A DNA stretch of 64,000 bases, taken from positions 1 through 64,000 of the forward strand of contig JBMOPW010000045.1 of NCBI GenBank assembly GCA_049322915.1. The letters are read 5' to 3'. A program made the translations under genes and the position numbers. Shown piece after piece: positions 1-64,000 of this stretch (position 1 is the first letter of the stretch; each line of letters starts with the position of its first letter). Under the pieces are notes generated by a model. The model made no database searches, was not told the origin of the DNA, and saw nothing but the letters and a program-made list of their open reading frames with translations. The stretch comes from Candidatus Zhuqueibacterota bacterium (GTDB taxonomy: Bacteria; Zhuqueibacterota; Zhuqueibacteria; Thermofontimicrobiales; Thermofontimicrobiaceae).

Positions 1-145
1 GACTGCTTTTGGGGTGATTTTTTCATGGCTAAAGTGATCCTTTTTGGTTCGATATTCATGTGTTTAACCACCTTAATATACGAATCTTGGATCACTTTAG
101 CTACTATTTTATTTTAGAATTTTAGGTAATATTTATTGAGGGAAA

Positions 146-1666
146 TTGTTTTTTATAAATTCACTGCGTGACGAGTTAAATAAGGTTAAGCAGAAAGCTC
201 AGAAATTACTAACTGGAGATGGACTAAAAAGCAAAGTGGTTCGTGGAAGCTTTTGGTTGGGCTCAGCGAATTCTCTGGAACAAGGGTTGCGCTTAGTTCG
301 AAACATGATTCTCGCCAGGATATTAGCACCTGATGTTTTTGGTTTAATGGCTATTGTAATGGCCATCAATGTTTTTTTTGAATCTTTTACTGAAATTGGA
401 ATTAAACAGGCCATTATTCAAAGTCCACAAGGAGAACAAAATTCTTACCTTAACAGCGGTTGGTGGGTTTCTGTTGCTCGATCTGCATCATTATATTTTA
501 TTGCATTTATCTTTGCTCCTTTACTTTCGGACTTTTACAACCTTCCTGATCTTATTATATTAATTAGGGTGGCATTTATTAGTATTTTATTCAAGGGATT
601 CATGAGTCCGAGTTCCTTTGTCACCATTAAGAATATGAATTTTATAAAGTGGGTGAAGATATTTAATGTTGGTAGTTATATAGGAATTCTAACGTCTGTT
701 GTTTTATCCCTTATCATTCGTAATATATGGGCTTTGGTTATTGGACTTAATGTGGAATGGCTGGCTCGATTAATTCTTTCGTATCTTTATGCACCATTTT
801 CCCCTCAATTTAAAATTGATAAGAATGCATTTCGAAATCTTATTAAATATAGCAAAGGTATGTTTGGTTTGCCAATCCTGACTTTTATCTTTATGAGGGC
901 AGATATTTTTGTTATTGGCAAATTATGTCCGGCGAGTGATTTGGGAATGTACAGTTTAGTAGTATCATTAGCAACTATCCCATTTCAAATGGCAACAAAG
1001 CTAATAAGCGATGTAACGATGCCAGCATTTTCAACAATACAAACTGATAGAACACGATTAAGAAAGACATTTATTAAAGTTTCTTCAAAATTATCAATTG
1101 TTACTATTCCGTTTTTACTATTTTCAATATTATATAGTCGAGATTTACTCTTCGTTATTTATGGCCAAAAATATATGGCAATCTCAATTCCTTTTTGTAT
1201 TCTCATGGGGACTTCAGTTATCAGATTAATTAGTACACCAATCGCCGGGCTTTATTTGGCGATAGGACAGCCTCATCTCCATCGTTATTTTACCGCTATC
1301 AGAGCGTTTCTAATAATATTATTTATCTATCCGTCAATTAAATTTTTCGGTTTAATTGGCGCTGCCTCGGCTGGCTTTTTATCGATGAGCATCGGATACA
1401 TTTTTCAGGTCGGTAGGCTTTCGAAAATAATAGATCTAAATAAATATAGCTATTTTAAAATATTTGTAAACGCTATTATGGTCTCAGTTGTGATTATTTT
1501 TGTTTGGATAGTCGGCAATAAAATATTTGTTCTGGATCATTATTTAAATTTGTTGACTGGTATTTTCCTTTCCTTCCTTCTTTATTTTGTTCTATTTGCC
1601 ATCAAGCTCAAATTAAAATACAAGTTGCCTTTTACTCTGTATAATATTTTTCAGAATATGCCTTGA
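146..1666 (+). CDS. wzx: Polysaccharide flippase (Wzx/PST family)
   Basis: 506 aa, multiple hydrophobic TM segments; ILARILAPDVFGLMA and DIFVIGKL...LGMYSL motifs typical of PST flippases. TTG start is uncertain. Confidence 0.85.
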   Translation: MFFINSLRDELNKVKQKAQKLLTGDGLKSKVVRGSFWLGSANSLEQGLRLVRNMILARILAPDVFGLMAIVMAINVFFESFTEIGIKQAIIQSPQGEQNSYLNSGWWVSVARSASLYFIAFIFAPLLSDFYNLPDLIILIRVAFISILFKGFMSPSSFVTIKNMNFIKWVKIFNVGSYIGILTSVVLSLIIRNIWALVIGLNVEWLARLILSYLYAPFSPQFKIDKNAFRNLIKYSKGMFGLPILTFIFMRADIFVIGKLCPASDLGMYSLVVSLATIPFQMATKLISDVTMPAFSTIQTDRTRLRKTFIKVSSKLSIVTIPFLLFSILYSRDLLFVIYGQKYMAISIPFCILMGTSVIRLISTPIAGLYLAIGQPHLHRYFTAIRAFLIILFIYPSIKFFGLIGAASAGFLSMSIGYIFQVGRLSKIIDLNKYSYFKIFVNAIMVSVVIIFVWIVGNKIFVLDHYLNLLTGIFLSFLLYFVLFAIKLKLKYKLPFTLYNIFQNMP

Positions 1667-1768
1667 TACGATACGAAGAAGATTTCTTGAAGTTATGATA
1701 ACTAAATAAAGACATACAATATTAATTCATTCCTTATACGATAAATATAGGATGAGAAATACTTACTC

Positions 1769-2659
1769 ATGTCTGTCCGATTTAACCATTTTAGAAATCC
1801 AAAAAAGATTATCAATCAATATGTTCAACCACTCGTTACTTATTTTAAAATTCATAAACTTATTAACTATTGGCAACAAAAGCTCGATTATAAACTTCTT
1901 CCTATTTTACTTTATCATTCAGTTGGTGGAACTACTTTATCAAAATTTAATATGAGTTCGGAGGCCTTTGAACAGCAGATTGAATTTATCTCGAAAAAAT
2001 TTAGAATCGTCAGACTTTCGGAAATTGGACAAAAGCTTAATGAAACATCGGCAGGCTCAAGTCATGAAGGGTATTGTGTAATAACGTTTGACGATGCCTA
2101 TCAAAATATAATAAAAAATGTACATCCGATAATGGTTAAATATCAGGCTCCTTACACAATTTTTGTCCCAACTGATTTTATTGGCAGTATGACAAATTGG
2201 ATTCAGGTTCCTGAGCGTGTACTATCCGATGAGGAATTGAAAGCGTTGCATAAATCAAAACTGGTAGATTACGGTTCTCATATGGCGTCACATCAAAATA
2301 CAGAAGGTATCGATGAGGATATGTTGATGTTAGAAGCACAAAAATCGAAACGAGTATTGGAACAGCTATTGGCAATCGAAAGCATAATTATGTTTTCTTA
2401 TCCTTATGGTGGAATACATGACTACTCAAAAAAAACAATAAACCTATTACGGGAATCTGGTTATAAAATAGCTGTAACAACACGATTCAGTGCAATGAAT
2501 TCAGCCAAAGATATGATGATGCTACGAAGAATTCAATTAGATGAAAGTGATTCCTTAAAAACAATTCATGAGAAACTATTAGGGTATTATGATTGGTTTT
2601 TAATCAAAGAATATTTGACATTTCTTGTGAGGAAGATTTTTTCTATACCAGTCAGATGA
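1769..2659 (+). CDS. Polysaccharide deacetylase (CE4/NodB-like)
   Basis: ILLYHSV, ITFDDAY, GSHMASH and FSYPYG motifs. Confidence 0.9.
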   Translation: MSVRFNHFRNPKKIINQYVQPLVTYFKIHKLINYWQQKLDYKLLPILLYHSVGGTTLSKFNMSSEAFEQQIEFISKKFRIVRLSEIGQKLNETSAGSSHEGYCVITFDDAYQNIIKNVHPIMVKYQAPYTIFVPTDFIGSMTNWIQVPERVLSDEELKALHKSKLVDYGSHMASHQNTEGIDEDMLMLEAQKSKRVLEQLLAIESIIMFSYPYGGIHDYSKKTINLLRESGYKIAVTTRFSAMNSAKDMMMLRRIQLDESDSLKTIHEKLLGYYDWFLIKEYLTFLVRKIFSIPVR

Positions 2660-2684
2660 TTTCTAACATTGGATTTAATAGAAA

Positions 2685-4076
2685 ATGAACGATGATGCAG
2701 ATATAAGAAACATAGACTTTTATCAATTTAACGAGACGATACTAAATCCTTATGCATTAGGATTGACGATTCTAATGTGTCTCATCATATTGTTCGTAAA
2801 GCGGAGGTCCTATGCTGTATTGCCAATGATCGTGATTGCATTGTATATCACAAATCGGCAACGTTTGGTCATTGGTGGATTAGACTTCGATATGTTAAGA
2901 ATAATTGTTTTATTTGGATTAATTCGAGTTTTATTACAATCAGAATATAAAAATTTTAAATATCTGATGATTGATAAGGTCATGATATGGTTTGGTATTG
3001 TAGGAATTATTACATTCACTATCCAGCGAGGGAGTGTCGATGCATTTATCAACCGGCTGGGTTTTGCTTTTGATATTGTCGGCCTTTATTTTCTAGTTCG
3101 AATATTTATCGATAGCTTTGAAGATGTTGATAAAGTTGTAAAAACGATAGTTATACTAAGTATACCTATTGCCATAGCGATGATTATTGAACAAATTACA
3201 GGGAGGAATTTTTTTTCAATTTTTGGAGGCGTGCCTGAAATTAATATAGTTAGACAAGGGAACCTCCGATCCCAGGGAGCATTTTCTCATGCAATTTTAG
3301 CAGGAAGTTTTGGGGCGTCGCTCTTGCCATTGAGTTGGGGGCTATGGTATCAAAATAAAGCAAGTAAACCAATTGCATTGATGGGGTTTTTTTCCGGGAC
3401 AATAATAACAGTTACCTGTTCATCAAGCGGTCCGCTACTTTCGTATTTAGCAGCAATTTGGGGAATCATGTTTTGGATATTGCGCCAACATACAAGAATC
3501 GTGCAAATATTAATATTGTCAGGGGCGTTCATTTTACATATTTTCATGAAAATATTTCTTGGTGATCCTGTTTGGGCAGTACTGTACCGCATCACAATCG
3601 TTAAAGGGTCAACTGGTTGGCATCGCTATAATTTAATTCAACAATCAATCAATCGATTTGCGGAATGGGCATTGGTTGGAGTTACGTCGAGTGCTCACTG
3701 GGGTTGGGGATTACAGGATGTGACGAATATGTATATTCGTGTTGGAATCAATGGCGGAATTATCTCTTTAATATTGTTCATGACAACAATTGTTCTTGCC
3801 TTTCGAGGATTGGGAACGGTTATAAAAAACTTTGAAAGTCGTCCTTTCCTGCAAAAGTATGTATGGGCTATCGGGGTTTCAATATTTACTCATACAATTT
3901 CTTTTACGGGAGTATCCTATTTCGGTCAGATGATTATGTTCTGGTACATGGGTTTAGCGATTGCAGCGTCTATTAGTCAATTCAGTTTCGACAAGTACAG
4001 AAGTTATATGCAGCATTATTATCGCGACGCATACTCCCCAATTGTTGTTCAAAATGCAAACAGACAAATTACATGA
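2685..4076 (+). CDS. Wzy polymerase / O-antigen ligase-like membrane protein
   Basis: 463 aa polytopic protein; RSQGAFSHAILAG, SSSGP and DVTNMYI segments; position in polysaccharide locus. Confidence 0.7.
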   Translation: MNDDADIRNIDFYQFNETILNPYALGLTILMCLIILFVKRRSYAVLPMIVIALYITNRQRLVIGGLDFDMLRIIVLFGLIRVLLQSEYKNFKYLMIDKVMIWFGIVGIITFTIQRGSVDAFINRLGFAFDIVGLYFLVRIFIDSFEDVDKVVKTIVILSIPIAIAMIIEQITGRNFFSIFGGVPEINIVRQGNLRSQGAFSHAILAGSFGASLLPLSWGLWYQNKASKPIALMGFFSGTIITVTCSSSGPLLSYLAAIWGIMFWILRQHTRIVQILILSGAFILHIFMKIFLGDPVWAVLYRITIVKGSTGWHRYNLIQQSINRFAEWALVGVTSSAHWGWGLQDVTNMYIRVGINGGIISLILFMTTIVLAFRGLGTVIKNFESRPFLQKYVWAIGVSIFTHTISFTGVSYFGQMIMFWYMGLAIAASISQFSFDKYRSYMQHYYRDAYSPIVVQNANRQIT

Positions 4077-4153
4077 TACTAGACTGTTTTTTTATTCACC
4101 CATTTACCCGTAAATCCGTCAGGAGAAAGCAATATAAAAAGCGATAGGTTTTT

Positions 4154-6169
4154 GTGAAAAAAGTAATCAATCTAATCATCTTTTGTTTAATTTATTGTTC
4201 GAATTTTGGCTATCCTCAGACGCCAGAAATAATATTCATCGATACAACATTAGAACATGGCTCTGAATTTAATCAGGTTAATTTTGTTGCAAAATATCTG
4301 GGCATTCCAATCAAAGTAATCGAAGTAACATATAACAATAACAAGTCATTATCAAATTCATTCTTTAATATCTCTGAAATTGCTGGTGTCATAATTACGG
4401 CAAGAGCTTTGAAACTAATTGATAGAGAAACACTGATTGAAAATATCAAAGGGAAAAAGGGTAATAATAAGGCGCTATTTATTGTTGGAATAACTTCGCA
4501 ATCTGAGGATGATGTGCTTGGAATTTGGTCGGATGGAGCGATTCGTGCCTGCAATAGATTGTCTTGTTATGGAAATAATGGCTACCATCGTATAGCAGAT
4601 GATCCTCAAATTTGTTTTCAACTAGCAAGACAAGAAATTCCATTCCCGCATGACCCCGGATTATATGCCCAATATTTTGAGATGAAAGATAGGAGTAATG
4701 TACGGAGCATAATAGATTATGTGAGCGCTGATGGAGGCGTGGTTCAGCCTGTACTTTGCTATCAAATAATTGATCAAGTAAAAATTTTCTACCAAATTAT
4801 TATTTTTTCCAATGATGATTTAACCGATCAGAAAATATGGAAGTACGACGTAACACGTTTCATGGAAATCGCGCCAATCATGATGTTCCTCAAATGGATA
4901 TTTGGGGAGTATTGCTGGCATGCACCGAAAGCTATGGCCAATTTAACAATTGACGATCCCTGGTTAAAAAATGAATATGGGTATTTAAATTTTAACGCAT
5001 TGTTAACTGAAATGAAATTATATAATTTTCACACGACAATCGCATTTATTCCATGGAACTATGATAGAAATGACTCGGAAACTGTCGATCTATTTTTAAA
5101 CAATTCGGACAGATATTCAATCTGCATCCATGGGAATAATCACAATCACAGGGAATTTGGGGGGGAAGATGTAAAAGGTTCTGAGCGTAAAATCCAGGGC
5201 TATTATCAAGAACAAGAAAAGGACATCGTTCAAGCGTTAGCAAGAATGGAAAGATTTAAGAAAATAACAGGTATCAGCTATGGTAAAATCATGGTGTTTC
5301 CACATGGTATCGCAACTTACATGAGTTTATCTGTACTAAAAAAATATAATTTTCTAGCAACCGCAAATTCCAGGCATATCCCCACTGGAATCAAATTGCC
5401 TGATTCACAACAGTATATGTTGAGTAACTATAATATATTTGTTAACAATTTCTTAAGCTTCAGGAGGTCCAAACCACTTACTGCCGAATCATTAAATTTA
5501 GACTACAAGGTCGCTATAGATTTATTTCTCAATAATCCAATTATTTTTTATACTCATCATTCGTTTTTTCGAACAAGTATAAGTAATTTTAATTTAACTG
5601 CTCAGGTTGTTAACTCAATTGAATCTAAAATCGAGTGGGTAAATTTGACTAAACTTGTTCAGTATGCTTACCAAATCAGAAAGAGAAATGGAAAAAGTTA
5701 TGATATTAATTTGTATTCAACAGACTTTATTTTAGAAAATTGCACAAACGATTCAGCCACGTATTTCGTTCAGAAACAGGAATCACAAGATCCTAAAATT
5801 GAAAAAGTTATATTGAATGGAGAGCAGATTGATTGCTTTGAAGTAGATAATGGTCTGCTTAATTTAATCGTCACACTCCCACCACATGAACGGGGTCATA
5901 TAATCATCGAATACGAAAGTGAATTTGATGCGAATTTAATTGATATATCAAAATCTACATGGTCAGTAAATATATTGCGTTACATTTCTGATTTTCGAGA
6001 TAATACATTATCAAGAATTAAACTGTTGTCCAGTTTCATTGATTGGTACTATGAATCAAACTTGAATAAAAATCTGAATCGAATAATTTTTATTTTAATA
6101 ATTACAATTACGTTAATGACTTTTATTATATTGTTGAAATATATCAGGAGAAATAAACAAAGGATTTAA
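4154..6169 (+). CDS. Exported protein with deacetylase-like (NodB/DUF2334-type) domain and C-terminal membrane anchor
   Basis: Signal peptide; LTIDDP, IHGNNHNH, VFPHG and FYTHH motifs; C-terminal TM helix followed by KYIRRNKQRI. Confidence 0.6.
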   Translation: MKKVINLIIFCLIYCSNFGYPQTPEIIFIDTTLEHGSEFNQVNFVAKYLGIPIKVIEVTYNNNKSLSNSFFNISEIAGVIITARALKLIDRETLIENIKGKKGNNKALFIVGITSQSEDDVLGIWSDGAIRACNRLSCYGNNGYHRIADDPQICFQLARQEIPFPHDPGLYAQYFEMKDRSNVRSIIDYVSADGGVVQPVLCYQIIDQVKIFYQIIIFSNDDLTDQKIWKYDVTRFMEIAPIMMFLKWIFGEYCWHAPKAMANLTIDDPWLKNEYGYLNFNALLTEMKLYNFHTTIAFIPWNYDRNDSETVDLFLNNSDRYSICIHGNNHNHREFGGEDVKGSERKIQGYYQEQEKDIVQALARMERFKKITGISYGKIMVFPHGIATYMSLSVLKKYNFLATANSRHIPTGIKLPDSQQYMLSNYNIFVNNFLSFRRSKPLTAESLNLDYKVAIDLFLNNPIIFYTHHSFFRTSISNFNLTAQVVNSIESKIEWVNLTKLVQYAYQIRKRNGKSYDINLYSTDFILENCTNDSATYFVQKQESQDPKIEKVILNGEQIDCFEVDNGLLNLIVTLPPHERGHIIIEYESEFDANLIDISKSTWSVNILRYISDFRDNTLSRIKLLSSFIDWYYESNLNKNLNRIIFILIITITLMTFIILLKYIRRNKQRI

Positions 6170-6171
6170 CC

Positions 6172-7323
6172 ATGAAAAACCATATAAAACATTTGTGGAT
6201 GGCGATGGCCACTCTATTGATTATAGCGAATGCTCATTCTGATGCAAAAGTCATAATTAATCATTTTAATTGGAATCCTTCTCATATCGCTATAGAGAAA
6301 TTGGACAAAGTAAGGACATTGAAAATTATGTTCGGACATCAATCGGTTGGCACGAACATAGTTGATGGGCTGACAGCGTTATCTGATTCAAATTCAGTCC
6401 GATATGGCTTGAATATCCTATTTAAGCCGTCTAATTTGACCTCTCCAGCTTTTGGTCACTGGAAAAATGGTGAGAATCAAGATCCACATAGTAAAATTAT
6501 TGCATTCGATGCGAAAATGAGGAGCCAGGTGGGTAGCAACGATACTTGGGCAGACATCCTTGATATTGGTTATTTTAAATTTTGCTATGTCGATCTTAAC
6601 TTATCATCAATAAATACCGATAGCTTATATGAAGATTATGTTGGTAACATGATGAAACTGATAAGTGATTATCCTGAGTGTAAATTCGTTCATGTGACCA
6701 TTCCATTGTCGGCATTGATCTATGGGAGTGATAAAGATCGAAATAAACGACGCCATGAGTTCAACGTAAAAATCAGGAGCCTCGCTGATATAACCGAAGG
6801 TTATCTTTTTGATCTTGCTGATATAGAATCTCATGATGGAAACGGAATTCTACAAACATATGAATTGGATGGGAATGAATACCCAATGATGTGGTACGAT
6901 TCAAGCGACCCTGATAATAACGGATGGAGCTATGATGGCGGACATTTAAACAACAAGGGTAAAGAGCATATCGCACTGGCAATGTGGAGCTTATGGGTCG
7001 CATTGACAGACGATGGTTCATCGGAGGTAAAAAAATCATCGCAAGATAAGCATTTACCCGAGCAAGTTGAACTGTTTGGAAATTATCCGAATCCATTTAA
7101 CACGCAGACGACCTTAATATACAATGTACCAATTCCACAAAAAATAAAAATTGATATTTTCAATTCCCTCGGTCATTACATCACAACGATTGTGGATAAT
7201 GTGCAACATATTGGTTTTTATACCATTAAATTCAATGCCGAAAACCTGAAAAGTGGTGTTTACCTATATAGGATTCAGAATGAATCTTTTCAGCAGACAA
7301 AAAAAATGACATTACTACGATAG
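6172..7323 (+). CDS. SGNH-like hydrolase/acyltransferase domain plus T9SS type A sorting domain
   Basis: Signal peptide; FGHQSVG, FKFCYVD and DGGHLN motifs; C-terminal NYPNPFN...SGVYLY...KKMTLLR. Confidence 0.7.
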   Translation: MKNHIKHLWMAMATLLIIANAHSDAKVIINHFNWNPSHIAIEKLDKVRTLKIMFGHQSVGTNIVDGLTALSDSNSVRYGLNILFKPSNLTSPAFGHWKNGENQDPHSKIIAFDAKMRSQVGSNDTWADILDIGYFKFCYVDLNLSSINTDSLYEDYVGNMMKLISDYPECKFVHVTIPLSALIYGSDKDRNKRRHEFNVKIRSLADITEGYLFDLADIESHDGNGILQTYELDGNEYPMMWYDSSDPDNNGWSYDGGHLNNKGKEHIALAMWSLWVALTDDGSSEVKKSSQDKHLPEQVELFGNYPNPFNTQTTLIYNVPIPQKIKIDIFNSLGHYITTIVDNVQHIGFYTIKFNAENLKSGVYLYRIQNESFQQTKKMTLLR

Positions 7324-7369
7324 TAACGGTGATATTTGGATTCTATTATAAAAAAATTAGTAATGCAAC

Positions 7370-8020
7370 TTGGGAGATTGCTTGAAAATAGAAGATATTA
7401 TTTATAAAGTCTATTCTATTAAAAATAATAGATTGAGAAAATTCCTTCAAAAACAGATTAAACGAAGAGAAGGAGGTGAATTTTATTCACTAACACTGAG
7501 AAGGATTTTTAAGAATTATCATAAAATTGAAATTGGCTTATATAGTCACGGGGGATGTTTCATTCCAAGTCAAATGGATAAGTATACACAAATAGGCCGC
7601 TATTGTTCAATTGCGACGAGTGTGAGAATAATGAATCGGAATCACCCGATGAACTTTAAGTCGATGCATGCATTTTTTTTTAATCCTGCATTGAAGATTT
7701 GTGAGCATGATCCTATAGAGTATATATCTTTGACTATTGGGAATGACGTCTGGATAGGGCATAATGCGATTATCATGCCAAATGTCAAGGAAATTGGTCA
7801 TGGTGCTGTGATAGCTGCCGGAGCAGTCGTCAATAAAAATGTACCTCCTTACGCGGTTGTTGTCGGCAATCCTGCTCGTGTCGTCAGATATCGGTTTTCA
7901 GAAAAAGTGATTGATCAACTTCTTGCCTCGAAATGGTGGGACAATTCAATTGAGGAAATTAAGACGAATATCCAGGAATACCTTAACCCCTATGAAGAAA
8001 CAGATCAAGGCGACAACTAA
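7370..8020 (+). CDS. CatB/Vat-related hexapeptide-repeat O-acetyltransferase
   Basis: IGRYCSIA, IGNDVWIG, IGHGAVIAAGAVV, VGNPARVVRYRF and KWWD motifs; start may be TTG at 7382. Confidence 0.9.
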   Translation: MGDCLKIEDIIYKVYSIKNNRLRKFLQKQIKRREGGEFYSLTLRRIFKNYHKIEIGLYSHGGCFIPSQMDKYTQIGRYCSIATSVRIMNRNHPMNFKSMHAFFFNPALKICEHDPIEYISLTIGNDVWIGHNAIIMPNVKEIGHGAVIAAGAVVNKNVPPYAVVVGNPARVVRYRFSEKVIDQLLASKWWDNSIEEIKTNIQEYLNPYEETDQGDN

Positions 8021-8085
8021 TTCAATAGATGATAATTTTATTTCGATAAGTGTAAGAATTGAATTCTATTAATTATGGATGAATT

Positions 8086-9849
8086 ATGAATAAGTTAAAA
8101 TTTATTGTATGTATTGCATATCTCCAATTGCTAATTCCGATTGTCGGTCGAGCGCAATACTCATTGTTACATGAAGAATTCAGCCAACCGAATTTTGCAA
8201 CTCCTTCGAACATAAATCATCACGTGTTAAATTTTTTCCATCATTCGTGTGGTTTAAATTTATTAGAAGATGGTTTAATGGATAGTCTTGAGGGACTTGG
8301 ATATACTTTACATAGTAGAATTATTAGCACGTATGATTATGAAAATACCTATACTGATTATCGACACTGGTACAAGCGATTTCAACGGGAGTTAGGAATT
8401 CCTGTAGGCGACCATTATTATCGGTACGAAGGTCCTGATAAGAATGGAGAACCAGTTATCAGCACTCAAATAGATGATGATTACAGAGATTTTATGCTGA
8501 ATTATTATGATTTCAATGCTGAACGAATGGATATTATCATGTTTAAGCCATGTTACCCAAATTCTGAAATCAACGACTTCGATACACAATTTAACGCGAG
8601 TAGCGATAATAACGGATTTGGACAGGTAGTCAGTGGTACACCATATTCAGATAATGACTATAACAATTATCTGTATTTAAATTCGTCGTCGTCAGTGGAT
8701 GATGAGTATGATGCTGATTACTGGGAAAATGGAGTATGGCAGAAGGAAGCGTCTTCGTTAGCGCAACTGAAATGTGCTTACAGGGGAATGCTCAATATTT
8801 TTGTAAACAACCCAGAAATTCTTTTCATTGCGATGCAAGCCCCACCTTTGGCAGAATTGTCTAATGAAGAATCAGCGAGTTGCAGAGAGTTTGCCCGCTG
8901 GTTACGAGAGGACTGGCTTCATCAATATGATCCTCTGGGAATTGATCAGTTTGAAGATTATCCCTTAAAAAATGTTGTGCCCTTCGAATTCCATAATTCA
9001 GTCGGTTGGACTGGCAATAATCCACTCTTAGATGATGAGTACTTTTGGTTTGTGCAGGGTGGCTTTGCTGATAATACATTGGACACAAACGATTCAGATA
9101 AGATTGGGGAGAATGCATCTGGGAGAGATCATCCAGCTTCATGGCTTAACCAACGAACAGTCTCCATTTTCTGTGGCGGGACGGATATCTTTAGTCAGCA
9201 GTACACCGGCCAGCCGCCGCGAACGTATTATTGTTGGATTAATGCAGTTGTAAACCGATGGGAGATGCAATCCACACCTGTGGAATTGACGAACTTTTCC
9301 GCCAGGATATGGGAAAATTCTGTCATTCTCCAATGGTCCACTCAATCTGAAACCAATAACTATGGCTTTGAAGTGGAACGGGCTACTGATAGGATGAGCT
9401 TTAAAAAAATTGCATTTGTCCCTGGGAATAATACCACAACAAGTCCCAAAGACTACCAGTACGAGGACAACAGTCTGGTGTTTGGAAAGTACTTTTATCG
9501 TCTCAAACAAATTGATTGCACTGGCGAATATAGTTACTCAGCGGTTCTTGATGTTCATCTGGCAATAGCGCGCGGTTTTAAGCTGTACCAAAATTATCCC
9601 AATCCATTTAATGCTTCCACGAGTATCGCTTATGAGCTGCAGGACGCCGGAGATGTTGAATTAACCATTTATAACACAAAGGGGCAGGAGGTCAATCGGT
9701 TACTCCATGGCTATCAACATGCGGGATATCATTCTGCTAAATGGGACGGAACCGATTTTTCAGGCAGCTATGTCCCAACTGGAATTTACTATTGTAAGCT
9801 ACGGGCCAATCACGATTATCAGGTAATTAAACTGTCGTATTTGAAATAA
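8086..9849 (+). CDS. Secreted protein: divergent SGNH-like domain, Ig/FN3-like module and T9SS/FlgD-type C-terminal domain
   Basis: Signal peptide; FFHHSCG, MFKPCYP and DHP motifs; PVELTNF...ETNNYGFEVER module; QNYPNPFN CTD. Confidence 0.65.
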   Translation: MNKLKFIVCIAYLQLLIPIVGRAQYSLLHEEFSQPNFATPSNINHHVLNFFHHSCGLNLLEDGLMDSLEGLGYTLHSRIISTYDYENTYTDYRHWYKRFQRELGIPVGDHYYRYEGPDKNGEPVISTQIDDDYRDFMLNYYDFNAERMDIIMFKPCYPNSEINDFDTQFNASSDNNGFGQVVSGTPYSDNDYNNYLYLNSSSSVDDEYDADYWENGVWQKEASSLAQLKCAYRGMLNIFVNNPEILFIAMQAPPLAELSNEESASCREFARWLREDWLHQYDPLGIDQFEDYPLKNVVPFEFHNSVGWTGNNPLLDDEYFWFVQGGFADNTLDTNDSDKIGENASGRDHPASWLNQRTVSIFCGGTDIFSQQYTGQPPRTYYCWINAVVNRWEMQSTPVELTNFSARIWENSVILQWSTQSETNNYGFEVERATDRMSFKKIAFVPGNNTTTSPKDYQYEDNSLVFGKYFYRLKQIDCTGEYSYSAVLDVHLAIARGFKLYQNYPNPFNASTSIAYELQDAGDVELTIYNTKGQEVNRLLHGYQHAGYHSAKWDGTDFSGSYVPTGIYYCKLRANHDYQVIKLSYLK

Positions 9850-9965
9850 ATAGTGTTGTTTATCTGGTTTATGATTTTCTGTTTAAATGCATCTGAAAAT
9901 TTTTTTCAAGTGGACTTAGTTGGATGGGCAAGGAATTTCTGTAATTTGCTCAGGAAGCGCGTATT

Positions 9966-11540
9966 GTGCAGATAAATAATTTCCTAGAAATTACCGCGCA
10001 AAATTTCCCTGATAAAAAAGCTATCTGGCATAATAACCAGTGGCTCACTTATTCAGAAATTAATTCACTATCGAACAAGGTCGGTAATTATTTGAAGGGC
10101 TGTGGCCTGGAACGCGGGGATCGGGTTGCCATCCTCCTCGAGAATAGTTTCGACTATATCATTTCTTACTATGCAATTTTAAAAATTGGGGCCATTACCG
10201 TTGCTCTAAATACTGAATCAACGACGGACTCATTGACTTACTTATTGAATGATTCAGGCGCCAGGGCAATTATATCGAATAAAAAATTCACTAAAAAGCT
10301 GATCCCTGCTTTAGCTAATTTGATAAATCTGAGATGGGCTATCATTGATCAGCCTGATCCTGCAGAATATCAAAAGCTAAATTTTTGCACTACCATCGCT
10401 TTAAAGAAAATTTATACATCTGGCAATGACGCTCATCCCAATGTGCGGTGCATCGATACCGATATCGCGTCTATTGTGTACACTTCAGGCAGCACAGGAA
10501 AACCAAAAGGCGCCACGTTAACTCATTTCAATATTGTGAGCAACACCCATTCGATCGTTGAGTATCTCCAGTTGAACGCGCACGATCGAATTATGGTTGT
10601 CCTGCCATTTTATTATATTTATGGGAAATCGCTGCTCAATACGCATTTCTGTGTTGGCGGATCCGTCGTCATTGATAACAGATTTCTCTATCCCAATGTC
10701 GTCCTCGAAACCATGAAGCAGATGGAGGTCACTGGTTTCTCCGGAGTGCCTTCTACGTTCATGATTCTGTTGAACAGGTCTTCTGTGCGCACTTACACAT
10801 TTAGTTCGCTGCGCTATTTGACACAAGCCGGTGGCGCGATGGCGCCGGTTGTTCAAAAGGAAGTTGCTAAAGTTTTTTCGCCTGCCAAGTTATTCATCAT
10901 GTACGGCGCCACCGAAGCTTCAGCGCGGCTCTCTTATTTAGATCCTGAAATGCTGCCCCAAAAGTGGGGATCCATCGGAAAAGCCATTCCCAATGTTGAT
11001 CTTTTCATCGCTGATGAAAATGGACGTCCGCTACCGCCCGGGGAGGTCGGCGAGATCGTTGCCAGAGGATCGAATTTGATGGTGGGATACTGGAACGATC
11101 CGGAAGAAACGGCACGCGTGATAAAAAATGGTATGTACTTTACCGGCGATCTGGGTCGGATGGATGAAGATGGCTATCTCTTCGTCGTGGGGCGAAAACG
11201 AGACATGATAAAAGTCGGCGGCGAGCGAGTGAGCGCCAAAGAAATCGAAGAAGCGATATTGGAAATCCCCGAAGTTCATGAAGTGGCAGTCATTGGCGTG
11301 GAAGAAGAAGTATTGGGTGAGGCGATTAAAGCGATCATTGTTTTCAATGATGAAATGGAACCGCTGCATGAAAAGGCAATTCGCGCATTCCTGTCAAAGA
11401 AATTACCTCTGGTGAAAATACCAAAATTCATCGAGTTTGTCAAAACCCTTCCAAAGAACGAGTCCGGAAAAATTCTAAAGACCGTTCTGAGAGAGCAACA
11501 TCGTATTGAAACTTTTCAAGATGAAAGGGTACCGGAATGA
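9966..11540 (+). CDS. Class I adenylate-forming enzyme (acyl-CoA/acyl-ACP ligase)
   Basis: YTSGSTGKPKG, MYGATE, FTGDLG and LPKNESGK motifs; GTG start. Confidence 0.93.
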   Translation: MQINNFLEITAQNFPDKKAIWHNNQWLTYSEINSLSNKVGNYLKGCGLERGDRVAILLENSFDYIISYYAILKIGAITVALNTESTTDSLTYLLNDSGARAIISNKKFTKKLIPALANLINLRWAIIDQPDPAEYQKLNFCTTIALKKIYTSGNDAHPNVRCIDTDIASIVYTSGSTGKPKGATLTHFNIVSNTHSIVEYLQLNAHDRIMVVLPFYYIYGKSLLNTHFCVGGSVVIDNRFLYPNVVLETMKQMEVTGFSGVPSTFMILLNRSSVRTYTFSSLRYLTQAGGAMAPVVQKEVAKVFSPAKLFIMYGATEASARLSYLDPEMLPQKWGSIGKAIPNVDLFIADENGRPLPPGEVGEIVARGSNLMVGYWNDPEETARVIKNGMYFTGDLGRMDEDGYLFVVGRKRDMIKVGGERVSAKEIEEAILEIPEVHEVAVIGVEEEVLGEAIKAIIVFNDEMEPLHEKAIRAFLSKKLPLVKIPKFIEFVKTLPKNESGKILKTVLREQHRIETFQDERVPE

Positions 11541-12349
11541 GAACACTAGTTTTGATCATATTCGTTGTGGCGCTTAGTTGCACGAATGATATGGAGAAAG
11601 ACCACATGAAACTTCCTTTGGAATCGATTCAAATGAGCGATTCAGCAATCGACTCGTTGGCCTCCAAACGCATTTATTTTGGTCACATGTCCGTTGGGTA
11701 CAACATGATGAAGGGCGTCGAAAATGTCATCAAATCGGATGCACGACTCAGCGCCATCCGTGTGATAGAGCTTGCTGAAAATGATACGATTTCAGCGCCG
11801 GGATTTTATCACGGGAAAAACGGGAAGAATTCGTTCCCGGATACAAAGTGCGATGCGTTTAAAAATCTGTTATTTAAAAATGATTTTGCCAAGAATCTGG
11901 ATATCGCGTTTTTTAAATTTTGCTATGTCGATTTAAAGGATAATTCCGATGTGCAAAAAATTTTCAATTATTATGTGTCTACTGTGGAGGGAGTGAAATC
12001 AGCATTCCCTCACCTGAAAATTGTTCACGTCACTGTGCCGTTGAAATCCCATTGCTGGGGAATGAAAGAAAAAGTGAAACGGTTGTTCCAGACAGATGTA
12101 TCAAATATCAAGCGGAACGAATTTAATACCTTGCTTCTGGAGAAGTACAGCGGACATGAACCGGTGTTTGATCTGGCAGGAATTGAATCGACCTGTGAGG
12201 ACGGCAGCCGGACGTCATTTAAACACAATGGCAATGTCTATTATTCACTTAATGATCGGTACACCTACGATGGCGGGCATTTGAACGCGGAAGGATCGCT
12301 CTTAGCAGGGCGGGCGCTCGTGCAACTTTTGTCTGAAATTTCCCTGTAA
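11537..12349 (+). CDS. SGNH-like lipoprotein, paralog of 6172..7323
   Basis: Lipobox-like ALSC; FGHMSVG, FKFCYVD, VFDLAGIES and YDGGHLN motifs; ATGA overlap with the ligase stop. Confidence 0.7.
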   Translation: MRTLVLIIFVVALSCTNDMEKDHMKLPLESIQMSDSAIDSLASKRIYFGHMSVGYNMMKGVENVIKSDARLSAIRVIELAENDTISAPGFYHGKNGKNSFPDTKCDAFKNLLFKNDFAKNLDIAFFKFCYVDLKDNSDVQKIFNYYVSTVEGVKSAFPHLKIVHVTVPLKSHCWGMKEKVKRLFQTDVSNIKRNEFNTLLLEKYSGHEPVFDLAGIESTCEDGSRTSFKHNGNVYYSLNDRYTYDGGHLNAEGSLLAGRALVQLLSEISL

Positions 12350-12388
12350 CCCCTGGTTATAACTGATGAATGCGAGGAAGGAATTACA

Positions 12389-12640
12389 ATGCAACATTTG
12401 CCAGTAATCAAAGAGTTTATCATAGAAAATTTCCTGTTCGGCGATGGTGAAAATCTTCAGGACGATGCATCGTTTATGGATAACGGCATCATCGACTCCA
12501 CAGGCATCCTGGAGTTGATCACATTTCTCGAAGAGAAGTTTGGAATTAGCGTCAAGGACGATGAACTCGTTCCTGACAACCTGGACAGCCTGACGAAGGT
12601 CTCCGGCTATCTCGAAAGAAAGCTGCAGGCCGGACAGTGA
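12389..12640 (+). CDS. Acyl carrier protein
   Basis: 83 aa acidic protein with GIIDSTG phosphopantetheine-Ser motif; GAGG/AAGG upstream. Confidence 0.92.
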   Translation: MQHLPVIKEFIIENFLFGDGENLQDDASFMDNGIIDSTGILELITFLEEKFGISVKDDELVPDNLDSLTKVSGYLERKLQAGQ

Positions 12641-12863
12641 TGTCCTTTCCAACACCTGAAATCCAATCAATAAAACGGAATTCGAATGAAGCGAGTCGAT
12701 TGATGGTTTTCAGAAATTGTGCGACAACGACTCTCCCGGCAGACGATCAATTTTCCCACCCTCTCATTGCGAATGCTCAGCGACATGGTTGAATCTCCGT
12801 TTAATAACTTCATTCAGTCCTATTTTAACTCGATCATTTTCAACAATCACAACGACAACACGT

Positions 12864-14840
12864 ATGTGCGGAATCGCGGGTAAATACTCATTCTCTTCAG
12901 CGAAACACATTTCGCCTCATGACATTGGCAAAATGGTTCAGATCATGAACTATCGTGGTCCGGATGAAACCGGCTGGTACGTGGACGATGTCGTTGGATT
13001 GGGACACGCGCGCCTCAGCATCATCGATCTGGCCGGGGGCGTGCAGCCCATTCACAACGAAGACGAGACCATGTGGATTGTGTACAATGGCGAGATTTTC
13101 AACTATCCTGAATTGAAGGCTGACCTGGAAAAGAAAGGCCATCGTTTTTATACGACAACGGACACTGAGGTGCTGTTGCACCTCTATGAGCAAAAGGGTG
13201 TCGATTGCCTGAATGATCTGAACGGCCAGTTCGCTCTGGCGATTTGGGATCGTTCGCGCCGCGAACTTTTTCTGGCCCGCGATCGCGTCGGCATTCGACC
13301 GCTGTTCTTTACGCTGCAAAATGATGTCCTGACATTTGCTTCGGAAATCAAAGCGATTTTCACTGACAGCGCCATCCCACGCGAAATCGATGCATCGGCG
13401 TTGGATGAAATATTCACGTTCTGGACGAACCTGCCGGGCAGGACAGTGTTCAAAAATATTCACGAGCTCCGGCCCGGACATTACGCGACAATTAAAAACA
13501 ACCATTTTCAGATTGGCAAGTTCTGGGATATTCCTTTTGCGCCTCCACAGGATCAATTGAATTTATCAGTCGGCCAGTACGCCGAGCACATCAAGGATTT
13601 GCTGACCGATGCCATCCGAATTCGGCTGCGAGCGGACGTGCCTGTGGGATGCTATCTCAGCGGCGGACTGGATTCGTCTGGGGTCACTTCGCTGGTGGTG
13701 AAAAACTTCGATAATAACGTCCGCACATTTGGCATTCGGTTCGAGGAAAAAGCGTTCGACGAAGGCCAGCATCAAAATCTGATGGTGTCTTATCTTCGCA
13801 CCGATCACACTGAAATTGTAGCCACCAATCAATTCATCGGCGAAGCGCTGCCGCAAGTCCTCTGGCATTGTGAAAAACCGCTGCTGCGCACCGGACCGGT
13901 ACCGTTGTTTTTATTATCGAAAGCCGTTCACGACAGCCACTATAAAGTTGTACTCACCGGCGAAGGCGCGGACGAGGTGTTCGGCGGATACAATATCTTT
14001 CGGGAAGCCAAGGTTCGGAATTTTTGGGCAAAGCAACCCGATTCCAAATTCAGGGGAAAGCTGATTGGAAAACTGTATCCGTACATCTTCAATGATCCGC
14101 GGCTCTGGCAAATGAAGCAGGTCTTTTTCGCGACCGGATTGGATCGTCATCATGACCCATTTTTCTCTCACCTCATTCGCTGGCAGACCACGAGTAAAAT
14201 TAAGACGTTCTTTGCAGCGGAGGTTCATGCTGCCCAGAACCTCGACGCCTTCAACGGAGCGCTCACATCCATGTTGCCGGCCTCCTTCTCGCAGTGGGAT
14301 CCTCTCGCCAAAGCGCAGTATCTGGAAATGACCCTATTTTTGAGCAATTACCTGCTCTCATCCCAGGGCGACCGCGTGGCCATGGCCCATTCGGTGGAAA
14401 TCCGACTGCCTTTTCTTGACTATCGAATCATCGAGTTCATGGGACAGGTGCCGTCGTCTCTGAAAATCAGAGGAATGAACGAGAAGTATTTATTGAAGAA
14501 AGCATTTCAGGGAATTTTGCCGGAAGCGATTGTCCGTCGCCCCAAGCATCCCTATCGCGCGCCGATTGGACAGAGCTTTTTTAATAAAGATACATCGGCG
14601 TTCACGATGGATGTGCTCTCGGAACGCGAATTATTACAATCCGGGCTGTTCAATCCTGTCAAAGTAGCGGGTTTAATCCGCAAATTTCAGCAGCAGAGCG
14701 AAGCCAGCGAGACCGATAACATGGCGATCATGGGAATTTTGTCGGCGCAGTTGATCTTCCATCAATTCATCCGGGCCTTTCCCGGGGACAGCATCCGACC
14801 GAAACAGCCAACTGTCGCGTTTGACTTTCGATCCGTATGA
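12864..14840 (+). CDS. asnB: Asparagine synthase (glutamine-hydrolysing) family amidotransferase
   Basis: Starts MCGIAG at ATG 12864 (Ntn Cys), not 12717; RGPD, LGHARLSIID, LSGGLDS, GEGADE and EIRLPFLD motifs. Confidence 0.93.
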   Translation: MCGIAGKYSFSSAKHISPHDIGKMVQIMNYRGPDETGWYVDDVVGLGHARLSIIDLAGGVQPIHNEDETMWIVYNGEIFNYPELKADLEKKGHRFYTTTDTEVLLHLYEQKGVDCLNDLNGQFALAIWDRSRRELFLARDRVGIRPLFFTLQNDVLTFASEIKAIFTDSAIPREIDASALDEIFTFWTNLPGRTVFKNIHELRPGHYATIKNNHFQIGKFWDIPFAPPQDQLNLSVGQYAEHIKDLLTDAIRIRLRADVPVGCYLSGGLDSSGVTSLVVKNFDNNVRTFGIRFEEKAFDEGQHQNLMVSYLRTDHTEIVATNQFIGEALPQVLWHCEKPLLRTGPVPLFLLSKAVHDSHYKVVLTGEGADEVFGGYNIFREAKVRNFWAKQPDSKFRGKLIGKLYPYIFNDPRLWQMKQVFFATGLDRHHDPFFSHLIRWQTTSKIKTFFAAEVHAAQNLDAFNGALTSMLPASFSQWDPLAKAQYLEMTLFLSNYLLSSQGDRVAMAHSVEIRLPFLDYRIIEFMGQVPSSLKIRGMNEKYLLKKAFQGILPEAIVRRPKHPYRAPIGQSFFNKDTSAFTMDVLSERELLQSGLFNPVKVAGLIRKFQQQSEASETDNMAIMGILSAQLIFHQFIRAFPGDSIRPKQPTVAFDFRSV

Positions 14841-14939
14841 GTCTGCCGGTGGCGTCCCCGTGGCAATTTCGCTGATTACTCGGAGCATTCGACCACATTA
14901 AAAATCGTCCCATCATTCACTCAATTATTGCATGAAACC

Positions 14940-17195
14940 ATGAAAAAAATTCTGCCCGTTTTAATCCTGTTTCTTCTGGCCGGGGTGAATTCGGGAAGAT
15001 GTCAGGCGCCGGGCGTTATCTCCGGAACGGTCACCGATGAACATGGCCAACCCCTGCCTAACGCTACCATCATCATCCTGGGCACGCAGTGGGGTGCTGC
15101 TTCGGACAGCGAAGGCGTCTATCGGATACCGAATCTGGCCGCGGGAGTGTACAGACTGAAATGTATGAGCATGGGCTACGAATCAGTCATCAAGGACGCT
15201 GTGTCGGTGCGCGCCGGTGAGGTCACCACGGTGAATATTCAATTGATCGAAAAAGCGATTGAGATGGAGGAAGTCATCGTAACCCCGGGTGATTTTTCAA
15301 TCGCGCAGCAGCAAACCGCCAAACGGCAGGTGATTGATAAAGAGAAGATCATCGATGTGCCGGCGACGTTGAACGACATTTGCCGCGTGTTGCAGATCAT
15401 GCCCGGCATAACGTTCTCTGACGATTACAGCGCGCATTTTCATGTGCGCGGCGGGAAGCAGAACGAGAACCTCATTCTCCTCGATGGCATGGAGATATTC
15501 GACCCGTATCACCTCAAACATATTGGCGGCGCTGTCGGCGTGATGAATATGGAATTGACCGAGAATGTGTCGGTATTGACCGGCGGGTTTCCTGCCCGGT
15601 ACGGGGATAAATTATCTTCAGTGGTGGCAGTGGAAAATCGGGCTGGCGATAAAGAGAGGTTCAGTGGTAATATCGGCGGCGGCGGCACCGGATTTTCATT
15701 TTTGCTGGAAGGACCCATGCCGTACGGCAGTTGGATTCTTTCTGCGCGAAAAAGTTTTTTGAAAGAAGCGGCTGAGTTCCTGAATCCCACGGATTACACT
15801 TTTTCACCATCCTTTTATGACGTGCAGGGAAAACTTTCATTGACCGGCTCCGGCAGGAATCAATTCACCTACAATTTTCTTTATTCAAAAGATAACTCGT
15901 ATCTGGAAAAATGGCGCCGGGACTCAGAACTGAACTCGGATTACGGCAACAGCTATCACGGCATCGTCTGGCGAAAGATCATCAGTCCCAGATTTCTGTG
16001 GGAAATGATCCTCTCCCGCGGTGAGAATTTCTGGGACAATAAAATCGGGGATGATAAACGGGAGAAATTGAACCTAGCCGAGAATGTGTTCACGTGGAAT
16101 TTCACAACGGAGCCGCTGCGCCGGCATCATGTTGAAGCCGGATTGACCTACAAATTCATCAGCTACGATTACGAACTGGATGCGCCCGAAATTTCCACGG
16201 ACCTGCAGGATTTCGAGGAGTTGGTTCAGTCGGCTTATGGCGATGTTAAAATTAATCCCAGGACCTACAAGTTGTCCGGGTTCCTGCAGGACAAATTCCC
16301 CATCTATCAATCCCTGTTCGCCAATGTGGGGCTGCGTTACGATTATTTCGAGTACAACGAAGATCAACATGTTTCACCGCGGCTGGGCCTGGCTTATAAA
16401 GTGACCGAGAAAACCATATTCCGGGGCGCCTGGGGCCATTTTTACCAATCCCCGGTGTACACAGAATTGACTGATACAAAGGGCGCAGAACACAACCCGA
16501 CATCGGAGAAGTCGGTCCACTATGTCGCCGGCGTTGAACATCACTTCTCGGACAAAATCTCTATTCGGGTGGAGGCCTATCAAAAGACATTGGAGCAGAT
16601 GATCGGGCATTATTATGAAATTATTGAGGAAGAGCCGGAGATCCGATACGGGAACCCCTATGATGGTTTGGCAAAGGGCGTTGAGTTTTTCTTTAATGGA
16701 CAATTCACAAAACGCTGGTCTCTCTGGGGCGCCTATGCTTTCTCAAAGACCGAGATCGAACGGCTGCTGATCGACTGGCAGGAACTATCTATTGAAACGC
16801 AGACAGTCCCCCGATTTACTGACCAGCCGCACAATCTCTCCCTGTTCACCAGCGTGCTGTTTCCGCGAGCCTGGGAACTGAATATCAAATGGCGATACCT
16901 GTCCGGAATCCCCTACACGCCGGAGTACCCGGTCTGGAACAATGGCAAAGCCAATTGGGATAGCGGGGAGCCGTATTCGGCTCGCTATCCTGCGTACCAT
17001 CGATTGGATGTCCGAATTGGCAAGCGATTCACGTTCAATCGATTCGAACTGGCTACTTTTCTCGAAATAAAAAATCTGTACAATAATGACAATGTGTTGC
17101 TGTACGATTTCGAAATTGAAGATAACCAGCATGTGAAAAAAGTCTATCACACGCTGCCATTTCTGCCAACCATAGAATTTACGTTAACTTTTTAA
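14940..17195 (+). CDS. TonB-dependent receptor with N-terminal carboxypeptidase-regulatory-like domain
   Basis: Signal peptide; ISGTVTDEHGQPL domain; plug motifs VRGG...NLILLDG and GGFPARYGDKLSSV; C-terminal Phe. Confidence 0.9.
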   Translation: MKKILPVLILFLLAGVNSGRCQAPGVISGTVTDEHGQPLPNATIIILGTQWGAASDSEGVYRIPNLAAGVYRLKCMSMGYESVIKDAVSVRAGEVTTVNIQLIEKAIEMEEVIVTPGDFSIAQQQTAKRQVIDKEKIIDVPATLNDICRVLQIMPGITFSDDYSAHFHVRGGKQNENLILLDGMEIFDPYHLKHIGGAVGVMNMELTENVSVLTGGFPARYGDKLSSVVAVENRAGDKERFSGNIGGGGTGFSFLLEGPMPYGSWILSARKSFLKEAAEFLNPTDYTFSPSFYDVQGKLSLTGSGRNQFTYNFLYSKDNSYLEKWRRDSELNSDYGNSYHGIVWRKIISPRFLWEMILSRGENFWDNKIGDDKREKLNLAENVFTWNFTTEPLRRHHVEAGLTYKFISYDYELDAPEISTDLQDFEELVQSAYGDVKINPRTYKLSGFLQDKFPIYQSLFANVGLRYDYFEYNEDQHVSPRLGLAYKVTEKTIFRGAWGHFYQSPVYTELTDTKGAEHNPTSEKSVHYVAGVEHHFSDKISIRVEAYQKTLEQMIGHYYEIIEEEPEIRYGNPYDGLAKGVEFFFNGQFTKRWSLWGAYAFSKTEIERLLIDWQELSIETQTVPRFTDQPHNLSLFTSVLFPRAWELNIKWRYLSGIPYTPEYPVWNNGKANWDSGEPYSARYPAYHRLDVRIGKRFTFNRFELATFLEIKNLYNNDNVLLYDFEIEDNQHVKKVYHTLPFLPTIEFTLTF

Positions 17196-17424
17196 TCCCT
17201 CGGCAGTACCAGGGACGAAAAATAATTCTACCACCTTCGCCAACCAACCAAACACGAACAGGGCGAAAGACAACACGTTTATTTCATTCATAAAAATACT
17301 CTGCTGATTTCTCATCTCTCAGATTGCAGTGTAGTACGTTTCGACTCCGCGGATCTCTGATGCGCTGCCTCCTAAAAGTTATTCACAATTAATTGTCCGC
17401 TATCCAGTGGGCAGGAGGTGTAAC

Positions 17425-19062
17425 ATGAAAAGTTTTATCAAAATTCTAAGTACGAGCAGTTGCGTCATTTTGGTGTCGCTGTTATTTTCAGGCGTAGTCT
17501 CCGCTCAGTTCGTCATCAACGCCAATGATTTTCCATCGACGCCCGGGATTTGCATCATCACCGAAGACGATACGGTGAATGGCATCGGCATTGATGTCGG
17601 CTTGCCCGGCGCAAACCGTGTCTGGCGCTTCGACCAGCCATATCCAAGCACTCTCAGCCGTCAGGTGTTGATGGCCCCGAAAGATACCCCATTTTCAGCT
17701 CAATTCCCGGACGCCAACGTGGCCGTTCGTTACGACGGCAAACTGGGACACATCGTCCACAGCTACTATTTCGACGATATTTCCGGGGAGATTTATGGCT
17801 ATCAACAATTGACGCCAGGCGAACTGCGGATTCAGGGCTTTGGTGTGGATTCTGCCCTCGCCCGCTATAATGAATACGTGGCTGATGTGAGGGGGATAGT
17901 GGATATTGAACCCAATGTGTTGATGCATTCTTTTCCCCTGAGGTACGGCAAAACCTGGCAGAGCGTCTCGGATTTTAGTGTGGAAGCAGATACAACCCTG
18001 TTTGGAATTCCCATCACCTTGTCAGCGGACATCAAGGACAATGTCTCCTCCGTAGTCGATGGTTGGGGAACCATCTATTTACCGAATGCAAGTTATCGGA
18101 CGTTACGAGTGAAATCCTACATCTCATTGCAGGAAGATTTATTTCTCAATGGCGTTCAGATTCGTTCGAAGAAAACCCGTACCATAAATTATTACTGGAT
18201 CGCTCAGCATTATGGCATCGTGGCCCGCGTCATCAGCTATTCCAATGAACCTGACGACGGATTCCTCTTGGCCAAACAAGTGTCGCGGATTCATCTGTTC
18301 AATCCGAAAATTGAGCTGCGGCTCGATTCCTATAGCGGTCACCGCGGCGATATTTTTGAAATACCGATCCACATCAACAAAGTCACCGATCTTTCCATCT
18401 CATCTGTTCAGTTCAAAATTGGTTTTGATACAGGCAAGCTCATTCCGATGGAGGTGATCACACGGGGCGCGCTCACTGAAAAATGGCGCGCGCCGGAATT
18501 GATCGCTACGACGACCGGGGTGCAGTTCAAACTCAGCGGCGATGAGCCCCTGGCCGGCGAGGGCGTGTTATGTTACCTCAAAATGCAGGCCAATCCCAAT
18601 GCGACCGATTACGGGCTGACGGCCATCTCCTTCGATGAAGTAAAAATTGACAAAAGCGGCCCCATGATTGTGCCGTTTCCGGGTCGATTTGTCCTGTTGC
18701 CCGGAAATGTGCTGACCCGGGAAGAACAAATTGCCTTCGAACAACTCGTCGCCGGCTCCCTGGCAGAGTTCCGATTGATGCAAAATTACCCCAACCCGTT
18801 CAATTCTCTCACCACGATCGGATACCAATTGCCATCGAATTCCACAGTCACTCTTCAGATTTTTGACATGCAGGGCCGATTGATTCACACATTGGCGCAG
18901 GGCACGCAGCCAGCCGGACAGCATTTTTTGAATTGGGATGGGCGCGATGGTTTTGCCAATCTCGTGGCTTCCGGGACGTATTATTACCGCATCGATGTTG
19001 CACCCAATGAAACGACACAACAAACACTTTCATTCGTGAAGAAGCTCATTCTACTAAAGTGA
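17425..19062 (+). CDS. Secreted protein: unknown N-domain, cohesin-like domain and T9SS/FlgD-type CTD
   Basis: AGGAGG RBS; signal peptide; GDIFEIPIHI...FKIGFD...PLAGEGVLCYLK cohesin-like region; QNYPNPFN. Confidence 0.75.
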   Translation: MKSFIKILSTSSCVILVSLLFSGVVSAQFVINANDFPSTPGICIITEDDTVNGIGIDVGLPGANRVWRFDQPYPSTLSRQVLMAPKDTPFSAQFPDANVAVRYDGKLGHIVHSYYFDDISGEIYGYQQLTPGELRIQGFGVDSALARYNEYVADVRGIVDIEPNVLMHSFPLRYGKTWQSVSDFSVEADTTLFGIPITLSADIKDNVSSVVDGWGTIYLPNASYRTLRVKSYISLQEDLFLNGVQIRSKKTRTINYYWIAQHYGIVARVISYSNEPDDGFLLAKQVSRIHLFNPKIELRLDSYSGHRGDIFEIPIHINKVTDLSISSVQFKIGFDTGKLIPMEVITRGALTEKWRAPELIATTTGVQFKLSGDEPLAGEGVLCYLKMQANPNATDYGLTAISFDEVKIDKSGPMIVPFPGRFVLLPGNVLTREEQIAFEQLVAGSLAEFRLMQNYPNPFNSLTTIGYQLPSNSTVTLQIFDMQGRLIHTLAQGTQPAGQHFLNWDGRDGFANLVASGTYYYRIDVAPNETTQQTLSFVKKLILLK

Positions 19063-19070
19063 GGATTGCA

Positions 19071-21566
19071 ATGAAGAATCAACGTCACACATTTTTGATT
19101 TGCAGCATGCTCGCGTTGAACCTTGTTCTGTTCAATGGAGATCTGTTGTCGCAAATTACCATCAACAGCGACGATTATCCGTCGCAGATCGGAACCTATA
19201 TTGTCACGGAAGACGATACTGCAGATGTGGTACATGTCAATGTGGGACTGCCGGGGGAAAATCAAATCTGGTACATTCAGCAAGAAATTCCCGGCATTCT
19301 GACCCGGCAACTGGTGGTGGATAAAGCCAATACGCCCTATCTTGCTGATTTTCCTGATGCGAATCTGGTGACCCGATATGCCGGAGAACTTGGTTTTCTG
19401 GTTCATAGCTATTACTTCGATGATGTGGATGGGCTGTTTTATTCGTATCAGAAAATAAACGCAGACAGCCTCATCATCGCTGGGATTGGCGTTGATTCTT
19501 CCCAGGCAGAGTATGAAGATGTCTACCTGAATTTTAAAGGGCCAGTCGATTTGGAGCCAGACCTGCTGCAATTCGCCTTCCCATTGGTGTATGAAAAATG
19601 GTGGGAAACGGCTTCGCACAGCACTGTCGAAGTGGATACTATGCTGTACGGCATTTGGACGAATCTGCGGACTGAAGTGCGCGACAGCATTTACAACGTC
19701 GTGGATGGCTGGGGCACGGTGGTGTTGCCGCAAGCCAGCTTCGCGTGTCTGCGCGTTAAAAGCTTTATCTTATTAAGTGAAATGATGTACACCAATGGTG
19801 TGCTGTTTCGCGAACGGCATACCCGAACAATTAACTACACCTGGGTCACTGAAGAATCGGGAATCGTCGCCCGAATCATGAGTCACTCGGACGAACCGGA
19901 TGAAAATTTCACCGAGGCGAAACAGATTTCCCGGTTGCACATGTTCAATCCGAGCGTGAATGTCTCGCTCGCCGACACAATTGCCGCGCCGGGGGAATCG
20001 GTCATAATGCCGGTTCGCGTCTCCTCCATGACGGATCTGGATATCGTGAAAGCGCAGATGGATGTGAGCTTTGAAAAAGGAATTATCCAATCGCTGGAGA
20101 TTGTCACGGAAGGGACACTGACGGCTTTGTGGCAGTCACCGATGTTGTCCGGGACATCCAGCGGCGTTACTGTCTCACTGCACGGCGACGCGCCATTGAC
20201 CGGCCAGGGGATCCTTTTTTACCTGAAATTGGTCGTTGCTGAAGGCGCCGGCGATTTGGCGCAGACAGCAATTGGAATCGACAATCTGCTCGTTGAGCAC
20301 GATGGGCCTGTTTTCACTATCCAGCCGGGACGGCTCACCGTGGCGCACACGTATGATATTTCCGGCGCAGTCAAATATTATTCCGGCGACAGTCCGATTG
20401 ACCGCTCTACCGTGTATTTGAATGAAAAAAGCACGGTCACAGGCGCCGATGGCGGATACGAATTTTCAGTCCTCCCCAGAGGGAATTATTCCTTGAAGCC
20501 CATGAAAGATGGCGATTTGAAAAACAGCATATCCGCGTTCGATGCATCCCTGATTTTACGAGCTAACGTTGGCGCTGTTGACTTGCTCCCGTACCAAAAA
20601 ATTGCCGCTGATGTTTCCGGCAACGGCAGCGTCACTGCCTATGACGCTTCCATGATCCTGAGATACTCAGTTGGCCTTATTTCTGAATTTACAGTCGGTG
20701 ATGATTGGCGGTTCGTACCTTCGGATTTCGCCATTGATCAGACAAACTGGAATGCGACACCGCGGCAGATCGACTATTCGCCATTGGCTGAGACAAAGAT
20801 CGCTCAGAATTTCACGGGGATTGTTTACGGCGATGTTTCCGGAACCTGGTCTGCGAATGGCGCGAAGATGAATGCCCTTTATCGGCCGTACACGGGCATC
20901 GGATCGCTTCGCTTCGGTGAACTCACGGAGTCCAAAGACAAAATCACTGTACCGTTGGTGATAACTTCAGATTGCGAAATCCTCGCCGCGAGCTTTGAAA
21001 TCAGAACGCCGGGTCAGCCGCTTGAATTCGCGAATCTGGCGCTGAATGCCGAAACGCCAGCGATGCTGATGGAGTTCTCGGAGACGGATGGCGTCATTCA
21101 AGTGGCGCTTGCAAGTCCTGAAAAAATGAATGAAATTGAAAATCTGCTCAGCCTCGAGTTCGTGAAAAAGCATGAAACGCCGGGCCATGTGCCGGAGGTG
21201 AAGATCACCAACATCCTCCTGAACGGGGGATTGGTTCAAACACAGCATTCCGATGAACTTTCACTGTCTGACCAGACTCAGCCGCTGAAATTCGAACTGC
21301 TTCAGAATTATCCCAATCCCTTCAACTCCAGCACCTGCATCCGCTATAGTTTGCAGGACAGAAGGTATGTTCGAATTTCAATTTTCAATGCTCTGGGGCA
21401 GACCATCAGCGTGATGGACGAGGGCTATCAGAACGCCGGGACGCATGAAGTTCGCTGGGCAGGGAAAAATTCCCGGGGGAACGATGTCCCATCAGGCATC
21501 TATTTTTATGAACTGGAATCTTTTGGCGCGGATCGGGAAATTCGAAAGATGGTATTGATTCGATAG
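19071..21566 (+). CDS. Secreted protein: paralogous N-domain, cohesin, Ig-like, dockerin-like, second cohesin-like domain and T9SS CTD
   Basis: N-domain clearly homologous to the previous gene; PGESVIMPV...PLTGQGILFYLK; duplicated ISAFDASLILR and ADVSGNGSVTAYDASMILR; QNYPNPFN. Confidence 0.78.
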   Translation: MKNQRHTFLICSMLALNLVLFNGDLLSQITINSDDYPSQIGTYIVTEDDTADVVHVNVGLPGENQIWYIQQEIPGILTRQLVVDKANTPYLADFPDANLVTRYAGELGFLVHSYYFDDVDGLFYSYQKINADSLIIAGIGVDSSQAEYEDVYLNFKGPVDLEPDLLQFAFPLVYEKWWETASHSTVEVDTMLYGIWTNLRTEVRDSIYNVVDGWGTVVLPQASFACLRVKSFILLSEMMYTNGVLFRERHTRTINYTWVTEESGIVARIMSHSDEPDENFTEAKQISRLHMFNPSVNVSLADTIAAPGESVIMPVRVSSMTDLDIVKAQMDVSFEKGIIQSLEIVTEGTLTALWQSPMLSGTSSGVTVSLHGDAPLTGQGILFYLKLVVAEGAGDLAQTAIGIDNLLVEHDGPVFTIQPGRLTVAHTYDISGAVKYYSGDSPIDRSTVYLNEKSTVTGADGGYEFSVLPRGNYSLKPMKDGDLKNSISAFDASLILRANVGAVDLLPYQKIAADVSGNGSVTAYDASMILRYSVGLISEFTVGDDWRFVPSDFAIDQTNWNATPRQIDYSPLAETKIAQNFTGIVYGDVSGTWSANGAKMNALYRPYTGIGSLRFGELTESKDKITVPLVITSDCEILAASFEIRTPGQPLEFANLALNAETPAMLMEFSETDGVIQVALASPEKMNEIENLLSLEFVKKHETPGHVPEVKITNILLNGGLVQTQHSDELSLSDQTQPLKFELLQNYPNPFNSSTCIRYSLQDRRYVRISIFNALGQTISVMDEGYQNAGTHEVRWAGKNSRGNDVPSGIYFYELESFGADREIRKMVLIR

Positions 21567-21609
21567 ACATTCACTCAGTGGTGCTCATTTCAAGAACAGG
21601 ATAGTCATT

Positions 21610-22566
21610 ATGCCATTCTCAAAAGAGTCCGTGCTCCTGGATATCGCTGTGGAGACGGAGAAGATTGTAACAAAGCTTCGCGCCGACGTCGCGCACACGT
21701 TGAAGAAACGGGGCGCTGTTGTCGGAATAAGTGGGGGAATCGATTCCTCGGTCGTGTTAGCGCTGTGCGCGAAGGCGTTCGGCCCACAGAAAGTGTTCGG
21801 CGTGATGATGCCGGAAAAGGATTCCAGCTCGGATAGCTTCATCCTGGCAAAATCGCTCGTCAGAAAATTCAGCGTCGATTATGTGCTGGAAGATATGACC
21901 CCGGCTCTGTACGGTTTCGGAACTTACGCCAGAAGAGATGAAGCGATCCGGCAGATTTTCCCGGAATATGATGTCAGCTACAAAGCAAAGATCGTTCTGC
22001 CGAAGAATATACTCGAAAAAGACACGCTGAATGTCTATCATCTCACGATCATTGCGCCAAACGGGGAAGAGAAGACAAAGCGAATCCCGATAAAGGAGTA
22101 CCTGCAAATCGTCGCTGCTTCCAATTTTAAACAGAGAAGCCGCATGAGCATGTTGTACTATCACGCGGAACGGCTCAATTATGCCGTGATCGGGACGGGC
22201 AATAAAAATGAGCATGAGATGGGTTTCTTCGTCAAATACGGTGACGGCGGCGCTGATGTCAAACCAATCGCCCATCTCTTCAAAAGTCAGGTGTTTCAGT
22301 TAGCGGCGTTTCTGGGCGTGCCTGATGAGATTCAGAGCCGAACTCCGACCACGGATACCTACAGCGCAGAACAAACTCAGGAAGAGTTCTTTTTCAAATT
22401 GCCTTTCGAAATACTCGATGCCATCTGGTTCGGCTGGGAAAAAGGCCACTCTCCGGAAGAGATCGCCGCAGGCCTGAATTTATCGACAGCGCAAGTGCAA
22501 TTTGTGATCAATGACATTAAGCGGAAAATCGCTGCTACGGAATACCTGAGAATGATGCCGATTTAA
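21610..22566 (+). CDS. nadE: NH3-dependent NAD(+) synthase family protein (polysaccharide-locus paralog)
   Basis: SGGIDSS PP-loop, NFKQRSRM, GTGNKNE, GFFVKYGDG and KSQV motifs. Confidence 0.85.
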   Translation: MPFSKESVLLDIAVETEKIVTKLRADVAHTLKKRGAVVGISGGIDSSVVLALCAKAFGPQKVFGVMMPEKDSSSDSFILAKSLVRKFSVDYVLEDMTPALYGFGTYARRDEAIRQIFPEYDVSYKAKIVLPKNILEKDTLNVYHLTIIAPNGEEKTKRIPIKEYLQIVAASNFKQRSRMSMLYYHAERLNYAVIGTGNKNEHEMGFFVKYGDGGADVKPIAHLFKSQVFQLAAFLGVPDEIQSRTPTTDTYSAEQTQEEFFFKLPFEILDAIWFGWEKGHSPEEIAAGLNLSTAQVQFVINDIKRKIAATEYLRMMPI

Positions 22567-22620
22567 TTCAGACAGGCGTATGTAATTACCGGCGATTCGC
22601 TTGGTTGGTGATTAAAAATT

Positions 22621-22654
22621 AAAACCTCAGTCCATGAAAGATTGAGGTTTTTTT
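22621..22654. terminator. Bidirectional intrinsic terminator between convergent genes
   Basis: AAAACCTCAGTC-catgaaa-GATTGAGGTTTT followed by further T. Confidence 0.8.
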
Positions 22655-22684
22655 ATTTCAGCACGGGCGAAATGAAGAGATTGC

Positions 22685-23323
22685 TCAACGCACTAATACC
22701 ATTTTTTTGACGTCCCAGAAGTCGTCGGCGTCGATTCGATAGAGATAAATTCCAGTCGCTGCCCTGCGACCGTCTGCTGTTACTCCATCCCAGAGCGCCG
22801 AATGGAGACCTGCCTGAAGGGTGGCGTTCGCGAGCACCCGAATCTGCGAGCCGCTCACATTGTACAAGGTTATTTTCACGCGCGCGCTGCCGGGCAGGTA
22901 ATAAAAAATCAAAGTCGAGCCATTGAACGGATTGGGATAATTTTGAAACAGCGCGAAATCATCGGGCTGAAATGAAGTGAGCGATCCGAATATCTGGCAC
23001 AGCGTGGTATCGATGATGTTCGAGAAGCCACTTTCATTCCCCAAAAGATCAACAGCGGTGGCGGCATAATAATAATGCTCGCCCCAGGACAGGTCGGTGT
23101 CGATGTAAAGTGTGTCCGGGTGGTTGACCGTGGCGACTCTTTTAAATTTCAATGTGTCAGAAGTTGTACGATAGATGGCGTAGTAGGAGATATAGCGATT
23201 CGGATTCGGGGACCACGCAAGCGTGAGCGATTGAGACTGTGCAGAACGAGAAGACATTGGAAAAATGACGAACCACCCCAGCAACCACATGACACATTTG
23301 ATTACGATTGTGTATCGATCCAT
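22685..23323 (-). CDS. FN3-like domain plus T9SS/FlgD-type CTD protein
   Basis: LTLAWSPN...YYYAATAVDLLGNESGFSN; QNYPNPFN...KKMVLVR. Confidence 0.8.
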   Translation of the reverse strand: MDRYTIVIKCVMWLLGWFVIFPMSSRSAQSQSLTLAWSPNPNRYISYYAIYRTTSDTLKFKRVATVNHPDTLYIDTDLSWGEHYYYAATAVDLLGNESGFSNIIDTTLCQIFGSLTSFQPDDFALFQNYPNPFNGSTLIFYYLPGSARVKITLYNVSGSQIRVLANATLQAGLHSALWDGVTADGRRAATGIYLYRIDADDFWDVKKMVLVR

Positions 23324-23608
23324 GATACAACCATCTTTTCTGGAATCAAATGGCGCATTAAAATAATGGAAATATTTTATGGGGTAAACTGGAATTCTTC
23401 AATTTAGTTCCAGGAATTTTTTCATCGCGGCAAAGACAGGCGCTCGTTGAAATCGCCAGCCCGGGTATAACGCCAAAATGCAGATCCCATGAACTATGCT
23501 TGCTTCGAATAGTTCATGGGAGTCGCCTGAAATTGCTGTTGCCTTGAATCATCGAGTGCTGTTCTTTCATTGCCAGGGAACGCGAAAATGGTGTCTGGCT
23601 GGAATCCG

Positions 23609-24511
23609 TCATTTCACCAGAGTCATTTTTTTCAGGCTGGCGTGTTCATTGATTTTGATTTTGTAATAATACACGCCCGACGCTAAACCGTCACCAGTCT
23701 CGCTTAATCCGTTCCAATGAAAAGAGTGACTTCCCGCCTCCTGTAGTTTGTTGACAGCATTGAGAACGCGCTCGCCGTTCATGTTGTAAATGACCAGTTG
23801 CACTTGACCCGCCTCGGGGATGGAGTAGGAAATGCTCGTGCCAGCGTTGAATGGATTGGGATAATTCTGCCCCAGGTAAAATTTGTTCGGCACATTCACC
23901 GAGACTTCATTCACGTTGGATAGGGCAAAGTCGCCATTGAAATCGATTTGCTTGAGGCGGTAAAAATAGGTGCCGGCGTCCAGGTTTTCATCGCTGTACT
24001 GGTAATCCCTGGGTTCGTTGGTGGTGCCGTTGCCATGAACAAAACCGATCTTTTCAAAATTGCTGGTGTTTTCGTGGCTTCTCTGTATTTCGAAACCGAA
24101 ATTGTTCTGTTCAGTGGTCGTCGTCCAGGTGAGAAGTACGTTGCTCTCAAAAACCTGGCACGTAAAACGGCTCAGCTCAACCGGCGAGGTGTTATGCATG
24201 AGCGTGTCGATGACATTGGAGAAGCCGCTCTCGTTCCCGGAGTTGTCAATGGAGGTCGCCGCGTAGAAATAGGCATTTCCAAATAACACGGCATCATCGA
24301 GATAAATCGTATCCGGGTGGTTGATTGTGGCGATCAGTACGAAATTGGTATCGCTGTGGATGCTCCGGTAAATTCCATACGAGGCGATTTCGGGATTCGC
24401 GCTCGGCGACCAGGCAAGTGTCACAGTCTGTGAGAGCGACCGGGAGTTCATCATAAGCCCCACGACGATCAGGAATAACGTACGAATCAGATTCTTTTGT
24501 AATGCATTCAT
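23609..24511 (-). CDS. FN3-like domain, Ig-like module and T9SS CTD protein, paralog of 22685..23323
   Basis: VTLAWSPS...YFYAATSIDNSGNESGFSN; PVELSRF module; QNYPNPFN; GAGGTG RBS. Confidence 0.82.
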   Translation of the reverse strand: MNALQKNLIRTLFLIVVGLMMNSRSLSQTVTLAWSPSANPEIASYGIYRSIHSDTNFVLIATINHPDTIYLDDAVLFGNAYFYAATSIDNSGNESGFSNVIDTLMHNTSPVELSRFTCQVFESNVLLTWTTTTEQNNFGFEIQRSHENTSNFEKIGFVHGNGTTNEPRDYQYSDENLDAGTYFYRLKQIDFNGDFALSNVNEVSVNVPNKFYLGQNYPNPFNAGTSISYSIPEAGQVQLVIYNMNGERVLNAVNKLQEAGSHSFHWNGLSETGDGLASGVYYYKIKINEHASLKKMTLVK

Positions 24512-24590
24512 GGTTTCACCTCAATCTCAGTTCAGTCCTTGTGCGGTTTCATTTCCGGTTCAGAGAGAGTAAGCATCTGAAGAGTCTATT

Positions 24591-24636
24591 CACAAATCGT
24601 ATGCCAGGACGGTGTTCCAGGTATAACCCGTTGATA
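24591..24636 (-). promoter_or_regulatory. Putative sigma54 -24/-12 promoter with adjacent IHF site
   Basis: Minus strand TGGCATACGATTTGTG (24606-24591; GT instead of GC at -12) and TATCAACGGGTTA (24636-24624), a match to WATCAA-N4-TTR. Confidence 0.55.
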
Positions 24637-24961
24637 ATCAGCGTTTAACCAGAATGGCGCCTGAACAGTGTCACAGGTTCTAGACACAAATTTGAAAATG
24701 AAGATTTCATGTTCGTAATGAGAATATCGGAAGAATGTTGAATAATTTTAATAATTATAATTGCCCCGGCAGAAGGGCTGAGAATTTGATCAAAGTGAAG
24801 ATGAGAATGGTGCAGCACTGATCCTGGGTTCGCAATAGTGGATCACTGTCTGTCAGAAGTTAGATGTTTGAGGCAGTTAGCGCGGGCAGCCCGATTGAGT
24901 TGTGGAGCCGGAGAAAGAGTTTGAATGAGAATCCGATAGGGGAGTCGGCTGTTGCAGAAAT

Positions 24962-25008
24962 AAAAAACGGGATTCACGCTGGCATGCAGCAGCCAGGTTT
25001 ATCCCGTT
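24962..25008 (-). terminator. Intrinsic terminator after the GH13 gene
   Basis: Minus strand AACGGGAT..CTGGC..GCCAG..ATCCCGTTTTTT. Confidence 0.65.
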
Positions 25009-25036
25009 CTTGAGTCGACTTATGGGAGTTACAATA

Positions 25037-28000
25037 TCAATCCTGTGTGGCGGAATGGCTCCGGACCAGGTGAATCAATTGTTCGATTTTGAAATCCGAG
25101 GCGTTTTCCGCGTCCCGGATTTTCTGTAAAATCGCGGTCATTTCCCGAATGCGTTTCAGCGCCGCCCGGTTGTTCAATTGAGAATCGCTGATGATAGTGA
25201 CCAGTGAAATGACCATCAGGCCATCCAGGAGCATATCAAAAGTCTCTTTGTTGAACCAGAGAATTCCATTGTAGCGGTTCATCCCGATAAAGGTCTGAAC
25301 CTCGTTATCCCGGAGCAACGAATGGAGAACCTGATCCGCGGGATCGCCCGGCGTCCCATCGAATGAATTCCAGTTCTGGTGCGTGGTGAGCACTTTGATG
25401 AGATTCATGGTCGATAGTACCTGCTGCTCGGTCAGTCCCAGTTCCTGATAAACGCTGGTGAGTATTTTGCCCAGGAGCAATTCATCGATCCAGCTTCGGC
25501 TTTGCTGCTCGAACTGGCGTAACCCGATGATCTTGCCCAGAGAGTGCACAATGAGCCAACCAAAAAGCCAGGCCCACATGGGAGTCAATTCCGAATTATT
25601 GGTCTTCAAATAGTTTGTTACATGTTTCAATTCGCCTGATTTGATTGAGGGATAGCGATGCTCCACAGTTGCCAATGCCAGCATGCCCTTCAGCTCTTGC
25701 AGCCATTCGGCTGTCAACTGTTTTTCGTCCGATTTCCCGCCGGAATAATTCTTGACCTCATTCATAAGGGACATCATCTTTTTTCCCAGGTCGGCCAGCA
25801 ATGTTTCATCCAGTTTTTTTCGAGGAGACGTCAGTCGGGCATTGAACAACTCGCGGAAAACAGACGCGTTCGCAACGGCTTTGAACGGGATGTGAATCGG
25901 CGCTAAAAAGATTTCCTTCATGGTTTCTTCGATGTTGGGAACACCGCGGCCATTCAGGTAAGAGGCGATTTGAGAGTACTGCCGCCACTCGTTATCCTGA
26001 ACTTCGCGGAACTCACTGAAGACATGATATTTGAAGGCTTCGAGCTCGACGTATAGACCTTGCTCAAAAATATCATGACAATTGCGGATGTATTCGAGGC
26101 CGCTGATGATATCTTTGAAGATACAAAAATAGCCATGCCTGTCCGTCAGGACAAGTCCCTCGCCCAGGGTTTTTTGAATGATTTTTCGTTCATCGCCATC
26201 GCCGGCCTTCACTGAAAAACCAACCGATGTCTTGATCCAGCCCTGCGCTCTGGCATATTTATTGTGATAAACGACCAGCGCGCGTTCCTGACCCACACGA
26301 TTGGAATAGGCGAATACATTTTCATCCACAAATCCCTGAGGTGTGAAAACATCGTAAAGCAGGAAGTTATCCACGCCGGAAAATATATAACGCCGGCGCA
26401 GCAGTGGGAAGATTTCCCGTTCATGCCGCTGAATGAGGTGCTCCGATGGCCGCTCATCCCAATAGGCGCGTCGGTACTCCATGCCATATTTTTCTGTGAA
26501 TCCTTCCACCTGACCGTGTCCGAACATGGGCAGCCCTGGCATGGTGGCCATCACAGCGCAGACGCCAAAATATTTATCATCCTGACCAAATTGGGCGATG
26601 GCCGTGTCTTCGTCCGGATTGCTCATGAAATTGACGAACCGCTTCATGATTTCCGGATTGAACTCCAGTGTGTTTTTAATTGCGCTGCGATATTTGCCGT
26701 TCTCCTCGGTTTTGAGCATGTTCATAAACGCGCTGTTGTACACCCGATGCATGCCAAGCGTCCGGACGAAAAAGCCTTCGAGCAGCCAGAATGCTTCGGC
26801 CATGAGCAGCGTATCCGGCACTTCGCGGGTGACCCGATCCACCACTTCCCGCCAGAATTCCTGGGGCATCAATTCGTTGAACCGATCGACGGTCAGGCCA
26901 TGGGCTGCGCGCGAGGGAATATCGCCGCCGGTACCCGGATCCGGATACCACAGGCGCTTGAAATGTTTCTTTGTGAGCGTCATGGCCGCGTCAAACCGGA
27001 TGATGGGAAAATTTCGGGCGACATGCAGGATTGTTTGAATGACCGCTTCCCGCACGTCCGCGTTCAGATAATTCAGTTGCGCTGTGTCGCTCCAGGGCAT
27101 GCTGGTGCCATCGTTGCCGTGATAAATGTAGGTTGTGTTGCCTGTCCAGTAATCGACTCGTTTGAAAACGACGGCCGCGTCGGTGCGATTGAAGTAATGA
27201 TCTTCCAGATAAATTCCCACGCGATTATCCCAGGAGACGTTGGGGCCGTTGAAGGTGTAGGATGGAAACGGGCTATGGTCCAATTGGATGAACCAATCCG
27301 GATGCTCGATGACCCATTGGGCATCGATACCCACGTGATTGGGCACCATGTCGCCGCTCAAACGAATTCCGCGCTGCCAGGCGCGATTGCGCAATTGATT
27401 GAAGGCGTCCCAGCCTCCCAGATCGTCGGAGATTTCGTAGCTGAGCAGGGAATAGGCCGAGGCCTCTGCCTCAGGATTCCCGCACATCTGCTTGATTTTT
27501 TTGGATGCCCTGCTGCGTTCCCAAAGCCCAATGAGCCAGATCGCCGTAAAGCCCCACCCGGCAATGGTTTCTAACTCGTTGTCCGGCACCTGGTCCAATC
27601 GGTGAATCGAGCGTTGGTATTTTTTAGATAACTGATCCAGCCAGACATAGGTGTTTTTAGCGAGGAGGACAACCTTGGGCATCCAGTCCAGGTCCTGACT
27701 GAATTTCTCAGATTCGACCTGCAAGCTGCTGTATTCATAGATATAACTCGGACCCGGGCCGAAGAAGCCCATCTTTTGTTCTTCGCGTATTAAATCGAGG
27801 CCGCTGAGCAAGCGGTAAAAATATTTACCGAGCAGAAAGCCCCAATGTTTTCGGATGTACTCAAGCTGTCCACTCAGGGAATGCGGTTGGGCGATGGCCG
27901 GGCTGCGAAGCATATCGATGATATTCTGATTATCCGGCCCGAAATGCGGCGCCTCGTCGAAGAAATCGTGCAGTCCTGCAAGAACTGAGGAATAGCATGT

Positions 28001-28543
28001 GTTCTGCTCGAGCGCCGTATCATCGAATAATTCCATGAATGAGGTGTAGGCCGGATTCATATTTGAAATCCAGAGCATTATCATTTCTTCGAGAATGAAG
28101 TAGGTGTGCGGTACGCCGTTCGTTGCGCCAGTTAAATATTCCCGCGCTGTCTGTTCTCCCTTATAAACGGCGCGTGGTGGGAAGTCCTCGATGAACTTGA
28201 TGAACGCGTTATCCAGTTCCTCAGAGCCGAATTTCCCGGTCAGCCAGTGGAGCGCTTGTTCCAGCATGGAGATGTTTTTCTCCTCCTGAAACAGCGTGAA
28301 AACATAATGGAAAATTTCACCAATCAGCCCCATGGCGTTGATATCGCCGGCTTTGATGGCATGCTCGGGGTTGGAGACAAGGTCGCGCTTGTCATTCATT
28401 GTCTTGGCAAAGACTCGCACAGCATAGAAATTTGAAAAGATTATTTCATCTTTGGTAGAAAACAGGGAATCATCGAATTGATAATAATCGCGGGAGGAGC
28501 GAGAAATATGAAACTCTAATAGAATCGGTCTTTTGGGGCTCAT
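25037..28543 (-). CDS. Large alpha-amylase (GH13) family glycoside hydrolase
   Basis: DMVPNH, IRFDAAM (nucleophile), MAEAFW (acid/base) and SNPDE motifs; start placed at ATG 28543 with GGAGA RBS. Confidence 0.85.
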   Translation of the reverse strand: MSPKRPILLEFHISRSSRDYYQFDDSLFSTKDEIIFSNFYAVRVFAKTMNDKRDLVSNPEHAIKAGDINAMGLIGEIFHYVFTLFQEEKNISMLEQALHWLTGKFGSEELDNAFIKFIEDFPPRAVYKGEQTAREYLTGATNGVPHTYFILEEMIMLWISNMNPAYTSFMELFDDTALEQNTCYSSVLAGLHDFFDEAPHFGPDNQNIIDMLRSPAIAQPHSLSGQLEYIRKHWGFLLGKYFYRLLSGLDLIREEQKMGFFGPGPSYIYEYSSLQVESEKFSQDLDWMPKVVLLAKNTYVWLDQLSKKYQRSIHRLDQVPDNELETIAGWGFTAIWLIGLWERSRASKKIKQMCGNPEAEASAYSLLSYEISDDLGGWDAFNQLRNRAWQRGIRLSGDMVPNHVGIDAQWVIEHPDWFIQLDHSPFPSYTFNGPNVSWDNRVGIYLEDHYFNRTDAAVVFKRVDYWTGNTTYIYHGNDGTSMPWSDTAQLNYLNADVREAVIQTILHVARNFPIIRFDAAMTLTKKHFKRLWYPDPGTGGDIPSRAAHGLTVDRFNELMPQEFWREVVDRVTREVPDTLLMAEAFWLLEGFFVRTLGMHRVYNSAFMNMLKTEENGKYRSAIKNTLEFNPEIMKRFVNFMSNPDEDTAIAQFGQDDKYFGVCAVMATMPGLPMFGHGQVEGFTEKYGMEYRRAYWDERPSEHLIQRHEREIFPLLRRRYIFSGVDNFLLYDVFTPQGFVDENVFAYSNRVGQERALVVYHNKYARAQGWIKTSVGFSVKAGDGDERKIIQKTLGEGLVLTDRHGYFCIFKDIISGLEYIRNCHDIFEQGLYVELEAFKYHVFSEFREVQDNEWRQYSQIASYLNGRGVPNIEETMKEIFLAPIHIPFKAVANASVFRELFNARLTSPRKKLDETLLADLGKKMMSLMNEVKNYSGGKSDEKQLTAEWLQELKGMLALATVEHRYPSIKSGELKHVTNYLKTNNSELTPMWAWLFGWLIVHSLGKIIGLRQFEQQSRSWIDELLLGKILTSVYQELGLTEQQVLSTMNLIKVLTTHQNWNSFDGTPGDPADQVLHSLLRDNEVQTFIGMNRYNGILWFNKETFDMLLDGLMVISLVTIISDSQLNNRAALKRIREMTAILQKIRDAENASDFKIEQLIHLVRSHSATQD

Positions 28544-28650
28544 ATCTTTCTCCGAAACACATGAAACGCACAAGTGATAGTCGATCAAAATAAATTCCAG
28601 GACAGGCTTTCTTTGTGCTGAAACATTGCCTGCGCCTTTCGCATTGCCAC

Positions 28651-28685
28651 AAGAAAAAAGGGCTGAAAATTCAGCCCTTTCTCTT
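28651..28685 (-). terminator. Intrinsic terminator downstream of tRNA-Phe
   Basis: AAAGGGCTGAA-aa-TTCAGCCCTTT hairpin with flanking A/T tracts. Confidence 0.75.
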
Positions 28686-28818
28686 GAACCAACCACAATG
28701 GAATTCAATGGTATTGAAAATTTTATGTCTTTTCTTCAAAATAGAAATCGCTTGCACGAAGTTAATAAACGTTGCTTTTTCTAAAAACCCGATTCAGTAA
28801 TTTACTTCAAGAACGAAG

Positions 28819-28891
<73 letters not shown>

Positions 28892-28915
28892 ACGAAATCA
28901 AAATTAACGCGGGTA

Positions 28916-28944
28916 AAGATAATACATTTTTCAGTAAAAGTCAA
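28916..28944 (-). promoter_or_regulatory. Sigma70-type promoter of tRNA-Phe
   Basis: TTGACT-N17-TATCTT on the minus strand just upstream of the tRNA. Confidence 0.7.
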
Positions 28945-28979
28945 TAATTATTTTGGCGGTTTCCCCACAGGAATTCATC

Positions 28980-29474
28980 TCAAGCCGAAGGATTTTTTTT
29001 CAGACAGTCGGACAGGTTGATGGATTTGGCAGTGGGAACGTCGCGTCCCTCCAGGCGAATATTCATCTCAAGGAGCTTTTTCAAGGAAGCCATATCTTCA
29101 TTATCCACAAAAATGTAAGCGGCGAGGCGAGTCTTCCCATGCTTGAAATGCATGCCGCCGATATTGACGACGTCGATATCAAGCCCTTTTTCTATCAGTT
29201 CGACAATGTGCTGCGGCGACTCCACCAGCAGGATAGTCTTGTCATCCGACGTCTGCTTCAACATGTGAAGCGTTTCTTCCTGGGTGGAAACAGAAATCTT
29301 CAAAGGGTATGGCGCTGTGGCTTCCGCACTCATGTATAATTCTTTTTCCCATGGGGAAGAAGCAATGGAATCGCTGCAGAGAATGATTCGGTCCGGATTG
29401 AGATATAAACCCCAGCCCACAACGACTTGGCCGTGAACGAGACGATCATCCACTCTGACTAAAATTAGCGGCAT
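28980..29474 (-). CDS. PTS mannose/sorbose-family EIIB component
   Basis: RVDDRLVHGQV phospho-His motif; VNIGGM. Confidence 0.93.
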   Translation of the reverse strand: MPLILVRVDDRLVHGQVVVGWGLYLNPDRIILCSDSIASSPWEKELYMSAEATAPYPLKISVSTQEETLHMLKQTSDDKTILLVESPQHIVELIEKGLDIDVVNIGGMHFKHGKTRLAAYIFVDNEDMASLKKLLEMNIRLEGRDVPTAKSINLSDCLKKNPSA

Positions 29475-29498
29475 ATTACCTCTATCATTAATAAAGAA

Positions 29499-29885
29499 TT
29501 AGCCCTCGTAATGGTCGATACCTCGGATGCCATCGAATTTGATTTTTTCAGCCAATTCTCGGAGTCCAACCTGGTTGCGTTTCGTCACGAAGGAAATGAA
29601 CATCGGCAAATTTACACCGGAGACGACTTCAATATTGGGCAATTGCCGGGAAATGGTAACGGCTGCATTCCAGCAGCTACCGCCTTTCAGGCTAACCATG
29701 ATGATTGTTCCGTCGTCACAATTTTCCGAGGCTATTTTTGATTTCAATCGATCGCAGATATCGGTCAATGATAAGTTTGTTGTCGACAGTTCAAAAATCG
29801 AGTCAATGCTGCCTAAGATGGTTTCGGCAGCTTTGATGATTGCCGGGCCCATTGGCCCGTGAGTTAAAATGACTCCACCAATCAT
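29499..29885 (-). CDS. PTS mannose/fructose-family EIIA component
   Basis: ILTHG, GGSCWN and VSGVNLPM motifs. Confidence 0.9.
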   Translation of the reverse strand: MIGGVILTHGPMGPAIIKAAETILGSIDSIFELSTTNLSLTDICDRLKSKIASENCDDGTIIMVSLKGGSCWNAAVTISRQLPNIEVVSGVNLPMFISFVTKRNQVGLRELAEKIKFDGIRGIDHYEG

Positions 29886-30016
29886 AGGTTGCGTTCTCTG
29901 TGGTTACTGGGTGAGTTGTCGTTCATGTCCCGATTGCCACACTGGCTATCCCCGCGTCCGATGCCGACCTTGGCGATCAGGGGGGATCCGGGACAGGTTG
30001 TCTGCTGAGTCAGTGT

Positions 30017-30985
30017 CTATTCGATATCAAAAAAGAGATATTCTTTGAGTTGAGAATTCGTTTGAATTCGTTCGATCAGTCGTTCATTGAATTCTTTAGC
30101 GGTGAATTGACCGTAAATTTTTAAGAGGTGGTTGAGCGCAATCACTTCAGCGAGGACAGTGATGTTCTTCCCTGGGAAAATAGGTAATCGGATGATGGGA
30201 ATGGTCACTCCGAGATATTCGGTCAGTTCCTCTTCCAGACCGGTCCTGTCGTAATTTTTGCCCTCTTCCCAATCTTCCAGGTGGAGCTCCACTTCAACCC
30301 GTTTCTGAAAGCGAATGGCGCGAATGCCAAATACACTTCGGGCGTCAATAATGCCGATGCCCCGAATTTCCATGTGATGCAGCAAGGTCTCGCTGCACGA
30401 ACCCAATAAAATTCCTTCGGTGCGCCGCGTCAGGTTTACCACATCATCGGCCACCAGTCGGTGACCGCGTTCGATTAGGTCCAGCGCCACCTCGCTTTTC
30501 CCGATGCCGCTGCGGCCGGTGATTAATACGCCGGTCCCGTAAACATCCACCAGTGACCCGTGAATGGTGGTGAACGGCGCGAATTTCTTTTCCAGATAGC
30601 TACTGAGCATCTGGAACACGTGCGTCGTTGAATAGACGCTTCGTAAAATCGTAATACCGTTTTCATTGGCAATGGAAATGAAATCATCAGACGGGTGGTT
30701 ATTATCCGTGATGATGATACAGGGAAGGTCAAATTCGAATACCTTGCGAAGGCTGGCCTCGCGCTTCATTGAAGGAAGCGTTTCCAGATAGGCCAATTCT
30801 GTGTTGCCAATGATTTGAACGCGTTTATAAGTGAACACATCCACGAAGCCGCTCAGTGCGAGCCCCATCCGATGGAGTTCTCGTTCCTGAATTTTCTTTT
30901 CGAAACTGGCTTCGTTATTTAAAATTTCCAGTTTAAGCCTGTTCTTGTTATCTTCATAGAGAATTTCTACCGTGAGATCATCCAT
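30017..30985 (-). CDS. hprK: HPr(Ser) kinase/phosphorylase
   Basis: HGSLVDVYG, GRSGIGKSE, LVADD and HHMEIRGIG motifs. Confidence 0.97.
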   Translation of the reverse strand: MDDLTVEILYEDNKNRLKLEILNNEASFEKKIQERELHRMGLALSGFVDVFTYKRVQIIGNTELAYLETLPSMKREASLRKVFEFDLPCIIITDNNHPSDDFISIANENGITILRSVYSTTHVFQMLSSYLEKKFAPFTTIHGSLVDVYGTGVLITGRSGIGKSEVALDLIERGHRLVADDVVNLTRRTEGILLGSCSETLLHHMEIRGIGIIDARSVFGIRAIRFQKRVEVELHLEDWEEGKNYDRTGLEEELTEYLGVTIPIIRLPIFPGKNITVLAEVIALNHLLKIYGQFTAKEFNERLIERIQTNSQLKEYLFFDIE

Positions 30986-31012
30986 ATCCCATGTATTTCC
31001 TTGATTCCAGCG

Positions 31013-31047
31013 CCCGCTGTTATTGATGCATGTTCAACAACAGCGGG
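31013..31047 (-). terminator. Stem-loop between hpf and hprK (possible partial terminator or mRNA stabiliser)
   Basis: CCCGCTGTTATTGA-N7-TCAACAACAGCGGG; no strong U-tract. Confidence 0.45.
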
Positions 31048-31059
31048 ACGCCGAATTAT

Positions 31060-31374
31060 TTATTTTGTAGTGACCTTATCATCGCCATGATGTTGAATTT
31101 TCTTCTCTTTATAACGTTTCAATTGTCGTCCCATTTTTTCTACAGCCGAATCAATCGATTTGTAAATATCATCCGTTTTTTCAATCACAGTTAACGTCTG
31201 CCCATGCACCTGAACATTGAGTTCAGCGATTTGTATCTCTTTCTGATAATCCAAAATTATTTCGCATCCGATAATTCCTTCATAAAATTTTTCTAAATGC
31301 TCTACTTCAGTAGTTGCATATTCCTTTAGCCTTTGGGAAGGCTTGTAGTGACGGGCTGTGAAACTGATTCTCAT
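31060..31374 (-). CDS. hpf: Ribosome hibernation promoting factor (HPF/RaiA, short form)
   Basis: MRISFTARH...DIYKSIDSAVEKMGRQLKRYKEK; AGGAGG RBS before ATG 31374. Confidence 0.92.
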   Translation of the reverse strand: MRISFTARHYKPSQRLKEYATTEVEHLEKFYEGIIGCEIILDYQKEIQIAELNVQVHGQTLTVIEKTDDIYKSIDSAVEKMGRQLKRYKEKKIQHHGDDKVTTK

Positions 31375-31428
31375 AGGAATCCTCCTTATGATTAAAGAAG
31401 TGAAAATCACAGTTTATTAAATGGATGA

Positions 31429-32391
31429 TCATTCCTCCCGTTCTGCTCGGGGGTGAGCTTGTTTATAGATTTTTTTAAGACGCTCTGTGGAGACATGGGT
31501 ATAAATCTGCGTGGTGGATAAACTGGCATGTCCCAACAGATCTTTTACAGCAACCAGGTCTGCTCCGCCGTCCAGAAGGTGGGTGGCAAACGAATGGCGA
31601 AGCGTGTGGGGGTACGTACCGGTCGCAGTAAAAAATTTTAAATATTTAGAAACCATCCTTTGAATCCCGCGATGGGAGAATGGCTTTCCCTTGCGATTCA
31701 GAAAGACGGTCTGAACATTTTTTTCAATCGTCAGACGAAGCAGTTCATAACGAATATTGAAATAGCTGCGAAGCGAACGGACAGCCATTTCACCGATGGG
31801 CACGACGCGCTCTTTATTCCCCTTGCCGGTTACTTTGAGCAAGCGATTGGCAAAGTCAATGTCCTGCATTTTCAGATTCGCTAATTCACTGAGCCTTATC
31901 CCTGTGCCGTAGAATAATTCAAGAATCGCCTGGTCCCGCAATCCCAGGCTGCTGGTAGCGTCGGGCAATTCCAGTGCTTTTTTGATCGTTTCATAATTCA
32001 ATGTATGAGGTATGTTTTTTTCGGTCTTCAATGAAAATAGACCGAATGAAGGATTGGTTGATATGATCTGATGACTATGCAAGTATTTGAAGAACGATTT
32101 TAAACAGGCGATTTTTCGGTTGAGGCTCGTCGCAGTGTACTTCTCTTTGCTGAGGTAGGCCAGGTAGCCTCGCAGCGTATGCCGGGTGATACTTTCCGGC
32201 GAGGTGTTTTCCAGGGTGAATTTCTCGTCCAGGTACTGCGCAAACTGTCGCAGGTCATTACTGTAGGCAACTTGCGTGTGGAGAGAATAGTTTCTTTCAA
32301 CTTTGAGATAATGAATGTATTTATCGAGGATCAAATCCCATATTTCCACCAACCCGGGATTCACCTCACTCGTCATTTTCTTGTTGCTCAT
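31429..32391 (-). CDS. xerC: Tyrosine recombinase XerC
   Basis: GIRLSE, GKGNKER, HTLRHSFATH and LLGHASLSTTQIYTH motifs; directly downstream of topA. Confidence 0.88.
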   Translation of the reverse strand: MSNKKMTSEVNPGLVEIWDLILDKYIHYLKVERNYSLHTQVAYSNDLRQFAQYLDEKFTLENTSPESITRHTLRGYLAYLSKEKYTATSLNRKIACLKSFFKYLHSHQIISTNPSFGLFSLKTEKNIPHTLNYETIKKALELPDATSSLGLRDQAILELFYGTGIRLSELANLKMQDIDFANRLLKVTGKGNKERVVPIGEMAVRSLRSYFNIRYELLRLTIEKNVQTVFLNRKGKPFSHRGIQRMVSKYLKFFTATGTYPHTLRHSFATHLLDGGADLVAVKDLLGHASLSTTQIYTHVSTERLKKIYKQAHPRAEREE

Positions 32392-34633
32392 ACTTTGCTT
32401 TACATTTTGGACAGTAAAGGTAATTTCCCGAGGATTTGTTGTATCGCCTTTCTAAAAAAGGTGAACCGCACTGCTCGCATTTCGTGGCTACCGGCGCATA
32501 CCAGGTTGCAAAATTGCAGCTGGGATAGCTGCTGCAACCATAGAATGTCTTGCCACGTTTGGAGCGGCGTTCCACAATGAACCCGGTGCACCCTTCGGCC
32601 GGACAGGGTATTCCCAACGAGAAGGGTTTATTATTCACGCAATCCGGATATCCGGAGCAGGCAAGAAATCGACCATAACGCCCCTGCTTCACGATCATTG
32701 GCTTGCCGCATTTCTCGCATATCTCATCGGTCTGAATCTCCTCGCCTTCGATCGGTTTTGTGTAGCGACAATCCGGGTAGCCGCTGCAGCCGATGAACTT
32801 ACCGTTCCGACCCCAGCGAATGATGAGCGACTTGCCGCACTTGGGACAGGTCTCATCGGCATTTTCGATGAGCGAGTCTTTGATCGACTCTTTCTTCGTC
32901 CTGGTCGCTTCCAATGCAGAGTGAAATGGCCGGTAGAAATCCTGCATCACATCTAAAAATCGTTTATCCGCAGTTTCAATTTTATCCAGTTCATCTTCCA
33001 TCCGCGCGGTGAATTTCACGTTGAAAATAGTCGGAAAATTTTGAATGAGAATATCATTCACGGTGAATCCGAGTTCGGTGGGAACCAATTGACGGGCGTT
33101 CTTCTCGATGTATTTTCGCGTCAATAATGTGCTGATGATGGTGGCATAGGTGCTGGGTCGGCCAATGGCCAGTGTGTCGAGCTCTTTCACCAGACTACTT
33201 TCAGAAAACCGGGAGGGTGGTTTGGTGAAATGCTGTTTGGGAATCAGATTCAGCAGCGTCAGCGTTTCCCCCTGACGAAGTTCCGTGGGCACATTGGAGG
33301 GTTGGTTATTGTCCTCGTCACCGTTCCCATCCGATTCCTGAAAGTCCTCGTACGCTTGAAGGAAACCGCGAAATTTGATGACTGAGCCCGTGGTTCGAAA
33401 CAGGTAATCTTCGCTCAATTCGTTTCCTGTTTTGACGCCGGCAATGATGTCGACGGTCGTCTGTTCCAGCCGGGCATCGCTCATCTGGCAGGCGATGAAG
33501 CGATTCCAGATCAATTCGTACAACCGAAACAATTCGGCATTCAAATATTTCTTGACCTTCTTCGGTTCCCGTTTCATGGACGTCGGACGAATTGCCTCAT
33601 GCGCATCCTGAGCGCCCTTTCTCACTTTAAAAATCCGCTCTTTGGCAGGCAGATATTCCAGCCCGTAGGAATTGGCAATATAGTCCCGCACTTCAGCAAT
33701 GGCCTCACTGGCTATTCGCGTCGAGTCCGTTCGCATGTAGGTGATCAGTCCAATGCTGCCCTCTTCACCCAATTCTATTCCTTCATAAAGCTGCTGCGCC
33801 AGAGCCATAATTTTTTTGGCCGAGAATCCGAGCCGTTTCGAGGCTTCCTGCTGCAGCGTGCTGGTGATAAACGGCGGCGCTGGCTGGCGACGCACTTCCT
33901 TCTTGGTGATCGTGTGGACGAAGTATTGCTTGGTCTTCAAATCATCGATGATGTGATTGGCCGAAGGTTCATCCTTGATATCAGCTTTTTTATTATTGAC
34001 TTTGATCAGATTCGAAAGGAAGGGATTTGTTTTCGCGCCCTGGAGTTCGGCCGTGATTGTCCAATATTCCTGGGGGATGAACGCGGTAATTTCACGCTCG
34101 CGTTCCACAATGAGCCGCAGAGCCACGGACTGAACCCTCCCGGCGCTGAGGCCGCGGTAGATTGTCTGCCAAAGGATAGGGCTGACCTGATAGCCCACAA
34201 GTCGGTCCAGAACGCGCCGCGCTTTTTGCGCTTCCACTTTGTTGGAGTTGATTTCGAGGGGTGATTTGATGGCTTCAGTCACCGCGCGTTCGGTGATTTC
34301 ATTGAAAAGAATTCGAAAAATCTGGTCATTCTTGGATTTGATTTCTTCAAAAATGTGCCAGGCAATAGCTTCACCTTCGCGATCCGGGTCTGTGGCAATG
34401 AACACTTTGTCCGCGCTGACAGCGGCTTTTTTCAGATCATTTAAAATTTTGCCTTTGCCGCGGATGGTAATGTACTTTGGCTGAAAACTATCTTCAATAT
34501 CAACGCCCAGGTCGCCTTTGGGGAGATCTTTCAAGTGGCCGACGGAAGAAAGCACCAGGTAGTTTTTGCCTAAAAATTTATTGATCGTTTTGGATTTAGC
34601 GACTGATTCAACAATAACAATTGATTTCGGCAT
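32366..34633 (-). CDS. topA: DNA topoisomerase I
   Basis: IVES, ATDPDREGEAI, SAGRVQS and ITYMRTDS motifs; C-terminal zinc ribbons. Confidence 0.97.
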   Translation of the reverse strand: MPKSIVIVESVAKSKTINKFLGKNYLVLSSVGHLKDLPKGDLGVDIEDSFQPKYITIRGKGKILNDLKKAAVSADKVFIATDPDREGEAIAWHIFEEIKSKNDQIFRILFNEITERAVTEAIKSPLEINSNKVEAQKARRVLDRLVGYQVSPILWQTIYRGLSAGRVQSVALRLIVEREREITAFIPQEYWTITAELQGAKTNPFLSNLIKVNNKKADIKDEPSANHIIDDLKTKQYFVHTITKKEVRRQPAPPFITSTLQQEASKRLGFSAKKIMALAQQLYEGIELGEEGSIGLITYMRTDSTRIASEAIAEVRDYIANSYGLEYLPAKERIFKVRKGAQDAHEAIRPTSMKREPKKVKKYLNAELFRLYELIWNRFIACQMSDARLEQTTVDIIAGVKTGNELSEDYLFRTTGSVIKFRGFLQAYEDFQESDGNGDEDNNQPSNVPTELRQGETLTLLNLIPKQHFTKPPSRFSESSLVKELDTLAIGRPSTYATIISTLLTRKYIEKNARQLVPTELGFTVNDILIQNFPTIFNVKFTARMEDELDKIETADKRFLDVMQDFYRPFHSALEATRTKKESIKDSLIENADETCPKCGKSLIIRWGRNGKFIGCSGYPDCRYTKPIEGEEIQTDEICEKCGKPMIVKQGRYGRFLACSGYPDCVNNKPFSLGIPCPAEGCTGFIVERRSKRGKTFYGCSSYPSCNFATWYAPVATKCEQCGSPFLERRYNKSSGNYLYCPKCKAKYEQQENDE

Positions 34634-34653
34634 AAGCGATAAGTGTATGGATA

Positions 34654-35127
34654 TTAATGAACCTGATACGATTTTTTAAAAATGAAGAAAGAGGTCTCGC
34701 TTGTCTCTGCAGGATTGAAAATCAACGATGCAATCATCGCTTTGATTTCTGGAATTGAAATTCCGTTCTTGCCGTGCAAAAGAGCTTTCTCAATGATGCG
34801 TTCAACCTCTGGTTCACCAATGATGTCCAGTTCTCGTAATTGAATCATGTAATTATACGCCGTGGGGGTGAGAATAGACCTATCTAAATCATCCCAGGAT
34901 TTGGCAGGGTGTTTTCGGTAGGAGGGATCACCGATCATTTCACCGATGGGTTCATTGTTGAAATTTTCCATAAGCCAGGAAAAAGCGGAGTCGATCTCGG
35001 TCGCCGTGTATCCTTCTTCCTCTAACTTCTGAGAAAGACTTTCAAAGCGGCCCTGAATCGTATCGTCAATATTCGAACGCATTGCATTCACGATGAATAC
35101 CACGATTTCCTTAACTCGCTCACTCAT
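34654..35127 (-). CDS. DUF494/Smg family protein
   Basis: LEEEGYTATEIDSAFSWL; conserved position upstream of topA. Confidence 0.8.
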   Translation of the reverse strand: MSERVKEIVVFIVNAMRSNIDDTIQGRFESLSQKLEEEGYTATEIDSAFSWLMENFNNEPIGEMIGDPSYRKHPAKSWDDLDRSILTPTAYNYMIQLRELDIIGEPEVERIIEKALLHGKNGISIPEIKAMIASLIFNPAETSETSFFIFKKSYQVH

Positions 35128-35182
35128 TTCCTCGCTCCTGTATGCTTTGAGATTGATGTTTCATATCTTCGGCTTGTGACCT

Positions 35183-35210
35183 AATATAATATTATTTTCC
35201 TGAAATGCAA
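35183..35210 (-). promoter_or_regulatory. Putative sigma70 promoter of the DUF494-topA-xerC unit
   Basis: TTGCAT-N16-TATATT on the minus strand. Confidence 0.45.
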
Positions 35211-35680
35211 GCGTTATTACAATCATTTAATTTGCACGGCAACTTTTTGCTGACCCAGCAGAATGCATCTCATGAACAAGCGATTCTTTGACCCCTCCAT
35301 TGGTGTTCGAATCCACTCCCGCATCATCATGCTCTCAGTGTGGGAGACGCTAATTACAATATACTCAACAATGATTCTGAATGCAAGTTGTTTTTCTGAT
35401 AAATATCTTCTATTTTCACAAAGACCAATGAGTTGAGCCCTGTAAAAAAAATCTGAAGGCGAACTCACCGTCATCGTCGTTGAATTGTCCTGCAACGCAC
35501 ACGGTGCCGGTCATTCAGGTGAATGATTCGTGGTGAATGACACAGTCTCCTTCATTATCGGAATTTCAGTGAAATTCGTAAATCAGGAGTCAGTTTACTG
35601 ACCACGCCCTGGCTGTTCCCGTTCTGACGCGAAATCGGCCTGAGTTCATCCACAGCCGGGATCTGTGTGCGCCGGAAAAC

Positions 35681-38600
35681 CTACGTATTGATGCCGCAGC
35701 ATTTTTTATACTTTTTGCCGCTGCCGCAGGGGCAGGGATCGTTCCGTCCCACTTTAGGCGCAGCGACGACCGGCGCTTTTTTCCCGGGCTGTTGCATCTG
35801 GGGCTGAGCCCCTGGTTCGCCCTGTGCCTCAGCGGGTCGCGCTTTGAAGCCCATTCCATCCGCGGCCACATGAGATTCCTTCATTTCAACCGGTCGGCGC
35901 CGGCGCATCATGGTTGGCTCTTCGCGCAACTGAGCTTTGAAAATTAACTCGATAACACTTTCGTTGATTCGGGCCAGCATGTCCGAGAAGGTGCGGAACC
36001 CTTCGCTTTTATACTCAAGCAACGGATCTTTCTGCCCATAGGCGCGCAGTCCGATGCCCTCTTTCAACTGGTCCATTTCATACAAGTGCTCGCGCCAGCT
36101 TGTGTCGATCACCTGAAGCATGGCCAGACGCTCCAGTTTTCGGATGTTCGATTCACCCAGGGTGCGCTCTCTTCGTTTATAATTTTCCAGCGTTTTCGCC
36201 CGCGCGGTTTCAAGCAACTCTTCTTTTTTGAGACTGTTCGGAATGTCGTTGATATCATACGGCAGATTGACCAAAAACATCCGCTGCATGTCGCTGATAA
36301 TATCCGTCCAATTCCAGTCCTCGGGATAGGCGCCGCCGCTGGTATGGGTCTCGACGCGGTCTTCAATGACCTGGTCGATCATCTCCAGAATTTGATCGCG
36401 CAGATTCTGCCCGCGAAGCGCATTGGCGCGCATGCTGTAGATGACCTCGCGCTGCTGATTCATCACATCGTCGTATTCGAGGAGGTGCTTGCGAATGTCG
36501 AAGTTGTGGGTTTCCACGCGCTTTTGCGCGCGCTCAATGGAACGGCTGATCATGGGATGCTGTATCACTTCGCCATCCTGAACGCCAAGCCGGTCCATCA
36601 CTCCGGCAATTCGCTCCGACCCGAATAGTCGCATCAAATCATCCTCCAGCGAGAGGTAGAAACGGCTGGAACCGGGATCGCCCTGACGACCGCTTCGGCC
36701 GCGCAATTGCCGATCGATGCGTCGCGACTCATGCCGTTCGGTGCCAATAATATGAAGTCCGCAGGGCACGTCGCGTTCGCATTCTTTCAAATTGATGGAC
36801 TCCGGAATGGTTCGGTCATTATCTTCCACGAGATAGCAACCGCCATTGCATAGTATGACTCCCTTCCCGAGCTTAATGTCCGTGCCACGACCGGCCATGT
36901 TGGTGGCAATGGTGACCGTCCCCGGCTGGCCGGCTTTGCTGACGATTTGCGCTTCCTCTTTATGATATTTCGCGTTCAACACCGAGTGCTTGATACCGCG
37001 GCGTTTGAGCATGCGGCTCAATGTTTCCGAGGTCTCGACAGAAATGGTGCCGACGAGTACAGGACGGTTCTTTTTGTTGAGTTGCTCGATCTCGTCAATG
37101 ACGGCATTGAACTTTTCGCGCTTTGTCCGATAAATTTGATCGTCGTAATCGAACCGTCGAATCGGCTCATTGGTCGGAATGACCACCACGTCCAGTTTAT
37201 AAATTTGCCAGAATTCATTGGCCTCGGTTTCGGCTGTGCCGGTCATGCCGGCCAGTTTGGAATAGAGCCTGAACAGGTTCTGAAGCGTGATGGTAGCCAG
37301 AGTCTGGGACTCCCGTTCAATTTTAACGCCTTCCTTGGCTTCAATGGCCTGGTGCAATCCATCGCTATAGCGTCTGCCGGGCATGAGACGGCCGGTGAAT
37401 TCATCCACAATCATCACTTTGCCGTCGTCCGAGACGACGTACTCCACGTCCCGCTCGAACAGGGAGTAGGCGCGTAAGAGCTGAGAAATATTATGAATGC
37501 GCTCGCTCTTCTCGCCATATTCGACCTGAATTTTGTCCCGCAGTGCAAGCTTTGCCTGCTCGTCCATTTCTTCATTTTTGTCGATGTTGTTCAATTCAAT
37601 GGCCAGATCCGGCAGAACGAACATGGAGGGATCGTTGGGCGACAGCGCCTCCCGGCCTTTCTCGGTGAGGTCAATGATATGAGATTTCTCATCGATGGCG
37701 TAGTAGAGCTCTTCATCCAGTTCATGCATTTTTTTATCGCGCAGAAAGTCGTTTTCCACATGATGCATGATTTTCTTGACGCCCACCTCGTTTAGGATTT
37801 TTGTCAATTTTTTATTCTTGGGCGCGCCGCGTTTGGCCTGCAGCAATTTGATGCCGGCTTCGTATTCTTCGCCCTGCTGCAAAAGCTGCTCAGCTTCGGA
37901 AATAATTTTATTGACCAGCGATGTCTGATTGCGGACGAGTTGCGCCACGCGCGGTTTGACTTCTTCAAATTTCTGGGTGGAATGTTCCACCGGCCCGGAA
38001 ATGATGAGCGGGGTTCGCGCTTCGTCAACCAGCACGGAATCGACCTCGTCGATGATGGCGTAATTAGGCTTCCGCTGCACGAGGTCGGCGACGCGAAGCG
38101 CCATATTGTCTCGCAGATAATCGAAGCCAAATTCATTGTTGGTACCGTAGGTGATGTCCTTGTTGTAGGCGATCTGACGTTGCGGCGGATCCATTTCATT
38201 GGTGATGTACGCGGATGTCAGACCCAGCGTCTCATAGATTTTGCCCATCCATTCGCAGTCGCGTCGGGCTAAGTAATCGTTCACCGTTACGAGATGGGCG
38301 CCCTTGCCGGTCAGCGCGTTCAGGTAAAGCGGCAGCGAGGCCACCAGGGTTTTGCCTTCACCCGTGGCCATCTCGGCAATTTTTCCTTCATGAAGCACAA
38401 TGCCGCCAATGAGCTGAACATCGAATGGAATCATGTCCCACGTCGTTGGGATATCGCTCACGTTCCATGATTTCCCAATCAGCCGACGGCATGTTTCCTT
38501 GACGACAGCGAATGCCTGAGGGAGTATCTCCATCAAAGCGGATTCCGTCGCAGTCGTCTCTTCCTCTTCCAGCGCAGAGATTTCATCGCGAATGGCGTCC

Positions 38601-38851
38601 TGGTTGAGCGCCTCGTCCGAGGCAGCATCCTGCCGCAACTGCTGATTCAGTTCGAAAATTTGCATCTGAATCTCGTCCACCTGTTCCTGAATCCGCTTTT
38701 TAAATTCGATCGTTTTCAGGCGAAGCGCTTCATCAGACAGGAAATGATATTCCTGATAATAGTCATTGATTTCATCAATATGGGGTGAAACACGTTTTAC
38801 ATCACGTTCGTGTTTACTGCCAAAAATTTTTGTTAAAAAATTACCAGCCAT
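35681..38851 (-). CDS. secA: Preprotein translocase ATPase SecA
   Basis: MATGEGKT, DEVDS, TNMAGRGTDI and QLRGRSGRQGDPG motifs; C-terminal SEC-C CPCGSGKKYKKCC. Confidence 0.98.
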   Translation of the reverse strand: MAGNFLTKIFGSKHERDVKRVSPHIDEINDYYQEYHFLSDEALRLKTIEFKKRIQEQVDEIQMQIFELNQQLRQDAASDEALNQDAIRDEISALEEEETTATESALMEILPQAFAVVKETCRRLIGKSWNVSDIPTTWDMIPFDVQLIGGIVLHEGKIAEMATGEGKTLVASLPLYLNALTGKGAHLVTVNDYLARRDCEWMGKIYETLGLTSAYITNEMDPPQRQIAYNKDITYGTNNEFGFDYLRDNMALRVADLVQRKPNYAIIDEVDSVLVDEARTPLIISGPVEHSTQKFEEVKPRVAQLVRNQTSLVNKIISEAEQLLQQGEEYEAGIKLLQAKRGAPKNKKLTKILNEVGVKKIMHHVENDFLRDKKMHELDEELYYAIDEKSHIIDLTEKGREALSPNDPSMFVLPDLAIELNNIDKNEEMDEQAKLALRDKIQVEYGEKSERIHNISQLLRAYSLFERDVEYVVSDDGKVMIVDEFTGRLMPGRRYSDGLHQAIEAKEGVKIERESQTLATITLQNLFRLYSKLAGMTGTAETEANEFWQIYKLDVVVIPTNEPIRRFDYDDQIYRTKREKFNAVIDEIEQLNKKNRPVLVGTISVETSETLSRMLKRRGIKHSVLNAKYHKEEAQIVSKAGQPGTVTIATNMAGRGTDIKLGKGVILCNGGCYLVEDNDRTIPESINLKECERDVPCGLHIIGTERHESRRIDRQLRGRSGRQGDPGSSRFYLSLEDDLMRLFGSERIAGVMDRLGVQDGEVIQHPMISRSIERAQKRVETHNFDIRKHLLEYDDVMNQQREVIYSMRANALRGQNLRDQILEMIDQVIEDRVETHTSGGAYPEDWNWTDIISDMQRMFLVNLPYDINDIPNSLKKEELLETARAKTLENYKRRERTLGESNIRKLERLAMLQVIDTSWREHLYEMDQLKEGIGLRAYGQKDPLLEYKSEGFRTFSDMLARINESVIELIFKAQLREEPTMMRRRRPVEMKESHVAADGMGFKARPAEAQGEPGAQPQMQQPGKKAPVVAAPKVGRNDPCPCGSGKKYKKCCGINT

Positions 38852-39116
38852 CGTTGCTCCTTAAAATCAGAAAAACACCCGTCAGAGACGGTCTTCATTG
38901 TTGTAACTGCTTAGTCATTTCAAGTTCGCTATGCGAGCCAACCGATCGTTCGGGATGTTCATCCCGAACGGTGCGCCTACCAGGGGATAAACGGCCCAAC
39001 TATTTCCCGTGCGATCAAATGGATAAACAGTGACTCATTTCTTTAGCCTACCTTAATAAAAATAATTTTCTCAATTATACTTTAAGGCTGTGTAAAAAGT
39101 TCGGTTTTACATGGAA

Positions 39117-39584
39117 TCAGCCGTTCATCAGCCCGCGGCCTGTTTTTTGAATCGAACCATTTTTTCTTAGCTCGTCCAGCACCGTGTCCAGTATGCCATT
39201 GATGAATTTGCCGCTCTTCGATGTGCTGTACATTTTTGAAATCTCGATCGCTTCATCAATGGACACCTTCGGCGGTATGTCGGGAAAATACAGAAACTCG
39301 CTCAGGGCGATTCTCAAAATCATCTTGTCAATGATGGCAATCCGATTGAATTCCCAGTTGAGAGCCTTCTGCTTGATGATCTCATCCAGTTCCGGCATGT
39401 GTTCGACCACCGTCAAAAAAAGCTTCTCTGCAAATTGAATCACTGCTTTTCGATTGTCTTTACCCTCAATCATATCTTTTGTCACGTACTCGACCTCGTT
39501 CTCGGAGAGTTCGAAAGCATAGGAGGCGCAAAGCGCCAATTCCCTTGCTTTCCTTCGGGAGCTAACACCAGGTTCATTGGACAT
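39117..39584 (-). CDS. nusB: Transcription antitermination factor NusB
   Basis: RRKARELAL, IDKMILR, VSIDEAIEISK and FINGILD motifs. Confidence 0.95.
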   Translation of the reverse strand: MSNEPGVSSRRKARELALCASYAFELSENEVEYVTKDMIEGKDNRKAVIQFAEKLFLTVVEHMPELDEIIKQKALNWEFNRIAIIDKMILRIALSEFLYFPDIPPKVSIDEAIEISKMYSTSKSGKFINGILDTVLDELRKNGSIQKTGRGLMNG

Positions 39585-39789
39585 AGCGATTTCCAATTTA
39601 AAAGTAATGAAACTGAATACACAGCCAGATAACGCATTCCGGTGGAATTAAAATACATCGGTTCTCATGTAACCTTGTGCAATCAGCGACTGCGGACGTA
39701 GAAGCTATCTCCGCCTTCAGCCTGAGCCAATCGACGTGAGCGTCTGTGAATCGGTTCGGCGGATTCATGGCGCTTTTGGCGTCCGTACA

Positions 39790-40713
39790 TTAAATAAATG
39801 TCAGCCAGCCATAGCTGCCATCATTCCCGCTCTGAATGATGTCGAAAAATCGACGCTGAATTTTTTCGGTCACCGGCCCTCGGGCGCCAGATCCGATTTT
39901 AATTTTGTCGACGGAACGGATCGGCGACACTTCAGCGGCAGTGCCTGTGAAAAATAGCTCATCGGCGATGTAGAGCATCTCGCGCGGGATCACGCATTCC
40001 TTGATGTCATAACCGAATTCTTTCGCGATGTAAAAAATTGAATCGCGGGTGATGCCGGGCAGAATGCTGGAATGCATTGGCGGGGTAAAAATCTGGTTGT
40101 TCCTGACGATGAAAATATTTTCCCCGCTGCCTTCGCACACAAAACCCTGGGAATTGAGCGCAATGCCTTCGGCGTAATTATCCATTTTGGCTTCCATTTT
40201 GATGAGCTGCGAGTTCATGTAGTTGGCGCCGGATTTGGCTAAAAACGGATGGGTGTTCGGATGCATGCGCGTCCAGGAAGAAACGCGTACATCCACGCCA
40301 TTGTTCAGTGCATCCTCGCCCAGATAAGCGCCCCAGTTCAACGAAGCAATAGCAACCTCCACCGGGCAGGACGTCGGATCTACCCCCAATGCTTTGTACC
40401 CGCGGAACACAAATGGCCGAATGTAGGCTGACTTCAGATGGTTGACCTTCACCACGTCGATACATGCCTGCCGAATTTCACTGAAACTGAATGGCATTTC
40501 CATTCGGTAAATTTTCGTCGAATCGAAAAATCGCTTCACATGCTCATCCAGGCGGAATATCGCCGACCCTTTTTTGGTATCATAACATCGCATGCCTTCG
40601 AAAATCGAACTGCCGTAATGAATCACATGGGACATCACATGAATTTTGGCATCCCACCAGTCGACGAATTTACCACTAAACCATATTTTGCCCTGTTCAT
40701 CTCTCGGGTCCAT
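39790..40713 (-). CDS. ilvE: Branched-chain amino acid aminotransferase
   Basis: HYGSSIFEG, YIRP, EGSGENIF, LPGITR and GTAAEV motifs. Confidence 0.96.
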   Translation of the reverse strand: MDPRDEQGKIWFSGKFVDWWDAKIHVMSHVIHYGSSIFEGMRCYDTKKGSAIFRLDEHVKRFFDSTKIYRMEMPFSFSEIRQACIDVVKVNHLKSAYIRPFVFRGYKALGVDPTSCPVEVAIASLNWGAYLGEDALNNGVDVRVSSWTRMHPNTHPFLAKSGANYMNSQLIKMEAKMDNYAEGIALNSQGFVCEGSGENIFIVRNNQIFTPPMHSSILPGITRDSIFYIAKEFGYDIKECVIPREMLYIADELFFTGTAAEVSPIRSVDKIKIGSGARGPVTEKIQRRFFDIIQSGNDGSYGWLTFI

Positions 40714-40736
40714 AGTCTCGACTCCTCAATTTTTTA

Positions 40737-41579
40737 TTAAATCATGATTTTATGAATTAAAATTTTATTCTCCTGTTTATTCAAAAAACCAGCGACAAGG
40801 TTTGGTGAGTGCGAAAATAGTAGCAGCCATTTTTCTTCAATCGCCCGTTGTATAAGGTGTTCTCGTGCGGTCATGGAATGGTTCGGGTGAACATCGTGCT
40901 TCATCGAGGCATTGGTCTGAAGATGCGAGCTTGTCGGCGCCAGATCGCCGGGAAAGCAGGCGACATGTCCCTGACTGCTGATCAGGACAATCTGATGACC
41001 GGTTGTGTGCCCCCCGGTTTTGATGGCGCGGATTCCCGGCAAAATTTCAGTATCCCCATTCAACACGACGAGTCGCTGATAACGCTCCAATGGAAGCAGT
41101 GCCTCCGGCAAATATCCCGTAGTGAATGTGGCGTCAGGGCCTGTGGCGACGCGCCATTCTTCTTCCTGAACGTAGAAATACGCATTGGGGAATGCGACCA
41201 CGAGTTCATTGTCAGCATTCAATCGGGTGCAGTGGCCGATGTGATCATAATGCAGGTGAGTCAGAATGACGGCATGAATAGCTTCCGGCTGAATATGCAA
41301 TTGGCGGAGTTGTTCAAAAAAGCTGATTTTTCGGGTGATTTGAAATCGATCCTGAAACCGTTTTTCAAAGACCTCGCCGATGCCAGCATCCACCAAAATA
41401 TTCTTGTCCCGACTCTGTATCAACAGACAGTTTATGGCCAGAAGGATGCGACGCGGTGAATTCGATGGCGCGTGCTGTCCGCTCTCCCGATTGGATGCCC
41501 CATTCAAAAGGACGTCGACATCGCTGCGCATCAAACCATCGGAGAGGATGTGTAGCGTGAATTCACCTAATTGGTACAA
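40737..41579 (-). CDS. MBL-fold metallo-hydrolase (YtnP-like)
   Basis: THLHYDHIG, GGHTTGH and FPGDL motifs. Confidence 0.88.
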   Translation of the reverse strand: MYQLGEFTLHILSDGLMRSDVDVLLNGASNRESGQHAPSNSPRRILLAINCLLIQSRDKNILVDAGIGEVFEKRFQDRFQITRKISFFEQLRQLHIQPEAIHAVILTHLHYDHIGHCTRLNADNELVVAFPNAYFYVQEEEWRVATGPDATFTTGYLPEALLPLERYQRLVVLNGDTEILPGIRAIKTGGHTTGHQIVLISSQGHVACFPGDLAPTSSHLQTNASMKHDVHPNHSMTAREHLIQRAIEEKWLLLFSHSPNLVAGFLNKQENKILIHKIMI

Positions 41580-41953
41580 GATGCATCCCCCGGTTATTGA
41601 ATAAATGTGATTTCGATTTGAAATGGATTAATTGTAAAAATGGATATAATGATGGTGTAAAAAATTGCAGCAGGGGATATGGAAACAGGCCATTCACTTT
41701 GGGCAAATAGCAGCATTTTTTTTCAGATTGGCATTGCATACACTTCAACGTCTAATTCCTGATCATCAATGAACATAGTTTGAAAATGGAAAGAACAGAA
41801 TTTGAATGATTCACATCCTGAATTTCAGCGCACGAATCGGGCAGATTGCACTGTCGCGCTCCGGCAATAGCGAACCATTGGCCTGAAGACTCCACTGGCT
41901 TGCCTGCGTATCGACAATCTGCCCATTGACGCTCGTGTCAGGTTGATGGTGAA

Positions 41954-42964
41954 TCAACTCTGCGAGCTGTTGCGTATTTTGATTTCCGCTTTATTGCGTA
42001 ATTCGATCACATATTTTTCAAAGAGTCGATTGGATTTTTCCTGCTGAATGCGTTGCCTGATCTGAGCCTCGACGGTCTCAAAAGGAATCTTCTCGCTGGA
42101 TACCCTTTCATCCAATCGGATGATGTGAAAACCCAGGGGCGATTGAACCAGGTCGCTGAATTGGCCGGCGTTCAACCGGAAAGCGGCGTCCTCGAATTCC
42201 TTCAGCATATCGCCTTTGCTGAACTCGCCCAGATCACCGCCTTTGGCCGCGGAGGGATCATCCGAGAATTGACGCGCCAGCGTTTCAAAGCTCTCGCCGA
42301 TCTTCAGTCTGTTCAGAATTTGTTGCCCTTTGGCGCGGCGCTGGCTGATTTCATTGGCATCGTTCCAGTCGTTTATCCGCAGCAAAATGTGATGCACCCG
42401 GGCTTTCTCATGTTTGAGGAAGAGCGCCTCATTTTTAATATAAAAATCCTGGACTTCGCTGTTGGTGATTTCGCCGACCTGTTTGACGACTTTATCTTCC
42501 AGCAGCTTATGCACCTTGAGCTCCTTTTTGAGATCGGCCAGGAAGTCATCCATCGAAACCTTGCTCTGGAGCAGCGCATCCTGGAATTGCTGTTCTGAGG
42601 GGAATCGGCTTTTGATCGCCTGGAGCGCCTCATCGATTTCCTTCTGCTCGGGCTCGATTTTCAATCGGGTAGCTTCCTGATTGAGCAGTTTCATGGAAAC
42701 GATCCAGTTGAAAGCCTCGTTCCTGAGTGTGTCGCCGAAATTTTCACGATGGAGATTGGCCTGCGCACCCATTTGTGTGAAAATCTGCTGGGCTGATTTT
42801 TCAATATCATCGATATGAATGGCCTCGCCGTTTACGATAGCAACGACAGTGGAGTCCGCAAAACTGGCAGCGGGTATCCCGGAGTCGGACGTTTTATCTT
42901 TGGAACACCCAATGAAAGAAAGAATGATTAGGACGGAGAAAAACAGACCGAGAACTCGTTTCAT
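41954..42964 (-). CDS. Parvulin-type peptidyl-prolyl isomerase lipoprotein (PrsA/SurA-like)
   Basis: Lipobox FIGC; VHHILL, FSDDPSAAKGGDLG and GFHII motifs. Confidence 0.9.
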   Translation of the reverse strand: MKRVLGLFFSVLIILSFIGCSKDKTSDSGIPAASFADSTVVAIVNGEAIHIDDIEKSAQQIFTQMGAQANLHRENFGDTLRNEAFNWIVSMKLLNQEATRLKIEPEQKEIDEALQAIKSRFPSEQQFQDALLQSKVSMDDFLADLKKELKVHKLLEDKVVKQVGEITNSEVQDFYIKNEALFLKHEKARVHHILLRINDWNDANEISQRRAKGQQILNRLKIGESFETLARQFSDDPSAAKGGDLGEFSKGDMLKEFEDAAFRLNAGQFSDLVQSPLGFHIIRLDERVSSEKIPFETVEAQIRQRIQQEKSNRLFEKYVIELRNKAEIKIRNSSQS

Positions 42965-43021
42965 AACCTCCCTCAGATTGAAAATCGTAATTGAAAAATA
43001 CCGTCAGAATATAAAGTTCGA

Positions 43022-44737
43022 TTAGCGAAGATCTTTCACGCGCAATTGAATATTCGTGCGTCCCATGTAGGTATTTTCTTCGATGACATAGGCCATATCC
43101 AGATTGCTTTCCCCCGGCTCAATGCGATAAATCAAATCGCCCAGGTTGAAGCCGATGGCGTCCAGTACAACGCCATCCTGTCTTACTTTGAATTTCAGGT
43201 GGTTGTTCCCCACGATGGTGGGAGAGCCAACAACCTGCAATTTTTTGGAAGCAAACACCGGCCGCATATTCTGGGGGCCAAATGGAGCAAATAGTTTTAA
43301 CAGCCGGATGAATCGTTTATTGATTTCAGAAAACCGTATCTCGCCATTGATGCGCAGGACAGGGGAGAGCGCCTCCTCGTCCAGTTGCTGACTTGCCAGT
43401 TTGTTGAAGCGCGTGCGGAACTCTTCAATTTTCTCTTTTTCGATGGTCAGACCGGCAGCGTATTTGTGACCACCATAGGCCAGCAGCAGGTCTTCGCAAT
43501 CCTTAATTGCCAGATAAATGTCGAATCCCGGAATGCTCCGCGCCGAGCCCTTGCCAATATTGTTTTCAATGGAGATCATCACAGTCGGCCGGTGATATTT
43601 CTCCACCACCCGGGAGGCGACAATGCCAATCACGCCGGGGTGCCAGTTTTCCTGATCCAACACCAGTCCGTAATTACTGGTGAGATCGAACTGCTCCTCG
43701 ACGATCTGTTGGGCAATGCGGAATGTCTCCTCGTCGATGTTCTTGCGCTGCTTGTTTTCCATCTCCAGAACATTGGCTATCTGAAGCGCCCGATCGAAGT
43801 TCGTTGTGGTCAGCAGTTCAACGGCGCGTTCGGCATTGCCCATGCGTCCCACGGCATTGATGCGCGGCGCAATGACAAAGACGACCTGACCGGTGCCCAG
43901 CGATTTGTGCTGCATGCCGGTCACCTGGAGCAGCGCCTTCAGCCCGGGTTTTCGCGTTTGATTCAAATAGGTTAAACCTTCTTTCACGAAAATTCGGTTT
44001 TCATCAATGAGAGGCACAATGTCCGCGGCGCTGCCGATGGCAACGAATTCCAGATATTCGTGGATCAGGCTCTCGTCGAGATTCAGGGCGCGAATGAGGG
44101 CATGAGCTAATTTGAACGCCACGCCCACGCCGGCGAGCTCGGTGAAAGGATAGTTGGAATTTTCGCACTTCGGATTCAAAACGGACAGCGCATTTGGCAA
44201 TTCAATTCCCGGTTCATGGTGATCGCTGACGATGAAGTCAATGCCCAACTGACGCGAGTATTCCACTTCATCCAGGGCGGTGATACCGCAATCGACAGAA
44301 ATGATGAGTTTGACGCCGACGTTGTGCGCCTCATCGATGCCCTGCCGGGAGATGCCGTACCCCTCGCGAACGCGGTGCGGAATGTAGAAATCGACGGTTG
44401 CTCCTAAGTTTCGGAGAAGCAGGAACAGCATGGACACAGATGTAATTCCGTCGACGTCGTAATCCCCATAAATCCGAATTTTTTCGTTTTGCTGAATGGC
44501 TTTGATAATTCTGTCGACCGCGCTTTGCATTCCATTCAAAAGAAATGGGTCGTATAGATTATCAATGTTGCCGCGGAAAAAGAGCTTGGCTTTGTCGTAG
44601 GTATCGATGCCGCGGGTGATCAAAATCTGGGCGATGATCTCCGGGACGTTCAAAAGTTGTGCGAATTTCTCTACAGCTTCCTTGTCTTTTATTTCATTTT
44701 GAATAGCCCATTGAAGGTTCATTAAGACCTCACTCAT
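43022..44737 (-). CDS. recJ: ssDNA exonuclease RecJ
   Basis: YGDYDVDG, VDCG, SDHH, PRINAVGR, GSARS and GGHKYAAG motifs. Confidence 0.97.
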   Translation of the reverse strand: MSEVLMNLQWAIQNEIKDKEAVEKFAQLLNVPEIIAQILITRGIDTYDKAKLFFRGNIDNLYDPFLLNGMQSAVDRIIKAIQQNEKIRIYGDYDVDGITSVSMLFLLLRNLGATVDFYIPHRVREGYGISRQGIDEAHNVGVKLIISVDCGITALDEVEYSRQLGIDFIVSDHHEPGIELPNALSVLNPKCENSNYPFTELAGVGVAFKLAHALIRALNLDESLIHEYLEFVAIGSAADIVPLIDENRIFVKEGLTYLNQTRKPGLKALLQVTGMQHKSLGTGQVVFVIAPRINAVGRMGNAERAVELLTTTNFDRALQIANVLEMENKQRKNIDEETFRIAQQIVEEQFDLTSNYGLVLDQENWHPGVIGIVASRVVEKYHRPTVMISIENNIGKGSARSIPGFDIYLAIKDCEDLLLAYGGHKYAAGLTIEKEKIEEFRTRFNKLASQQLDEEALSPVLRINGEIRFSEINKRFIRLLKLFAPFGPQNMRPVFASKKLQVVGSPTIVGNNHLKFKVRQDGVVLDAIGFNLGDLIYRIEPGESNLDMAYVIEENTYMGRTNIQLRVKDLR

Positions 44738-45020
44738 TGCGGCTGTGACCGCATCATTTATATTAAATAATTTCTATATTTTCGAGAAAAGCTCACATGG
44801 CTCAAACCCGCCATCCGGATCGTAGGGCAACCGGAGGCAACTATCCGCGCTGCCTCACTGAAAATTGATCCCCACGCGTGAGCGGTCATGCATTGCCTGG
44901 AAATGAACAGCCGGTGCAGGGAGAGGAGTGGGTTCAATTTGTGTCATTGGCCTGACCAACTATAATGTCAGGTGAATCATCAATTATAAAATTGCCTGAA
45001 AAAATCAGGACTTCATCAAA

Positions 45021-45367
45021 CCGAAGTCAACGATAAGCCGAATTCTGTCGAGGACGATCATCTATCTGGGATCCCGATTGCTCGAGACCTCTAGCAACCT
45101 ACCCGAGAGTCAAACGAAGCGGGCCACTTCTTCTCTCCTATTTGGTCTTGCTCCGGACGGGGTTTACCTTGCTTCCACTGTTACCAGTGGAACGGTGAGC
45201 TCTTACCTCGCCTTTTCACCCTTATCCCGAATGCTCGGGACGGTATCTTTTCTGTGGCACTTTCCGTAGGCTCGCGCCTCCCTCATGTTATGGGGCGTCC
45301 TGCCCTGTGGAGTTCGGACTTTCCTCATCCCGATTAATTCGGGACGCGATCGTCTGTTTAACTTCGG
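45021..45367 (-). ncRNA. rnpB: RNase P RNA (class A)
   Basis: Minus strand GAGGAAAGTCCGAACTCC ... AGTGCCACAGAAA ... GGTAAACCCC ... ACAGAATTCGGCTTAT; the ends CCGAAGTTAA/TTGACTTCGG pair as P1. Confidence 0.96.
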
Positions 45368-45519
45368 AATGATGAAGTCGTTTTATCACTACAGCTATTA
45401 CAACGAAGTCGAGTTGGTATCTGAAGAGAGTGCACTGCTTAAACGCATTTCGTAAAGGGAAAGCGCTCGACTTGATTTTTTTTCTGACGACACGTTTCAC
45501 TCAATCTGATGAGAAGGCT

Positions 45520-46248
45520 CTATTCGTTTTTTTCCGTTGTGGCGTGTTTGCCATTTTCAAAAACTAAAATTCTGCCGCATACTTCACAGGAAATGAGACG
45601 ATTCATCTGCCGCACTTCAACGACTGTCTGCGCCGGGATGGTGGTGAAACACGAGGTGCAATTGTAATTTACAATGGTCGTGAGTGCGATGCCATCTTTT
45701 CCCTTGCGAATGCGATCGTAAGTGGAGACGAGCCTGTAATCAATCTCGGAGACGAGTTCCTTGCGCTGACTGGCTAACTTCTTTTCCTCCGCTTCGGTCG
45801 AGATCAATTTTTGCTGAAGATCGCTCTCCTTGACCTGTAAATTTTCCTGAACCTCCTGCGTCTTTGTTGCAAGCTGCGCAATGGACTCGACCTGTTTATC
45901 TTCTGCCTCCATCAGCTCAAGGGTTTTCAATTCAATATCATCAATCTGTTTTTCGAGATTTTCAATTTCAGCGGTGATTGCGTCATACTCTTTGTTTGTT
46001 TTGACAGAATAAATTTGTTCTTTATATTTATCCAGTTTTTCAATGAGGGCGTCCATGTCCATCTGATAATCCCGCTTTAACCGCTGCGTGTCCGCGTTGT
46101 TCTGCCTTGCTTTGGCCAATTTATCAGTCAGGTCAGCGAGATTTTCTTTCAATTCCTGAACAATTTCAGGAAGATCCCCTCTGACCGATTCCAGGTCCAT
46201 CAGCTTTTTATCTATTTTCTGTAGCTCAATCAATTTATACAAATCCAT
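45520..46248 (-). CDS. Coiled-coil C4-type zinc ribbon protein (DUF164/COG1579)
   Basis: LIELQKID, KTNKEYDAI, CTSC...CEVCGRIL; GAGGAGG RBS before ATG 46248; upstream of rnpB. Confidence 0.92.
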   Translation of the reverse strand: MDLYKLIELQKIDKKLMDLESVRGDLPEIVQELKENLADLTDKLAKARQNNADTQRLKRDYQMDMDALIEKLDKYKEQIYSVKTNKEYDAITAEIENLEKQIDDIELKTLELMEAEDKQVESIAQLATKTQEVQENLQVKESDLQQKLISTEAEEKKLASQRKELVSEIDYRLVSTYDRIRKGKDGIALTTIVNYNCTSCFTTIPAQTVVEVRQMNRLISCEVCGRILVFENGKHATTEKNE

Positions 46249-46309
46249 GGTGATAGATGCCTCCTCGCTGGAAATAATAATCGGTGTATCACTGGTTACG
46301 CCTGAAAAC

Positions 46310-46343
46310 AAAAAAAGTGCACCAATTTTTTTGGCACACTTTT
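46310..46343 (-). terminator. Intrinsic terminator in the leader of the zinc-ribbon gene (candidate attenuator)
   Basis: Minus strand AAAAGTGTGCCA-AAAAAAT-TGGTGCAC-TTTTTTT, about 60 nt upstream of the start codon. Confidence 0.75.
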
Positions 46344-46437
46344 ACGAGATACGCCACCCCCGTGGTGTATAAACCTGGGTCAGGCAATGCTGAAGTTCAA
46401 TACTCCAGTTATGGTTTTTTAGTCTTTTTGCTTGCAT
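46342..46437 (-). CDS. Putative 31-aa leader peptide MQAKRLKNHNWSIELQHCLTQVYTPRGWRIS
   Basis: uORF between promoter and terminator; its TAA overlaps the terminator 5' arm; no obvious SD. Confidence 0.4.
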   Translation of the reverse strand: MQAKRLKNHNWSIELQHCLTQVYTPRGWRIS

Positions 46438-46490
46438 ATATGTCAAGGAATATTGTCGATTTGAACTGTTATTTGATTTATTAATCGCTA

Positions 46491-46519
46491 AATATACAAA
46501 AATGAAGCTAAAGATGCAA
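46491..46519 (-). promoter_or_regulatory. Sigma70-type promoter for the leader/zinc-ribbon gene
   Basis: TTGCAT-N17-TATATT. Confidence 0.6.
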
Positions 46520-46675
46520 GCGAAAATTTTGTTAAAAATTGTTTGCAACCAGGTGGAAAAAATCATCATGCGACTGAATTCTGCCGCTGCGTCCCGCGGG
46601 ACAGGCTGAATACAAATCCGTAACTCCCGGTTTTCCGGATTGGCTGGCAAAACATGCGCTGTTTTAAAATAGCCC

Positions 46676-46704
46676 TTGACATCGTTCTAAAAATTAATTA
46701 TCTT
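46676..46704 (+). promoter_or_regulatory. Sigma70-type promoter for the SH3-repeat gene
   Basis: TTGACA-N17-TATCTT, implying a 5' UTR of about 280 nt. Confidence 0.6.
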
Positions 46705-46987
46705 TAATGTGTTGAAACTTAATAACCTTTAATTATACAATAGATTGTATCTCTGGTTAGTTTGAAACCCGAAGTGCGTGTGAGGATTTTTATCATCTGA
46801 ACGCATTGCAAACAACAAATTCATGGGCGACGCGAGCCAGTTCCGCCGAAATCGTGTGAGTTGAAATAATTGGCGCTGTTGAATCAACGCTGCTCGGGAT
46901 AATTTTATCACACCCACGTTGCATGGACGGAGGTAAGTTTAAAATGGCTTCGCTATTTTGGTCATTCAGAGATAGTGGGAGGAAAAA

Positions 46988-49900
46988 ATGAAGGTGAGGT
47001 ATTATTTTTTATCGGTGATAGCATTGATGACGGTCGCCTTCAGTTGCGGCCCGGAATATATCGGTCAGAGTCCGATTATCAGCATCTCTGCTGACACTGA
47101 ATTGCGGAACGGACCCGGCCCGGATTACGACAGGATCACAACGGTCAAGGCCGGAACCCAGGTCTTTCTCATGGAATCTGAGAATGACTGGCACAAAGTG
47201 CGCCTGGCAGATGGAACTATGGGGTGGATTTTCAAAGGAATCACCAAAACATCCACCGCCGAGAAAGTGGTGGTGTTGCAGGATGCCCGCATTCGGCGCG
47301 GACCAGGTGAAGAATACAGCGCATTTGCCATTGTCAAAAAAGGCAAAACACTGGATGCGCTGGGCACCCAGGGTAACTGGTACCAGGTCGATTTGACAGA
47401 TGGAAAAACCGGCTGGATCTCTCACAGCGATGCGGAAAAGGTCACCCATCGGAATTTGATCGCCAACAAGGATACCGCCATTTTATTAAATCCGGACGCG
47501 AACGCTCCTGTCATGGTCATGGTGGACAAGGGTACCGAGCTCATCCAACTTAAAAAACAGGGCGGCTATTATATGGTGCGGCTTCCCGGCGGCTCGACCG
47601 GGTGGATTCATGAAGATTACGTGGGAGCGGTGAAAGAGCGAACCCTCACTGTCAAAGAACGCGCTCTCATCCGATTTGGCCCTTCTGTCGAGTTCGACGT
47701 CGTCGGGACGGTGGAGAGAGGCGCGCGTTTGACCAAACTGGATCAGCGCGAAAGCTGGTATCAGGTGCGGACCCCGCAGGGCGAAGTAGGCTGGATTTAC
47801 AAGGATTTCATTCAGACCGTGGCCGGTACTCAGGGCAGCGTTGTATCTGAAGATCAGCCGGAATATGTAATCACAAATTCCGATTGCAACATTCGACAGG
47901 GATATGGCACCAACTGGGAAAAGATCGCTGAAGTCAAAAAGGGGACTTTGCTTGTAAGGATCGGTCAGAAAGATGAATGGTATCGCGTCAAAATGCCGGA
48001 CCAGAGAATCGGCTGGATCCGGCAGGACCTTGTGAATAGCAATGCGGATGTTCTTGTGGCGCTGGAAGATTGCAACATTCGATTGGGGCCAAGCACCAAT
48101 TATCGTGTGAAGTCAACCGTCGAAAAGGGAACGCCGCTGGCAAAGATCTCAGAACAGGATGGTTGGTCGCGAGTCTATCTGCCCAATGGCGAGATTGGCT
48201 GGATCCGCAACGACCTCCGGGCTGATAAGGATGCGGCTTTAATCACGAATCAGGAATGCAATGTGCGCGAAGGGCCGGGCACAAATTACACCCAGATTGA
48301 TCGGATTTCCAAGGGCACTTCATTGAAAGAGATCGGCCGGCAGAATGAATGGCGTCAGGTTCAATTGCCATCCGGGAGAACCGGCTGGATACGGGAAGAC
48401 CTGCTGGAAGGGACAGAGAATCAACTTGTCGCCAATGAACGCGCCAATCTCCGCAAAGGCCCGGGCACCGAATATGTTATTGTCACTGAAGTCGAAAAAT
48501 TGACGCCGATGACGCTGATCGGAGAGCAGGGGGATTGGTACAAAGTCCGACTCAAATCCGGCACCACGGGCTGGATTCGGAAAGACCTTGTTTCCTATTC
48601 CTATTATCCATCCGTCTCCGGTACTCAATCTCATAACTCACCCGGTAGTGGCGCATCCTCGTCTGGTGGTTCCAGTTCCAGTTCGTCGTCGCCTCTGTAT
48701 TCCGGCGTCAAGATGAAAATCACCGATCCGGTGAAGATTCGGATGGGACCAGGCACCGATCACCCGGAAATTACCACGCTGACGACGGGCACGGAAGTCA
48801 CGCGGATCGATCAGCAGGGGGAGTGGTTCGAAGTGATAACGCGCAGTGGTACAAAAGGCTTTGTCCACCAGAGCGGCTTTAATATTGGCAGCCCAACCAG
48901 CCTGGTCATGAAGCAACGGGGCAATATTCGGCGCGGGCCAAGCACAAACTTCACTGTCCTGACGACGCTGGAGCAGGGCGCTGAAGTGACCAAAATTGAG
49001 CAGCGCGATGACTGGATTTATGTGAAGATTAGCAATGACGAAAAAGGCTGGATTCAAAAGGATTTGGTTGGCCCGAAAACAATAACACCGCTGGTCCCCA
49101 GCGCCAAACCGGAAATTGGCAAATTCGTGACGACAGAGAAAGTGAATATCCGTAAAGGGCCGGGGACCGATTATCCCATTGTGAGATCAGTCCTTCCCAA
49201 TACGACCGTCAATATCATTGGCAAGCACGAAGATTGGTACGAGGTGAATTTGATAACCGGCGAGTCCGGCTGGATGTTCTCCAAGCTCGGGGATAAGGAG
49301 GTCTATAAAAAAATTATCGTGACGAACAAAACAGAGGTGCATCAGGAACCGGACTCAGAATCCGGCGTGTTGGCCAACGTGGAAGCCGGCGAAATTTTTG
49401 ACCCCATTGCCACGCAGGGGAGTTGGTACCGAATCACCTACAAGCGAGGCGACACTGGCTGGATTTCTGTGGGAAATGTGGCTGAGTTGAAGTACCCTCA
49501 GGTGTACGTGAACTCCGGCACCGTGAATATTCATCGGAATCCCGATAAAAACGCGCCGAGAATTGCAGTCGTTAAAGAGGGTATTGAGTTAACGCCCATT
49601 AACGAGGAAGAGGATTGGCTTTTTGTGGTGTTGCCGCGCGGCGACAAAGGCTGGATTGAAAAAGCATTGGTGAATCGTCAGAAATATCCCCGCGTCATCA
49701 TTGTCAAAGAGACAAAAGCCTATGAACAACCGACCAACAGCAGCCGGGCCATCGCTTCTCTGTTCACGGACGATGAATTTGCTACACTCGACAAAAAAGA
49801 TAACTGGCATAAAGTCCTGCTTCGCGGGTCTGAAATCGGCTGGGTCTATGGCGGCTATTTGAAGGAGAAGTCGCGCGGAAAGCTGCTGGTGAGGGAAAAT

Positions 49901-50437
49901 TCCAGGGTGCGAATGGGGCCCGGGACCGATTACAAACCGATTGGCAATGTCAGCGCCGGGGAGCAGTTGAATTGGCTGGATGAAAAAAATAACTGGTGCC
50001 AGGTTGAGATGAAGCCGAAAGAGGTGGGGTGGATTTTAGTCGACCTGGCAAAGGACATCACGCTGCCACCTGTGACTGCCTCGAAAAATGCCTCGGCCTA
50101 CGCCGGGCCGGGAGCCAATTACGCTGTGGTTGGCACGGTGAAGTCCGGGACGAAGTATTCACCACGAACAAAGAAAAATGGCTGGTATCAGGTGGATTTA
50201 TCCAATGGTACCCAGGGCTGGATCAAAGAAGATGTTTTTACGTCGCAAAAAACCCGCGTTGTTTTTACTATGGAGAAGTCGAATATCCGAAGCGGACCAG
50301 GCCAGTTCTACGAAGTCGTCGAGCAAGTCGAACCAGCGACGGACCTGACGATCATTGGCATCGAAGGCGACTGGTATTATGTCGAATTGCAGGATGGAAA
50401 GAAAGGGTACATCAAGAAAGATTTGGTTTTCGAATAA
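46988..50437 (+). CDS. Lipoprotein composed of 17 tandem bacterial SH3 (SH3b) domains
   Basis: Lipobox AFSC; repeats of N(I/L/V)RxGPG...W(Y)xV...GW(I); Ser/Gly linker after domain 8; GGAGG RBS. Confidence 0.9.
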   Translation: MKVRYYFLSVIALMTVAFSCGPEYIGQSPIISISADTELRNGPGPDYDRITTVKAGTQVFLMESENDWHKVRLADGTMGWIFKGITKTSTAEKVVVLQDARIRRGPGEEYSAFAIVKKGKTLDALGTQGNWYQVDLTDGKTGWISHSDAEKVTHRNLIANKDTAILLNPDANAPVMVMVDKGTELIQLKKQGGYYMVRLPGGSTGWIHEDYVGAVKERTLTVKERALIRFGPSVEFDVVGTVERGARLTKLDQRESWYQVRTPQGEVGWIYKDFIQTVAGTQGSVVSEDQPEYVITNSDCNIRQGYGTNWEKIAEVKKGTLLVRIGQKDEWYRVKMPDQRIGWIRQDLVNSNADVLVALEDCNIRLGPSTNYRVKSTVEKGTPLAKISEQDGWSRVYLPNGEIGWIRNDLRADKDAALITNQECNVREGPGTNYTQIDRISKGTSLKEIGRQNEWRQVQLPSGRTGWIREDLLEGTENQLVANERANLRKGPGTEYVIVTEVEKLTPMTLIGEQGDWYKVRLKSGTTGWIRKDLVSYSYYPSVSGTQSHNSPGSGASSSGGSSSSSSSPLYSGVKMKITDPVKIRMGPGTDHPEITTLTTGTEVTRIDQQGEWFEVITRSGTKGFVHQSGFNIGSPTSLVMKQRGNIRRGPSTNFTVLTTLEQGAEVTKIEQRDDWIYVKISNDEKGWIQKDLVGPKTITPLVPSAKPEIGKFVTTEKVNIRKGPGTDYPIVRSVLPNTTVNIIGKHEDWYEVNLITGESGWMFSKLGDKEVYKKIIVTNKTEVHQEPDSESGVLANVEAGEIFDPIATQGSWYRITYKRGDTGWISVGNVAELKYPQVYVNSGTVNIHRNPDKNAPRIAVVKEGIELTPINEEEDWLFVVLPRGDKGWIEKALVNRQKYPRVIIVKETKAYEQPTNSSRAIASLFTDDEFATLDKKDNWHKVLLRGSEIGWVYGGYLKEKSRGKLLVRENSRVRMGPGTDYKPIGNVSAGEQLNWLDEKNNWCQVEMKPKEVGWILVDLAKDITLPPVTASKNASAYAGPGANYAVVGTVKSGTKYSPRTKKNGWYQVDLSNGTQGWIKEDVFTSQKTRVVFTMEKSNIRSGPGQFYEVVEQVEPATDLTIIGIEGDWYYVELQDGKKGYIKKDLVFE

Positions 50438-50440
50438 AAT

Positions 50441-51034
50441 ATGAAGATGAACGAGTACGTTATTCGAAGCGATCGGCGCCAATCGCTCCCTGATCCAAAC
50501 ACCTCGGCGCTTCTTCTCATTGACTTGCAGGAATACTTTCGTGAAATTGCAACTCCCATCATTATGAACCTTGCTCAATTAATCACCAGATGCCGTCAGC
50601 GGCATGTGCCCATCATTTACACGCAGCATGCGCATCCGTCCCCGGAAAGCGATGGCGGAATGCTCGCCAAATGGTGGGGAGATCTGATAATCGCCGGGAC
50701 GCCGGTCGCCAATATTCTGCACGAGTTATCGCCTGAACCGGCAGATAAAATTGTTCACAAAACCAGGTACAGCGCGTTCCACAACACCGATCTTCACGCT
50801 TACCTGAAGGAACAAAGGATCAGACAGGTCATCATTGCCGGAGTGATGACCAACCTGTGCTGCGAAACCACTGCCAGGGATGCTTTTGTCCGTGACTACG
50901 AAGTGTTCTTTTTGGCTGACGGCACAGCGACCGTGTCGGATCAATACCATCGGGCAACGTTGCTCAATCTGTCCTTTGGTTTCGCGCATCTCACGACCTG
51001 CTACGACGCGGCTCGTTCGCTCGTATCGCAGTGA
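50441..51034 (+). CDS. Isochorismatase-family cysteine hydrolase
   Basis: ALLLIDLQEYF, KTRYSAF and TNLCCETTARDA (Asp-Lys-Cys triad). Confidence 0.92.
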   Translation: MKMNEYVIRSDRRQSLPDPNTSALLLIDLQEYFREIATPIIMNLAQLITRCRQRHVPIIYTQHAHPSPESDGGMLAKWWGDLIIAGTPVANILHELSPEPADKIVHKTRYSAFHNTDLHAYLKEQRIRQVIIAGVMTNLCCETTARDAFVRDYEVFFLADGTATVSDQYHRATLLNLSFGFAHLTTCYDAARSLVSQ

Positions 51035-51056
51035 TGGGGGAGTAAGTTGAAAATTT

Positions 51057-51488
51057 TTGAAAGGGATACCTATCGTGAAAAACTCACGTTTGCCTATGGC
51101 ATGGCTGCTGCTGGCTGTCTGGCTTGTGTTCGGCGTATGCAAAAACGACGCTGATGTCGGGCGATCCGTTGCGTCGCATGCGGTTCAACCGGCGGATTCA
51201 ACGCAGCAGATTCCGGCCGAATTTGACCGGAGCGGCGACGCCATCCTCCGACAACTCAGGGAAAAAGAAGCGGAATTGATCGCCAAAAAAGAGGAGTTGG
51301 ACAAGATGGCCAGTGAATTGAGCGCCAGGCAGGATGAATTGACGCAAATTCAGGCTGAGCTGAAAAATTACCGCAATGTTTCATACATCATCTTTCTGAT
51401 AGGCATTCTATTGATACTGTCCGGGCTGATTGCATCGACGCGGCGTCGCAAATCCGCGTCTCCTGAATCGGCTCCGCCGGAGCAGTAA
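51057..51488 (+). CDS. Hypothetical exported coiled-coil protein with C-terminal TM helix
   Basis: N-terminal hydrophobic segment, heptad region, TM helix followed by RRRK; start uncertain. Confidence 0.65.
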   Translation: MKGIPIVKNSRLPMAWLLLAVWLVFGVCKNDADVGRSVASHAVQPADSTQQIPAEFDRSGDAILRQLREKEAELIAKKEELDKMASELSARQDELTQIQAELKNYRNVSYIIFLIGILLILSGLIASTRRRKSASPESAPPEQ

Positions 51489-51674
51489 CCCGGCGCGTCG
51501 TTCGGGTTCGGGCATTGATCGCCCGGCAAACAACGCAGCGTCACTGACATGACGAGTTGTCCTGCAGATCGTGGTCAGTGCAATTGTTCATCATTCAATT
51601 CAGGTTCAAATCGGTTTCGGACGGATGGCGCCGGCGCAGCCGGATCGCATCATTTTTCGAGGAGTACTGGCGGA

Positions 51675-52322
51675 ATGGACAGAGGTGTCGGAGACGGGCG
51701 TGACAGCCTTCAAAACTACAATGAATTTTTGAAACAGTATTTCGAGCGCGAGAACAGGGATTTCGTCACGTTCCTGATACAGGAATTGGATCTGGGGTAT
51801 CAGTCGCGCATCCTGCAGCTTGGCTCCGGTGCCGGCTGGCTCAGTCTGGAGCTGGCAAGACGCTTGCCTGAAGCGTCGATCGTCGGGCTGGAATCGGACC
51901 AGGCGTTGGTTCAAATGGCCTCGCAAAACCTGAAGCACATGAAACTCGCCAACCTTCGCTTTATGTGCGGAGAATTGGACCAGCTCGATATCTTTCCCAA
52001 TCGGTCCTTCGATGCGGTAATTTCCAATCAGCAGTTGCACCGATGGAAATCGCCGCAGCGCATTTTCAATGAATTCAATCGGCTGCTCGAAAAGGGCGGG
52101 AAATACGCGATCGGCGATACCCGGCGCGACCTGAAAGCCCTGGCAAAACTGGTCATCTGGTTCCGCTCGCTCACCATGCCCGGCGCATTCCGCGCGTCCT
52201 GGCGCAGCGACCTTGCCGGTAGTTACACCGTCAGCGAGGTTGTTCAGCTTTTATTGCAGACAAAATTGAAGGACTGGAAAATCCGCAGCAGCCTGTTTGA
52301 TTTGTTGATTTACAAGCCATAG
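51675..52322 (+). CDS. Class I SAM-dependent methyltransferase
   Basis: ILQLGSGAG motif I, FDAVISN and LEKGG; start placed at ATG 51675 after GAGGAG. Confidence 0.85.
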   Translation: MDRGVGDGRDSLQNYNEFLKQYFERENRDFVTFLIQELDLGYQSRILQLGSGAGWLSLELARRLPEASIVGLESDQALVQMASQNLKHMKLANLRFMCGELDQLDIFPNRSFDAVISNQQLHRWKSPQRIFNEFNRLLEKGGKYAIGDTRRDLKALAKLVIWFRSLTMPGAFRASWRSDLAGSYTVSEVVQLLLQTKLKDWKIRSSLFDLLIYKP

Positions 52323-52471
52323 TTATTCGGACGGAAAATCGGGTCGTTCACTGATACCGCGCCCTCATGGTCTCGAATGAGTGAATTCAGTGCATTCACC
52401 TTGACCGCAGCGCCGGGTAAGCGCCCCGACAATTGGCCCGTAACATTCAAACCAATAAAGAATGTCAGCCC

Positions 52472-54874
52472 ATGATTATCAAAAGCCTTCATTTGCAATA
52501 CTATCGTCGCTTCAAAAATTTGGATCTGGAACTGCCGGAGAATCTGGTGGGCATTGTCGGCAGCAACGGCTCCGGCAAGACCACCATTGTGGAAGCCATT
52601 GGCTGGTGTTTGTACGGCAACCGGATCAAGCGCACGGACAAGCTGGATATTCGCTCCCAGTTTTGTGACCCATCGGATGTCTGTTCAGTGGAAATGGTGT
52701 TTCGCTGCGGGGAGCATGAATATCGAATCCTTCGCCAGATGCGGGGAAAGGCGGCTGCCACCGAGGCGGCGATTTATCTGAATTCCGGGGTAGAACCGGA
52801 GGCGGTGCAGGAGCGCGGTGTGAATGAGTACGTGGAGAATTTGCTCAATCTCGATTATCGGTCGTTCTTCATCTCGGTATTTGCCAGGCAACGGGATCTG
52901 GCTGCGCTTTCCGCGTTACAGCCGGAGGAGCGGCGCAAGAGCATTGCCCGACTGATAAACATCGAGGCCGTTGATCGGGCGAGAAACGAGATGCGCACGG
53001 ATCGGTCCAATAAAGAAGCGCGCAAAAGCGGCATCGAGTCCAGCCTGAAGAATGAGCAGGAGTTGAAGGAGCAGCAGCGGCAGTTGAAACTGGAACTGAC
53101 GGCTCGGGAAAAATCCAAGAAAGAACTGAAACATCAGTTGACGTGTGCGCAGGAAGAGCATCAGGCTGTCAAGTCGGAATTTGAAAAGCTCAATGCGCTG
53201 AGGGACCAGCATCAGCAGATACAGGCGCGGATCGAAAAATGGAATGAGCGCAAATCCAATTTTGAGTCGCAGAGGAACAAACACCTGCAGCAGATTGAAG
53301 TGATTCAAAAAGCGGAAAGGGAGTTGAAAATCTTGCAGCCGCAACTGGTGGATTACAAGCTGGTTCAAAAAGAAAAAGAGCGGCTGGACAGGGAGAGCAA
53401 TCGTTTCATCGAAATGAAGGGCAAGCAGGATGAGCTGCAGCGACTGACGCAGCGATTCACGCGCGAGCAGGTGAATCTGACCCGGTTGGAGGAAGAGCAG
53501 AAGGCGCTCACCGGAATTGACGCGAAGGCGACGCAGGAGGAAGAACGGCTCCTGCAACTGGAGCAGCAACGAGAGCGATTGCGCCAGGAAATGGCTCAGC
53601 TACAGGGACTGAAGACCAATGTCAAAGAGAAGGGCGTGGAGATCAAGGCCAAACAGACCCGAATCAGCGAGCTCGGCCCGGAAAGTCCCTGTCCTGTCTG
53701 CACGCGGCCATTGAAGGATCACTACGGGCAGGTGCTGAGCGAGTTCGAAACAGAATTGAAAACGCTCCGCCAGCAATATGTCCAGTACGACCAGAAGGAA
53801 AATGAAAAGCAAGAAGAAATTGACCGGGCGGATGGCGAGTTGAAAAATTTGAAGAAGCAACGCGATGGCCTGCTGCAGGCCCGGGAGCAATTCAAAGAAC
53901 GGGAGAAGCAGCGGAAACAGCTCCACGAGAGCGTGACTGAAACCGGGCTGAGTATCAAAACAATCAAGGGTGAAATCACCGCGCTGGGCAAAGTGGATTA
54001 CGACGAGAAACGCCATCAGGAATTTAAAAAGAATTTCAAAAAGATGACCGAACTCCGCGACCAGTTACTGAAATGTGAGGAGCAGGCGAAGCGCCTGCCG
54101 GACGTGCAGCAGGAGATCGATCAGATTGAATCGACGCTGAAAGATCTGACGGCTGAAATTCAAGTGGAATTGGAGCGAAAAAAGGAGCTTGGATTTGACG
54201 AAATCGCCTTTCAAATGGTGAAGCAGCGGCTGGAAAAGAAACAGAATGAAGTGGAACTTGTGAAGGATGATATTCATAAAGCGGAGCAGGAGATCATCAA
54301 AATTTCCAAAGATAAAGACCATGTTTCCAATGAGCTGAATACAATCCAGAAGCTGCAGGAAGAGATCAAACAGATCGACGAGGAGATCGTTTACCTCAAG
54401 GCATTGGATCACCATTTCGGCAATTTCAGGCAGGAATTGACCGGCAGAATCCGTCCCATCATCGCCAGCCGGGCGTCGGAACTGCTGCATGTAACGACGA
54501 GTGGCCGCTATTCGTTTCTGGAACTCGATGAGGATTACAATCTGTACCTGTACGACCAGGCCAGTCGCTTCCCATTGGCGCGTTTTTCCGGGGGAGAGCA
54601 GGATCTGGCAAATCTCTGCCTGCGCATTGCCATCAGCCAGGTGGTGGCCGAACGCTCCGGCCGGTCGCGAATTAATTTCATCGTGCTCGATGAAATCTTC
54701 GGCTCCCAGGATGAACAACGCAAAGAATTGATCCTGACCGCATTGCAGCAGTTGTATTCCCAGTTCCGGCAGATTTTTATCATCACCCACATCGATAGTG
54801 TTAAAGACGCGCTGCCAGTTGTGATTTCAGTGACAGAAAAGTCGCTGGAAGAAAGCGTCGCCGTGCTGGTCTGA
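52472..54874 (+). CDS. sbcC: SbcC/Rad50-like SMC ATPase
   Basis: Walker A GSNGSGKTT, coiled coils, zinc hook CPVC, signature FSGGE, Walker B/D-loop VLDEIFGSQD, ITH. Confidence 0.88.
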   Translation: MIIKSLHLQYYRRFKNLDLELPENLVGIVGSNGSGKTTIVEAIGWCLYGNRIKRTDKLDIRSQFCDPSDVCSVEMVFRCGEHEYRILRQMRGKAAATEAAIYLNSGVEPEAVQERGVNEYVENLLNLDYRSFFISVFARQRDLAALSALQPEERRKSIARLINIEAVDRARNEMRTDRSNKEARKSGIESSLKNEQELKEQQRQLKLELTAREKSKKELKHQLTCAQEEHQAVKSEFEKLNALRDQHQQIQARIEKWNERKSNFESQRNKHLQQIEVIQKAERELKILQPQLVDYKLVQKEKERLDRESNRFIEMKGKQDELQRLTQRFTREQVNLTRLEEEQKALTGIDAKATQEEERLLQLEQQRERLRQEMAQLQGLKTNVKEKGVEIKAKQTRISELGPESPCPVCTRPLKDHYGQVLSEFETELKTLRQQYVQYDQKENEKQEEIDRADGELKNLKKQRDGLLQAREQFKEREKQRKQLHESVTETGLSIKTIKGEITALGKVDYDEKRHQEFKKNFKKMTELRDQLLKCEEQAKRLPDVQQEIDQIESTLKDLTAEIQVELERKKELGFDEIAFQMVKQRLEKKQNEVELVKDDIHKAEQEIIKISKDKDHVSNELNTIQKLQEEIKQIDEEIVYLKALDHHFGNFRQELTGRIRPIIASRASELLHVTTSGRYSFLELDEDYNLYLYDQASRFPLARFSGGEQDLANLCLRIAISQVVAERSGRSRINFIVLDEIFGSQDEQRKELILTALQQLYSQFRQIFIITHIDSVKDALPVVISVTEKSLEESVAVLV

Positions 54875-54898
54875 TCGAAAAAAGGAGAGCGCCAAACA

Positions 54899-55213
54899 AT
54901 GACCGAAAATGACCTGGAACAGCCTGAACCCGGGGAATCAGAGGAGGAGTATTTTTCCGAGCCGATCATCGTCACGGATGTGCTGGATCTGCACGGATTT
55001 TTTCCTGAGCAGGTTCACGAGATCGTGACAGAGTTCATCCGGAATGCAATGGAATTGAAGCTGACGATGCTGCGCATCATTCACGGCAAGGGGCGGAGCA
55101 AGCTGAAATGGACCGTGCACCAGGTCCTCAATGAAAATCCACATGTGGCGCGATTCGGCGACGCCCGGCCTGAAATGGGAGGGTGGGGCGCGACGATTGT
55201 GGAACTGAAATAG
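54899..55213 (+). CDS. Stand-alone Smr/MutS2 C-terminal domain protein
   Basis: LDLHG, IIHGKG and GGWGATIVEL motifs; AAGGAG RBS. Confidence 0.9.
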   Translation: MTENDLEQPEPGESEEEYFSEPIIVTDVLDLHGFFPEQVHEIVTEFIRNAMELKLTMLRIIHGKGRSKLKWTVHQVLNENPHVARFGDARPEMGGWGATIVELK

Positions 55214-55504
55214 CGGCCCCGGATTCGACGTGTTCCACCGACCCGATGCCTCAGTGTGTATCTGCGAAAAACATACCCCTTTTCCCCCCACCGCGCTCTT
55301 GCTGACAGCCCTGTCGGAGCCAATTATCCCCTGCCTGTGCCAGCGACGGATGCGGTCAATTCTTCGTCAATTGGGAAAAATTTTCCTCCTTTTGATACAC
55401 TTGCCGCTTTGCTATAAATTCCCTGCGATTTAACAGTGTCCGGTAATTTTCACATTTTCAAGGGACTGAGCCATTACCATAACTTCATCGGATTTCCATC
55501 TTTG

Positions 55505-55520
55505 TGGAACGAAGTTTGCA
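55505..55520 (+). promoter_or_regulatory. Putative sigma54 -24/-12 promoter
   Basis: TGGAACGAAGTTTGCA, one mismatch to TGGCACG-N4-TTGCA. Confidence 0.6.
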
Positions 55521-55636
55521 ATCGGTCATTTCGAATGGATTGAAAAACATCCAAACTACCTAATATTGATACGATTAACGGATTTGATTCTACAGGCTGC
55601 GGCGGGGAACCGTGGTGTGGAAGCTGAGGTGACTTG

Positions 55637-55903
55637 ATGAGGACGATTCTGGATTCGGAATTGCTGACATTGCGCGAGGCTCAGAGATTGCTGAACGTGA
55701 ACAGGTGCGAAATAATGGAAATGATCGAGACTGGCCAATTGGCCACTGTGGAAACAGGCTCGAACATTCGAATAGAAGGTCGGATATTGAAGATCTTATT
55801 GGCGTGCAGTTGCATAAATCTCAATGAAAACGAGGCGCTCGATCATGTATGCGAATGCGATGCCTCGGATTATGAAATAGAAATGATCTCGGATTGGACG
55901 TAA
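55637..55903 (+). CDS. Excisionase-like (HTH_17) DNA-binding protein with Cys-rich tail
   Basis: LLTLREAQRLLNV...MIETGQL...GSNIRI; GAGGTG RBS. Confidence 0.65.
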   Translation: MRTILDSELLTLREAQRLLNVNRCEIMEMIETGQLATVETGSNIRIEGRILKILLACSCINLNENEALDHVCECDASDYEIEMISDWT

Positions 55904-55930
55904 TTTTGAGTGACAACGACAATGAAGTTG

Positions 55931-57136
55931 TCATTTGAATTCGAAAACTGCTTTTACGACGGATGAGTTTTTTTTATCGGTAACAATGCGCAGCGCGTCG
56001 CGGTAATTTTCCAGTCGGAACCGATGGGTGATGAGCCCGTCGAGATTGAGCTTTTTCTCCGTTACAAACCGCATTGCCAGATCGAAGGTCGAAATTTTCT
56101 CGCCGTAAAAATCCTCCTGACCGTGGCAGAAACTGCCCAGTATTTGAATTTCCTGAAATACAATCGGGGTGTAGTCAAACCGGGACGGGCTGTAATCGAC
56201 GCCGACCAGGACGATGGTTCCGCCGGCCTTGCACCAGCGCGCTGCATGGTGTATCGATTCTCCTTTTCCCACGCAATCAAATATCACATCGTAACCGCCT
56301 AATAGCATGTGGTTGTTGAACATGCCGGCGTAATGCTTTGCTCCGGTGATTTCAGCGATTTTTTCGTACTGATTTTTTCCGGAAAGAATGACATCCGCGC
56401 CAGCGCGTTGCGCCAGCTCCATCTGGTAGGGGTGGCGCGCAAGAACGGTGACGCGGCACTCCGGTTGCACGAGCTTGATCACCTTCACCGTCAGCAATCC
56501 GATGATGCCCGCGCCAATCACCAGCACAGAGTCCCCGGCAGCCGGCTTCTTTTTCAGCACCGCCCGCACAGCGACTGCGGCTGGTTCGATGAGCACGGCC
56601 TGGTCGTCGGTCAGTGAATCGGGCGCAGGCAGGATGTTGCTCTCGTGGCTCAGAAATAATTCACTCCAGCCTCCGCCGATGTTTTCCGGGAGCGTCCCCT
56701 CGGATTGATTCTCGCACAATGCATAATTCCCTTTGGCGCACTGGGCGCATATCGGCTCGATTTCCTTCTGAAAACAATTCGGCATTGTCTTTTGAAAAAT
56801 GACGCGATCTCCAATTTTGAACCCTGTCACGCGCGATCCCACCTCGATCACTTCACCGCAGATTTCATGTCCCAGAAAAACCCGCGAAAGCCCGGGCAGC
56901 GCTGCCAGCGATATTTTGGGATTCGCTTCCAGAAAAAACAGGCTGAGATCGCTGCCACAAATCCCGGACAACCGATTTTTGATGCGCACCCATTTGGATC
57001 CTGGCAAAGGGATTTCTGACAATTCACCGAAGGAGACCGGCGATATACGGCTGTAAAACACGTTTTTCCAGAGCCGGCCGATCACCTGCGTGAGAAGAAT
57101 TTTGGGAATATTCAAATCGAAATAGATCGATTTCAT
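55931..57136 (-). CDS. Zinc-binding alcohol dehydrogenase (MDR family)
   Basis: GICGSD, GHE, structural-Zn Cys cluster and GAGIIG motifs. Confidence 0.9.
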   Translation of the reverse strand: MKSIYFDLNIPKILLTQVIGRLWKNVFYSRISPVSFGELSEIPLPGSKWVRIKNRLSGICGSDLSLFFLEANPKISLAALPGLSRVFLGHEICGEVIEVGSRVTGFKIGDRVIFQKTMPNCFQKEIEPICAQCAKGNYALCENQSEGTLPENIGGGWSELFLSHESNILPAPDSLTDDQAVLIEPAAVAVRAVLKKKPAAGDSVLVIGAGIIGLLTVKVIKLVQPECRVTVLARHPYQMELAQRAGADVILSGKNQYEKIAEITGAKHYAGMFNNHMLLGGYDVIFDCVGKGESIHHAARWCKAGGTIVLVGVDYSPSRFDYTPIVFQEIQILGSFCHGQEDFYGEKISTFDLAMRFVTEKKLNLDGLITHRFRLENYRDALRIVTDKKNSSVVKAVFEFK

Positions 57137-57174
57137 TCATGGCCTCCGAAAAGTGAATCCCATTCGCCGCAACT

Positions 57175-60100
57175 TTAGCTGCTCCTTAATTCGTCATTTT
57201 TCCTGTCGCTGATGAACATGTGCCCCGGCGAATGACTGATGAAAAAATCGAGTCGGGCGCCGGCCGCTGCCAGTTGCGACGTGACGCCGCACGCCCAGAA
57301 CACCGGCACTTCGTCTCTGGCAATGGGCACGGCATCCCCGAACGTGGGTCGATGGATGTCGTTAATGCCCAGTTCCCCGGGCCGGGTGATCAGGGTTTTA
57401 AAATTTTCCGGCTGTCGGCACAGCGGGGTTCCGTGTACCGACGGGTAACTGGCTGTGATGTGAAACGCCTGTCTGGCCTGTTTCATGGTCATGGGGCGCA
57501 TGCTCACCACCATTTTTCCGCGAAACGGTCCTGCGGACTGGCAACGAATATTCGTCGTGTACATGGGCACATTTTTATGCAATTCCACGTGCCGAACCGG
57601 GATGCCGGCCTGAATCAGCGCGGCTTCAAAGGTGAAGCTGCATCCCAATAAGAACGCGACCAGGTCCTCGGACCAGTATTCGCGGATATGCAACACATCG
57701 CGATGCCGGGAACTCTTCGCATGAATTCGATACTGCGGGATGTCCGTTCGGATGTCCGCGCCGGGCGCTAAAAAGCGGCTCAGCGGGTCGCCGGGAGCGA
57801 GCCTTTCCAGCAGCGGGCATGGCCTGGGATTGAGGCGGCAGAACTGTTCGAAGTCGGCAGCGTACTGTTTCGGCAGCACCAGCAGATTCATCTGCGCGTG
57901 CCCGGCGCACAGACCGGCGGTCGGCTGCTGCCAGCGCTCCAATCGGATGAGTCGCCGCATTTCGCCGGGGGGCATGATGGCTAATTCATCGTCGGTCAGG
58001 TTATAGCCGCCTCCTCCCGGCGTTTCGATGGAGACGGTATCGCCGGCCTGGCCGCGCAACTGCACCTTGCCGGCCAATGGGACCTGCCGGCCATCCGGCT
58101 TCAGCAGCACATTGCGGCCGGGCGCGCCGCTCTCAGCGCCATGCAGTCCGTAGGGCGCAAACTTGCGTCGTTCGGTGAGCAATGAAATGAGCCGGGATTC
58201 ATGAAATTTAATCTGACGCACCACGCCATTCCCGCCGCAATAATGGCCTTTGCCCCCGCTGTTCGGACGGATGGCGAATTTTTGTACGGAAATTTCAGGG
58301 TAGCGGTGTTCCATCACTTCCGGGTCGGTGATGCGCGTATTGGTCATGTGCGTGTGCACTGCATCCGCGCCATCGAAATGAGCGCCGGCGCCGGCCCCAC
58401 CGGCGATGGTTTCGTAATAGCCAAATCCCTGCTCGCCGAACGTGAAATTGTTCATCGTCCCCTGGGAGGCGGCTGCTTTTTGAAGCGCCAGAAAAAGCAC
58501 ATCCACAATTCGCTGGGATGTTTCCACATTGCCTCCGGCCACGGCTGCGCCGGGTCTGGGATTCAGCACCGAGCCGTGAGGAATGTTAATTTTCAACGGC
58601 TTGAAACAACCGGCATTGAGCGGCACATTGTCCTCGATGAGCGTGCGGAACACATAGAGAATGGCGGATCGAACCACTGCCTGCGGCGCGTTGAGATTGG
58701 TGGAGGTTTGCGGCGATGTGTCCGTGAAATCGATTTCAGCGGCGTTGCCGTGGATGTGAATCGCCACGCGCAATTGCGTGCCATCATCCAGAGAGTCTGT
58801 TGCCTGGTGAACTCCGTCCGGCAATTGGGCGATGGCGTTCCGCATGGCTTTTTCCGCATTGTCCTGCACATATTGCATGTACGCCTGAACAACCTCGAGC
58901 CCGTATTCGCGGATCAATTTCTTCAACTCCTGCACACCTCGGACATTGGCCGCCACTTGCGCCCGCAAATCGGACAATCGCTCGGCTATATTCCGCGCCG
59001 GGTATGGACCGGTTGACAGCGCGCGCGTAATGCCCGATTCATCAAAGACGCCGCCGGCAACCAGCTTGAAATTGGTGATGACCACCCCCTCTTCTGCGAG
59101 GCAGGTTGAAAATGGCGGCATGGAACCGGGCGTAATTCCGCCGATATCGGCATGGTGCCCGCGACTGGCCACGCAAAAAATCAGTTGCCTTAGTTCATCA
59201 AAAACCGGGGTCACAACGGTCACGTCCGGCAGATGCGAACCGCCGTGATACGGATCGTTTGTGACGAATACATCGCCCGGCGCCAGGGTGTTTTTATTTT
59301 GCTCAATGATGAACGCCACGGATTCGCCCATGGCGCCCAGATGCACCGGGATGTGCGGTGCATTGGCCACCAGCCCACCGCCGGGATCGAACAAGGCGCA
59401 ACTGAAATCGAGGCGCTCTTTGATATTCACTGAAAATGCAGTTCGTTGAAGCGCGCGCCCCATCTGTTCGGCGATGCTCATGAACAGATTATTGAAAATT
59501 TCCAGCATCACCGGATCGCGCTGAATCCCGATGCGCCGTTGTTTCATCGAACTGGCATCGTGTTCGAGGAGGATATGCCCCCGCGAATTGACGCGCGCTT
59601 TGAAATCCGGCTCAACAAGGATGGTCGAATTGGGCTCCACAATGACTGCTGGCCCAGCCAGCTCGTCCCCTGGTTTTAGCTGATCGCGCATGAACACCGG
59701 GGTCTGGTGATTCCAACCATCTTCAAAATACACTTTATGAAATTGGGCCGCATCGGGTGCGGTGAGCACGCGAGGGATGCAGACCGATTCCGCTTCTTCC
59801 GGCTTCGGTTGAACGCCAATGACTTCGCTGCGGATGTTCACAATTTCCAGGTCCGAATCTGTTCGGAAACCATAATGCCGCTCGTACTGTTCAAAAAATC
59901 GCGCCAGGCAGGATTCGTAGGAATCGAACAGGACGGTCTCCGCGGTGTCCGTTCCCAACGGTCGAATATCGAGATAGCGCCGGATGTGTATCTGGTCGGA
60001 AGAAATTCCCTCAGCGCAAACCTGGTCGCGCAGCGGTTGTTCCATCGCTTCGAACATCGGCAGCAGCGCGGCCATATTCCCGGCTGAACAGGTGAGAAGA

Positions 60101-61602
60101 ACAGAGGCGGTCGTCTCGTGAACGATGTCGGCCAGAATCATGCCGTAAGCGGAGAGCACCCCGGCGAATGGGTGGAGCAGGATGGATTTAATTCCGAGCG
60201 ACCGGGCGATGGAACAGGCGTGTTGCGCGCCGGCGCCGCCGAAGCAGACAAGCGTGTATTCCTGAATATTGAAGCCGCGCGCCACGGAAATTTCTTTGAT
60301 GGGCTTGCACATATTCTCATTGGCGATGCGAATGAAGCCCAGGGCAACCTGCTCCGGCGAATTGACCAGGCCGATCTTTCTCAAAATATCCTGGCTGAAT
60401 TCCCGAAATTTGGTCAAGACAATATCGCCATCCAGCGGCAAATTGTGGTCTGGTCCGAAGACCGCCGGAAAGAATTCAGGGATAATGCGGCCCAACAGAA
60501 GATTGGCGTCAGTGATGGCCAGTGGCCCGCCGTTGCGATAACATGCCGGGCCCGGCGATGCCCCGGCGCTATCCGGGCCAACGGACAGTTTCAGTCCATC
60601 AAAATGAAGGATCGAGCCGCCGCCTGCGGCCACGGTAATCACATGAATCATCGGCGATTGAATGCGGACGCCGGCCGTTTCCGACTCGTACACTTTCTCG
60701 ACGTGGCCATTTTCGAAGCGCGAGACATCCGTGGATGTGCCGCCCATATCAAATCCGATGGCCTTTTCAATGCCGAGCGTTTTAGCGATGTGAGCGTACC
60801 CGATCACGCCGCCGGCCGGGCCGGAAATAATTGCATCCTTCGCAGTGAAGGAATCGGCGGCGATGAGGCCCCCGCTGGACTTCATAAATTTTAATGGAAT
60901 AGTCCCGGTGTGCCGGCGAATGTGTCCGATATATTTTTGCAGGATTGGATTCAAGTAGGCATCGACGGTGGCGGTGTCCCCGCGACAGACAATCTTCTGC
61001 ACGCGCATGGTTTCCGAAGAGACAGAAATTTGTTCGAAACCGATTTGCCGCGCAACGTGAGCAACCTGTTTTTCGTTAGCATCATTTCGATATGAGTTGA
61101 GAAAGACAATGGCCAGCGAGGAGTAGCCCTCAGCGAAGACGTCGCGCAGTTGGCGTTCAATTTCCGCCTCGTCCGGGCGAGTCAGGATATTGCCGCGACA
61201 GTCTGTTCGCTCGTCAACTTCAATAACGCGCTGGTACAGGAGGCCTGGCTTACGGATGTTCAACTCGAATAATTTGGGTCGCGATTGGTATCCAATGGCA
61301 AGGATGTCGCGGAATCCACGGGTTGTCACAAGGCAGACTGGAACGCCTTTTCGTTCCAGCAGCGCGTTTGTAGCGACAGTCGTGCCCATTCGAATGGAGT
61401 CGATGGACTGATTCGAAATGCATTCCTGCCGGGAGAGATTCAAAAGGAGGTAGAGCGCATGAATGGCAGCATCGTCATATTCCCCGGGATTTTCAGAGAG
61501 AAGTTTGCATGTGATAATTTCTCCGCTGGGGGATTTCGCAACAACATCGGTGAAGGTGCCGCCACGATCCATTCCGAAGAGCCATTGATTCTGTTTTTGC
61601 AT
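57175..61602 (-). CDS. ATP-dependent 5-oxoprolinase (hydantoinase A+B fused) with C-terminal DUF1445 (YcsI/D-glutamate cyclase-like) domain
   Basis: [39 protein letters not shown] and TPGGGG; then [37 protein letters not shown] and [10 protein letters not shown]. Confidence 0.9.
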
Positions 61603-61707
61603 GGCGCCAATATAAAGAATTTATTCCGGAAAAACAAGAAAAGAGTTGTTATTTTTATCTGAATATTTTATATTTACAAGGCACTGTCTGATTAATCAAG
61701 CAAAGGA

Positions 61708-61905
61708 ATGTATATGAATTTTGAAATGAAAAAGAAATTTGATAAAAACAGTATTCGGGGAATTATTTACTCACTGATTTCTCTGGCTGGTTTGAGTTAC
61801 GAGCTTTTTTTCTCTGTTCAGGTTCGGGCATTTTTGATCGTCATGTATAGTTTTACCCTGGCGATTGGATTGCTTTATTTGCTGTTCCTCAAGGAGCAAC
61901 ATTGA
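61708..61905 (+). CDS. Small two-TM membrane protein
   Basis: 65 aa, two hydrophobic helices, AAGGA RBS. Confidence 0.5.
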   Translation: MYMNFEMKKKFDKNSIRGIIYSLISLAGLSYELFFSVQVRAFLIVMYSFTLAIGLLYLLFLKEQH

Positions 61906-61921
61906 CACATGGAGAAAAGGT

Positions 61922-63058
61922 ATGCATAAAAGAAACATCTTTTTTTTGATGGGCCTGGTCGGTTTGTGGTTCATCCTGAGCCTGGGCTGCGCACAAGTCG
62001 AGATCACCTCTGCGTTGATCTATCTGTCGCAGCCTGGATCTACGGATAAAGCAATGAAACAGTTGGAAATCGCCCTGGCAAAGGATTCGACCAATGCGGA
62101 CGCTCATTTATTGATGGGTGTCTGTTATGGCAATCTGAAGCAATTCTCCAGAATGAATGACGAATTCGACATAGTGACACGATTGTCCGCCAGTTCCAAA
62201 ATCGACAGCCAAAAATTTGCGGATAGAATAATGGGTTTTCGAGATGATTTTTGGCAACAGTATTTTGACATTGGCCTGGAATTGATATCCTCGAAAATGA
62301 TGGCCAATGCTGAAATTGCCTTTTGGAATTGCACACTCATTGATTCCACTCGTCCGGAAGCGTATATCAACCTGGCAATTATCGAGGAGGAAAATGATAA
62401 TTTTGAAGCATCCCTGAAGCATTATGAGATTGCCTTTAAAAATAACAAAGAGAATGTGGATCTGGCGTTTTACATTGCATCGTTATACTCCCGGGGAAAA
62501 AAGTATGATAAGCTCCTGGATATTATGGATCAGTTATTGAAGATAGAGCCAAAAAATTCAGAAGCATTGGCTCAAAAAGCGATTGCTCATGATTGCCTGG
62601 GCGATATCGAACAGGCCATTTCATCGTATGAAAAAGCAATCGTATATTTACCGAACGATTCGGAATTGTTGTACAATTTAGGACGGTTGCACTTTTTGAA
62701 TGAGCACTATGAAAACGCAGTGGCGGTGCTAAATAAAGTGTGGGAGTTGGATTCAACCGATGTCCAAACCAGCTACCTACTGGGAATTTCCAGCCTCAAT
62801 CTCGGCGAAATAGCATTGCAGCAAATGAGCGAAAACGACTCGTTGGCCTCATGTGTGGATGTCCAGACTGATTCTATTTTGGTGGAGCGCGCGACATCTC
62901 ATTTCACGGACTCGGTTTATTTTCTGAAAAAATCGGCGCAAATGGATCCTGGCAATGCCGATGTGTGGAATCACCTTGGGGTAGCCTATTTGTATATCGG
63001 AGCGAAACGAGAGGCCGAAGAAGCATTCGCACGCGAGAAGGCTTTGGAGAAAAATTAA
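61922..63058 (+). CDS. Tetratricopeptide-repeat (lipo)protein
   Basis: LSLGC lipobox-like; repeated TPR motifs (AYINLA, LLYNLG, VWNHLG); start placed at ATG 61922. Confidence 0.85.
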   Translation: MHKRNIFFLMGLVGLWFILSLGCAQVEITSALIYLSQPGSTDKAMKQLEIALAKDSTNADAHLLMGVCYGNLKQFSRMNDEFDIVTRLSASSKIDSQKFADRIMGFRDDFWQQYFDIGLELISSKMMANAEIAFWNCTLIDSTRPEAYINLAIIEEENDNFEASLKHYEIAFKNNKENVDLAFYIASLYSRGKKYDKLLDIMDQLLKIEPKNSEALAQKAIAHDCLGDIEQAISSYEKAIVYLPNDSELLYNLGRLHFLNEHYENAVAVLNKVWELDSTDVQTSYLLGISSLNLGEIALQQMSENDSLASCVDVQTDSILVERATSHFTDSVYFLKKSAQMDPGNADVWNHLGVAYLYIGAKREAEEAFAREKALEKN

Positions 63059-63100
63059 CCATTACGCATTCATAATTCCAATCTAAAATCGAGAGGTGAA

Positions 63101-64000
63101 ATGAACAAAATTGCAGTCAGCTTTTTTCTCATATTCGCCACCTTGATTTTCGCCCAAAACGCGTGGAAAGGCAGCGTTGAATTCAAAGACGGCATCACCT
63201 GTGTCCACAATCCCATACAGGGCATGTGGGATAATGATCCATCCAAAAAACTGACGCTCGAACAAATATTTTCTGTGGGAAGTTTGAACGCGGACGATGA
63301 CTACCTGTTTTCGTGGGTGCAGGACATCACGACCGATTCGGCAGGAACCATTTACGTCTGCGATTCCCAGGAGCACCGCATTCAGGTGTATAATAAATCA
63401 GGAGAATATATACGGACAATCGGGCGCCAAGGCCAGGGCCCGGGAGACCTGATGCGGCCAATGGCAGTACGCGTCGGACCCGATGGCCGTATATATGTCC
63501 AGGATGATTTGAATTATCGGGTTTCCATCTTTAAATCCAACGGCAAGTTTGATCACAGTTTTCGGTATGAACGTTTTGCTGGTGCAAATTTGGAAATTGA
63601 TCCTGATGGAAATGTGCTGCTGAGCATGTTTGGAGAAAACAAAGAAAATAACGCCCCTCCAATTGTTACAGGATATAATTTAAAAGGAAAGACTGTCAGG
63701 CAGTTCGGCGAGCCGCTGTTGTTGCTAGAAAAGGATGGTTATGGGAAACCATACTACGACTCTAACGGTTTCACATTCCTGAAGGATGGAGTTTTACTGG
63801 TCGAATTCAATTCTTCATATATACTGCATTTTTATCTGAATCAAAAACTAATAAAGGTTGTTGATAGGAAAAGTGATATTTTCACAAAGCCAGAAATTAT
63901 CGAAACAATTTTTAAGGCAAGTACAGGGGAAGGTAGTAAGGTGAAATCAGTATTAGCACGAAGCAGAATTTGGAAAGCTTTCCCATTGCCTTCTGGCCGA
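63101..64000 (+). CDS. Exported 6-bladed (NHL-like) beta-propeller protein, truncated by the window end
   Basis: Not in the ORF track; manual translation MNKIAVSFFLIF...DSAGTIYVCDSQEHRIQVYNKSGEYIRTIGRQGQGPGDL; GAGGTG RBS. Confidence 0.85.
   Translation, partial: MNKIAVSFFLIFATLIFAQNAWKGSVEFKDGITCVHNPIQGMWDNDPSKKLTLEQIFSVGSLNADDDYLFSWVQDITTDSAGTIYVCDSQEHRIQVYNKSGEYIRTIGRQGQGPGDLMRPMAVRVGPDGRIYVQDDLNYRVSIFKSNGKFDHSFRYERFAGANLEIDPDGNVLLSMFGENKENNAPPIVTGYNLKGKTVRQFGEPLLLLEKDGYGKPYYDSNGFTFLKDGVLLVEFNSSYILHFYLNQKLIKVVDRKSDIFTKPEIIETIFKASTGEGSKVKSVLARSRIWKAFPLPSGR

Follow-up and report, generated by a model that had tools for sequence, protein, structure and literature searches.

A ligase-ACP-AsnB-NadE cassette and a predicted exported SGNH-fold family in a probable surface-glycan locus of a Candidatus Zhuqueibacterota bacterium

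Background

Cassettes of four genes coding for an AsnB-type amidotransferase, an acyl carrier protein (ACP), an adenylating ligase and a NadE-like enzyme are found in hundreds of bacterial species, mostly in exopolysaccharide loci, and NAD synthase is the routine annotation of one of these genes. In a Candidatus Zhuqueibacterota bacterium, a single + strand run combines ligase, ACP, AsnB and NadE paralog with an SGNH-fold lipoprotein, an outer-membrane barrel and four T9SS cargo proteins, which raises the question of what such a gene set makes, and what an exported SGNH-fold protein contributes to it. An earlier note on this DNA had answered with a Dlt-like scheme, in which SGNH-like proteins transfer a carrier-bound group to the glycan. 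The explanation which we prefer, and which we regard as evenly poised between right and wrong, is that the cassette builds an amide-bearing acyl-ACP for the acylation of a glycan in the cytoplasm, while the SGNH proteins act extracellularly as editors of acyl groups; the chemistry of the cassette, i.e., its substrate, product and acceptor, is what we infer.

Results and discussion

Organization of the locus

The window, i.e., the whole 64,000-nt stretch of DNA analyzed, starts at the first base of its contig, and all features described here are located on the + strand. Pfam and NCBIfam searches recovered every gene named in the earlier note at the place given there, in a single co-oriented run in which the order is ligase, SGNH, ACP, AsnB, barrel, two cargo genes, NadE. 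The note had also spoken of a Wzx/Wzy locus. A Wzx-type flippase is indeed encoded at 146–1666 (Polysacc_synt_3, 206.7 bits; 10 hydrophobic segments), followed by another context gene, that of a CE4 polysaccharide deacetylase (1769–2659; Polysacc_deac_1, 58.6 bits), but the supposed Wzy (2685–4076) is just a polytopic membrane protein with seven hydrophobic segments and no family match in Pfam or NCBIfam; it is a candidate polymerase, with homologues in four related loci. The 671-aa protein encoded at 4154–6169 has an N-terminal hydrophobic leader and one hydrophobic segment at its C-terminus, and its sole Pfam match is a weak one to DUF2334 (16.6 bits, below the cut-off). The run ends with a terminator-like hairpin at 22621–22651, comprising a 12-pair stem followed by TTTTATTT. 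Most likely, it represents a Wzx-dependent surface-glycan locus with two functional layers. A hexapeptide (left-handed beta-helix) acyltransferase, a candidate cytoplasmic transferase, is encoded within the run at 7370–8020 (Hexapep, 36.5 bits), and was absent from the gene list of the earlier note; its top NCBIfam matches are of the Vat/CatB type, every one of them under the cut-off.

The four-gene cassette and its counterpart on pSymB

The uncharacterized operon asnB-SMb20651-SMb20650-nadE on pSymB of Sinorhizobium meliloti contains clear counterparts of all four cassette proteins, which match over nearly their full length (34–56% identity). The ANL-family ligase (9966–11540; AMP-binding, 292.4 bits) shows 34% identity to SMb20650 (E 2e-101), has intact motifs for nucleotide binding and the catalytic lysine, and is matched best by NCBIfam models of fatty-acyl-CoA-ligase types. 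The dedicated ACP (12389–12640; PP-binding, 21.8 bits vs a cut-off of 20.8) contains the serine site IIDSTG and is 56% identical to SMb20651, this site included. The AsnB-type glutamine amidotransferase (12864–14840; TIGR01536, 506.5 bits vs a cut-off of 267.1) starts with Met-Cys at 12864 rather than with the TTG of the open reading frame at 12717; it has the N-terminal Cys and an SGGLDSS PP-loop, and shares 44% identity with the asnB product of pSymB. The NadE-like PP-loop enzyme (21610–22566; SGGIDSS; NF002048, 448.4 bits vs 313) shows about 50% identity to the Sinorhizobium pSymB copies; the copy in the S. meliloti operon is annotated as NAD(+) synthase. Since a second NAD_synthase match is present in the genome (contig C14, 261.6 bits, 586-aa open frame), and since the window copy travels with the ligase and the ACP, the window enzyme may well use a substrate other than that of NAD synthesis.

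Whereas on pSymB the four genes form an uninterrupted block by themselves, those of the window lie inside a Wzx locus and are split by the SGNH lipoprotein, the outer-membrane barrel and two T9SS cargo genes; a relative of the same family, G011, has a compact cassette free of barrel and cargo genes. According to the pSymB annotation, neither SGNH nor hexapeptide transferase nor glycan genes adjoin the cassette there, so that its product in S. meliloti need not be a glycan substituent. The available part of a published account (PMC7232532, citing Ramos-Vega 2009) states that SMb20650 is cotranscribed with SMb20651 and that co-expression of both in E. coli yields acylated SMb20651; FadD, as stated in the same part (PMC7232532), cannot be replaced by SMb20650.

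We propose that the first layer of the locus is cytoplasmic and consists of ligase, dedicated ACP, AsnB and NadE-like enzyme, as the counterpart of the pSymB operon. By analogy with the S. meliloti pair, which offers a published precedent, the ligase would adenylate a carboxylic acid and load it onto the ACP. The two PP-loop enzymes, AsnB and NadE-like, may convert further carboxylates of the bound or the precursor acid to amides, and a soluble acyltransferase, for which the hexapeptide transferase at 7370–8020 is the local candidate, would then take the acyl group with its amide off the ACP and attach it to a sugar of the lipid-linked repeat unit prior to flipping.

An SGNH-fold family with two predicted export routes

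The second layer is represented by the SGNH-fold lipoprotein encoded at 11537–12349 and by its T9SS-secreted paralog. The N-terminal hydrophobic stretch of the lipoprotein ends at the lipobox residue Cys15, which at least 90% of 26 aligned homologues share; owing to this conservation, the long form starting at 11537 is supported over the database's call of 247 aa with a start further downstream. Ser52, Asp245 and His248 are invariant in the 26 aligned sequences and were placed in SGNH blocks I and V by sequence position, Ser52 being what we take to be block I, and Asp245 and His248 block V. The AF2 model (pLDDT 88.2) has an SGNH fold and matches SGNH hydrolases with a Foldseek probability of 1.00. 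Comparison with acylhydrolases and sialate O-acetylesterases gave Z values of 15.0–15.5 at 2.9–3.3 Å rmsd over 176–181 residues (4ppy_B: Z 15.5, 3.3 Å, 181 residues; sialate O-acetylesterase 7pzg: Z 15.0), and the OatA C-domain 5ufy scored Z 13.8; the nearest solved structures are carbohydrate O-acetylesterases.

The lipoprotein thus has its fold in common with SGNH carbohydrate O-acetylesterases and peptidoglycan O-acetyltransferases (7pzg/6njc, acetyl xylan esterases, PatB 7tjb, OatA 5ufy), and its family shares the invariant block I Ser and block V Asp-x-x-His with SGNH enzymes. In contrast, sequence identity to the known esterases and transferases is just 9–19%, block I reads G-H-x-S-V-G instead of G-D-S-L, and a lipobox or a T9SS sorting domain is present where the known enzymes have their usual architectures. 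Neither Pfam nor NCBIfam contains a model that matches the lipoprotein at E values up to 0.01, Lipase_GDSL included; an SGNH-fold family without a curated model in these databases that matches the window protein is new in the present analysis. The modelled fold would fit an esterase as well as a transferase and cannot separate the two.

The paralog, encoded at 6172–7323, consists of a catalytic-type domain (residues 32–281) and a sorting domain (residues 305–379; Por_Secre_tail, 38.9 bits; TIGR04183, 39.4 bits). It aligns with the SGNH family profile over 235 columns (hhalign probability 99.95, E 1.1e-38) and keeps the motifs FGHQSVG, FKFCYVD and DGGHLN. Recognition of this first T9SS cargo protein as a paralog of the lipoprotein refines the earlier note. 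Among the 120 SGNH homologues listed, 28 carry a T9SS sorting domain. Judged from their signals, a lipobox in one and a sorting domain in the other, both SGNH proteins of the window are probably exported. Their target would be the completed glycan, beyond the cytoplasm, and their fold, the conserved Ser/Asp/His and the export signals are consistent with O-acyl esterases or transacylases which edit the acyl pattern.

The ATG of the lipoprotein overlaps the TGA of the ligase by 4 bases (ATGA), indicating translational coupling, and the same 4-base overlap recurs in two distant lineages (loci L002 and L028). It suggests matched production of the two proteins, and would fit a partnership closer than editing afterwards.

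Linkage of the SGNH family to the cassette

Co-occurrence was assessed in 80 loci of the SGNH family by scanning neighbor genes within 10 kb; 40 of these loci are well flanked, having 5 kb or more of sequence to either side. The association of ligase, ACP, asnB, nadE and SGNH genes proposed in the earlier note held in this sample: at least two cassette genes are present in 24 of the 40 well-flanked loci, and all four in eight. The gene set recurs in shuffled orders in many phyla. Candidates for the cytoplasmic transferase are likewise encoded in these loci: hexapeptide transferases within 10 kb in 33 of the 80, and FemAB-like and DegT aminotransferase genes in 14 each. Among 40 relative genomes, the NadE paralog occurs in 13 and the SGNH family in six, all of them within those 13. 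The two layers are nevertheless separable, because none of the four cassette genes is found in 15 of the 40 well-flanked loci, and because the SGNH family is missing from seven of the 13 NadE-paralog-positive relatives.

This separability bears on the alternative that two unrelated functions share one operon. The SGNH proteins would then be general exopolysaccharide O-acetyl esterases, paired with an acetyl-CoA-dependent hexapeptide O-acetyltransferase, and the cassette would make a separate product such as a small molecule, a lipid head group or a substituent of another polymer. Besides the loci without cassette genes, the solitary cassette of pSymB and the carbohydrate O-acetylesterases as nearest solved folds are in line with this idea. 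So is the commonest identified immediate neighbor of the SGNH gene in 76 loci, a hexapeptide transferase (13 loci), ahead of ligase (7) and ACP (6). However, the 24 loci with two or more cassette genes, the NadE paralog in six of six SGNH-positive relatives, and the recurrence of the coupled ligase/SGNH start in distant lineages point the other way. Measured by our own judgement rather than by a background rate, the linkage is far above what a general esterase would lead one to expect, and we consider unrelated functions rather unlikely, although they are the strongest competitor of the two-layer explanation.

Comparison with the Dlt system

Dlt-like transfer, the reading of the earlier note, would let an ACP-bound acyl or aminoacyl group cross the membrane via an MBOAT-type channel, after which the SGNH proteins put it on the glycan. 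In the case of teichoic acids, DltA, DltC, DltB and DltD perform this transfer. Like the window, the Dlt locus, devoted to a surface polymer, groups the genes for an adenylating enzyme, a small carrier protein and an SGNH-fold protein that is exported. The coupled ligase and SGNH starts, in the window as in L002 and L028, and the strong tendency of SGNH-family genes to occur with ligase and ACP genes agree with such a route. An MBOAT gene is located within 10 kb in five of the 80 loci; three loci (L003, L006 and L061) have it at most three genes away from SGNH or ligase, directly adjoining in L003 and L061, and an AT3 acyltransferase adjoins the SGNH gene in L012 and L045. The only MBOAT match of the genome, on contig C39, is DltB-like (TIGR04091, 175.7 bits, below the cut-off of 375), and this stretch of C39 is probably the other half of the window's glycan locus.

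Nevertheless, several observations are hard to reconcile with this route. A Pfam scan agreed with the earlier note that the window contains no MBOAT, and AT3 is likewise absent from it; neither is present within 10 kb in 74 of the 80 loci (six have one). The MBOAT on C39 comes with partners of its own: a ligase, a GDSL-like neighbor, and a carrier domain that is fused to a FemAB-like enzyme. In a same-genus relative with the same cassette order (G001, 94% complete), MBOAT was not found, and the three SGNH-positive relatives with MBOAT have it on another contig. The Dlt models fit poorly: the ACP scores 24.8 bits against 68 for the DltC model NF003464 and 16.3 against 52.35 for TIGR01688, and the lipoprotein shows no DltD match at E values up to 0.01, only the general SGNH fold being common. 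The 25 best-scoring models of the ligase include none for DltA, and the lowest of them scores 249 bits; scores for DltA are therefore below their cut-offs, which are at least 476. The ligase, of the acyl-CoA-synthetase type and in this respect different from Dlt, has LPFYYIYG at what we take to be the position of the Asp-bearing motif of amino-acid-activating enzymes, and the two amidotransferases of the window have no Dlt counterpart. The SGNH proteins are predicted to be exported whereas the ACP is cytoplasmic, one SGNH copy probably being secreted by the T9SS to the cell surface, far from any membrane channel, and the nearest solved structures are O-acetylesterases. We thus regard a Dlt-like glycan transfer through the SGNH proteins as quite improbable, and retain cytoplasmic acylation followed by editing outside the cell.

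T9SS cargo and the exosortase context

All four T9SS-CTD proteins reported for the run lie above the cut-off for type-A sorting domains (TIGR04183, 23 bits), the second, third and fourth scoring 28.1, 37.1 and 26.1 bits. The second (8086–9849) has an N-terminal domain of a rare family, which is possibly a very distant SGNH-like domain; an Atlas feature score of 0.86 to SGNH/GDSL plus sorting-domain clusters is a lead only, the AF2 model has a pLDDT of 41.3, and hhalign to the SGNH family gave E 0.018. The lineage-specific third protein (17407–19062) has a cohesin domain (36.1 bits), and its N-terminal part found only 13 relatives in a search of 5.8 billion proteins. The fourth (19059–21566), with cohesin and dockerin domains by Pfam, is its paralog (43% identity over 427 residues). 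The TonB-dependent-receptor-like outer-membrane barrel (14928–17195) comprises CarboxypepD_reg, Plug and barrel domains; a TonB-type barrel is located downstream of the cassette also in L002, L004 and L005. Since G011 has the cassette without them, we place the barrel and both cohesin-bearing cargo genes outside the cassette core.

Six sorting domains are encoded within 25 kb at the locus, a density equalled by only six of 1111 sliding 25-kb windows of the genome. The genome encodes 190 sorting domains in total and two PorU proteins (868.7 and 818.5 bits vs a cut-off of 420), whereas a search for exosortase found no Exosortase_EpsH match at 96.3% completeness. A PEP-CTERM search of the genome gave no match, its control likewise being without a match anywhere.

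In other genomes, SGNH-family loci contain EpsH, EpsI, DUF3473 deacetylase and FemAB-like genes, and the exosortase/PEP-CTERM context named in the earlier note was borne out: the SGNH family and the cassette are found in such loci of other phyla. Exosortase genes (EpsH/EpsI) are present in at least 21 of the 80 loci and T9SS cargo in nine; none has both. Compared with the XrtA/PEP-CTERM accessory genes (TIGR03098 ligase, TIGR03108 amidotransferase, TIGR03099 decarboxylase, TIGR03019 FemAB-like), the window ligase and AsnB have TIGR03098 (416.4 bits) and TIGR03108 (451.2 bits) as second-best NCBIfam matches, but these scores stay below the cut-offs of 592.35 and 816.9, and a better match to the XrtA decarboxylase/ligase pair lies on contig C39, outside the window. 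XrtA systems moreover use an exosortase, while the window genome (96% complete) has a T9SS and no exosortase was found in it. The idea that T9SS cargo replaces PEP-CTERM proteins holds only in the sense of a changed context: none of the 13 relatives of the cohesin-bearing cargo has a PEP-CTERM domain, and the cassette of G011 lacks the cargo block by which the window's cassette is split.

A further alternative takes this context literally: cassette and SGNH proteins would tailor the glycan residue that receives sorted proteins, via exosortase in most phyla and via PorU here, so that PEP-CTERM and T9SS anchoring would share a glycan chemistry, the SGNH enzyme unmasking or transferring an acyl group at the cell surface. 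The parallel is the Wbp/Vim pathway, which in Porphyromonas gingivalis supplies the sugar, amidated and aminoacylated, that links T9SS cargo. The available part of Veith et al. 2020 (PMC7468200) proposes that an AsnB homologue makes the glucuronamide of the linking sugar, matches VimA to a PEP-CTERM-associated FemAB family and itself draws the parallel to PEP-CTERM loci; as in the window, it describes a T9SS organism with an AsnB-type amidotransferase near wzx, in a glycan locus that also has genes for a deacetylase and for N-acyl transfer. ACP, ligase and NadE-like enzyme, all three present in the window, are not mentioned in that part of the description (PMC7468200), and the likeness of the P. 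gingivalis AsnB (PGN_1234) to the window AsnB is one of enzyme type. An exosortase gene directly adjoins the SGNH gene in six loci (L048, L050, L051, L056, L072 and L075), one SGNH paralog is itself T9SS cargo, and few regions of the genome are as dense in sorting domains as the window. However, the mutual exclusion of exosortase and T9SS genes may merely follow phylogeny, the S. meliloti cassette is away from sorting genes within the pSymB stretch examined, and the cohesin-bearing cargo and G011 argue against it as above, so that we give this common anchoring chemistry very little credence.

With regard to the two-layer explanation, the window adds to the known cassette an SGNH-fold family, apparently exported and without a curated model matching its member here, that tracks the cassette. 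The predicted export route of this family changes with the sorting system of the host, i.e., a lipoprotein by exosortase genes elsewhere and a T9SS sorting domain here, and the topology of exported SGNH protein and cytoplasmic ACP argues clearly against a simple Dlt-type reading. If solved, the chemistry of the cassette would reveal a glycan substituent of a new class, and might bear on the anchoring of PEP-CTERM and T9SS cargo. Cassette and SGNH gene occur together in cultured strains, for example Nostoc sp. CHAB 5836 (L052), Pyxidicoccus caerfyrddinensis CA032A (L063) and Syntrophorhabdus aromaticivorans UI (L028).

Gene content and organization of the run

All substantial ORFs within 146–22566 of the window, which is the first 64 kb of the 180-kb contig C45 of a 6.25-Mb, 96% complete genome, lie on the plus strand. 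The first two encode a Wzx flippase (146–1666) and a CE4 deacetylase (1769–2659), both identified by Pfam and NCBIfam. They are followed by genes for a polytopic membrane protein without a family match (2685–4076), a 671-aa protein with an N-terminal leader (4154–6169), a T9SS sorting-domain protein (6172–7323), a hexapeptide acyltransferase (7370–8020), a second sorting-domain protein (8086–9849), an ANL ligase (9966–11540), a 270-aa protein whose start codon shares bases with the stop codon of the ligase gene (ATGA; 11537–12349), an 83-aa acyl carrier protein (ACP; 12389–12640), AsnB (12864–14840, the true start being Met-Cys at 12864), a TonB-dependent-receptor-like barrel (14928–17195), two cohesin-bearing sorting-domain proteins (17407–19062 and 19059–21566), which are paralogs with 43% identity over 427 residues, and a NadE-like enzyme (21610–22566). 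A 12-pair hairpin with a T-run on the same strand (22621–22651) closes the run. Gene order, strand (from ORF strands, Pfam and NCBIfam) and the closing hairpin thus confirm, with corrections, the co-oriented run described in an earlier note; of the Wzx/Wzy locus named there, Wzx stands and the protein of 2685–4076 is a candidate Wzy only.

The G+C content is 0.32–0.39 in the first 10 kb of the window, as compared to about 0.5 beyond, with the boundary near the ligase gene; low-G+C stretches of this kind are usual where glycan loci vary and are exchanged. Rfam and tRNA scans gave no match inside 6172–22566, and a promoter scan found 51 sites versus 33.2 expected. The 671-aa protein was rejected as a relative of the SGNH family described below (E 0.27). 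Two more small T9SS sorting-domain proteins, of 212 and 300 aa, are encoded on the minus strand at 22685–24511, facing the end of the run. One of them has an fn3 domain, and both are similar to the 8086–9849 protein in the C-terminal part (32.6% identity for the 212-aa and 43.8% for the 300-aa protein, each over about 190–200 residues). Further minus-strand features are a 1223-aa protein with an alpha-amylase catalytic domain (25037–28708), a tRNA-Phe (GAA; 28818–28891) and a bacterial class A RNase P RNA (45019–45365, 312 bits).

An exported SGNH-fold lipoprotein and its T9SS paralog

The 11537–12349 protein matched no model in Pfam or NCBIfam. A word-indexed search returned 1148 relatives at E up to 0.001; among the 120 listed, most are unnamed or "hypothetical protein", and one contains a Pfam domain (Lipase_GDSL). 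Ser52 (F-G-H-x-S-V-G), Asp245 and His248 (D-G-G-H-L-N) are invariant in 26 aligned sequences, and the lipobox Cys15 is conserved in at least 90% of them. The AF2 model (pLDDT 88.2, pTM 0.83) retrieved SGNH hydrolases in Foldseek at probability 1.00, and VIA-align gave Z scores of 15.5 to the Bacteroides acylhydrolase 4ppy, 15.0 to the sialate O-acetylesterase 7pzg and 13.8 to the OatA C-domain 5ufy, besides 15.8–15.9 to two designed scaffolds. The conserved residues, the lipobox, the fold matches and the absence of Pfam and NCBIfam matches thus predict an exported SGNH-fold enzyme, belonging to a family which, for this protein, the curated libraries do not match.

The 6172–7323 protein, in which an SGNH-type part precedes the T9SS sorting domain, aligned with this family at an hhalign probability of 99.95 (E 1.1e-38, 235 columns) with all three motifs conserved, and is a paralog of the lipoprotein. 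Among its 120 listed relatives, 28 carry a sorting domain of the T9SS type, and PEP-CTERM domains are absent. No further copies of the SGNH family were found in this genome.

The N-terminal domain of the 8086–9849 protein belongs to a rare family with about 6 relatives among 1.84 billion representatives, the remaining listed matches of that search falling in the C-terminal region. Its comparison with the SGNH family by hhalign (E 0.12 with the single sequence, 0.018 with profiles), its Atlas features (0.86 to SGNH/GDSL clusters) and an AF2 model built on a 7-row alignment (pLDDT 41.3) make an SGNH-like nature a lead only. The motifs H-H-S-x-G, D-I-I-M-F-K-P-C-Y and D-H-P echo those of the family, and a paralog of residues 21–399 with 66% identity is encoded on contig C14.

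The ligase cassette and its counterpart on pSymB

The window's ligase has intact nucleotide-binding and catalytic lysine motifs, the ACP its serine site, and AsnB its N-terminal Cys and PP-loop; the NadE-like enzyme is likewise of the PP-loop type. The latter scored 448.4 bits against the NCBI NAD(+) synthase model (cut-off 313), which would name it accordingly; since a separate NAD_synthase match (261.6 bits, open frame of 586 aa) is present on contig C14, the copy in the window is a paralog. When the NadE-like protein was compared with plasmids by tblastn, 246 records were found, 86 of them from Sinorhizobium, at about 50% identity. In the annotated stretch of S. meliloti pSymB, genes for AsnB, an acyl carrier protein, a class I adenylate-forming enzyme and NadE are contiguous; AsnB, ACP and ligase share 44%, 56% and 34% identity, respectively, with the window's proteins. 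In contrast to the window, the four genes on pSymB stand alone, without an SGNH gene. Statements on this operon in PMC7232532 include that the ligase gene SMb20650 is cotranscribed with the ACP gene SMb20651, that co-expression of both in E. coli yields acylated ACP (citing Ramos-Vega 2009), and that FadD is not replaceable by SMb20650. In a Nitrospira-labelled MAG (L051:3301–6432), the cassette ligase, of 1043 aa, is a double ligase with two AMP-binding domains in tandem; its interpretation as a fusion with a partner enzyme was rejected.

The four-gene cassette is already known, as an uncharacterised operon. Full-text searches, covering few subscription journals, retrieved no publication describing the full cassette in a polysaccharide locus, linking exosortase loci with an SGNH protein, or joining exosortase, acyl carrier protein, an asparagine synthase-type enzyme and a ligase. 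Haft 2006 (PMC1569441) does not mention acyl carrier, ligase, amidotransferase, asparagine, decarboxylase or NAD.

Co-occurrence and proposed function

A pattern scan with one genome per species gave 376 loci with a relative of the SGNH family, the best 80 of which were examined. In the flanks retrieved for each locus, cassette genes were scored at phmmer thresholds of 300 (ligase), 450 (AsnB), 60 (ACP) and 220 bits (NadE), and the counts rest on our own ORF calling. Among all 80 loci, the ligase was present in 39, the ACP in 36, AsnB in 22 and the NadE paralog in 20; 37 loci contained at least two cassette genes, 12 all four, and 37, many of them short contigs, none. The 40 loci flanked by 5 kb or more on either side contained the ligase in 23 cases, the ACP in 22, AsnB in 14 and the NadE paralog in 12, with all four in 8 and none in 15; at least two were found in 24, so that the predicted co-occurrence of ligase, ACP, asnB, nadE and SGNH genes was recovered. 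Gene order differs between these 80 loci, which derive from records labelled Desulfobacterota, Nitrospirota, Acidobacteriota, Myxococcota, Cyanobacteria, Spirochaetota, Bacteroidota and archaea. The 4-base overlap of ligase and SGNH genes recurs in Syntrophorhabdus aromaticivorans (L028) and in L002, a same-genus MAG recorded as "uncultured Cytophagia bacterium". In L061, L064 and L081, an SGNH-like lipoprotein gene seems to adjoin NadE-like genes.

Among 40 relatives of this genome, the SGNH family occurs in 6 and the NadE paralog (E up to 1e-40) in 13, including all 6; both share a contig in 2 (G001, of the same genus, and G011, of the same family). Because kin are not independent, these counts are descriptive. 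Since the SGNH family is missing from pSymB and from 7 of the 13 relatives with the cassette, the SGNH gene is a frequent accessory of the cassette rather than an obligate part.

We propose that the ligase would load the ACP, as reported for homologues, and that the two PP-loop enzymes may amidate further carboxylates to give an amide-bearing acyl-ACP. A cytoplasmic acyltransferase, here the hexapeptide enzyme, would move the group onto the lipid-linked repeat unit, and the exported SGNH enzymes could afterwards strip O-acyl groups from the glycan or shift them. For this package as a whole, comprising cassette chemistry, glycan acylation and exported SGNH editing, we see about an even chance; taken singly, the part identities are highly probable and the chemistry is tentative. 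Two unrelated functions in a shared operon, a reading favoured by the loci in which SGNH family and cassette occur apart and disfavoured by the 24 of 40 well-flanked loci with at least two cassette genes, are unlikely.

Membrane acyltransferases and a second carrier module

The earlier note had inferred that an acyl or aminoacyl group loaded on the ACP is transferred to the glycan by SGNH-like proteins, and saw no MBOAT in the window; Pfam agrees, with none in the 64 kb. In a Dlt-like route of this type, the ACP-bound group would cross the membrane by means of an MBOAT. Among the best 80 of 376 loci, an MBOAT gene occurs within 10 kb in 5, directly adjoining the SGNH gene in L003 and the ligase gene in L061, and lying three genes away from the scored SGNH copy in L006; in L012 and L045, the SGNH gene has an AT3 acyltransferase gene as a neighbour, and membrane acyltransferases of either type occur in 6 of the 80 overall. 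However, no MBOAT was found in the 94% complete genome G001, which carries the same cassette, and 3 of the 6 SGNH-positive relatives have one, each time on another contig. We consider Dlt-like transfer quite unlikely. Locus L006 (6005–10864), from a Syntrophales-labelled MAG, contains, in this order, genes for the MBOAT, three tandem SGNH paralogs, an epimerase and an exosortase, and no cassette genes within 10 kb.

The genome under study has a single MBOAT match, on contig C39, which is DltB-like but misses the cut-off (175.7 against 375 bits). Its gene lies between that for a FemAB-like enzyme carrying a fused PP-binding carrier domain and that for a GDSL-like protein of 431 aa, which was rejected as a member of the SGNH family (E 0.19). 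Next to this set are a convergent gene for a PLP decarboxylase (TIGR03099-like, 362 bits) and the gene for a second ligase, which is TIGR03098-like (423.3 bits) and also matched the amino-acid adenylation model. These genes (C39:19599–26711, corresponding to L096:5600–12712) lie near Wza/Wzc, with an IMPDH gene between, and constitute a second, self-sufficient carrier module and a fuller Dlt-like set than that of the window.

Downstream, C39 encodes Wza, Wzc, a priming transferase, glycosyltransferases and a pyruvyl transferase, all on the plus strand at a G+C content of 0.33–0.40; the tail (C39:33000–46523, L097) comprises the end of Wzc, the priming transferase, a WbpB-like oxidoreductase, a hexapeptide transferase, glycosyltransferases and the pyruvyl transferase, and the contig ends in a truncated transposase. 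C45 starts at a G+C content of 0.33 with Wzx. In G001, the nine ORFs upstream of the ligase gene, on one contig, best match genes of the C39 tail in four cases and of the C45 head in three. This synteny with both contigs suggests that C39 and C45 probably belong to one glycan locus, each holding one half, with the break at repeats. Their joining is based on composition, gene content and synteny, since no terminal overlap between them was found and the sequence of either end has further copies in the genome. The repeat at 1–150 of the window recurs where C44 begins and where C8 ends, the latter a contig of 3068 bases consisting mostly of short dispersed repeats (about 60–310 bases, dozens of copies genome-wide), and several contig ends stop within repeats of the C8 type.

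Exosortase and T9SS contexts

The 1148 ORFs of the 80 loci left after overlap filtering were clustered, and cluster representatives were scanned with Pfam. In these best 80 of 376 loci, exosortase EpsH was found in 19, EpsI (DUF3485) and a DUF3473 deacetylase in 16 each, and FemAB-like and DegT aminotransferase proteins in 14 each. EpsH or EpsI, counted jointly, occur in 21 loci, the fused EpsH-EpsI genes of L050 and L051 having fallen into separate clusters, and an exosortase gene directly adjoins the SGNH gene in 6. T9SS sorting-domain proteins are encoded in 9 of the 80, none of which is an EpsH/EpsI locus; this mutual exclusion may follow phylogeny. The suggestion that T9SS cargo replaces PEP-CTERM proteins thus holds as a difference in locus context, and not for the cohesin cargo, whose N-terminal part has 13 relatives among 5.8 billion proteins, 11 with T9SS-type domains and none with PEP-CTERM.

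In the genome under study, no exosortase was found, a PEP-CTERM domain search gave no match with an equally silent control, and two PorU genes scored above cut-off. The PorU pair (C7:386485–394032), both of the T9SS sortase type, lies on the same strand about 1 kb apart. Of the genome's 190 sorting-domain sites, six fall within 25 kb of the window's start; 6 of 1111 sliding windows attain this density. In G011, genes for SGNH protein, ACP, AsnB, a 529-aa ORF (by size and position a candidate ligase) and NadE follow one another within less than 6 kb with no intervening genes. Cassettes of this kind can thus lack the genes that here stand between AsnB and NadE, for the barrel and two cohesin-bearing cargo proteins. 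That cassette and SGNH enzymes tailor the glycan residue to which exosortase or PorU attaches cargo, a reading favoured by the exosortase-adjoining loci and disfavoured by the cargo-free G011 cassette, is very unlikely. The barrel gene again follows the cassette in L002 and in two further loci, L004 and L005.

Follow-up and report, generated by a model that had tools for sequence, protein, structure and literature searches.

We found that a promoter-uORF-terminator leader upstream of a gene of the DUF164/CT398 protein family is, as judged from comparison with its relatives, a real and conserved element. It was identified on the minus strand of the window, by which we mean the whole 64,000-nucleotide stretch of DNA analysed here, and it consists of a predicted promoter, a short upstream open reading frame (uORF) and a predicted intrinsic terminator. 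On balance we lean towards reading it as a pyrBI-type ribosome-occlusion attenuator whose sequence-specific terminator resembles that of the rimP leader, possibly under feedback by the downstream protein.

All parts of the leader and of the operon behind it lie on the minus strand. The predicted sigma70-type promoter TTGCAT-17-TATATT (46491..46519; TTGCAT at 46519-46514, TATATT at 46496-46491) was missed by the consensus scanner, TTGCAT agreeing with TTGACA at 3/6 positions. It is followed by the uORF of 31 codons (46342..46437), which ends 6 nt 5' of the conserved stem core, and by the predicted intrinsic terminator with its U-tract (46310..46343), whose arms are of the form RTGYRY-loop-RTRCAY with conserved stem letters. 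The preliminary description had divided this region into segment 1 (46370-46362), segment 2 (46357-46349), segment 3 (46339-46332) and segment 4 (46324-46317), followed by a T7 tract (46316-46310); these, the promoter and the uORF were all found on the minus strand as it had named them. Its observation that the uORF stop codon overlaps the 5' arm of the terminator was likewise correct, as the stop (46344-46342) lies in the A-run that extends this arm. Having an A-run on its 5' side, the hairpin is potentially bidirectional.

Downstream of the terminator, the first gene is that of the DUF164/CT398-family zinc-ribbon protein (45520..46248, 242 aa), with the Shine-Dalgarno sequence GAGGAGG at 46260..46266, at a clear distance from the hairpin. 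Then come rnpB, encoding class A RNase P RNA (45019..45365; RF00010, 312 bits), and terminator-like hairpins at the rnpB 3' end (44995..45028). The preliminary description had made its reading depend on the interval between terminator and zinc-ribbon gene, and there the consensus scanner called no minus-strand promoter in the window. On the plus strand, an 11/12 sigma70 match lies antisense inside the zinc-ribbon gene (46001-46028) and faces the leader, so that the hairpin could terminate its transcript as well; this exact pattern occurs at this position in the window genome only and is not kept among relatives. The product of a divergent plus-strand gene (46988-50437) is 1149 aa long, begins in a signal-like manner and matches bacterial SH3 in 17 stretches.

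The window terminator has a predicted stability of -14.7 kcal/mol (z -4.91), a value that 0/200 shuffles equalled, and its pattern gave one match in the window versus none in 100 shuffles. Sixty-one genomes were searched; a full or near-full DUF164 gene was present in 57, and one of these with only 33 nt upstream was dropped, leaving 56 same-class KSB1 loci that span 12 families and about 41 genera. The hairpin was found upstream of the gene in 56/56 of these loci (49 by pattern, 7 by eye), in every case with a U-tract behind the arms RTGYRY and RTRCAY; in summary form, the core pattern is RTGYAY-loop-RTGCAY-Tn. In an alignment of 46 hairpins, 97.3% of the cells are paired; two-sided changes occur at three pairs (30 cells), and a U-A and a G-C stem pair are invariant. 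The structure used for this was drawn from the same 46 sequences, 7 of them chosen by pattern. The covariation and the invariant pairs together argue for an RNA hairpin whose letters are under selection too. The preliminary description had looked to aligned upstream regions for covariation and peptide conservation: in our alignments the terminator covaries and the uORF keeps its position, and neither the peptide nor the alternative stems are kept.

The same or a near-identical TTG..-17-TA...T hexamer pair stood upstream in 53/53 same-class loci scored (two of them doubtful), at 91-270 nt from the hairpin, and the interval between promoter and hairpin could not be aligned between genera. In other KSB1 classes the strict hairpin pattern was located directly 5' of the gene in 31/38 genomes, and all ten of the pattern misses inspected (6 other-class, 4 same-class) carried a hairpin variant. 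A hairpin model returned 27 matches at E<=0.05 in 24/41 genomes, 26 of them at the DUF164 leader and many of them training sequences; 17/41 genomes gave no match under the search filters. The hairpin motif also flagged two truncated DUF164 genes that had been overlooked by the single-protein search, and a scan of a genome collection returned one locus. The preliminary description had recognised no riboswitch consensus. An Rfam scan of the leader gave no match to a riboswitch, T-box or leader family at the gathering threshold, and a T-box or riboswitch was rejected on this ground; at E<=10 only sub-threshold chance matches appeared. The best Phe_leader score in the leaders was 24 bits at one locus, against a cut-off of 55. 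In alignment A5 both arms are commonly extended, the 5' one by CACC(TC) and the 3' one by (G)AGGTG, and we take these extensions to resemble an anti-Shine-Dalgarno and a Shine-Dalgarno sequence; this likeness leaves the invariant TG/CA pairs unaccounted for.

The uORFs of the leader kept their position and were free in sequence. Their lengths ranged from 16 to 56 codons, with a stop 3-16 nt 5' of the hairpin or a frame that enters it. A uORF was counted as passing if it started with ATG, had 20 or more codons 5' of the stem core, and either stopped within 20 nt of the core or read through. In a hand tally, 47/56 same-class loci passed this rule: in 25 the stop lies 3-16 nt 5' of the core, and in 22 the frame continues into or through the hairpin. 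The nine failing loci comprise seven with GTG/TTG frames of at least 24 codons and two with ATG frames of 18 and 19 codons. The corresponding chance rate is 12-22% per locus, a hand estimate from base composition for loci that, as kin, are not independent. A same-genus relative has a 26-codon uORF with the same stop as that of the window, and close kin retained the frame even though a stop was gained or lost (L016 vs. L017; L131 vs. L149) or three nucleotides were deleted (L136 vs. L156). The uORF peptides have no residues common to the 53 same-class loci or to alignments A4 and A9, which bears out the earlier remark that there is no run of control codons, and the window peptide has no Pfam match. 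A clear Shine-Dalgarno sequence is missing before many same-class uORFs, that of the window among them.

Of 20 loci from the other KSB1 classes, 7 passed the strict ATG rule. For 12 other-class loci listed with ATG-only starts, 5/12 passed in the sense direction and 5/12 had ATG frames antisense to the same stretch, a control that is biased because the hairpin itself provides an antisense ATG in some loci. When TTG, GTG and one CTG start were allowed, all 20 loci had a frame of at least 18 codons to the hairpin, at a chance level that is then higher; many of these frames are preceded by GGAG or GAGG, so that a clear Shine-Dalgarno sequence is often present. Among metagenome loci chosen by hairpin and tRNA only, 21/23 spacers passed the strict ATG rule, and the two that failed hold frames of 16-17 codons. 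These 23 spacers, from which one near-duplicate had been left out, represent roughly a dozen lineages, and their frames were confirmed as stop-free in the alignment (18) or by eye (5). As read from these comparisons, selection maintains an open frame, whatever its sequence, whose end falls within a ribosome footprint of the hairpin or which crosses the hairpin.

The downstream gene belongs to the DUF164/CT398 protein family, as the preliminary description had proposed. Its product matched PF24481 (E 7.7e-17) and PF02591 (E 5.1e-9) and consists of a coiled-coil hairpin and a C4 zinc ribbon (structure model pLDDT 92.5); Foldseek searches with the model returned CT398 (4ilo, TM 0.85), HP0958 and MSMEG_4306. 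It scored 89 bits, under the NCBIfam CdsZ equivalog cut-off of 275, and homologues at approximately 50% identity carry the name 'candidate division KSB1 bacterium'. The RNase P RNA named in the same description was confirmed by RF00010, and rnpB was located 3' of the zinc-ribbon gene in 20/20 KSB1 loci scanned. At two loci it begins 13 nt (L011) and 31 nt (L062) past the protein match, and rnpB is likely co-transcribed with the zinc-ribbon gene. In two RNA runs with 5-6% of words, the contigs covered rnpB of other organisms and none of the leader. A second, short PF02591 protein, an open frame of about 116 aa without the long coiled coil, was noted elsewhere in the window genome (G000:C3:58743-58838, L074); in most relatives it shows up as a weak match, and no hairpin match was found near it.

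The leader is not confined to the class of the window genome. When metagenomes were scanned blind using the hairpin pattern, at least 120 loci came up, of which 80 were listed with flanks. Of these 80 listed matches, 27 sit at a DUF164 gene block, mostly right behind a tRNA(CAT) gene; 24 have tRNA(CAT) approximately 70-155 nt upstream on the same strand, with tRNA-Val between tRNA(CAT) and hairpin in two of them; and 21 have the zinc-ribbon codon pattern downstream. At 8/8 metagenome loci inspected the next gene was of the DUF164 or Nif3 type, and the blocks seen were rpoD-tRNA-hairpin-DUF164-RNase H and dnaG-tRNAs-hairpin-DUF164-guaB, all gene names here being read from translations. The same gene order is reported for Deltaproteobacteria, Nitrospirae and others (PMC3372290). 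The other 53/80 listed matches had no link to a DUF164 block; four of them were inspected and lay at gene ends or between other genes. At two Bacteroidales loci examined, the hairpin was absent.

Within KSB1, tRNA(CAT) is positioned between promoter and uORF in 23/31 loci of other classes, approximately 70-155 nt upstream of the hairpin, and at this site in none of 57 same-class genomes. ARAGORN called it as Met; we presume from the resemblance of its sequence that it is closer to tRNA-Ile2. An AUA control codon sensing tRNA-Ile2 was ruled out, as the window uORF contains no ATA. The ancestral layout appears to have been promoter-tRNA(CAT)-uORF-terminator-DUF164, from which the class of the window genome lost the tRNA at this site and kept the rest. 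In this class and in families f14, f16 and f21, tRNA(CAT) of this type, where found, is on a contig other than that of the DUF164 gene. The distribution suggests that tRNA(CAT) left the site more than once or early, with the leader staying intact. In a Parabacteroides record (L239:2450-4604) the DUF164 gene is directly followed by tilS and then rho. TilS modifies tRNA-Ile2(CAU), and a functional link between tilS behind the DUF164 gene here and tRNA(CAT) ahead of it elsewhere is possible.

Related hairpins were also seen away from DUF164 genes. Near-identical arms occur in the window genome in the terminator after an L28-like gene (rpmB, by reading; G000:C21:2051-2086, L075), which was the second-best model match. 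A longer related hairpin is found three times in one genome (G002:C48, C75 and C82; L078-L080), once overlapping the start of an acylase-like gene, and ten viral contigs (L271-L280) contain a 36-nt version, with flanks common to three of the four that were aligned. The idea of a hairpin regulon was rejected for now because the second copies inspected (the rpmB terminator, a convergent terminator, a coding-region match and two unclear upstream sites) share no common gene class.

In the ribosome-occlusion reading, a ribosome that trails RNA polymerase (RNAP) through the uORF would sit on the terminator's 5' arm, so that transcription would proceed into the zinc-ribbon gene and likely rnpB too; if the ribosome lagged or was not loaded, the hairpin would fold and transcription would end at about 46310. 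The peptide sequence would be irrelevant, and what would count is the position of the frame. In Escherichia coli, the ribosome suppresses a terminator almost fully when the stop codon is about 10 nt away or less, and in amino-acid attenuators the two are kept over 20 nt apart (PMC4824070). A frame that ends near or crosses the hairpin, taken together with this suppression geometry, is what leads us to the occlusion reading. Ribosomes are also reported to catch RNAP rarely within the first 100 nt unless a pause site is present (PMC4824070), and by eye we saw no conserved U-rich or other pause tract upstream of the hairpin; the missing pause is the weak point of the occlusion model. A second input may act at the stem, since its letters are kept beyond the needs of pairing, either through a factor or through a sequence-specific pause. 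The likeliest factor might be the downstream DUF164 protein, in a feedback loop like that of NusA at the rimP leader, and this protein might supply the missing pause; we put this forward tentatively and at somewhat short of an even chance. Members of the family are predicted to sit on the RNAP beta-prime shelf/jaw, crossing the swivel module (bioRxiv 10.64898/2026.07.15.738315), and the Borrelia member BB0713 is reported to sediment together with RNAP and to cause antitermination at a trpL reporter in vivo (bioRxiv 10.1101/2025.09.19.677338). Antitermination of the BB0713 kind would point to the wrong sign for negative feedback. Throughout this scheme we infer uORF translation, termination, the sign of the ribosome effect, feedback and rnpB co-transcription.

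The preliminary description had instead proposed a classical 1:2/2:3/3:4 attenuator, in which a stalled ribosome releases segment 2 for pairing with segment 3. We regard this as very improbable. Both the 1:2 and the 2:3 pairing can be drawn in the window genome, and the 1:2 hairpin (46349..46370) is borderline against shuffles (z -1.98). However, the fragment forming 2:3 folds at chance (z 0.00), with G-U making up three of its eight possible pairs, and is outcompeted by 1:2, which is the best structure when 92 nt of the leader, as far as the 5' arm, are folded. The 1:2 hairpin is itself species-specific and lies outside the conserved element: at the same-genus locus L002, segments 1 and 2 are replaced and both pairings are missing, and the stop codon and both terminator arms are identical. 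No shared antiterminator was found across 10 leader folds. There are neither control codons nor a conserved peptide, the uORF stop is too near the terminator, and a classical attenuator would not tolerate the 22/47 uORFs that run through the hairpin. Three defining features were tested and none was found, so that on sequence grounds the four-segment model is largely refuted and the leader does not appear to be a classical attenuator. The broader wording of the same description, a translation-sensing attenuator or unknown cis-regulatory RNA, stands because the leader is conserved, the uORF is tied to the terminator, and control codons are absent.

Three other explanations were weighed against ribosome occlusion. 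One is that the switch is a protein-read terminator as proposed for rimP, with the DUF164 protein or NusA reading the stem. The uORF would then do no more than maintain translation of the leader, or its effect would have the opposite sign, as could happen if its Shine-Dalgarno sequence paired with CACC in the 5' arm whenever a ribosome is absent. The retention of stem letters in very distant loci, with two invariant pairs, fits this, as does the rimP leader itself, which has a conserved stem, no antiterminator and a proposed NusA feedback (PMC2965389). The best fold of one leader (L106, 201-293) does pair the uORF Shine-Dalgarno sequence with the 5' arm; yet such pairing was clear in just 1/10 folds, and the pile-up of stops 3-16 nt before the core (25/47) is left unexplained, so we consider a switch of this kind unlikely. 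Alternatively, the hairpin could be an unregulated step-down terminator that once ended a tRNA(CAT) transcript and lets a fixed fraction of polymerases pass, set by the uORF. The tRNA(CAT) genes upstream in 23/31 other-class loci and 24/80 listed metagenome matches agree with this, and similar hairpins act as plain terminators, e.g. after rpmB in the window genome. Against it, the promoter-uORF-hairpin unit is intact in 56/56 same-class loci, all without the tRNA, a fixed fraction would be more simply reached through a weaker promoter once the tRNA was gone, and plain terminators need not conserve their letters; we judge it quite improbable. Finally, the uORF could be a small gene equipped with a terminator, or the unit a trans-acting short RNA like GraL, with the zinc-ribbon gene separately promoted; we find this hardly credible. 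Promoter, ORF and terminator do make a complete unit, and greA leaders give a trans-acting RNA (PMC6829880), but neither peptide nor RNA is conserved between genera, in 22/47 loci termination would truncate the ORF upstream of its stop codon, and as little as about 25 nt separates the U-tract from the start codon (L030, L053), which leaves no room for a promoter.

The occlusion reading, with its sequence-specific terminator, bears on a widespread family whose members are predicted to bind RNAP. A conserved terminator in the family's own leader offers a direct and cheap functional assay: does the DUF164 protein alter termination or pausing at its own leader? The known elongation factors NusA and GreA work on their own leaders likewise. 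A bolder proposal, which we advance as speculative and rather unlikely, is that DUF164/CT398 is an unrecognised general RNAP elongation/termination factor and that it regulates how much of itself and of RNase P RNA is made by means of a cross-phylum leader, the specific terminator reading the level of the factor and the sequence-free uORF reading coupling. If the occlusion reading is true, natural coupling-sensing attenuators would include, besides pyrBI, a further and rare family whose leaders occur across an entire uncultivated phylum and also in distant lineages. Such a leader would be a candidate site of control over RNase P RNA and over the split between tRNA(CAT) and what lies 3' of it.

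We compared the leader with known systems. The trpL, hisL, pheL and leuL attenuators have the same promoter, leader ORF and terminator, but the leader described here lacks control codons and conserved 1:2/2:3 helices, and its stop lies <20 nt from the terminator or past it. The greA leader is similar in that a leader terminator mediates autoregulation of an RNAP-binding factor, although no leader ORF is described for it in the available text (PMC6829880); greA and rnk leaders have predicted antiterminator structures (PMC2965389), and no sequence relation was found between the greA leader and ours. At the level of the gene, the downstream protein has the fold of the DUF164/CT398 (CdsZ)/HP0958 (FlgZ)/MSMEG_4306 family, and the synteny matches the known dnaG-rpoD-tRNA-Met-Nif3/DUF164-rnhA/rnpB neighbourhood (PMC3372290). 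The main text of that paper does not contain the word 'terminator' or describe a leader element. Nor was the element described in the openly accessible literature that we searched.

The two closest systems are the rimP and pyrBI leaders. The rimP leader of metY-rimP-nusA-infB has conserved stem letters and no antiterminator, precedes an operon for an RNAP-binding factor and has a proposed feedback (PMC2965389); in E. coli it lies behind a tRNA gene and contains terminators t1 and t2 (PMC6511841). A stem kept beyond pairing and the lack of an antiterminator were found here as well. The leader here is nevertheless not a rimP leader proper, as motif and downstream gene differ: rimP has a GGGc...gCCC stem in another operon, whereas our arms are GTGCAC-like, and a positionally conserved uORF is not reported for rimP in the available text of PMC2965389 and PMC6511841. 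In pyrL/pyrBI of E. coli, a short leader ORF abuts or overlaps an intrinsic terminator, there are no control codons and no RNA antiterminator, and a coupled ribosome would stop the hairpin from folding (PMC4824070, PMC5021804). A leader ORF reaching or crossing the 5' arm was found here in 47/56 same-class loci, 21/23 metagenome spacers and, with alternative starts, 20/20 other-class loci. The differences from pyrL are that no conserved U-rich pause tract was seen by eye, that the stem sequence is conserved, that our leader is often fused 3' of a tRNA, and that it would control RNase P RNA and a protein predicted to bind RNAP rather than pyrimidine synthesis. In its working the leader would most resemble pyrL combined with a terminator of the rimP type, and it is likely a previously undescribed switch.
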